From IMG/VR virus record IMGVR_UViG_3300021256_000096: 20,000 bases of DNA; one strand, given 5' to 3'. Source of the stretch: an uncultured virus (IMG/VR IMGVR_UViG_3300021256_000096). Lineage: Duplodnaviria; Heunggongvirae; Uroviricota; Caudoviricetes. Made by a program: the position numbers and the translations under genes. The notes beneath the pieces were generated by a model that saw nothing but the letters and a program-made list of their open reading frames with translations, was not told the DNA's origin and made no database searches. Of the stretch, positions 1 through 20,000 are shown one piece after another. Position 1 is the stretch's first letter. Each line of letters opens with the position of its first letter.

Positions 1-2
1 AG

Positions 3-521
3 TTCACAGTGACAGAAGACGAAGCAGCAATGCATCGTGTGCGCTGCATAGTCAACAACTATCCCGAAAGGGCAATCACTGCTGGAACGTACTGGAGGCT
101 CACAGAATCCGGTTATCTCTATATGACAAATACACCGGCTGAGATACGTGACCACACTCAGTTCATCAATAAGGCTTGCGGAAACGTCCTCATAGCAGGA
201 CTTGGACTTGGGATGGTCGTTCAGGCGTTGCTTGACAAGGGAACTTGCGAACACATCACTGTAGTTGAGTTGTCCCAGGACGTCATCGACTTAGTCGGTC
301 CCTCTTACAACGACCCAAGAGTGGAGATCGTGTGCTGCGACATCTTCAAGTTCAAGCCGCAGATGCACTACGACTATGCCTGGTTCGACATCTGGCCTGA
401 TATATGCGGAGACAACTTCCCCCAGATGAAGAAACTTCACCGGAAGTTCGCAACCCACGTGAGCAATAGAGACTCATGGTGCTACAAGGAGTGCCGTAAG
501 AGACACAAAGAAGATATATAA
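3..521 (+). CDS. SAM-dependent methyltransferase, spermidine-synthase-like fold (probably 5'-truncated by the window)
   Basis: Class I motif I VLIAGLGLG, acidic motif II ITVVEL, then CDIF and YDYAWFDIW. The frame is open from base 3, upstream of the GTG at 9. Confidence 0.75.
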   Translation, partial: FTVTEDEAAMHRVRCIVNNYPERAITAGTYWRLTESGYLYMTNTPAEIRDHTQFINKACGNVLIAGLGLGMVVQALLDKGTCEHITVVELSQDVIDLVGPSYNDPRVEIVCCDIFKFKPQMHYDYAWFDIWPDICGDNFPQMKKLHRKFATHVSNRDSWCYKECRKRHKEDI

Positions 522-564
522 CGAAATCAAACAGCAGATATGTATAATTCAAAGAAATATAGTT

Positions 565-1002
565 ATGAGTAAACAAGATAGCAATATTAATAAGTTCGAA
601 TTGAATTACGCTAATACGGAATTCTACGAACGCCATAAAGAAAATGACGAAGCGCTCACAAACAAACCAAGACAGGCGCCACTTGAATGGCATCACTGGA
701 ACGACTTGTATGAGTTCTTCCGTGGTTACTTCAACTATTTCGGAGATGATATTTCTGCTTTAGATAAAGATACATTCGAAAGAATAGTAAAGACTATTTG
801 GAGAATATCTCGCACCTGTGCTGTATTCGACACTAGAAAAGAGTGCAAGGAAAATCAACTCACGTTCTCTAAACAATTGGCTGAATGGGCAAATTCTATC
901 AGAATGCATAATGAAGGAGTTGCAGACGAAACTGACAAAACAGATATGATTGGCCCGTTTGAACTATGGGAGATGGTAATGCATCAATCAACATCAAAAT
1001 AA
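565..1002 (+). CDS. hypothetical protein (145 aa)
   Basis: ATG after AT-rich leader, TAA stop, collinear with neighbours. Confidence 0.75.
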   Translation: MSKQDSNINKFELNYANTEFYERHKENDEALTNKPRQAPLEWHHWNDLYEFFRGYFNYFGDDISALDKDTFERIVKTIWRISRTCAVFDTRKECKENQLTFSKQLAEWANSIRMHNEGVADETDKTDMIGPFELWEMVMHQSTSK

Positions 1003-1025
1003 ATTCATAATTAAACTCAAATAAT

Positions 1026-1457
1026 ATGCAAACGAATAACAGTTCAAAAGAAGACAGTTCATTCTGGGGGATGGGAGTTCTAGTCGGAGGAATATTAGTA
1101 TTTCTTCTTGGATTGCTTGCTACGCCAAATAAGGACAATGCAGAAAACAAGGCCGACGAGAACAAGAAGTACATCTACTACGACGTCCCTACATATACAA
1201 CAGTATATGAGATCGTCTATCCGGACACTACATACCGCTACACGGCAGTTCACCACTCACCATCCCGACTGAGTTCTCACAGAGGAAGCAACTTCCTTTA
1301 TTCAGAACAACATTACGGAACATTTGGAGACCACGATCGTCCAGACTATTGGATTGATGAATGGAACAGTTCAGAATTAAACGTCGAGACGACTGCTCCG
1401 ATTCGCATCGTCAGCGAGACAGTGACTCATAAGAAAGTCAAATACGTGATAAAGTAA
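1026..1457 (+). CDS. hypothetical membrane-anchored protein (143 aa)
   Basis: Hydrophobic helix FWGMGVLVGGILVFLLGLLA near the N-terminus. Confidence 0.75.
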   Translation: MQTNNSSKEDSSFWGMGVLVGGILVFLLGLLATPNKDNAENKADENKKYIYYDVPTYTTVYEIVYPDTTYRYTAVHHSPSRLSSHRGSNFLYSEQHYGTFGDHDRPDYWIDEWNSSELNVETTAPIRIVSETVTHKKVKYVIK

Positions 1458-1790
1458 ATTCATAACAGAACTAAAGCAGTATACGAATATGAAGAATTAT
1501 ACATCAACAGTTTCTGCTGTAATCGCAGCCGCACTGAAAGAACGAGGCATAAAAATCAGTTCAAAGACTCCGACTTATGCGGACGTATTCGACTGGTTTA
1601 TGAAGAATGGTCTCTATGTTCATATCGAAGTTTTGCATGAGAATTATTTGGGAGAAATACATCGCTTAGATAAAATGGGAACATATGTCGATGGTTATTT
1701 CGGTGCAAATGTCATTAAGACTTGGAAGCAAGTTGCTGACGAGACAATCATCAAGGCTCTGAAGCACATCAAAGTAAATTCATAACAGAA
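1451..1790 (+). repeat. 20-bp perfect direct repeat AAAGTAAATTCATAACAGAA (1451-1470 and 1771-1790) bracketing one gene
   Basis: Two identical copies read directly; degenerate copies at 1001, 2137 and 2661. Confidence 0.9.
1489..1785 (+). CDS. hypothetical protein (98 aa)
   Basis: ORF in + block; PTYADVFDWF..GLYVHI resembles a common Bacteroidota phage small-protein motif (from recall). Confidence 0.75.
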   Translation: MKNYTSTVSAVIAAALKERGIKISSKTPTYADVFDWFMKNGLYVHIEVLHENYLGEIHRLDKMGTYVDGYFGANVIKTWKQVADETIIKALKHIKVNS

Positions 1791-1802
1791 TCAAACAAAT
1801 TT

Positions 1803-2129
1803 ATGATATTCAAGAAAGGAACATATATAATCACGGAAAGACAGTACGACAGTGCGAAGTGTGTCTGGCTCAGTGAGGACTTCGACCCACACAAGGACAA
1901 GTGGATTCCTTACAAGAACTGGTACGACGTGTACTACAAACCGCGCACAAAGAATGTCGTGACGGACGTCTATCCTGTATACGATGATGAAAATGGAGGA
2001 ACTCTCTCATTCGACCTCTCAGACAACTGGCATTACGCCGGCAAGAATGTCATCGGACATATCACGGGCGAATATCCGGAAAATAAGAAGACGAGACGTC
2101 ATACGACTCTCATCAGAATCGATTTATAA
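1803..2129 (+). CDS. hypothetical protein (108 aa)
   Basis: ORF in + block with AT-rich leader. Confidence 0.75.
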   Translation: MIFKKGTYIITERQYDSAKCVWLSEDFDPHKDKWIPYKNWYDVYYKPRTKNVVTDVYPVYDDENGGTLSFDLSDNWHYAGKNVIGHITGEYPENKKTRRHTTLIRIDL

Positions 2130-2166
2130 GTAGAACAAAATTTATAACAGAAGCAAACATACGAAT

Positions 2167-2670
2167 ATGAAAAGGTTAATGCTCAACAATGATAGTGAGT
2201 TCAATGCTTGGAAGTCTAACATTGACAAGCAGTATCCATCCGGACTCGACCACTTCAACCCAAGAGTTCCGAAAGCATATCCAGTGCTCGTGCTCTACTA
2301 TATGTACGAGATTGAAATTGACGCACATTTTGCTCCAATTAAGCAATGCGGATTCGACTATGTTTATCCGGCTGAGTTCGACACGAGCATCACTTCTGTC
2401 CAGGAACATCCAGAACTTATTATAGAGGGACGTCTGTGTAATGTCCGGATTCCTGAGCGACTGTGCGACAAGTACAATGTATTCGGAAATGAATGGTTGC
2501 CGGCCAAGATTGTTGCCGTAATAAACGAAGCCGGCAGCAATTATCCAACAGTCGTGGTAGACGTCCGGAAATCTAAGAAGTATGCGACCGATGCTATTCA
2601 CGAGCTTCGCTTGAAACCATCTGAAGTCGAGACTCATCTGATGTACAGAGACATTAAACAAAATTCATAA
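2167..2670 (+). CDS. hypothetical protein (167 aa)
   Basis: ORF in + block; start context ATACGAATATGAA shared with the gene at 1489. Confidence 0.75.
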   Translation: MKRLMLNNDSEFNAWKSNIDKQYPSGLDHFNPRVPKAYPVLVLYYMYEIEIDAHFAPIKQCGFDYVYPAEFDTSITSVQEHPELIIEGRLCNVRIPERLCDKYNVFGNEWLPAKIVAVINEAGSNYPTVVVDVRKSKKYATDAIHELRLKPSEVETHLMYRDIKQNS

Positions 2671-2695
2671 TAGAACCAATTAAACATAAAACAAT

Positions 2696-3028
2696 ATGAG
2701 ATTCAATGTATCAATAAAGCCAACCGTCTATACCGGTCATGGAACATACAGAAGCGCAATGGACAGGTTCCATTCTGTAATACCAGCAGTGACTTGCTTT
2801 ACTGTTAGTGGATACGGAAACTACTATGGCTCCATCAGGAGAAGAGGTGACAACGGCCCCGACTATGCGTACTGCTTCAACGTGGACGTATTCAAGAGAG
2901 GAAAGCATCGCAAGAATAAGCATTACACTCTCTACGTCTACAAAATTGACCTGAGACTGCTCGACATCCTGGGTATGAAGATTGACCAGCATCAGAGATA
3001 CTTCAGAATTGTCCCTAAGAAGAAGTAA
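2696..3028 (+). CDS. hypothetical basic protein (110 aa)
   Basis: ORF in + block. Confidence 0.7.
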   Translation: MRFNVSIKPTVYTGHGTYRSAMDRFHSVIPAVTCFTVSGYGNYYGSIRRRGDNGPDYAYCFNVDVFKRGKHRKNKHYTLYVYKIDLRLLDILGMKIDQHQRYFRIVPKKK

Positions 3029-3062
3029 GTGATTCGATAATGAAATCAAAACAGAAATAATT

Positions 3063-3440
3063 ATGGGATACTTAACAAGACACGTCATCACAATCATTCC
3101 TGAGTCCAAAGCGACTCAGGAAAACTACGTCCGTGTACGAAGAGCAATTGCTGAAGCTCTTGAAGAAGACGTCTACAATCATCTGACGATTTATTCAAAC
3201 CGGATGGATGACTTCGGTTTCAACTACGGGTTCGGTTCAAAGTGGTACCATAATGATTGTGCGAAGCGGGCATCAAAAGCAGTTCCAGACTTAACTATCC
3301 GGTTCAGATGCTTCGGTGAATCTAAAGATGGAGACGCTCTCCGAGATGAAACGTACGAGAACGGCGTCCTGGTTGAAAAGAAAGAACTGAATGTTGAAGA
3401 GTTCTGGAATTCATACGGCTATCACGGAACGTACACATAA
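3063..3440 (+). CDS. hypothetical phage protein (125 aa)
   Basis: MGY start, KWY, FRCFGE and YENG pattern typical of a small phage protein family (from recall). Confidence 0.75.
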   Translation: MGYLTRHVITIIPESKATQENYVRVRRAIAEALEEDVYNHLTIYSNRMDDFGFNYGFGSKWYHNDCAKRASKAVPDLTIRFRCFGESKDGDALRDETYENGVLVEKKELNVEEFWNSYGYHGTYT

Positions 3441-3457
3441 TCAAAAACAATTGCGTA

Positions 3458-3790
3458 ATGAAATCAAAATTCCCCAACATCTACGAGTTCCTCAACAGAC
3501 TGTACGCCTATCATCAGATTGACGACGTAGTCTACGATACTGCGCAGAAACTGCTTGATTATTTCCGGGACAACAAGACGTTCCAGATTTATAATCACGC
3601 AATGAACTCTGACCAGGACGTCCGGATTATGTTCGACGAACTCGTGGATTGGTGGATCGATGAACATTACCTCGACATCTCCAGTGAGCACGACACGTTA
3701 TACGAGTACAACGTCCTTACAGACAGAGAAACGAATAAAGTCATCAAGGACGAGGTTTTCCGTATTGTCAGGTCGTCTTCAAATGGATAA
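3458..3790 (+). CDS. hypothetical acidic protein (110 aa)
   Basis: ORF in + block. Confidence 0.7.
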   Translation: MKSKFPNIYEFLNRLYAYHQIDDVVYDTAQKLLDYFRDNKTFQIYNHAMNSDQDVRIMFDELVDWWIDEHYLDISSEHDTLYEYNVLTDRETNKVIKDEVFRIVRSSSNG

Positions 3791-3830
3791 TCGGTTGCTC
3801 CATCAAATCAATTAATGTGTTGGTTTTCTA

Positions 3831-3840
3831 TAGATAAATA
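3831..3840 (+). promoter_or_regulatory. TAGATAAATA, candidate phage late promoter (T4 TATAAATA-like)
   Basis: Identical 10-mer also at 12218-12227; both copies are intergenic, 26 and 35 nt before an ATG. Confidence 0.5.
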
Positions 3841-3866
3841 CAGAAAATTCAACACATTTATTTTAT

Positions 3867-4580
3867 ATGAACAAAGAACGGAAGAAAGCTCTCTACGAGA
3901 GTATAATGATGGATGTTGCAAAGATTGTAAAGCGTCGTATCATGGAGGCTGATAATGAGAGCAGCGTCGATAATGACCGGATGTACGTCAGCCTGGATAA
4001 AGACGGCAAGATCCGTTTAATATCCGAAGATGAAGTTTCGAATCTTATGAAGGGAGGCACTATTCGTGCTTACAACCCGAACGTGAAGGCCGGTCCGAAT
4101 GAGAAAGACTGGACGATGTACGCAGTGCGCGTCTCTGACATCAAGTGTGCCAAGTGCTCGTTCCTCGGAAAGAACGAGGGCTGGCCGGATTACTGGACGT
4201 CTTCGATGACACTGTGGGGCAAGGTCTCTTTCATTAAGGGAGGACACGGACAGTCGTGGGAACCGGAATTTCCGGGCAAGCTTGTCATCGAGTGTGATCA
4301 GAAGAAGAATTGCTACACGTTCACTCCGTATCAGTTCGACGGCAAGTACGATCAGATGAGCGCATACGGGGACAACGGCAACTATTCCCACTTCGTCCAC
4401 CGTGCAGTCAGCGTTCCGTACAACAGCGAGGAACGTGAAATCGAGGGTGACAAGAAGATCAAGTACTGGGTGAAGCATCTCAGCAGAGGCTTCCGCTCAT
4501 ACAACGCAGTCAAGACTCTCATCAAGAAAGGATATCTTGAAGTCAGGGACGGGGAACTCGTTCCGCAGGAGAAGAAATAA
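3867..4580 (+). CDS. hypothetical protein with MNKERKKALYESIMMDVAKIVKRRIME leader; possible virion-internal protein
   Basis: Leader resembles a recurrent N-terminal motif of Lak-like phage proteins (from recall) and ends in I-x-E; preceded by TAGATAAATA. Confidence 0.8.
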   Translation: MNKERKKALYESIMMDVAKIVKRRIMEADNESSVDNDRMYVSLDKDGKIRLISEDEVSNLMKGGTIRAYNPNVKAGPNEKDWTMYAVRVSDIKCAKCSFLGKNEGWPDYWTSSMTLWGKVSFIKGGHGQSWEPEFPGKLVIECDQKKNCYTFTPYQFDGKYDQMSAYGDNGNYSHFVHRAVSVPYNSEEREIEGDKKIKYWVKHLSRGFRSYNAVKTLIKKGYLEVRDGELVPQEKK

Positions 4581-4602
4581 TATATAGTTTCTGTAAGTAT
4601 AG

Positions 4603-4652
4603 AGAAGACGTCCTGCTCTACCATCAAATAGAACAGGACGTCTTCTTTCTTG
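4603..4652. terminator. intrinsic terminator between convergent blocks
   Basis: AGAAGACGTCCTG (4603-4615) and CAGGACGTCTTCT (4634-4646) form a perfect 13-bp stem followed by a T-rich tail. Confidence 0.8.
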
Positions 4653-4673
4653 TCTTGTGTTTGTCTGATTCCA

Positions 4674-4949
4674 TTACGAATCGTAACGGACATTGAACTT
4701 AACCTGGAGTTGACTGCGCTTGACGTTGATGACATACTCATTTGCTTCGAGTCTGTTCTTCCAGTCATTCAGGACAGCGTCCGTATATCCGTACTTTGTG
4801 TTCAGAGTGATGATGACTGCGAAGCCAGTGTCCTGACAAGTCTCCATATTGCACAATGTCGGCATATGATAATCCTTAATGACGTCTTCGTTCACTTCCG
4901 ACTTAATTTGCTTCAGAACTTCTGCTGCATGTTCAATTGTCTTTGCCAT
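4674..4949 (-). CDS. hypothetical protein (91 aa)
   Basis: Last ORF of the minus block. Confidence 0.75.
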   Translation of the reverse strand: MAKTIEHAAEVLKQIKSEVNEDVIKDYHMPTLCNMETCQDTGFAVIITLNTKYGYTDAVLNDWKNRLEANEYVINVKRSQLQVKFNVRYDS

Positions 4950-4967
4950 AATTGTTCTTTAGTTTGA

Positions 4968-5261
4968 TTATAGATTTGTAATATTGCCTTCCTCGTATAC
5001 GAGCACAATCCTTATCCGCTTCATCTGTTTGTTCGGATACGGAGTAGAATGCTCGATGATGAGATACTGATCCGTAAGATCAGTTGTATGGATACCTGTC
5101 CTCTCGTAATACTCTTCCTTATTCTTTATGTTAGCCAGGAGAACTTCCTTAGCTTCATCAAGAGTATCCAACTTCATAGAAGACGGAAAATCTTTTCCGG
5201 TCGACTTCCAGGTCTTAATTTCACCCTGACAGAAATGGGATATAGTATAATACGTTTGCAT
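4968..5261 (-). CDS. hypothetical protein (97 aa)
   Basis: ORF in minus block. Confidence 0.75.
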   Translation of the reverse strand: MQTYYTISHFCQGEIKTWKSTGKDFPSSMKLDTLDEAKEVLLANIKNKEEYYERTGIHTTDLTDQYLIIEHSTPYPNKQMKRIRIVLVYEEGNITNL

Positions 5262-5274
5262 AGCTTTATATATT

Positions 5275-5448
5275 TTAAAGACACTTTCCGTAGTACTTCA
5301 AAAATATCCGGTGAGCAAGTTCTTCAGCCGCTGTTCCAACCAAGTTGGTGTTGCGCCGAACCCAGTTCAATAAGATATTGTGTCTGGACGTTACATACGA
5401 TTCACTCAGCATACTCTTAGTCCTCCTTGATGTTAATGATTCGCGCAC
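5275..5448 (-). CDS. small hypothetical protein (57 aa from GTG 5448, or 45 aa from ATG 5412), not in ORF track
   Basis: Manual translation ...MLSESYVTSRHNILLNWVRRNTNLVGTAAEELAHRIFLKYYGKCL*; fills the gap in the operon. Confidence 0.55.
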   Translation of the reverse strand: MRESLTSRRTKSMLSESYVTSRHNILLNWVRRNTNLVGTAAEELAHRIFLKYYGKCL

Positions 5449-5458
5449 TTAAATTTTA

Positions 5459-5911
5459 TTATAAATGTTCTCCGAAATATCTGATAGACACTTCGATTCC
5501 TGTCTGCTTCTCGCACAGTTCGTCTGCAAATACGGGTGCTCCTGAGACAATACAGTCGCGCTGAGAGTAGCGGAGATTCGTCACTAGGCGTGCGGCGATG
5601 CTCACTTTCTCTGGAGAACCCTCACAATCCATAACGAAACTCGTCAGATGCTTCTTCTTTGCGTCCATAAACTGATTGAAGAATTCTTCCTCTTGCTCAC
5701 GCATCTCCTGCTCATAGTCAGTCTCCAATGACTCGTACTCAGCGATTATTGACTGGAAACCACCATCATCGCGCAGGCTCAGCCAGACGTCCGAACTTTT
5801 CACTTCAGCCGGTATCTGCTTCCTGGCGTACTCTATCGCAAGGTTCAACTGCTCAAGCGTCATATCCAGAGAACACACGACGTTTAATGTCCTTTTGACT
5901 TTCTGTTTCAT
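5459..5911 (-). CDS. hypothetical protein (150 aa)
   Basis: ATG overlaps the upstream TGA (ATGA coupling). Confidence 0.75.
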   Translation of the reverse strand: MKQKVKRTLNVVCSLDMTLEQLNLAIEYARKQIPAEVKSSDVWLSLRDDGGFQSIIAEYESLETDYEQEMREQEEEFFNQFMDAKKKHLTSFVMDCEGSPEKVSIAARLVTNLRYSQRDCIVSGAPVFADELCEKQTGIEVSIRYFGEHL

Positions 5912-6054
5912 TGCGAATCCCTTTCTATTTTATACGATTCAATCTTCACGCCGTCTTTACCCGGCCAGTTCTCGAACATGTCTTCAATGACTAACTCATC
6001 GCAGACGTCCGAGTAATTCTTCCAATCCACATTGAATTCAACTGTCACTTTCAT
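5908..6054 (-). CDS. small hypothetical protein (48 aa), not in ORF track
   Basis: MKVTVEFNVDWKNYSDVCDELVIEDMFENWPGKDGVKIESYKIEKDSQ*; starts 3 nt after the upstream stop and is ATGA-coupled to the next gene. Confidence 0.7.
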   Translation of the reverse strand: MKVTVEFNVDWKNYSDVCDELVIEDMFENWPGKDGVKIESYKIERDSQ

Positions 6055-6057
6055 ATC

Positions 6058-6603
6058 TTACCAGACTTTCTTAAGCTTTATGCCATTCTTGTTGTTCAGT
6101 TCCGCATAATGCTCCTTATAATAAGGGAACAGTTCGTAGAATCTCTTCCAGGTCGCATCAGAACGCTTTATCGACGGGATGCGAACCCGATGATGATTAT
6201 CACCTCCGCCACTGCTGTTGTATACAAACTTCTGGTTGTCCTTATTCACAGTGCGACGGACGTACTTATATGACTGCTTCTCCTTGTATCTCTCACGATT
6301 GCGTTCGAGTTCAGCAAGGACGTCTTCAAGGGGAATGAGATTGCATTCATCATCAAACCTGACCTCCCATAGCATCCAATCGCTACAGTAGTCACGCAGT
6401 GCCTTGCCGGTCAGAGTCGTCTTCGTAGCAATCCTTGCATATGACTTCTTCGCATTAGCAATGCGAGCATCGAACCTTTTGTCAATATCAGCAAGGTATT
6501 GTTCGAGAGATTTGTTTTCCCCCAATGCGTAACTGTTAGCCGGACGTCGAGTCTTGTAACTATAGTGGCGCAAGTCCTTCTGATAACCTTTATCTTTTCT
6601 CAT
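6058..6603 (-). CDS. hypothetical basic protein (181 aa)
   Basis: TAATG coupling with the upstream gene; C-terminal RVRIPSIKRS..TWKRFYELFP motif. Confidence 0.8.
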   Translation of the reverse strand: MRKDKGYQKDLRHYSYKTRRPANSYALGENKSLEQYLADIDKRFDARIANAKKSYARIATKTTLTGKALRDYCSDWMLWEVRFDDECNLIPLEDVLAELERNRERYKEKQSYKYVRRTVNKDNQKFVYNSSGGGDNHHRVRIPSIKRSDATWKRFYELFPYYKEHYAELNNKNGIKLKKVW

Positions 6604-7280
6604 TATTCTTCGAATTTATATTTTGTATTCTTCTCTATAAACTTCTTGAACGCATCTGTCTTATCGAATTTGTTGTATCCGATGCACATCTCAAGTCCGT
6701 CATTGTAATCCCATTTCTCAGGAATCGCTATGAAACTCTCTGACTCTTTCTCGAATTCGTCTACAGTCATCTCCATACAGAACACTCGGTAGTTGTCCAG
6801 GTTGGCATATGCTCTCCGGTCGTCTGTAAGTTCTTCGATGAATGAGAACGGGTCCATCAAGATTCCCATCATACGGTCGCCCAACATCGTCTTCTTTTCT
6901 CTTAATAGATGTTCTTCAGTGTTCACTGTCGGAACCATTCTGGGCTGATACGGCATTTCCTTATTCTCGTAGAGCTTGTGAAACAGCCATCTGAACGAAC
7001 ATCCGGCGAGTCCCTTTGCGTCCTGAGAATCGTGGATTATCTCCACACATCTCTCTTCTGTGCATCTCTGATTGATTAGCGGCTCGTGCTTCCACCACAA
7101 TCTTGCGATTTCGTCCAGAGTCTTGTGCTTCGTCCAGAACAGATAACCGCCAGTCGTTGAGAAACACTTCACGACAGTGTTCTCGTTTCCGGACGTTGTG
7201 TAGTACTCTTTCATCTTCTCGAAGAACTCATCTACAGTGAGTATGAGGACTTCTTTGTTGTTCAGTGTATCGCGTTCCAT
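6603..7280 (-). CDS. hypothetical protein (about 225 aa; ATG 7280 preferred over TTG 7310)
   Basis: ORF in minus block; TTG 7310 lies inside the intergenic repeat motif. Confidence 0.75.
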   Translation of the reverse strand: MERDTLNNKEVLILTVDEFFEKMKEYYTTSGNENTVVKCFSTTGGYLFWTKHKTLDEIARLWWKHEPLINQRCTEERCVEIIHDSQDAKGLAGCSFRWLFHKLYENKEMPYQPRMVPTVNTEEHLLREKKTMLGDRMMGILMDPFSFIEELTDDRRAYANLDNYRVFCMEMTVDEFEKESESFIAIPEKWDYNDGLEMCIGYNKFDKTDAFKKFIEKNTKYKFEE

Positions 7281-7317
7281 AATGAAATCATTGTTTCGTT
7301 TGATTATCAATTCTAAG

Positions 7318-7941
7318 TTATACGTTTCTCTTCAGTTGTTGCTTCGTGAATCGAGGACCGAGTTTAGCGATCCATCTCATATATCTCATAAACCCGTCGT
7401 AGTCTTCACCGAAAATCTTCATATACGGATTATTGACAAAATAATTGTCGATGTCTTCCTGAGATTCCGACCATACAGAAGCATAGACGTTGCCTGCATA
7501 GGAATGTCCGATTCCGATGGATATCCACTCTTTGTCCAGAATCTTCGTATTCGGCTTGTCATTGAAAAGGAAGCGGACAGCATCGTCCGTGCTCAGCCAT
7601 TCGATAATGTCAGGCGTTGCCTTGATGACCGGACTCTTCGGGATCACATAACCTTTGCAGTCTTTATAGCAGTTATACGGAAATTTCTTATTCTTCCCGG
7701 ATTGGGACTTCGGCTTCAGATGATACTTGGCGTCCACTTGTTCGGTCAACCATCCGATTTTGTCTCCAGTGCCTTTAAGCACGTAGCAAAGTCCGAGACA
7801 CGTCCGGTTGAAACCAAGAACATTGAATACGGATTGTTCGTTCACGATGACGTCTCCGACGCTGAACTTCGGATGTTCATCGGGACGTATGATTGATGCA
7901 TCAGATATACTGATGTCTTCTTTATATGGATTAATCATCAT
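7318..7941 (-). CDS. hypothetical protein (about 207 aa; ATG 7941) with PKFSVGDVI SH3/KOW-like phage motif
   Basis: ORF in minus block, flanked by GTTTGATT(A/G)TCAATT repeats at 7298-7312 and 7953-7967. Confidence 0.75.
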   Translation of the reverse strand: MMINPYKEDISISDASIIRPDEHPKFSVGDVIVNEQSVFNVLGFNRTCLGLCYVLKGTGDKIGWLTEQVDAKYHLKPKSQSGKNKKFPYNCYKDCKGYVIPKSPVIKATPDIIEWLSTDDAVRFLFNDKPNTKILDKEWISIGIGHSYAGNVYASVWSESQEDIDNYFVNNPYMKIFGEDYDGFMRYMRWIAKLGPRFTKQQLKRNV

Positions 7942-7966
7942 AGTTCTTTCCTGTTTGATTGTCAAT

Positions 7967-8425
7967 TTAAATACATACGTTGTTGAAGCACCATACGATG
8001 ATGTCGAGGTCCTCTGCCATCAGATACTCAACGAATTCCAGACGCTTCCTGAACATCTTCAGTTTGTTCTCATCTGTGTATTTACCATTAGAATAGAGAT
8101 GCTGGTCATCCAGTTCATTGAGAGACATAAACTTCCTAAAATTACCGTTGACGGTTCTCATAAAGTGACTGTACGGAGCGTTTGAGATACTGTAGTACTC
8201 ATCTCCGGTCACATAGCAGTAGAGGAATGTCTCAGGACGCTGCTTCGACCATTTGTACCTGATTACATCCGTCAGGAGACACTCGAATGTCTGGACGTCG
8301 AGTTTAACGTCTTTCAGATTCCCTTTCTCTATCGCAGCACGCAGAGTCTGAATTTTAGCGTCCAGTTTCTCTTTGAACTCTTTGTTAGAGTTAATGATGA
8401 ACTCAAATGCTTCTGTCTTTGTCAT
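7967..8425 (-). CDS. hypothetical protein (152 aa)
   Basis: First gene after the minus-strand promoter. Confidence 0.8.
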   Translation of the reverse strand: MTKTEAFEFIINSNKEFKEKLDAKIQTLRAAIEKGNLKDVKLDVQTFECLLTDVIRYKWSKQRPETFLYCYVTGDEYYSISNAPYSHFMRTVNGNFRKFMSLNELDDQHLYSNGKYTDENKLKMFRKRLEFVEYLMAEDLDIIVWCFNNVCI

Positions 8426-8449
8426 AATTATTATCTTTGATTTCTACCG

Positions 8450-8481
8450 CGAATATACGACAATTATTTCAACTGTGCAAA
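8450..8481 (-). promoter_or_regulatory. Bacteroidota primary-sigma-type promoter, leftward (TTTG-N20-TATATTCG)
   Basis: The -7 box is a one-mismatch variant of TAnnTTTG with a 20-nt spacer to TTTG, just upstream of the minus block. Confidence 0.65.
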
Positions 8482-8603
8482 TTATTTTGCATTCTTTAAC
8501 TATATTTTAATGAAAATTAAGAAACGATACTCAGGATTCGTAACGAAACCAATTATTCGTTTCCTAAAGATTCCAAAATTCTGAAACTTTTCTCTCTCAA
8601 CGC

Positions 8604-8634
8604 TTGTATAATTTAAAGAGATTTTGTATCTTTG
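8604..8634 (+). promoter_or_regulatory. Bacteroidota primary-sigma-type promoter, rightward (TTG-N20-TATCTTTG)
   Basis: TATCTTTG 8627-8634 and TTG 8604-8606 match the Bacteroides -33/-7 consensus. Confidence 0.8.
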
Positions 8635-8661
8635 CACAAAGAAATAAAAACAATAAGTAAT

Positions 8662-9033
8662 ATGACAACAGAAGAATTCAAAACAGCATTTCCCGTCGGG
8701 TCATTAATCTCTTATGTTCCTGGAATACAATTTCTGAAAGCCGGAGTAAGGGACTTCTTCAAGATAGAAGGTTACACAGTGAATCCGAAGGGACATCTTC
8801 ATATAAAGGGTGTGTGGTGCGGCTTTGACTTCCAGACAACTCGCTATAAGAAAGAGTACACTACTGACGACCCGTCTAAGTGGCATTGTATCGACTGTAT
8901 CGAAGATGTTATGCAAACGTCCGTCGGAACTCTCTGTCACAACTTCAATGACGTGAGACTTGCAGATGAGAAAGAGACTTCGATTTTCAATTTCTGTCTT
9001 GAAAAGATGCAACAAGAATATTCAAATCAATAA
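8662..9033 (+). CDS. hypothetical protein (123 aa from ATG 8662)
   Basis: The track's TTG 8632 lies within the promoter -7 box; ATG 8662 follows an A-rich leader. Confidence 0.75.
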   Translation: MTTEEFKTAFPVGSLISYVPGIQFLKAGVRDFFKIEGYTVNPKGHLHIKGVWCGFDFQTTRYKKEYTTDDPSKWHCIDCIEDVMQTSVGTLCHNFNDVRLADEKETSIFNFCLEKMQQEYSNQ

Positions 9034-9267
9034 CGAAATCAAATCAATATATGCACAAGATACGTAACACCAAACATCAAGCGATTCTCGACTCTCTGGT
9101 CGGGACGATTGCTCCTGGATGTTCAGAACCGTTGTCCAAGCGGACGTTGAAGAAACTCTGCATCATCAAGAAGTGGGACAAAAAAGCGGTGCTGAAGGAC
9201 ATCAAAGAAGACAATTGGTGGATTTACTTTTGCGACGATTAAATTCAAATCGATAACGAAATCAAAT
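9020..9267 (+). repeat. 25-bp direct repeat ATTCAAATC(A/G)ATAACGAAATCAAAT (9020-9044, 9243-9267) bracketing one gene
   Basis: 24/25 identity read directly. Confidence 0.9.
9051..9242 (+). CDS. small hypothetical protein (63 aa)
   Basis: ORF lying exactly between the two repeats. Confidence 0.7.
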   Translation: MHKIRNTKHQAILDSLVGTIAPGCSEPLSKRTLKKLCIIKKWDKKAVLKDIKEDNWWIYFCDD

Positions 9268-9277
9268 AAACGTCAAT

Positions 9278-9802
9278 ATGTTCAACGAACAAGCATTACA
9301 CGAGTGGATACAGCATATGGCTGAACGTCCGGATGAATTTCCGGCGTACGTGTCATTCTTCCACGGCATAACTCACTGGAGAAATGTTGAGGCTTTCGGA
9401 CTTATGCTCGCAGATGAGTATCCGTCAGCAGACACTGACGTCATCAGATGGTTCGCATATCTCCACGACTGTCGCAGGGGAACTGAACGTCCCTTTGAAG
9501 AGCATGGACGTCTGGCAGCTGCGTTTATATCCAGAATTCGCAAGACATTCTTGAAGGACTTGACTGATGCTCAGATAAAGACTCTAAAACTTGCCTGCAA
9601 GCATCACACAACAAAACGTCGCACCAAGGACTTGACAGCAGACATCTGTCTGGACGCTGACAGGCTTGACTTGAACAGAGTCACTATTAAACCCGACCCT
9701 AAGAGAATGGCTACGGAAGCAGGCGCACGTTTCGCTCAGATGAGTGAAGCGGAACTGGAATCTCGCAAGGACATTTACCTTCAAAGTTTAAACAACAGCT
9801 AA
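9278..9802 (+). CDS. HD-domain metal-dependent phosphohydrolase
   Basis: HGITHW, AYLHD, HG, HH and DADRLD, the full HD superfamily motif set. Confidence 0.85.
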   Translation: MFNEQALHEWIQHMAERPDEFPAYVSFFHGITHWRNVEAFGLMLADEYPSADTDVIRWFAYLHDCRRGTERPFEEHGRLAAAFISRIRKTFLKDLTDAQIKTLKLACKHHTTKRRTKDLTADICLDADRLDLNRVTIKPDPKRMATEAGARFAQMSEAELESRKDIYLQSLNNS

Positions 9803-9859
9803 AACAGATATACATTCACCTAAAGAATGCAAAATTCTGAAAAGTTTTTGTCTAAATGC

Positions 9860-9890
9860 TTGCAAGATTCAAAACTAATTCGTATCTTTG
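9860..9890 (+). promoter_or_regulatory. Bacteroidota primary-sigma-type promoter (TTG-N20-TATCTTTG)
   Basis: TATCTTTG 9883-9890 and TTG 9860-9862; same architecture as 8604-8634. Confidence 0.8.
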
Positions 9891-9955
9891 CATCGTGATT
9901 CAGAAATGAACACAAGACAGTTAACATTATTAATTACTTTAAAAGCAACAGAGTT

Positions 9956-10816
9956 ATGAAACAGAATTCAGAACAGAAGACAAGAGTCGAAATGATTACC
10001 CTCAAGGAAGTTAAGAACCTTGGTTTGCATTGTCATTCTCAGAACAGAGTAGTCAGTCAGGCTCACGTGAACCACATTAAGGAGTTTATCACTGATAACG
10101 ACAAGGGAACTGCCCTCAGTCATATGGGAACTGTTATTGTTTCTATAAAGACTCGCAATCTTCTTGATGGGCAGCATCGAGTTCAGGCTTGTCTAGAACT
10201 CCTTGAAGAAAAAGTTCTCTCACCAACAGATACTCTTCCATTCCAGTGGATTTGGTGTGCTGATGAATCCGAAGAGTACGAAGAGATTAAGAGGTTCAAC
10301 AACACCGGCAAGCGCTGGACGTCCTGGGACTACTTCCGCGGAAATAAGATGGTGAATGAGAATTATCGCCGTCTGGAGTCGTTCATCAAGGAATGCCCGA
10401 AACTCCGCGGAAAAAACTCTACACGTCCCGCTTATGCTCTTCTGTTCGGTAAGTCATATAACCGTGCGGACTTCAACGCAGGCAAGTTCACGATGACTGA
10501 GGAAGACCGCCAGCGCGGACTCCAGATGTACAATGAGATTGAGCGTCTGACCACATATCTGAAGGCTCCTGAGAAAATCAGCACATACGGAATGGCTCCG
10601 AAACTCAACTTCGAGGAACTTGCTTGTGCTTGGTGGATTTATCGCTCGACGGCCGGTGCTCAGACCAATATGGACGAGTTCATCGACGAGTTCCGTACTC
10701 ACACCAAGATGTACAATAAGATGGAGAAGTCGAACCGCACCTCTCTGGTCAAGATGTTCGACAGAGTCCACAAGAATATGATTGCCCGTAAGACCGGCAA
10801 GCGTATCCGAATCTAA
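9956..10816 (+). CDS. ParB/Srx-like (DGQHR motif) domain protein
   Basis: VIVS..TRNLLDGQHRVQA motif, upstream NRVVSQAHV and downstream N...KRW..DY; has its own promoter and terminator. Confidence 0.7.
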   Translation: MKQNSEQKTRVEMITLKEVKNLGLHCHSQNRVVSQAHVNHIKEFITDNDKGTALSHMGTVIVSIKTRNLLDGQHRVQACLELLEEKVLSPTDTLPFQWIWCADESEEYEEIKRFNNTGKRWTSWDYFRGNKMVNENYRRLESFIKECPKLRGKNSTRPAYALLFGKSYNRADFNAGKFTMTEEDRQRGLQMYNEIERLTTYLKAPEKISTYGMAPKLNFEELACAWWIYRSTAGAQTNMDEFIDEFRTHTKMYNKMEKSNRTSLVKMFDRVHKNMIARKTGKRIRI

Positions 10817-10846
10817 GAACGCTTTTAAAAGAATTATAATGTTCGG

Positions 10847-10888
10847 GCGTCTGGGTGGTCTGAATAAGACATCCGGACGCTTTTTCTT
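10847..10888 (+). terminator. intrinsic terminator
   Basis: GCGTCTGGGTG-GTCT / AGAC-ATCCGGACGC stem with G-U pairs, followed by TTTTTCTT. Confidence 0.8.
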
Positions 10889-10923
10889 AAAGCAAAACAA
10901 ATACAGATTCATAATGAAACTCA

Positions 10924-11292
10924 ATGAAAAGACTACTCTACATATTCGTCACTCTCTTCAGTACGCTGCTTCTGACGTCCTGTTACTGGAGTGATGATTT
11001 GAATGAATATACGGACGACTCGCATTCAAACAGACCCGACGCTTACCACTACTTCTGGTACTACAATCCGGATTTGTTCAAGGACGTCGAGTACTGTCAA
11101 GTAATCGGGTGCTACGAATTATCCGTTCCTTCATCTGATGATGACTACGGATACTACACAAATCAGAGATGCTATGTCTACGATGATACAATCTTTCTGA
11201 AGAAAAGGACTCTCTTCCCAGACCATATATACTTCAACGGTTATATCATCATCGACGATAATGAGTTTCAATACAGATTCAAATTAAACTAA
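10924..11292 (+). CDS. putative lipoprotein (122 aa)
   Basis: MKR, hydrophobic core, lipobox LLTS-C at residue 20, then acidic YWSDDLNE. Confidence 0.8.
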   Translation: MKRLLYIFVTLFSTLLLTSCYWSDDLNEYTDDSHSNRPDAYHYFWYYNPDLFKDVEYCQVIGCYELSVPSSDDDYGYYTNQRCYVYDDTIFLKKRTLFPDHIYFNGYIIIDDNEFQYRFKLN

Positions 11293-11301
11293 CTTCCATA
11301 T

Positions 11302-12072
11302 ATGACAAACGAAGATTTGCAAATATACTTCAGTGAGCACTGTACAGTGACAGACAACGTCATCAGACTCGGCTCTGCACAATTGTCCCGTGAAGATTAT
11401 CTCCAGGTGAAGAAATTATTAGAGTCTCGCGGTGGCAAGTGGAAAGGCGGTAAGACATCTGGTTTCATCTTCGATTCAGACGCTACTCCAGTTTATACGT
11501 CCATCTGTGACGGTGACTTGGAGAACAAGAAGAATGTCTATCAGTTCTTCCCTACTCCGGACAATATAGCAGACCTGATGGTCGAGAGACTCGATGTCGA
11601 TAAATTCATTGATGTGTGGGGAATGGACGGACCCGTCGTCCTGGAACCATCAGCAGGTCGTGGTTCACTCATCAAAGCGTTCCACCGTAAATATCCCTTT
11701 ATCCCTATAGAAGCCTGGGAAATCAACCCAGACTGCTGGTACGCCCTTGAACAATTGGAAGATGTAGTGCTTGTGAAAGATGACTTCTTGAACTACGATA
11801 GTAAGTACGGATTCGACTACATCATCGCCAATCCCCCTTTCGCAAAGAACGCAGACATCATCCATTTCCGGAAGATGTACTCAGTGCTCAAACCCAAAGG
11901 GCATATGTGCTGCATCATCTCATCGCACGCCCTTGAATCAAAGGGACGTACAGAATCCGAATTCAAGGAGTGGCTGTATTCTCTACATCCGATGGTAGAA
12001 GAACTCCTCGCAGGCACATTCAAGGACGCCGGAACTGACGTGCGTACATATATGATTTCTCTCATCAAGTAA
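11302..12072 (+). CDS. amino (N6-adenine-type) methyltransferase, gamma-class motif order, probably acting on DNA
   Basis: Motif X QFFPTP, motif I VLEPSAGRG, motif IV IIANPPF, motif VIII TFKDAGTDV; no obvious C-terminal target recognition domain. Confidence 0.85.
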   Translation: MTNEDLQIYFSEHCTVTDNVIRLGSAQLSREDYLQVKKLLESRGGKWKGGKTSGFIFDSDATPVYTSICDGDLENKKNVYQFFPTPDNIADLMVERLDVDKFIDVWGMDGPVVLEPSAGRGSLIKAFHRKYPFIPIEAWEINPDCWYALEQLEDVVLVKDDFLNYDSKYGFDYIIANPPFAKNADIIHFRKMYSVLKPKGHMCCIISSHALESKGRTESEFKEWLYSLHPMVEELLAGTFKDAGTDVRTYMISLIK

Positions 12073-12095
12073 TCTCTATTGTTTCCATATTTTGA

Positions 12096-12144
12096 GGGGA
12101 CGTTCGGACATCCACGATTCGTGGGTTCTGACGTCCCTATTTTG
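12096..12144 (+). terminator. intrinsic terminator
   Basis: GGGACGT...CCACG-ATT-CGTGG...ACGTCCC hairpin followed by TATTTT. Confidence 0.7.
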
Positions 12145-12217
12145 GTTTCATAGCGAACCCATCAGAAATAAAAAATAAACTTTTTCTTGCCGTTTGCGTA
12201 TAATCTTTGAAAAACAG

Positions 12218-12227
12218 TAGATAAATA
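12218..12227 (+). promoter_or_regulatory. TAGATAAATA, second copy of the candidate late promoter
   Basis: Identical to 3831-3840; lies after a terminator and before the AraC gene. Confidence 0.5.
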
Positions 12228-12262
12228 AAAAAGAAAAATAAATCAAGAGAAGAATACTTAAT

Positions 12263-12760
12263 ATGGAAATTAATCAGAATTTATCTCGCAAGAAGATTAC
12301 AGATCCTAAATACAACAGGTTCGTCAAGGAGGATGTTCTCGATGATCTGGAAGAGAAGATTAAGGACATTCTCATCCGTAAGGAGAAGTACAAGGATCCG
12401 GACTACAATGCGAAGAAACTCGCCGAAGACTGCGACACCAAGATGACACGCATCTCTATAGCATTCAATTCAAGATTCAAGATGAATTACAATATGTTCG
12501 TCAACAAGCAGAGAGTCGATGCTATCAAGAGAATGCTCTCTGACGAGAAGTTCGACGATATGAACATCCCAGAAATCGCAAAGCTCGCAGGATTCAAGAC
12601 CATCATTCCCGTCTTCAGTGCATTCAAGTGCTTCGAGGGTATGACTCCTTTTGAGTACCGCAAGACCCATAATCCGGACAGAATCAAGAAGCGTCACGAG
12701 AAGAAGGACGCTGCGGCCGGCAAGAAGAAGAGAGGGAGAAAGCCCAAACAACAGCAATAA
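12263..12760 (+). CDS. AraC-family HTH protein (DNA-binding domain only) with basic AT-hook-like tail
   Basis: YKDPDYNAKKLA, NYNMFVNKQRV, IPEIAKLAGF and FKCFEGMTPFEYRK match the AraC signature; tail KKKRGRKPK. Confidence 0.85.
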   Translation: MEINQNLSRKKITDPKYNRFVKEDVLDDLEEKIKDILIRKEKYKDPDYNAKKLAEDCDTKMTRISIAFNSRFKMNYNMFVNKQRVDAIKRMLSDEKFDDMNIPEIAKLAGFKTIIPVFSAFKCFEGMTPFEYRKTHNPDRIKKRHEKKDAAAGKKKRGRKPKQQQ

Positions 12761-12784
12761 GAAACTGTACCATATCCTAAGTAG

Positions 12785-12837
12785 GACGTCTGAAATCGGA
12801 ATCGATAACGAAACTGAAGTCAGACGTCTGATTTTTA
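12785..12837 (+). terminator. hairpin or terminator after the AraC gene
   Basis: GACGTCTGA / TCAGACGTC 9-bp arms with inner pairing, followed by TGATTTTT. Confidence 0.6.
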
Positions 12838-12905
12838 TCATATAAAATTAAACTAAATAATAATTCCTGAGTACAATAGTAAAGAGAAATGTCAGATGAT
12901 GAGAT

Positions 12906-13259
12906 ATGATAGCACTTAGAGTTCCGGAAGATGAATTGACTCAAGCGTTTGTTGATTATCGGGAAATGTTCACACGTCGTAAAGTCGTCCACTACGGTCC
13001 TGAGTACATCATAGAGACTGAGAGTCTGTTAGAACGTCAGAACGCTCTGATTGATGAGTTGAAATGTATATTCAAGTTCAACGATTGGCAAGTTCGTGCA
13101 GATTGGACGATACTGGACATCATTATCGCTAACAGAGACGAGAATGAAAGGATAATATCGGACTTTGTCTCAGAAAGAGGATTCATTATTATTCCGAAGA
13201 GCAAAGAACTCATCAACGACAGCATCTCATTCAAGCATCTGCTATGCACTCTGAAATAA
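12906..13259 (+). CDS. hypothetical protein (117 aa)
   Basis: ORF in + block. Confidence 0.7.
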   Translation: MIALRVPEDELTQAFVDYREMFTRRKVVHYGPEYIIETESLLERQNALIDELKCIFKFNDWQVRADWTILDIIIANRDENERIISDFVSERGFIIIPKSKELINDSISFKHLLCTLK

Positions 13260-13283
13260 AACGAAATGTAACTTATATATTAT

Positions 13284-13937
13284 ATGTCACTATTAAGAAA
13301 CAAGACCGCAGAAGAGATAGTCAGTTTCATCCAGGGATGGCTCTGGGCTATCGATGCACATAACGACGAATTCAATGACCAGAACGTCGTGTTCCACGTC
13401 TTACAAGATATACTAGCATACGCTTGTCCCAACGGATTCGGAAAGACAGATGACAAGCAGGAGACAGCAGAGACTGTCAACCACATCCCGACACATGAAG
13501 AACTCATCGGACGTCTGACTGCACGTCCTGAGGATTTGGATCTACGATTCAAGTCGAAGAATGTCCGGACAGTGAACATCAAGGAGGATGGTGAGACGTC
13601 TGAAGATTACAATATGACATTTGAAGAAGCACAGGCATACTGCTCGAAACGCGGCATCGACATCCCTTGGAACGACGGTGATATTTATATAGATGGGAGA
13701 GAACTCACACGCTCCATCGGAAACGTTCTCAAGTGGGCTGACGAACATCCGAAGGTAGAACTTCCTAAGTGGAAACGTATGCCTCTGTCTGACCAAAGTT
13801 ACGTGGACGACTTTGCCTGCGTCACACATGTCATCACTTCAGAGAAGAACGGAACCAGCACTTCAGTAGAGGCTGTTCAGAAGGGTAACTATTATATCCC
13901 GATGTTCGACCTGGAGAAGTTTCCGAAAGAAAAGTAA
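13284..13937 (+). CDS. hypothetical phage protein (217 aa)
   Basis: ORF in + block; KWADEHP..PKWK motif recurrent in Bacteroidota phage proteins (from recall). Confidence 0.8.
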   Translation: MSLLRNKTAEEIVSFIQGWLWAIDAHNDEFNDQNVVFHVLQDILAYACPNGFGKTDDKQETAETVNHIPTHEELIGRLTARPEDLDLRFKSKNVRTVNIKEDGETSEDYNMTFEEAQAYCSKRGIDIPWNDGDIYIDGRELTRSIGNVLKWADEHPKVELPKWKRMPLSDQSYVDDFACVTHVITSEKNGTSTSVEAVQKGNYYIPMFDLEKFPKEK

Positions 13938-14010
13938 AACACTTACTACATAATATTTTACTGTTTCATAAACTGATATTTTTGAAGTCAAAAGGTTACA
14001 ATTGACACTC

Positions 14011-14051
14011 ACCCGAACTAGTCGAGATGACTATAGTTCGGGTTATTTTTT
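14011..14051 (+). terminator. intrinsic terminator ending the + block
   Basis: ACCCGAACTA / TAGTTCGGGT 10-bp perfect stem followed by TATTTTTT. Confidence 0.85.
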
Positions 14052-14242
14052 GCAAATATCCCAGAATCGTCATTTTGCAATATTTGTCTCCAGGACGTTA
14101 GACGTCCTTTCTTATACGGAAATCAAACTTGGAATCGTTACGAAACCAAACTATCATTTTCTTGACAGAACCAAGGTCCAGATCTCTGAATCCGGCAGCA
14201 GAATCCGGACATTGTGTCTAGATTCTCATCCAGGATACAAAC

Positions 14243-14278
14243 AAAAGAAGACGCCCGACTCATCGCGAGCCAGACGTC
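14243..14278 (-). terminator. intrinsic terminator ending the - block
   Basis: Minus strand reads GACGTCTGGCTC-GCGAT-GAGTCGGGCGTC-TTCTTTT, a 12-bp stem with three G-U pairs that works only on this strand. Confidence 0.85.
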
Positions 14279-14319
14279 CAGAAATCAAAAACCTACAATT
14301 GGAAATAGTAATTAAATTG

Positions 14320-14538
14320 TTATAACATTTCGTATTCGCCCATAACAATAGCGTCTTCAGTGAACTCTAATCCATCACCCTTGCCTTGCCACTCTTCTTC
14401 GTGTGAGTAGCCTTCGGTACTGATGCAGTTCACTCTGAGATAATCACGCTCTCTGTCCACTTCAAGGACTTGGAAGCGCATAGGGTTTGTACAACCCGGC
14501 CACGCTTGCTTGAACCAATCACCTACTTTCAGTTCCAT
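14320..14538 (-). CDS. hypothetical protein (72 aa; MELKVGDW, SH3/KOW-like start)
   Basis: ATG 14538; last gene of the minus block. Confidence 0.75.
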   Translation of the reverse strand: MELKVGDWFKQAWPGCTNPMRFQVLEVDRERDYLRVNCISTEGYSHEEEWQGKGDGLEFTEDAIVMGEYEML

Positions 14539-14553
14539 AATCAAAAATCCTTA

Positions 14554-14928
14554 TTATTTAAAATCGTTCAACATCGCTTTTCTCACAGTGTTCGCTATGA
14601 CTGTCAAGTCACGCAGTTCCAGTTCTCTATGTAGATTATCTTGAGTTCCATCCTTAAGTCCGGACGCAAAGTCATTGAACATCTTCAGGAACAAGTCCAG
14701 AGAACTATAGTTTCTCTCAGGACGTTTAGCATCAGGTTCTTCAACAGAGAGGATATCATCATTTACACGCTGGACGTCCCAATAGATGCTATTCTCTTGC
14801 CTGCGGCAAGCATACTTGCTGATGTCGTCGATAACGCTGCTGCTAGCGTCCATAATTCCGTAGATGTTGTCGTATATGTCTCCGCACTTATCAGGGACGT
14901 CTACATTGATTTTGATTTCGTATTTCAT
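14554..14928 (-). CDS. hypothetical protein (124 aa)
   Basis: ATGA coupling with the upstream gene. Confidence 0.75.
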   Translation of the reverse strand: MKYEIKINVDVPDKCGDIYDNIYGIMDASSSVIDDISKYACRRQENSIYWDVQRVNDDILSVEEPDAKRPERNYSSLDLFLKMFNDFASGLKDGTQDNLHRELELRDLTVIANTVRKAMLNDFK

Positions 14929-15338
14929 TCTGAATCCTTCTTTACTTGTTCTAACCTTGCTGTGTACTTATCGACTCTTTCCTTAGCCATAGCCAGATGC
15001 TTCTGACAGCGTTCGACTTCCTCATTGGCGAACCAGAGAAGGTCCTCTATCATCTTCTTATAAGTTGCAACTGCTTCAGTCCTATCTGCGAAGAACATAT
15101 TCTTGTATGAGGACTTCCCGAAACTATTCGCACTGACAACAATAGCACGCTCAGAAAGCCGGCCGTCTGGATCTTTTCCAAGAGCGATATACGAATTCGG
15201 ATGTTCGGATTCAGTATCTCTGTTGAATTCGGACGTCAACTTCCACTTCAGTGCATATACGTCCGAGTAAGACTTCTTGATCTCATAGACGAAGTCTCCA
15301 ATCTTCAGTTCCTTGAATGTTCTCGCCATATACTTCAA
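14925..15338 (-). CDS. hypothetical protein (about 134-137 aa; likely ATG 15329) with C-terminal coiled coil
   Basis: TFKELKIGD start motif and helical C-terminus. Confidence 0.75.
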   Translation of the reverse strand: MKYMARTFKELKIGDFVYEIKKSYSDVYALKWKLTSEFNRDTESEHPNSYIALGKDPDGRLSERAIVVSANSFGKSSYKNMFFADRTEAVATYKKMIEDLLWFANEEVERCQKHLAMAKERVDKYTARLEQVKKDSE

Positions 15339-15357
15339 TTCTCATTTCGTTATATAA

Positions 15358-16038
15358 TCAACGAAAGTCGCAGCTATCATCTATTTTCGTTTCAACTTCT
15401 CCAGCTAATTTCAAGAGTTTTCTGTACTTCTTCATATAGTCTGTGAGAATCTTAATTGGAAGTTCTTTCCCGATTCTCTCAAGAGTCTCAACAGTCCAAC
15501 CTGTCATATTAGAGTATTTCTTTTCGTGAGGAAAATTCTCTTTAAACGGAGCAGTCTCGAACGTCAAGTCGAAATAGTTCCGGTCTTCACGAAAGTCAAT
15601 CGTCAGTGTATAGTACGCAGTAGCGTCGTATACAGTCTGTTCGAGATGACATATCTTGGGCTTCAGACGCTTCTCGCACTCTATGCGCATTCCGCATTCA
15701 TCTACAAGAAATCTTCCCAAGTCGTCGAGCGTGCAATACGAACGGTAGTCCTGAGCAATCTTACAGTAGTCAGACCTGTACTTACCCTCCTTGCGTCCGC
15801 ACTGTTCCAAGAAATCAGGATTCCAGTCATCACGGCTACAACTGTAGAAATGCTCGTCATCTCCACGGTGAATGGTCACTTGATTCGGAGTCACCATAAT
15901 TATAATGGGAGCAGAACTTCCAGAGTTCATCAGCATATAACTACCTGGCTACGTGCTTGAGGGATACGCCCAGAAGTTGCAGTGCTGAAAGAATCTGGAA
16001 AAGTCGTCCAACTGGTCGAAATGTTTCTTTTTGCTCAT
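15358..16038 (-). CDS. hypothetical protein, 226 aa if the in-frame TAG at 15949-15951 is read through (192 aa otherwise)
   Basis: ATG 16038 gives MSKKKHFDQLDDFSRFFQHCNFWAYPSST-TAG-PGSY-MLMNSG..., in frame with the 15358..15936 ORF. Confidence 0.7.
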
Positions 16039-16054
16039 AACAGTTCATATTTGA

Positions 16055-16333
16055 TTAAATATTGAAATCAACCCACTCTTCGTACACTTTCTCTTCCGGA
16101 GAGAGATGCTTGTATGGATACTCGCCTTTGTTCCAGTTAGCATTGTGCTCTTCTGGATTCTTCGGAACGTACTTGTGGACGAGATACTCGCCGTCGTCAG
16201 AACGGCACTGCCCGTCATCAATGACGATATGCAGATTCTCCTTAGGAGAGTATCCTATGATTTCTGCACATCCGTCCACCCACATAGTGTCCTTCGGGAA
16301 CAATGATGTCAGCTTGCAGAATGAGATGTTCAT
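16055..16333 (-). CDS. hypothetical protein (92 aa from ATG 16333)
   Basis: ATG lies 1 nt after the upstream TGA. Confidence 0.7.
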   Translation of the reverse strand: MNISFCKLTSLFPKDTMWVDGCAEIIGYSPKENLHIVIDDGQCRSDDGEYLVHKYVPKNPEEHNANWNKGEYPYKHLSPEEKVYEEWVDFNI

Positions 16334-16334
16334 A

Positions 16335-16664
16335 TCAATGGATGTTCTTATGAATGAAATCAATCAATTCGTCCGGAGCCTCGTGTAAGAAGATGTTAAT
16401 CCAGGAATTGTTCCTGTTCCTCATATTAATGCGGACTTTGCGTTCAGCAGCGTCAGACATATTTTCATTCACACAAGTCATAGAGACGCAGACGACTTCT
16501 ACAGAGTCAACACTGTTCTTGAACTCATAGTCTTTGTTGATGTTGATACGCTTGGTGTAAACTTTGTCGTCGATGTCCTCGCCCAAGATGTCATTCTTTG
16601 ACGTTTCAATACCGTTGCTCAGAACAGCATCGAAGATTTCTGAAATAACTTTTTCCTTGTTCAT
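16335..16664 (-). CDS. hypothetical protein (109 aa)
   Basis: ORF in minus block. Confidence 0.75.
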   Translation of the reverse strand: MNKEKVISEIFDAVLSNGIETSKNDILGEDIDDKVYTKRININKDYEFKNSVDSVEVVCVSMTCVNENMSDAAERKVRINMRNRNNSWINIFLHEAPDELIDFIHKNIH

Positions 16665-16702
16665 ATTATCTTTCTTTAATTCATTATCAATTCAAACTTT
16701 CT

Positions 16703-16990
16703 TTACTGAAACGGACTTCCAACAGCATAGTTGTACGACTTGAGAATTGCCTGCTCTTTCTCGTTCAGCCCGTTCTGACGGACTTTGCAGATTCCGAAGA
16801 AGTATCTCAGGTTTCCTCTCCATTTACAGTCTTTGAACAGTTTCCACAGACAACCAATCTTAGTCGTCGCCCACTCTATCTCAATCTCACAAGAAGGAAC
16901 GCCGTTATCGTCCAGTACCCACAGAGAGACTATAGGGTTGTCATTTACGTTTCTGCTCCAGATGAGCATCGATTTCTTTATCTTAGCCAT
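16703..16990 (-). CDS. hypothetical protein (95 aa)
   Basis: ORF in minus block. Confidence 0.7.
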   Translation of the reverse strand: MAKIKKSMLIWSRNVNDNPIVSLWVLDDNGVPSCEIEIEWATTKIGCLWKLFKDCKWRGNLRYFFGICKVRQNGLNEKEQAILKSYNYAVGSPFQ

Positions 16991-16994
16991 AAAT

Positions 16995-17192
16995 TTATCT
17001 TTTACTTAACAGATGTATATTAACCCATTGAGGGATGTAGTCTCCGACATTTCTCGCTTCGACCATACAAGCATAGTCTCCATACATATAGTCTGGACCA
17101 TAGTATATTACACCAGGAATCTTTTTGTTCTTATCACTCTGGTCCGGATGATACCAGACTTTCGTTCCTATTTTACAGTCTTGTAACTTCAT
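16995..17192 (-). CDS. small hypothetical protein (65 aa from ATG 17192), SH3-like
   Basis: MKLQDCKIGTKVWYHP pattern. Confidence 0.7.
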   Translation of the reverse strand: MKLQDCKIGTKVWYHPDQSDKNKKIPGVIYYGPDYMYGDYACMVEARNVGDYIPQWVNIHLLSKR

Positions 17193-17367
17193 GTTCAGTA
17201 ACATTTACGAATTCACACAGACACAGAGCACCGTCCTCACGGTAACGCCAGAAGTTCGGCTGTAAAACGTACGGAGACCACCAGTGCTTCTTCTCGGCAA
17301 TCATATAGTACGGCTCAGAACCGTCTCGTGGTTCAATCTTGTAAATCTTCGCTTTCGTCTTGCTCAT
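17173..17367 (-). CDS. small hypothetical protein (64 aa)
   Basis: ORF in minus block; KKHWW motif. Confidence 0.65.
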   Translation of the reverse strand: MSKTKAKIYKIEPRDGSEPYYMIAEKKHWWSPYVLQPNFWRYREDGALCLCEFVNVTEHEVTRL

Positions 17368-17388
17368 AATACTCAGTAGATTTGATTA

Positions 17389-17832
17389 TCAATTTTCTTT
17401 CTCTTCTCGCTTCATCCGTTCAATCTCAGCGTTTCTCTTCGCTCTCCACTCAGCAATGCGCTGCTTCTTTTCTTCCGGAGACAGTTTCTTGAACTCGTCT
17501 TCCTCACGCTTTGCTTCGTCCAGGCGGACTTTCATCTCAGAGAAGTTCCCGACGAAATCTTCGAACAGTTCTTCGAATATTGTCTGGACGTCTTCCCAAG
17601 TGACTGCGACAGCAGAATTCTCTAAAGCGTCTATCAAGTCGTAGTGTTTCCTGTATGGGCTGCGCAGGTGATAAATCTTCTCACCGTCCACTCTCATATA
17701 CGGAGTGAAGTCAGCCGTACACATAAGGCCCAGTCCTATCTGAGAGCAGTACTCGGAACTCCATGGATTGAGCGTGCTCGAACCGTCCTTGAATTCAATC
17801 GTATGTTCTTCTATCTTGTAAGTATTCCCCAT
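17389..17832 (-). CDS. hypothetical protein (147 aa) with charged helical C-terminus
   Basis: ORF in minus block. Confidence 0.75.
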   Translation of the reverse strand: MGNTYKIEEHTIEFKDGSSTLNPWSSEYCSQIGLGLMCTADFTPYMRVDGEKIYHLRSPYRKHYDLIDALENSAVAVTWEDVQTIFEELFEDFVGNFSEMKVRLDEAKREEDEFKKLSPEEKKQRIAEWRAKRNAEIERMKREEKEN

Positions 17833-17854
17833 ATTAATCAGCGTTGTTTATATG

Positions 17855-18058
17855 TTATTCGTCTTCCTTTCTCCAGAGAGTGTTCTCCATCACATCTGAG
17901 TTTGAGAACGAAATCAGTTCGTCGAGATTGTCTAATCCGTACTTCTCTAAAGTCTCTTTGTCCAACTTGATGTCTTTCTCATCCTCAATCAGACAGAGAA
18001 GAGTCTTGTACGGCGTCAGCAGATTCCTGAGATGTGCGCCTAATGTTTCTGTTGCCAT
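17855..18058 (-). CDS. small hypothetical protein (67 aa from ATG 18058)
   Basis: The longer track ORF overlaps the upstream gene; ATG 18058 follows its stop. Confidence 0.65.
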   Translation of the reverse strand: MATETLGAHLRNLLTPYKTLLCLIEDEKDIKLDKETLEKYGLDNLDELISFSNSDVMENTLWRKEDE

Positions 18059-18074
18059 ATATTGTCTCCTTTCA

Positions 18075-19058
18075 TTAACAATTCTCAGAGCATTCTTCCC
18101 ACTTTTCTGTCTCTTTGAGTTCATCATCTCCGAACTTCCAGTTCTTAATGTAGCCCTTTGAGTCGACTTCGAATTCCAGATAGTCTCCGTATCCCTTATC
18201 TTCAATAGACAGAAACTCTGGGACGTAACTGTCTAAGACTCTCAACTTTCTCTGAGCGATGTCAAGAAGTTCATAATGACCCGTGTCCACAATCTTCACT
18301 GTACGGAAGTCTCCGGTCTTCCCGTCTGGCCAATTCTCAATATGACCGTTCTCTATATTGATGAGCAGCTCGATTTCATCTTTGTCATTCACGAGACTTG
18401 GGAAATCTTTCCTGAGATTGCTCCACGCAGCGACATCATCCATCTGGTCGTATATCTTCCCGTTCAGTTCAACCATCTCCAGCCAGTAGTCAATCTCCTT
18501 AGTGAAGCGTATGAACTTCGGACGTCTGAGTTCATCATCATGCTTCTTAGAGAATACTTCTGTGACGTCCATAATGGAATTCATGGCATCTGCCATATGA
18601 GCAAACGCTGCCCTCGTGTCCGCAGAAACATCAGTCAGGAGAATCTCACGACCGGTCTCATTGAATCCGCACTCATAGAACGCAATGTCACCGGCTGGAC
18701 GTCCGTTGAAGTGGAAGAACGCCTGGAGGACGAATGGTGAGTTCGTGTATACGAAGACGTGAGGTGCAAGATCGTCGTTCCTCATCTTTTCGACCAGAGT
18801 CTTCACCAAAGCAATCTGATCCACCGGATGCGAATCGTCGAAGCAGTACTTCTGAAGTCCGAATTCCGTATTGTAGAAGTTATGGTCGTCCACACGATGA
18901 CAAGCGTGCGCCATAACAATATCGCTAACGACATCGCTAAGTCTGTTACTCAGCCCCGGACATCCGATGACGACTATAATCTTCTTAGTTACGTCTACTA
19001 TCTGCGGGTTGATGATTCTAAGTCCGCTTATTGCCTCTGAGAAATGCTTCAGTTCCAT
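18075..19058 (-). CDS. two-domain protein: degenerate ABC/AAA_15-like ATPase remnant plus a phage hypothetical domain
   Basis: VVIGCPG, FDDSHPVDQ and VFVYTNSPFVL echo the Walker A, LHP..Q and THSP motifs; C-terminal NWP..KIVDTG.Y.LLD..YVP..GYGDY..NW. Confidence 0.7.
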   Translation of the reverse strand: MELKHFSEAISGLRIINPQIVDVTKKIIVVIGCPGLSNRLSDVVSDIVMAHACHRVDDHNFYNTEFGLQKYCFDDSHPVDQIALVKTLVEKMRNDDLAPHVFVYTNSPFVLQAFFHFNGRPAGDIAFYECGFNETGREILLTDVSADTRAAFAHMADAMNSIMDVTEVFSKKHDDELRRPKFIRFTKEIDYWLEMVELNGKIYDQMDDVAAWSNLRKDFPSLVNDKDEIELLINIENGHIENWPDGKTGDFRTVKIVDTGHYELLDIAQRKLRVLDSYVPEFLSIEDKGYGDYLEFEVDSKGYIKNWKFGDDELKETEKWEECSENC

Positions 19059-19066
19059 AATGAATT

Positions 19067-19540
19067 CTATTTGTCGTTGAAATTAATGTTCTTACTATAT
19101 ATACAGACGAAGTCCCAAGAAGTTCTGTTTCTTTCAGCGCACTTGAGATTACTGTCGTAAGTTTCTTTCTCCAGGAACGAACCGTCGTTGTTGATTCCGA
19201 ATGCTCTATCTTCAGTGAATGAGTAGAACAGATTTCCGGACGTCTCTCCGATGTTTCCTGACGTCCACATGGACATATCAAGATGAGAGTCGTTAACTGG
19301 AGAATACACAGAGACAACGTACCAATACGCCCTCAGGTTTGCCGGTAGTGTGCTCTGCAAGTCACTGTCGTAGTCAGCAGGAGAGAGTTTCTTCCACCAG
19401 ATGCCGTCTATAGTCTTGTTGCACGGATATGCAATTCCGTCTTCTCTGATGACGTAGAATTCCAGATTCAAGTCTCCGCGAGTCACGATGATGTTGCCCG
19501 GCTTCCAGAACAGTTCTTTCTTGGTCTTTGTTGATTCCAT
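19067..19540 (-). CDS. hypothetical protein (157 aa from ATG 19540); ends in TAG or reads through to TGA at 19049
   Basis: The track start at 19711 overlaps the upstream gene; this is the only called gene ending in TAG. Confidence 0.7.
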   Translation of the reverse strand: MESTKTKKELFWKPGNIIVTRGDLNLEFYVIREDGIAYPCNKTIDGIWWKKLSPADYDSDLQSTLPANLRAYWYVVSVYSPVNDSHLDMSMWTSGNIGETSGNLFYSFTEDRAFGINNDGSFLEKETYDSNLKCAERNRTSWDFVCIYSKNINFNDK

Positions 19541-19554
19541 AATCAATTCAGAGT

Positions 19555-19998
19555 TTAATAGTCGTTTGTGTACCAGTCGTTGAAGTAATGCTTCGTTTTC
19601 GTCTCCAGGGCTTTCAGCGTGTCTGCATGGAAACACTCGTGCCAGTATGATAACTTGGCATAGAGTTTCTTTATCTTCTCGGCCAGTTTCGTACGTTCCG
19701 GAGTTCCCCATGCGTACTTCTGCGCTTCTGCTCTCAGGACGCTCAACTGTCCTTCTATTTTCTTGTTGCTCTTCCTTCTCTTCAGATAGAGGACGTACTC
19801 GTGCTTCGAGATTTTGTGACAGTACTGCACGGACTTGAAGAACGGGATTACGTTGCGTCGCACCATCGATATTTTAACGTCTAAGTCCTCATAGAGAACT
19901 TTCTCAGTCTCGGACTTGCGGTACAGTTCGTCGACGTCTATACCAGTCTTCATATAGCAGTACGGAGTGTACCACAGAGACACTGTGGTACACTCCGT
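19555..19998 (-). CDS. hypothetical protein, 5' end uncertain (runs into the terminal inverted repeat)
   Basis: Frame is open to the window edge; possible starts are GTG 19983 or ATG 19953. Confidence 0.65.
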   Translation of the reverse strand, partial: TECTTVSLWYTPYCYMKTGIDVDELYRKSETEKVLYEDLDVKISMVRRNVIPFFKSVQYCHKISKHEYVLYLKRRKSNKKIEGQLSVLRAEAQKYAWGTPERTKLAEKIKKLYAKLSYWHECFHADTLKALETKTKHYFNDWYTNDY

Positions 19999-20000
19999 AC
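19960..20000. repeat. perfect 18-bp inverted repeat with 5-nt spacer reaching the window end
   Basis: GTACGGAGTGTACCACAG-AGACA-CTGTGGTACACTCCGTAC. Confidence 0.95.

Follow-up and report, generated by a model that had tools for sequence, protein, structure and literature searches.

The window, the whole analysed stretch of 20,000 nucleotides from an uncultured Caudoviricetes virus, probably comes from a Lak-like rumen megaphage whose host is probably a member of Bacteroidota. TAG recoding and a GC content of about 26% are typical of Lak megaphages (Grandevirales) but not required of all members; the genes of the window are open under translation table 11 and its GC content is 43%, so that it has neither Lak-typical TAG recoding nor low GC. 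The KALYESIM motif of one protein (Table 1) is presumably Lak-typical, and two of the phage contigs sharing it carry TAG codons inside the terminase gene. We take the promoter-like element to fit the TAnnTTTG box consensus of Bacteroidota; a search of 401 Bacteroidales genomes gave 10 weak matches, 6 of them at this element. A tRNA search of the window found none.

Table 1. Positions of genes, elements and iterated words in the window
Feature	Position	Strand	Basis or remark
SAM-dependent methyltransferase, spermidine-synthase-like fold	9..521	+	matches do not indicate a DNA methyltransferase
Dispersed pentamer GGACG/CGTCC	185..19795	both strands	positions counted; odds ratios pooled with kin
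GACGTC palindromes, 40 sites	279..19938		counts; 32 of 40 contain a GGACG half; own residual effect
TCCGGA, 24 sites	1220..19702		mostly CCGG bias, odds ratio about 4, common to kin without GGACG
Protein with N-terminal KALYESIM..VAKIVK motif	3867..4580	+	motif common to 0.2-0.67 Mb phage contigs
Intergenic stretch with GACGTC at 4607 and 4637	4581..4673		positions counted
Promoter-like element with TATCTTTGCA	8603..8664	+	similar copy at 9819-9892
ParB-like / DndB-GmrSD N-terminal-like domain protein	9956..10816	+	weak matches below Pfam cut-offs
N6-adenine DNA methyltransferase-like protein, 256 aa, NPPF motif	11302..12072	+	sequence and model
AraC-type helix-turn-helix regulator	12263..12760	+	sequence matches

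The model of the N6-adenine methyltransferase-like protein ends at the catalytic domain, without a C-terminal target-recognition domain. The protein is only a candidate for the enzyme of the iterated word described below, as its homologs also occur in kin that lack the word; the family was not found in the four large phage records searched.

The iterated word

The preliminary description had proposed a HIP1-like iterated palindrome, GACGTC, with TCCGGA as a second. Its counts proved accurate: 40 GACGTC at the coordinates listed, 24 TCCGGA (about 23 claimed), the fused GACGTCCGGA at 2560 and 3617, and a base-composition expectation of 3.5 for each palindrome (3–5 claimed for GACGTC). The excess over base composition is 11.4-fold for GACGTC and 6.9-fold for TCCGGA, and a second-order Markov model expects 12.3 and 10.8 sites, respectively. 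The claimed excess of about 10-fold thus holds against base composition, but with amino acids and codon use kept constant it shrinks to about 2.5-fold in genes. Amino acid usage is insufficient to explain the sites, as had been argued: 40 hand-picked window genes contain 32 GACGTC, whereas 500 shuffles of synonymous codons gave 12.9 ± 3.0 and a maximum of 24; for TCCGGA the figures are 22 and 7.5. GACGTC also occurs in all three frames (18/7/7 vs. 10.3/1.1/1.5 expected from the shuffles) and between genes, with 8 sites in 2,403 intergenic bases vs. 0.19 expected, both as claimed. The intergenic GACGTC pair in Table 1 resembles another at 12785/12823 and sites within 14093-14278; a mobile repeat or REP element was ruled out for such pairs because their flanks differ. 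GAATTC (21 sites) was rejected as a further iterated word, since codon use accounts for its count (19 vs. 18.6).

A fourth-order Markov model, under which the preliminary description had named a ratio near 1 as grounds for abandoning its claim, expects 35.2 GACGTC against the 40 seen, which is such a ratio. That this model nearly accounts for GACGTC points to a shorter, shifted word, and 32 of the 40 palindromes contain GGACG on one strand. The main driver of the excess is the non-palindromic pentamer GGACG/CGTCC, in its best form GGACGT. It was the first enriched word picked by a model of synonymous codon choice (z 16.4; odds ratio 4.4, CI 3.6–5.3, pooled with kin) and came first again when the two sub-lineages were analysed separately (z 10.0 and 12.9), whereas in none of 19 similarly sized control sets did the top enriched word of at least five letters exceed z 8.0. 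GACGTC is therefore not supported as the unit; it keeps a residual odds ratio of 2.5 (1.7–3.5; about 2–2.5 over models), and the overlap of GGACGT with its own reverse complement would largely account for the GACGTC and GGACGTCC palindromes. Nor does TCCGGA stand as a second iterated palindrome: it largely reflects a CCGG bias present also (5.2-fold) in a complete 673-kb relative (G001), where GACGTC is depleted (0.4-fold). What survives of the proposal is a dispersed DNA-level word in a phage, dense in relatives and reminiscent of HIP1, without the palindromic unit.

The window contains 102 GGACG/CGTCC sites (5.1 per kb; 52 on the plus and 50 on the minus strand), and word-bearing members of the lineage carry one per ~150–200 bases over both strands. 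Strand skew is absent from the stretches seen (52/50, 78/76, 21/24, and 47/48). The preference at the sixth base is graded (GGACGT 9.1, GGACGC 5.1, and GGACGA 3.5, GGACGG not being enriched) and extends to GGACA (about 2) and GGACTT (2.4). Coding DNA is enriched in both gene senses (3.6 and 6.7), which rules out an RNA-level or promoter signal, and non-coding DNA even more so (13 vs. 1.6 and 33 vs. 3.0, i.e., 8–11-fold), indicating that the force acts on DNA. An imprint on protein is visible in the Asp-Val dipeptide, which is raised 1.44-fold and 1.93-fold in the lineage compared to 1.03-fold in G001. In 20-kb pieces scanned from 5 to 60 bases, no clear period was found. The lineage sample amounts to about 55 kb of non-redundant DNA; density is even over the window and about 35 kb from kin, all loci surrounding one region.

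Distribution among relatives and hosts

The GGACG excess is specific to the lineage with respect to the other large phages and candidate host bacteria compared. Eleven of the 14 closest loci show it, so that, as the preliminary description required, it is not limited to the window; GGACG density is 4.6–9.5 per kb in the lineage compared to 1.0–1.2 in loci L168 and L172 and in G001, where the word is not enriched. Enrichment is weaker in the window group than in the L166 group (GGACGT 7.1-fold vs. 14.4-fold), and in the window group GGACGTCT/AGACGTCC, which differs by one transition from GGACGTCC, predominates (19 vs. 4 sites). G001 encodes about eight C5-methyltransferases, an SAM synthetase, RecA, helicases and an exonuclease, and a Vsr search of it gave no match. 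The L162 prohead protease, the only lineage core gene reachable, matches G001 weakly (E 0.001). Just 0–2 GACGTC occurred in each of the 43 loci carrying the KALYESIM motif and in each of the best 80 of at least 585 RecA loci, and motif-cluster scans of viral contigs (at least 121 loci; 85 loci) returned mostly high-GC chance matches. No long contig with the lineage profile was present among the best 40 scan matches or the long loci under 55% GC, three window proteins searched against viral contigs revealed no further close contig, and one searched in GenBank phages had no match.

Host figures are counts of the 7-mer GGACGTC, not of the pentamer, divided by rounded genome sizes. The highest density of GGACGTC was about 0.22 per kb among 401 genomes of one Bacteroidales family and about 0.15 per kb among 301 genomes across Bacteroidales, compared to 1.25–3.3 per kb in the phage lineage; these roughly 700 genomes thus show no enrichment. 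Phages normally avoid short words recognised by host enzymes. This lineage avoids GATC, AGCT, and CATG, yet piles up a word that the sampled hosts lack, which implies phage-side machinery that reads the DNA of the phage itself at hundreds to thousands of sites.

Site turnover and origin of the word

In the resident DNA of the lineage, single GGACG sites come and go while their density persists. The methyltransferase gene has five sites in the window and eight in L166, none at the same place, with three clear gains, three clear losses and two unclear cases in the L166 group. The IS605 tnpB gene of L162 has no GGACG (6.2 expected). The fraction of shared sites exceeds that of GC-matched pentamers in all 10 pairs, which are not independent. 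Among singletons in the window's strain group, 23 losses and 4 gains were counted. The losses match the 22.8 expected and are thus not reduced; selection of the inferred strength would lower them just to 0.79–0.84 of neutral. The ratio of losses to gains was 17:2 vs. 220:177 in controls (p 0.003), and 23:4 remained skewed after allowing for a general C>T excess (p 0.008). Rare variants arising at ordinary rates with such a ratio argue against an active mutation bias, and recent relaxation in this strain group would also be compatible with the counts. Transition losses by word position (10, 4, 1, 4, and 4 vs. 5.8, 4.4, 2.2, 5.9, and 4.5 expected) showed no clear 5mC mutation signature. A/T positions of the words varied less (3 vs. 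13.9; control median ratio 0.77), but these numbers are small and are not relied on.

These observations suggest that the phage lineage marks or reads its own DNA through a phage-side protein. Our main reading, with a probability of roughly 0.4, is weak selection or recombination drive for the sites of a phage-encoded reader, probably as a methylation mark. A sequence-specific phage protein would recognise GGACG in double-stranded DNA, and every additional site would confer a small advantage, scaled at about ln 4.4 = 1.5, acting after mutation. The word would most likely be the site of a phage methyltransferase: methylated sites may shield nearby phage DNA from nucleases, or, when co-infecting strains recombine, heteroduplex repair may favour the site-bearing allele. 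Alternate HIPs of cyanobacteria accompany a matching methyltransferase (PMC4390886). Against the methyltransferase part, the graded preference is more reminiscent of a binding profile than of a strict methyltransferase site, and the methyltransferases of G001 accompany depletion of GACGTC, not excess. More tentatively, an enzyme or binding protein of the phage may read GGACG(T) as a private genome mark that tells self from host or rival-phage DNA or biases recombination, the phage equivalent of HIP1, Chi and uptake sequences; such a drive would have rewritten the genome down to its proteins, kin lacking the word or having switched it.

The asymmetric, graded preference, with neither strand bias nor a methyl-type mutation hot spot, in a word lacking in the sampled hosts, would also suit an unmethylated binding or stop signal, such as a private Chi-like site tuning the phage's own recombination nuclease (G001 has its own recombination proteins) or a genome-coating or packaging site. 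We consider this unlikely, as no reader protein was found, spacing is irregular and aperiodic (gap CV 0.85, 1.02, and 1.27, near random), a two-sided GGACGTCC gives no additional gain (0.28 and 0.72), and Chi excess in lambdoid phages goes with missing recombinases (PMC3784561). It is similarly doubtful that the word has no function and results from very-short-patch repair or from Elhai's methyl-directed ratchet, a process that would by now have slowed or stopped in the sub-lineage of the window. The ordinary loss rate, the weaker enrichment of the window group with its dominant GGACGTCT/AGACGTCC, and raised singleton gains of CCGG (9 vs. 3.8) are consistent with such a process; GGACG gains are not raised. 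However, mutation bias at equilibrium needs gains to equal losses, and patch repair would drain a T-neighbour, whereas none is drained (GAACG 1.25, GGATG 0.96, and GGACA 1.9; AGACG 76 vs. 69 and 61 vs. 54).

Still less probable is a host reader (Chi for AddAB/RecBCD, an uptake signal, or defence) whose word the phage accumulates to pass as self. Host Chi is over-represented in some lambdoid phages (PMC3784561), and the absence of CRISPR spacer matches in the 401 Bacteroidales genomes leaves room for a different host, but the scarcity of GGACGTC in Bacteroidales speaks against it. Active mutation bias and a host-type recombination or uptake site are thus disfavoured; the preliminary description had named methylation, self-recognition, recombination, packaging and nucleoid binding and preferred none of them. 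That the excess merely follows from codon use and from avoided host restriction sites is very improbable and largely refuted. GATC, AGCT, CATG, CGCG, and GGWCC are indeed strongly avoided (odds ratios 0.06–0.3; GGACC 0.16–0.43), and codon shuffling cuts the GACGTC excess from 11-fold to 2.5-fold; yet the GGACG odds ratio stays at 4.4 with avoidance terms in the model, non-coding DNA is the most enriched, and G001, L168, and L172 avoid GATC and AGCT equally strongly with GGACG at only 1.08 and 1.56.

Comparison with known iterated words

Very-short-patch repair bias of the Dcm/Vsr type yields an excess of a short methyltransferase-type word, as here, but GGACG differs in its undepleted one-off T neighbours and its unraised singleton gains. 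The DUS/USS uptake sequences accumulate by weak recombination drive, are surrounded by a halo of near matches and leave their imprint on proteins. GGACG resembles them in these respects but is much shorter, lacks terminator pairs and belongs to a phage without a known uptake step. Whether HIP1-type words originate by selection or through biased repair has long been debated.

Chi, including that of Chi-rich lambdoid phages, is likewise short, asymmetric, dispersed in any frame within genes, and over-represented in a phage (PMC3784561). GGACG differs in lacking strand skew and in its absence from the sampled genomes of the host order, and while these lambdoids borrow a host word (PMC3784561), GGACG looks private to the phage. 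HIP1 (GCGATCGC) and the alternate HIPs of cyanobacteria are short words, very dense in and between genes (PMC4390886, PMC5861425, and PMC13756078). With HIP1, GGACG shares over-representation beyond composition and codon use, sharing between relatives above control words (here accompanied by an ordinary singleton loss rate), patchiness across lineages and a plausible tie to DNA methylation. GGACG differs in its phage genome, its non-palindromic core with a graded sixth base, its lack of quasi-periodic spacing between 5 and 60 bases, the putative status of its methyltransferase, its greater density (one site per 150–200 bases vs. about one per kb) and its weaker enrichment (4–9-fold odds vs. 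15–300-fold). This phage lineage, abundant and rich in strains, with near relatives that do not have the word, offers a natural test set for the origin of HIP1-type words, and GGACG is usable as a marker for binning contigs of the lineage from rumen metagenomes.

The iterated word

The feature in this window is real; it is an iterated asymmetric pentamer, GGACG/CGTCC, private to a rumen megaphage lineage, and was mis-specified in the preliminary description as the palindromes GACGTC and TCCGGA. The window (43% GC) contains the 40 GACGTC sites reported there, at the same positions, and 24 TCCGGA sites (about 23 had been counted). Against base composition (3.5 expected) the roughly 10-fold over-representation claimed for GACGTC holds; second-order and fourth-order Markov models predict 12.3 and 35.2 sites, and the near fit of the latter, a ratio near 1, hinted at a shorter word. 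Against 500 synonymous-codon shuffles of 40 hand-picked window genes, GACGTC nevertheless remained in excess (32 versus 12.9 ± 3.0), and did so in every frame; the totals for TCCGGA (22 versus 7.5) and ACGTCC (30 versus 6.9) were also raised. With codons fixed, the excess of GACGTC in genes is thus about 2.5-fold rather than 10-fold. Its occurrence between genes was also borne out, with 8 sites in 2,403 intergenic bases against 0.19 expected.

The unit was resolved with a conditional model of synonymous codon choice at 12,206 sites, with codon and junction-dinucleotide terms and greedy addition of words. GATC (avoided) entered first, followed by GGACG/CGTCC (z 16.4), AGCT (avoided), CCGG and CATG (avoided). 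GGACG, and not the palindrome, was therefore the first enriched word. The joint odds were 4.4 (3.6–5.3) for GGACG and 2.5 (1.7–3.5) for GACGTC, with intervals that are somewhat too narrow because codon sites are assumed independent; the corresponding odds in G001, a complete word-free relative, were 1.08 and 0.10. The sixth base mattered (GGACGT 9.1, GGACGC 5.1, GGACGA 3.5, GGACGG 1.1), and near words differed (GGACA about 2, GGACC 0.16–0.43). In the same model, upstream bases had no effect on GGACG enrichment, and GGACGTCC brought no extra gain beyond GGACG. In an unrelated 87-kb viral record (L408), the five GGACGTCC sites are confined to short clusters at the two ends (see table).

The lineage is sampled as two groups, A (the window and kin at 93–95% identity) and B (L163, L166 and kin), which are about 70–77% identical to each other in shared genes. 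GGACG reached z 10.0 in A and 12.9 in B; across 19 comparably sized control sets, the top enriched word of at least five letters got no higher than 8.0. CCGG odds (3.4–4.9) were alike in A, B, G001 and the word-free kin L168 and L172, so TCCGGA is not a second mark special to this lineage. After codon shuffling, group A genes were also enriched in TCCTGAG (16 versus 3.0) and CGGACTT (15 versus 2.5). CATG was avoided in A (odds 0.09) and hardly in B (0.66), which suggests different host restriction systems.

Distribution among relatives and probable host

Alignment of the window's methyltransferase family recovered 80 metagenome loci. Among the 14 at ≥53% identity, 11 carry GACGTC at 9–16x (L165 and L166 being one and the same sequence), which extends the enrichment beyond the window; the near duplicates L168 and L169, together with L172, lack it. 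In the remaining loci of this and a companion search, leaving aside one shorter than 1,100 bases, GACGTC occurs no more than 5 times per locus, and 43 KALYESIM loci and the best 80 of at least 585 RecA loci hold 0–2 each. The Lak-like phage G001 (673 kb, 41% GC) contains 36 GACGTC (0.4x) and 528 TCCGGA (5.2x). The GACGTC signal thus marks one lineage. L366, a possibly unrelated 8.9-kb viral contig of 50% GC, shows GACGTC at 7x and GGACG at only 2.1x.

The stretch occurs in sequencing runs from 13 studies, mostly of sheep, bovine or unnamed gut metagenomes, and consists of dense short genes, most without known families. Contigs from four runs span all 30 bins of the window, with gene-sized gains and losses among them. 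At three places other strains lack small whole genes, and at two of these the junction letters agree between several runs, which identifies the region as a set of exchangeable cassettes. A contig 93% identical to the window (L162) continues into a prohead protease gene, indicating a tailed phage. One window protein starts with the KALYESIM motif, also found on phage contigs of 0.2–0.67 Mb, two of which have TAG codons inside terminase; this N-terminus is probably a Lak-like trait, and the window is probably a Lak-like phage. Its TATCTTTGCA element resembles Bacteroidales intergenic DNA (6 of the 10 weak matches), and this presumed Bacteroidota promoter points to a Bacteroidota host. Proteins homologous to the window's methyltransferase or to G001 RecA are encoded on contigs of 836, 733 and 368 kb (P0292, P0125, P0278), so the largest phages may include relatives.

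Coordinates of features in the window and related sequences
Feature	Sequence	Position	Strand
N6-adenine DNA methyltransferase-like protein, 256 aa	window	11302..12072	+
Small whole genes absent in other strains	window	1790-2159	
Small whole genes absent in other strains	window	12878-13273	
Small whole genes absent in other strains	window	15330-16055	
Part used for CCGG singletons, with L159-L164	window	1-14560	
GGACGTCC cluster, one end	L408	G006:22-53	
GGACGTCC cluster, other end	L408	G006:87325-87384	
Protein with excisionase-type helix-turn-helix, coiled region and RNA polymerase alpha C-terminal domain	L166	5749-6867	

Turnover of sites and possible readers

The GGACG excess is a DNA-level, orientation-free, lineage-specific property that builds up in resident genes. 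The window's 102 sites divide into 52 on the plus and 50 on the minus strand, without regular spacing or short period; enrichment occurs in both senses of genes (3.6 and 6.7) and in non-coding DNA (13 versus 1.6 and 33 versus 3.0 expected). The dipeptide Asp-Val is over-represented in both groups and not in G001. The IS605 tnpB gene in L162, where 6.2 sites would be expected, has none (P 0.002), consistent with slow accumulation in resident DNA. In all 10 pairs of relatives compared, which are not independent, a larger fraction of sites is shared than for pentamers of matched GC (e.g., 0.88 versus 0.69, 0.67 versus 0.47). In the methyltransferase gene, however, A and B sites lie at different places, and on recent branches of B three gains and as many losses are clear; sites therefore turn over, and both groups gained them after their split.

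GGACG would work like HIP1, Chi or uptake sequences, but its unit is not a palindrome, unlike a highly iterated palindrome (HIP), and it differs from Chi in lacking strand skew and, judged by GGACGTC, in lacking enrichment in sampled candidate hosts. The literature on iterated palindromes in phages was, by title, cyanobacterial or compositional; no report was found on over-represented motifs in jumbo phages, by title on GGACG with a methyltransferase in phage DNA, or in listings on GGACG as an iterated phage word, although supplementary methylome tables could list a GGACG enzyme. The accessible part of PMC4390886, on alternate HIPs, does not mention phage, and that of PMC11165621 has no match for motif, palindrome or methyltransferase (further related literature, in part: PMC5861425, PMC13756078, PMC3784561). 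The part of bioRxiv 10.1101/2025.01.14.633092 covered has no bearing on the word.

We favor, at a probability of roughly 0.4, a methylation mark that would shield phage DNA or win heteroduplex repair; a protein encoded by the phage would read it, and each site would confer a small advantage acting after mutation. This reading draws on the matching methyltransferases that accompany alternate HIPs (PMC4390886) and on G001, which yielded 11 matches to C5-methyltransferases, from about 8 genes, and also encodes a SAM synthetase. The window's own enzyme is predicted to fold like the catalytic domain of N6-adenine DNA methyltransferases, including M.BseCI and M.TaqI (pLDDT 86; E 2e-10), but its model lacks their C-terminal recognition domain and homologs occur in word-free kin, so it is only a candidate reader. 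Recognition of the unmethylated word by a phage nuclease or coating protein is unlikely, and we consider a lapsed repair bias equally doubtful. Among singleton variants of the window and five kin, losses and gains stood at 17:2 against 220:177 in controls (p 0.003), and GGACG departs from the equal gains and losses required if an active mutation bias were at equilibrium (p 0.008). No methyl-cytosine hot spot was clear at any word position in these variants, and the drained T-neighbor expected from patch repair was not seen. A lapsed bias is nonetheless compatible with the ordinary count of transition losses (23 versus 22.8 from matched rates; gains 4 versus 4.5). As weak selection predicts just 0.79–0.84 of the neutral loss count, these data do not distinguish it from recent relaxation in A. 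Reading by a host protein is still less probable, since GGACGTC does not exceed about 0.22 per kb in any of 401 genomes sampled from one family around a Bacteroides record, or about 0.15 per kb in any of 301 from across the order Bacteroidales (approximate densities, our own arithmetic), against 1.25–3.3 per kb in the phage lineage. That the excess is a side effect is very improbable.

CCGG singletons, unlike those of GGACG, showed raised gains (9 versus 3.8, small numbers), mostly CTGG/CCAG to CCGG, and these gains balanced losses; the CCGG excess may be repair-driven. G001 (L287-L320) also encodes an EcoRI-type methylase and has zero CTAG in its whole genome.
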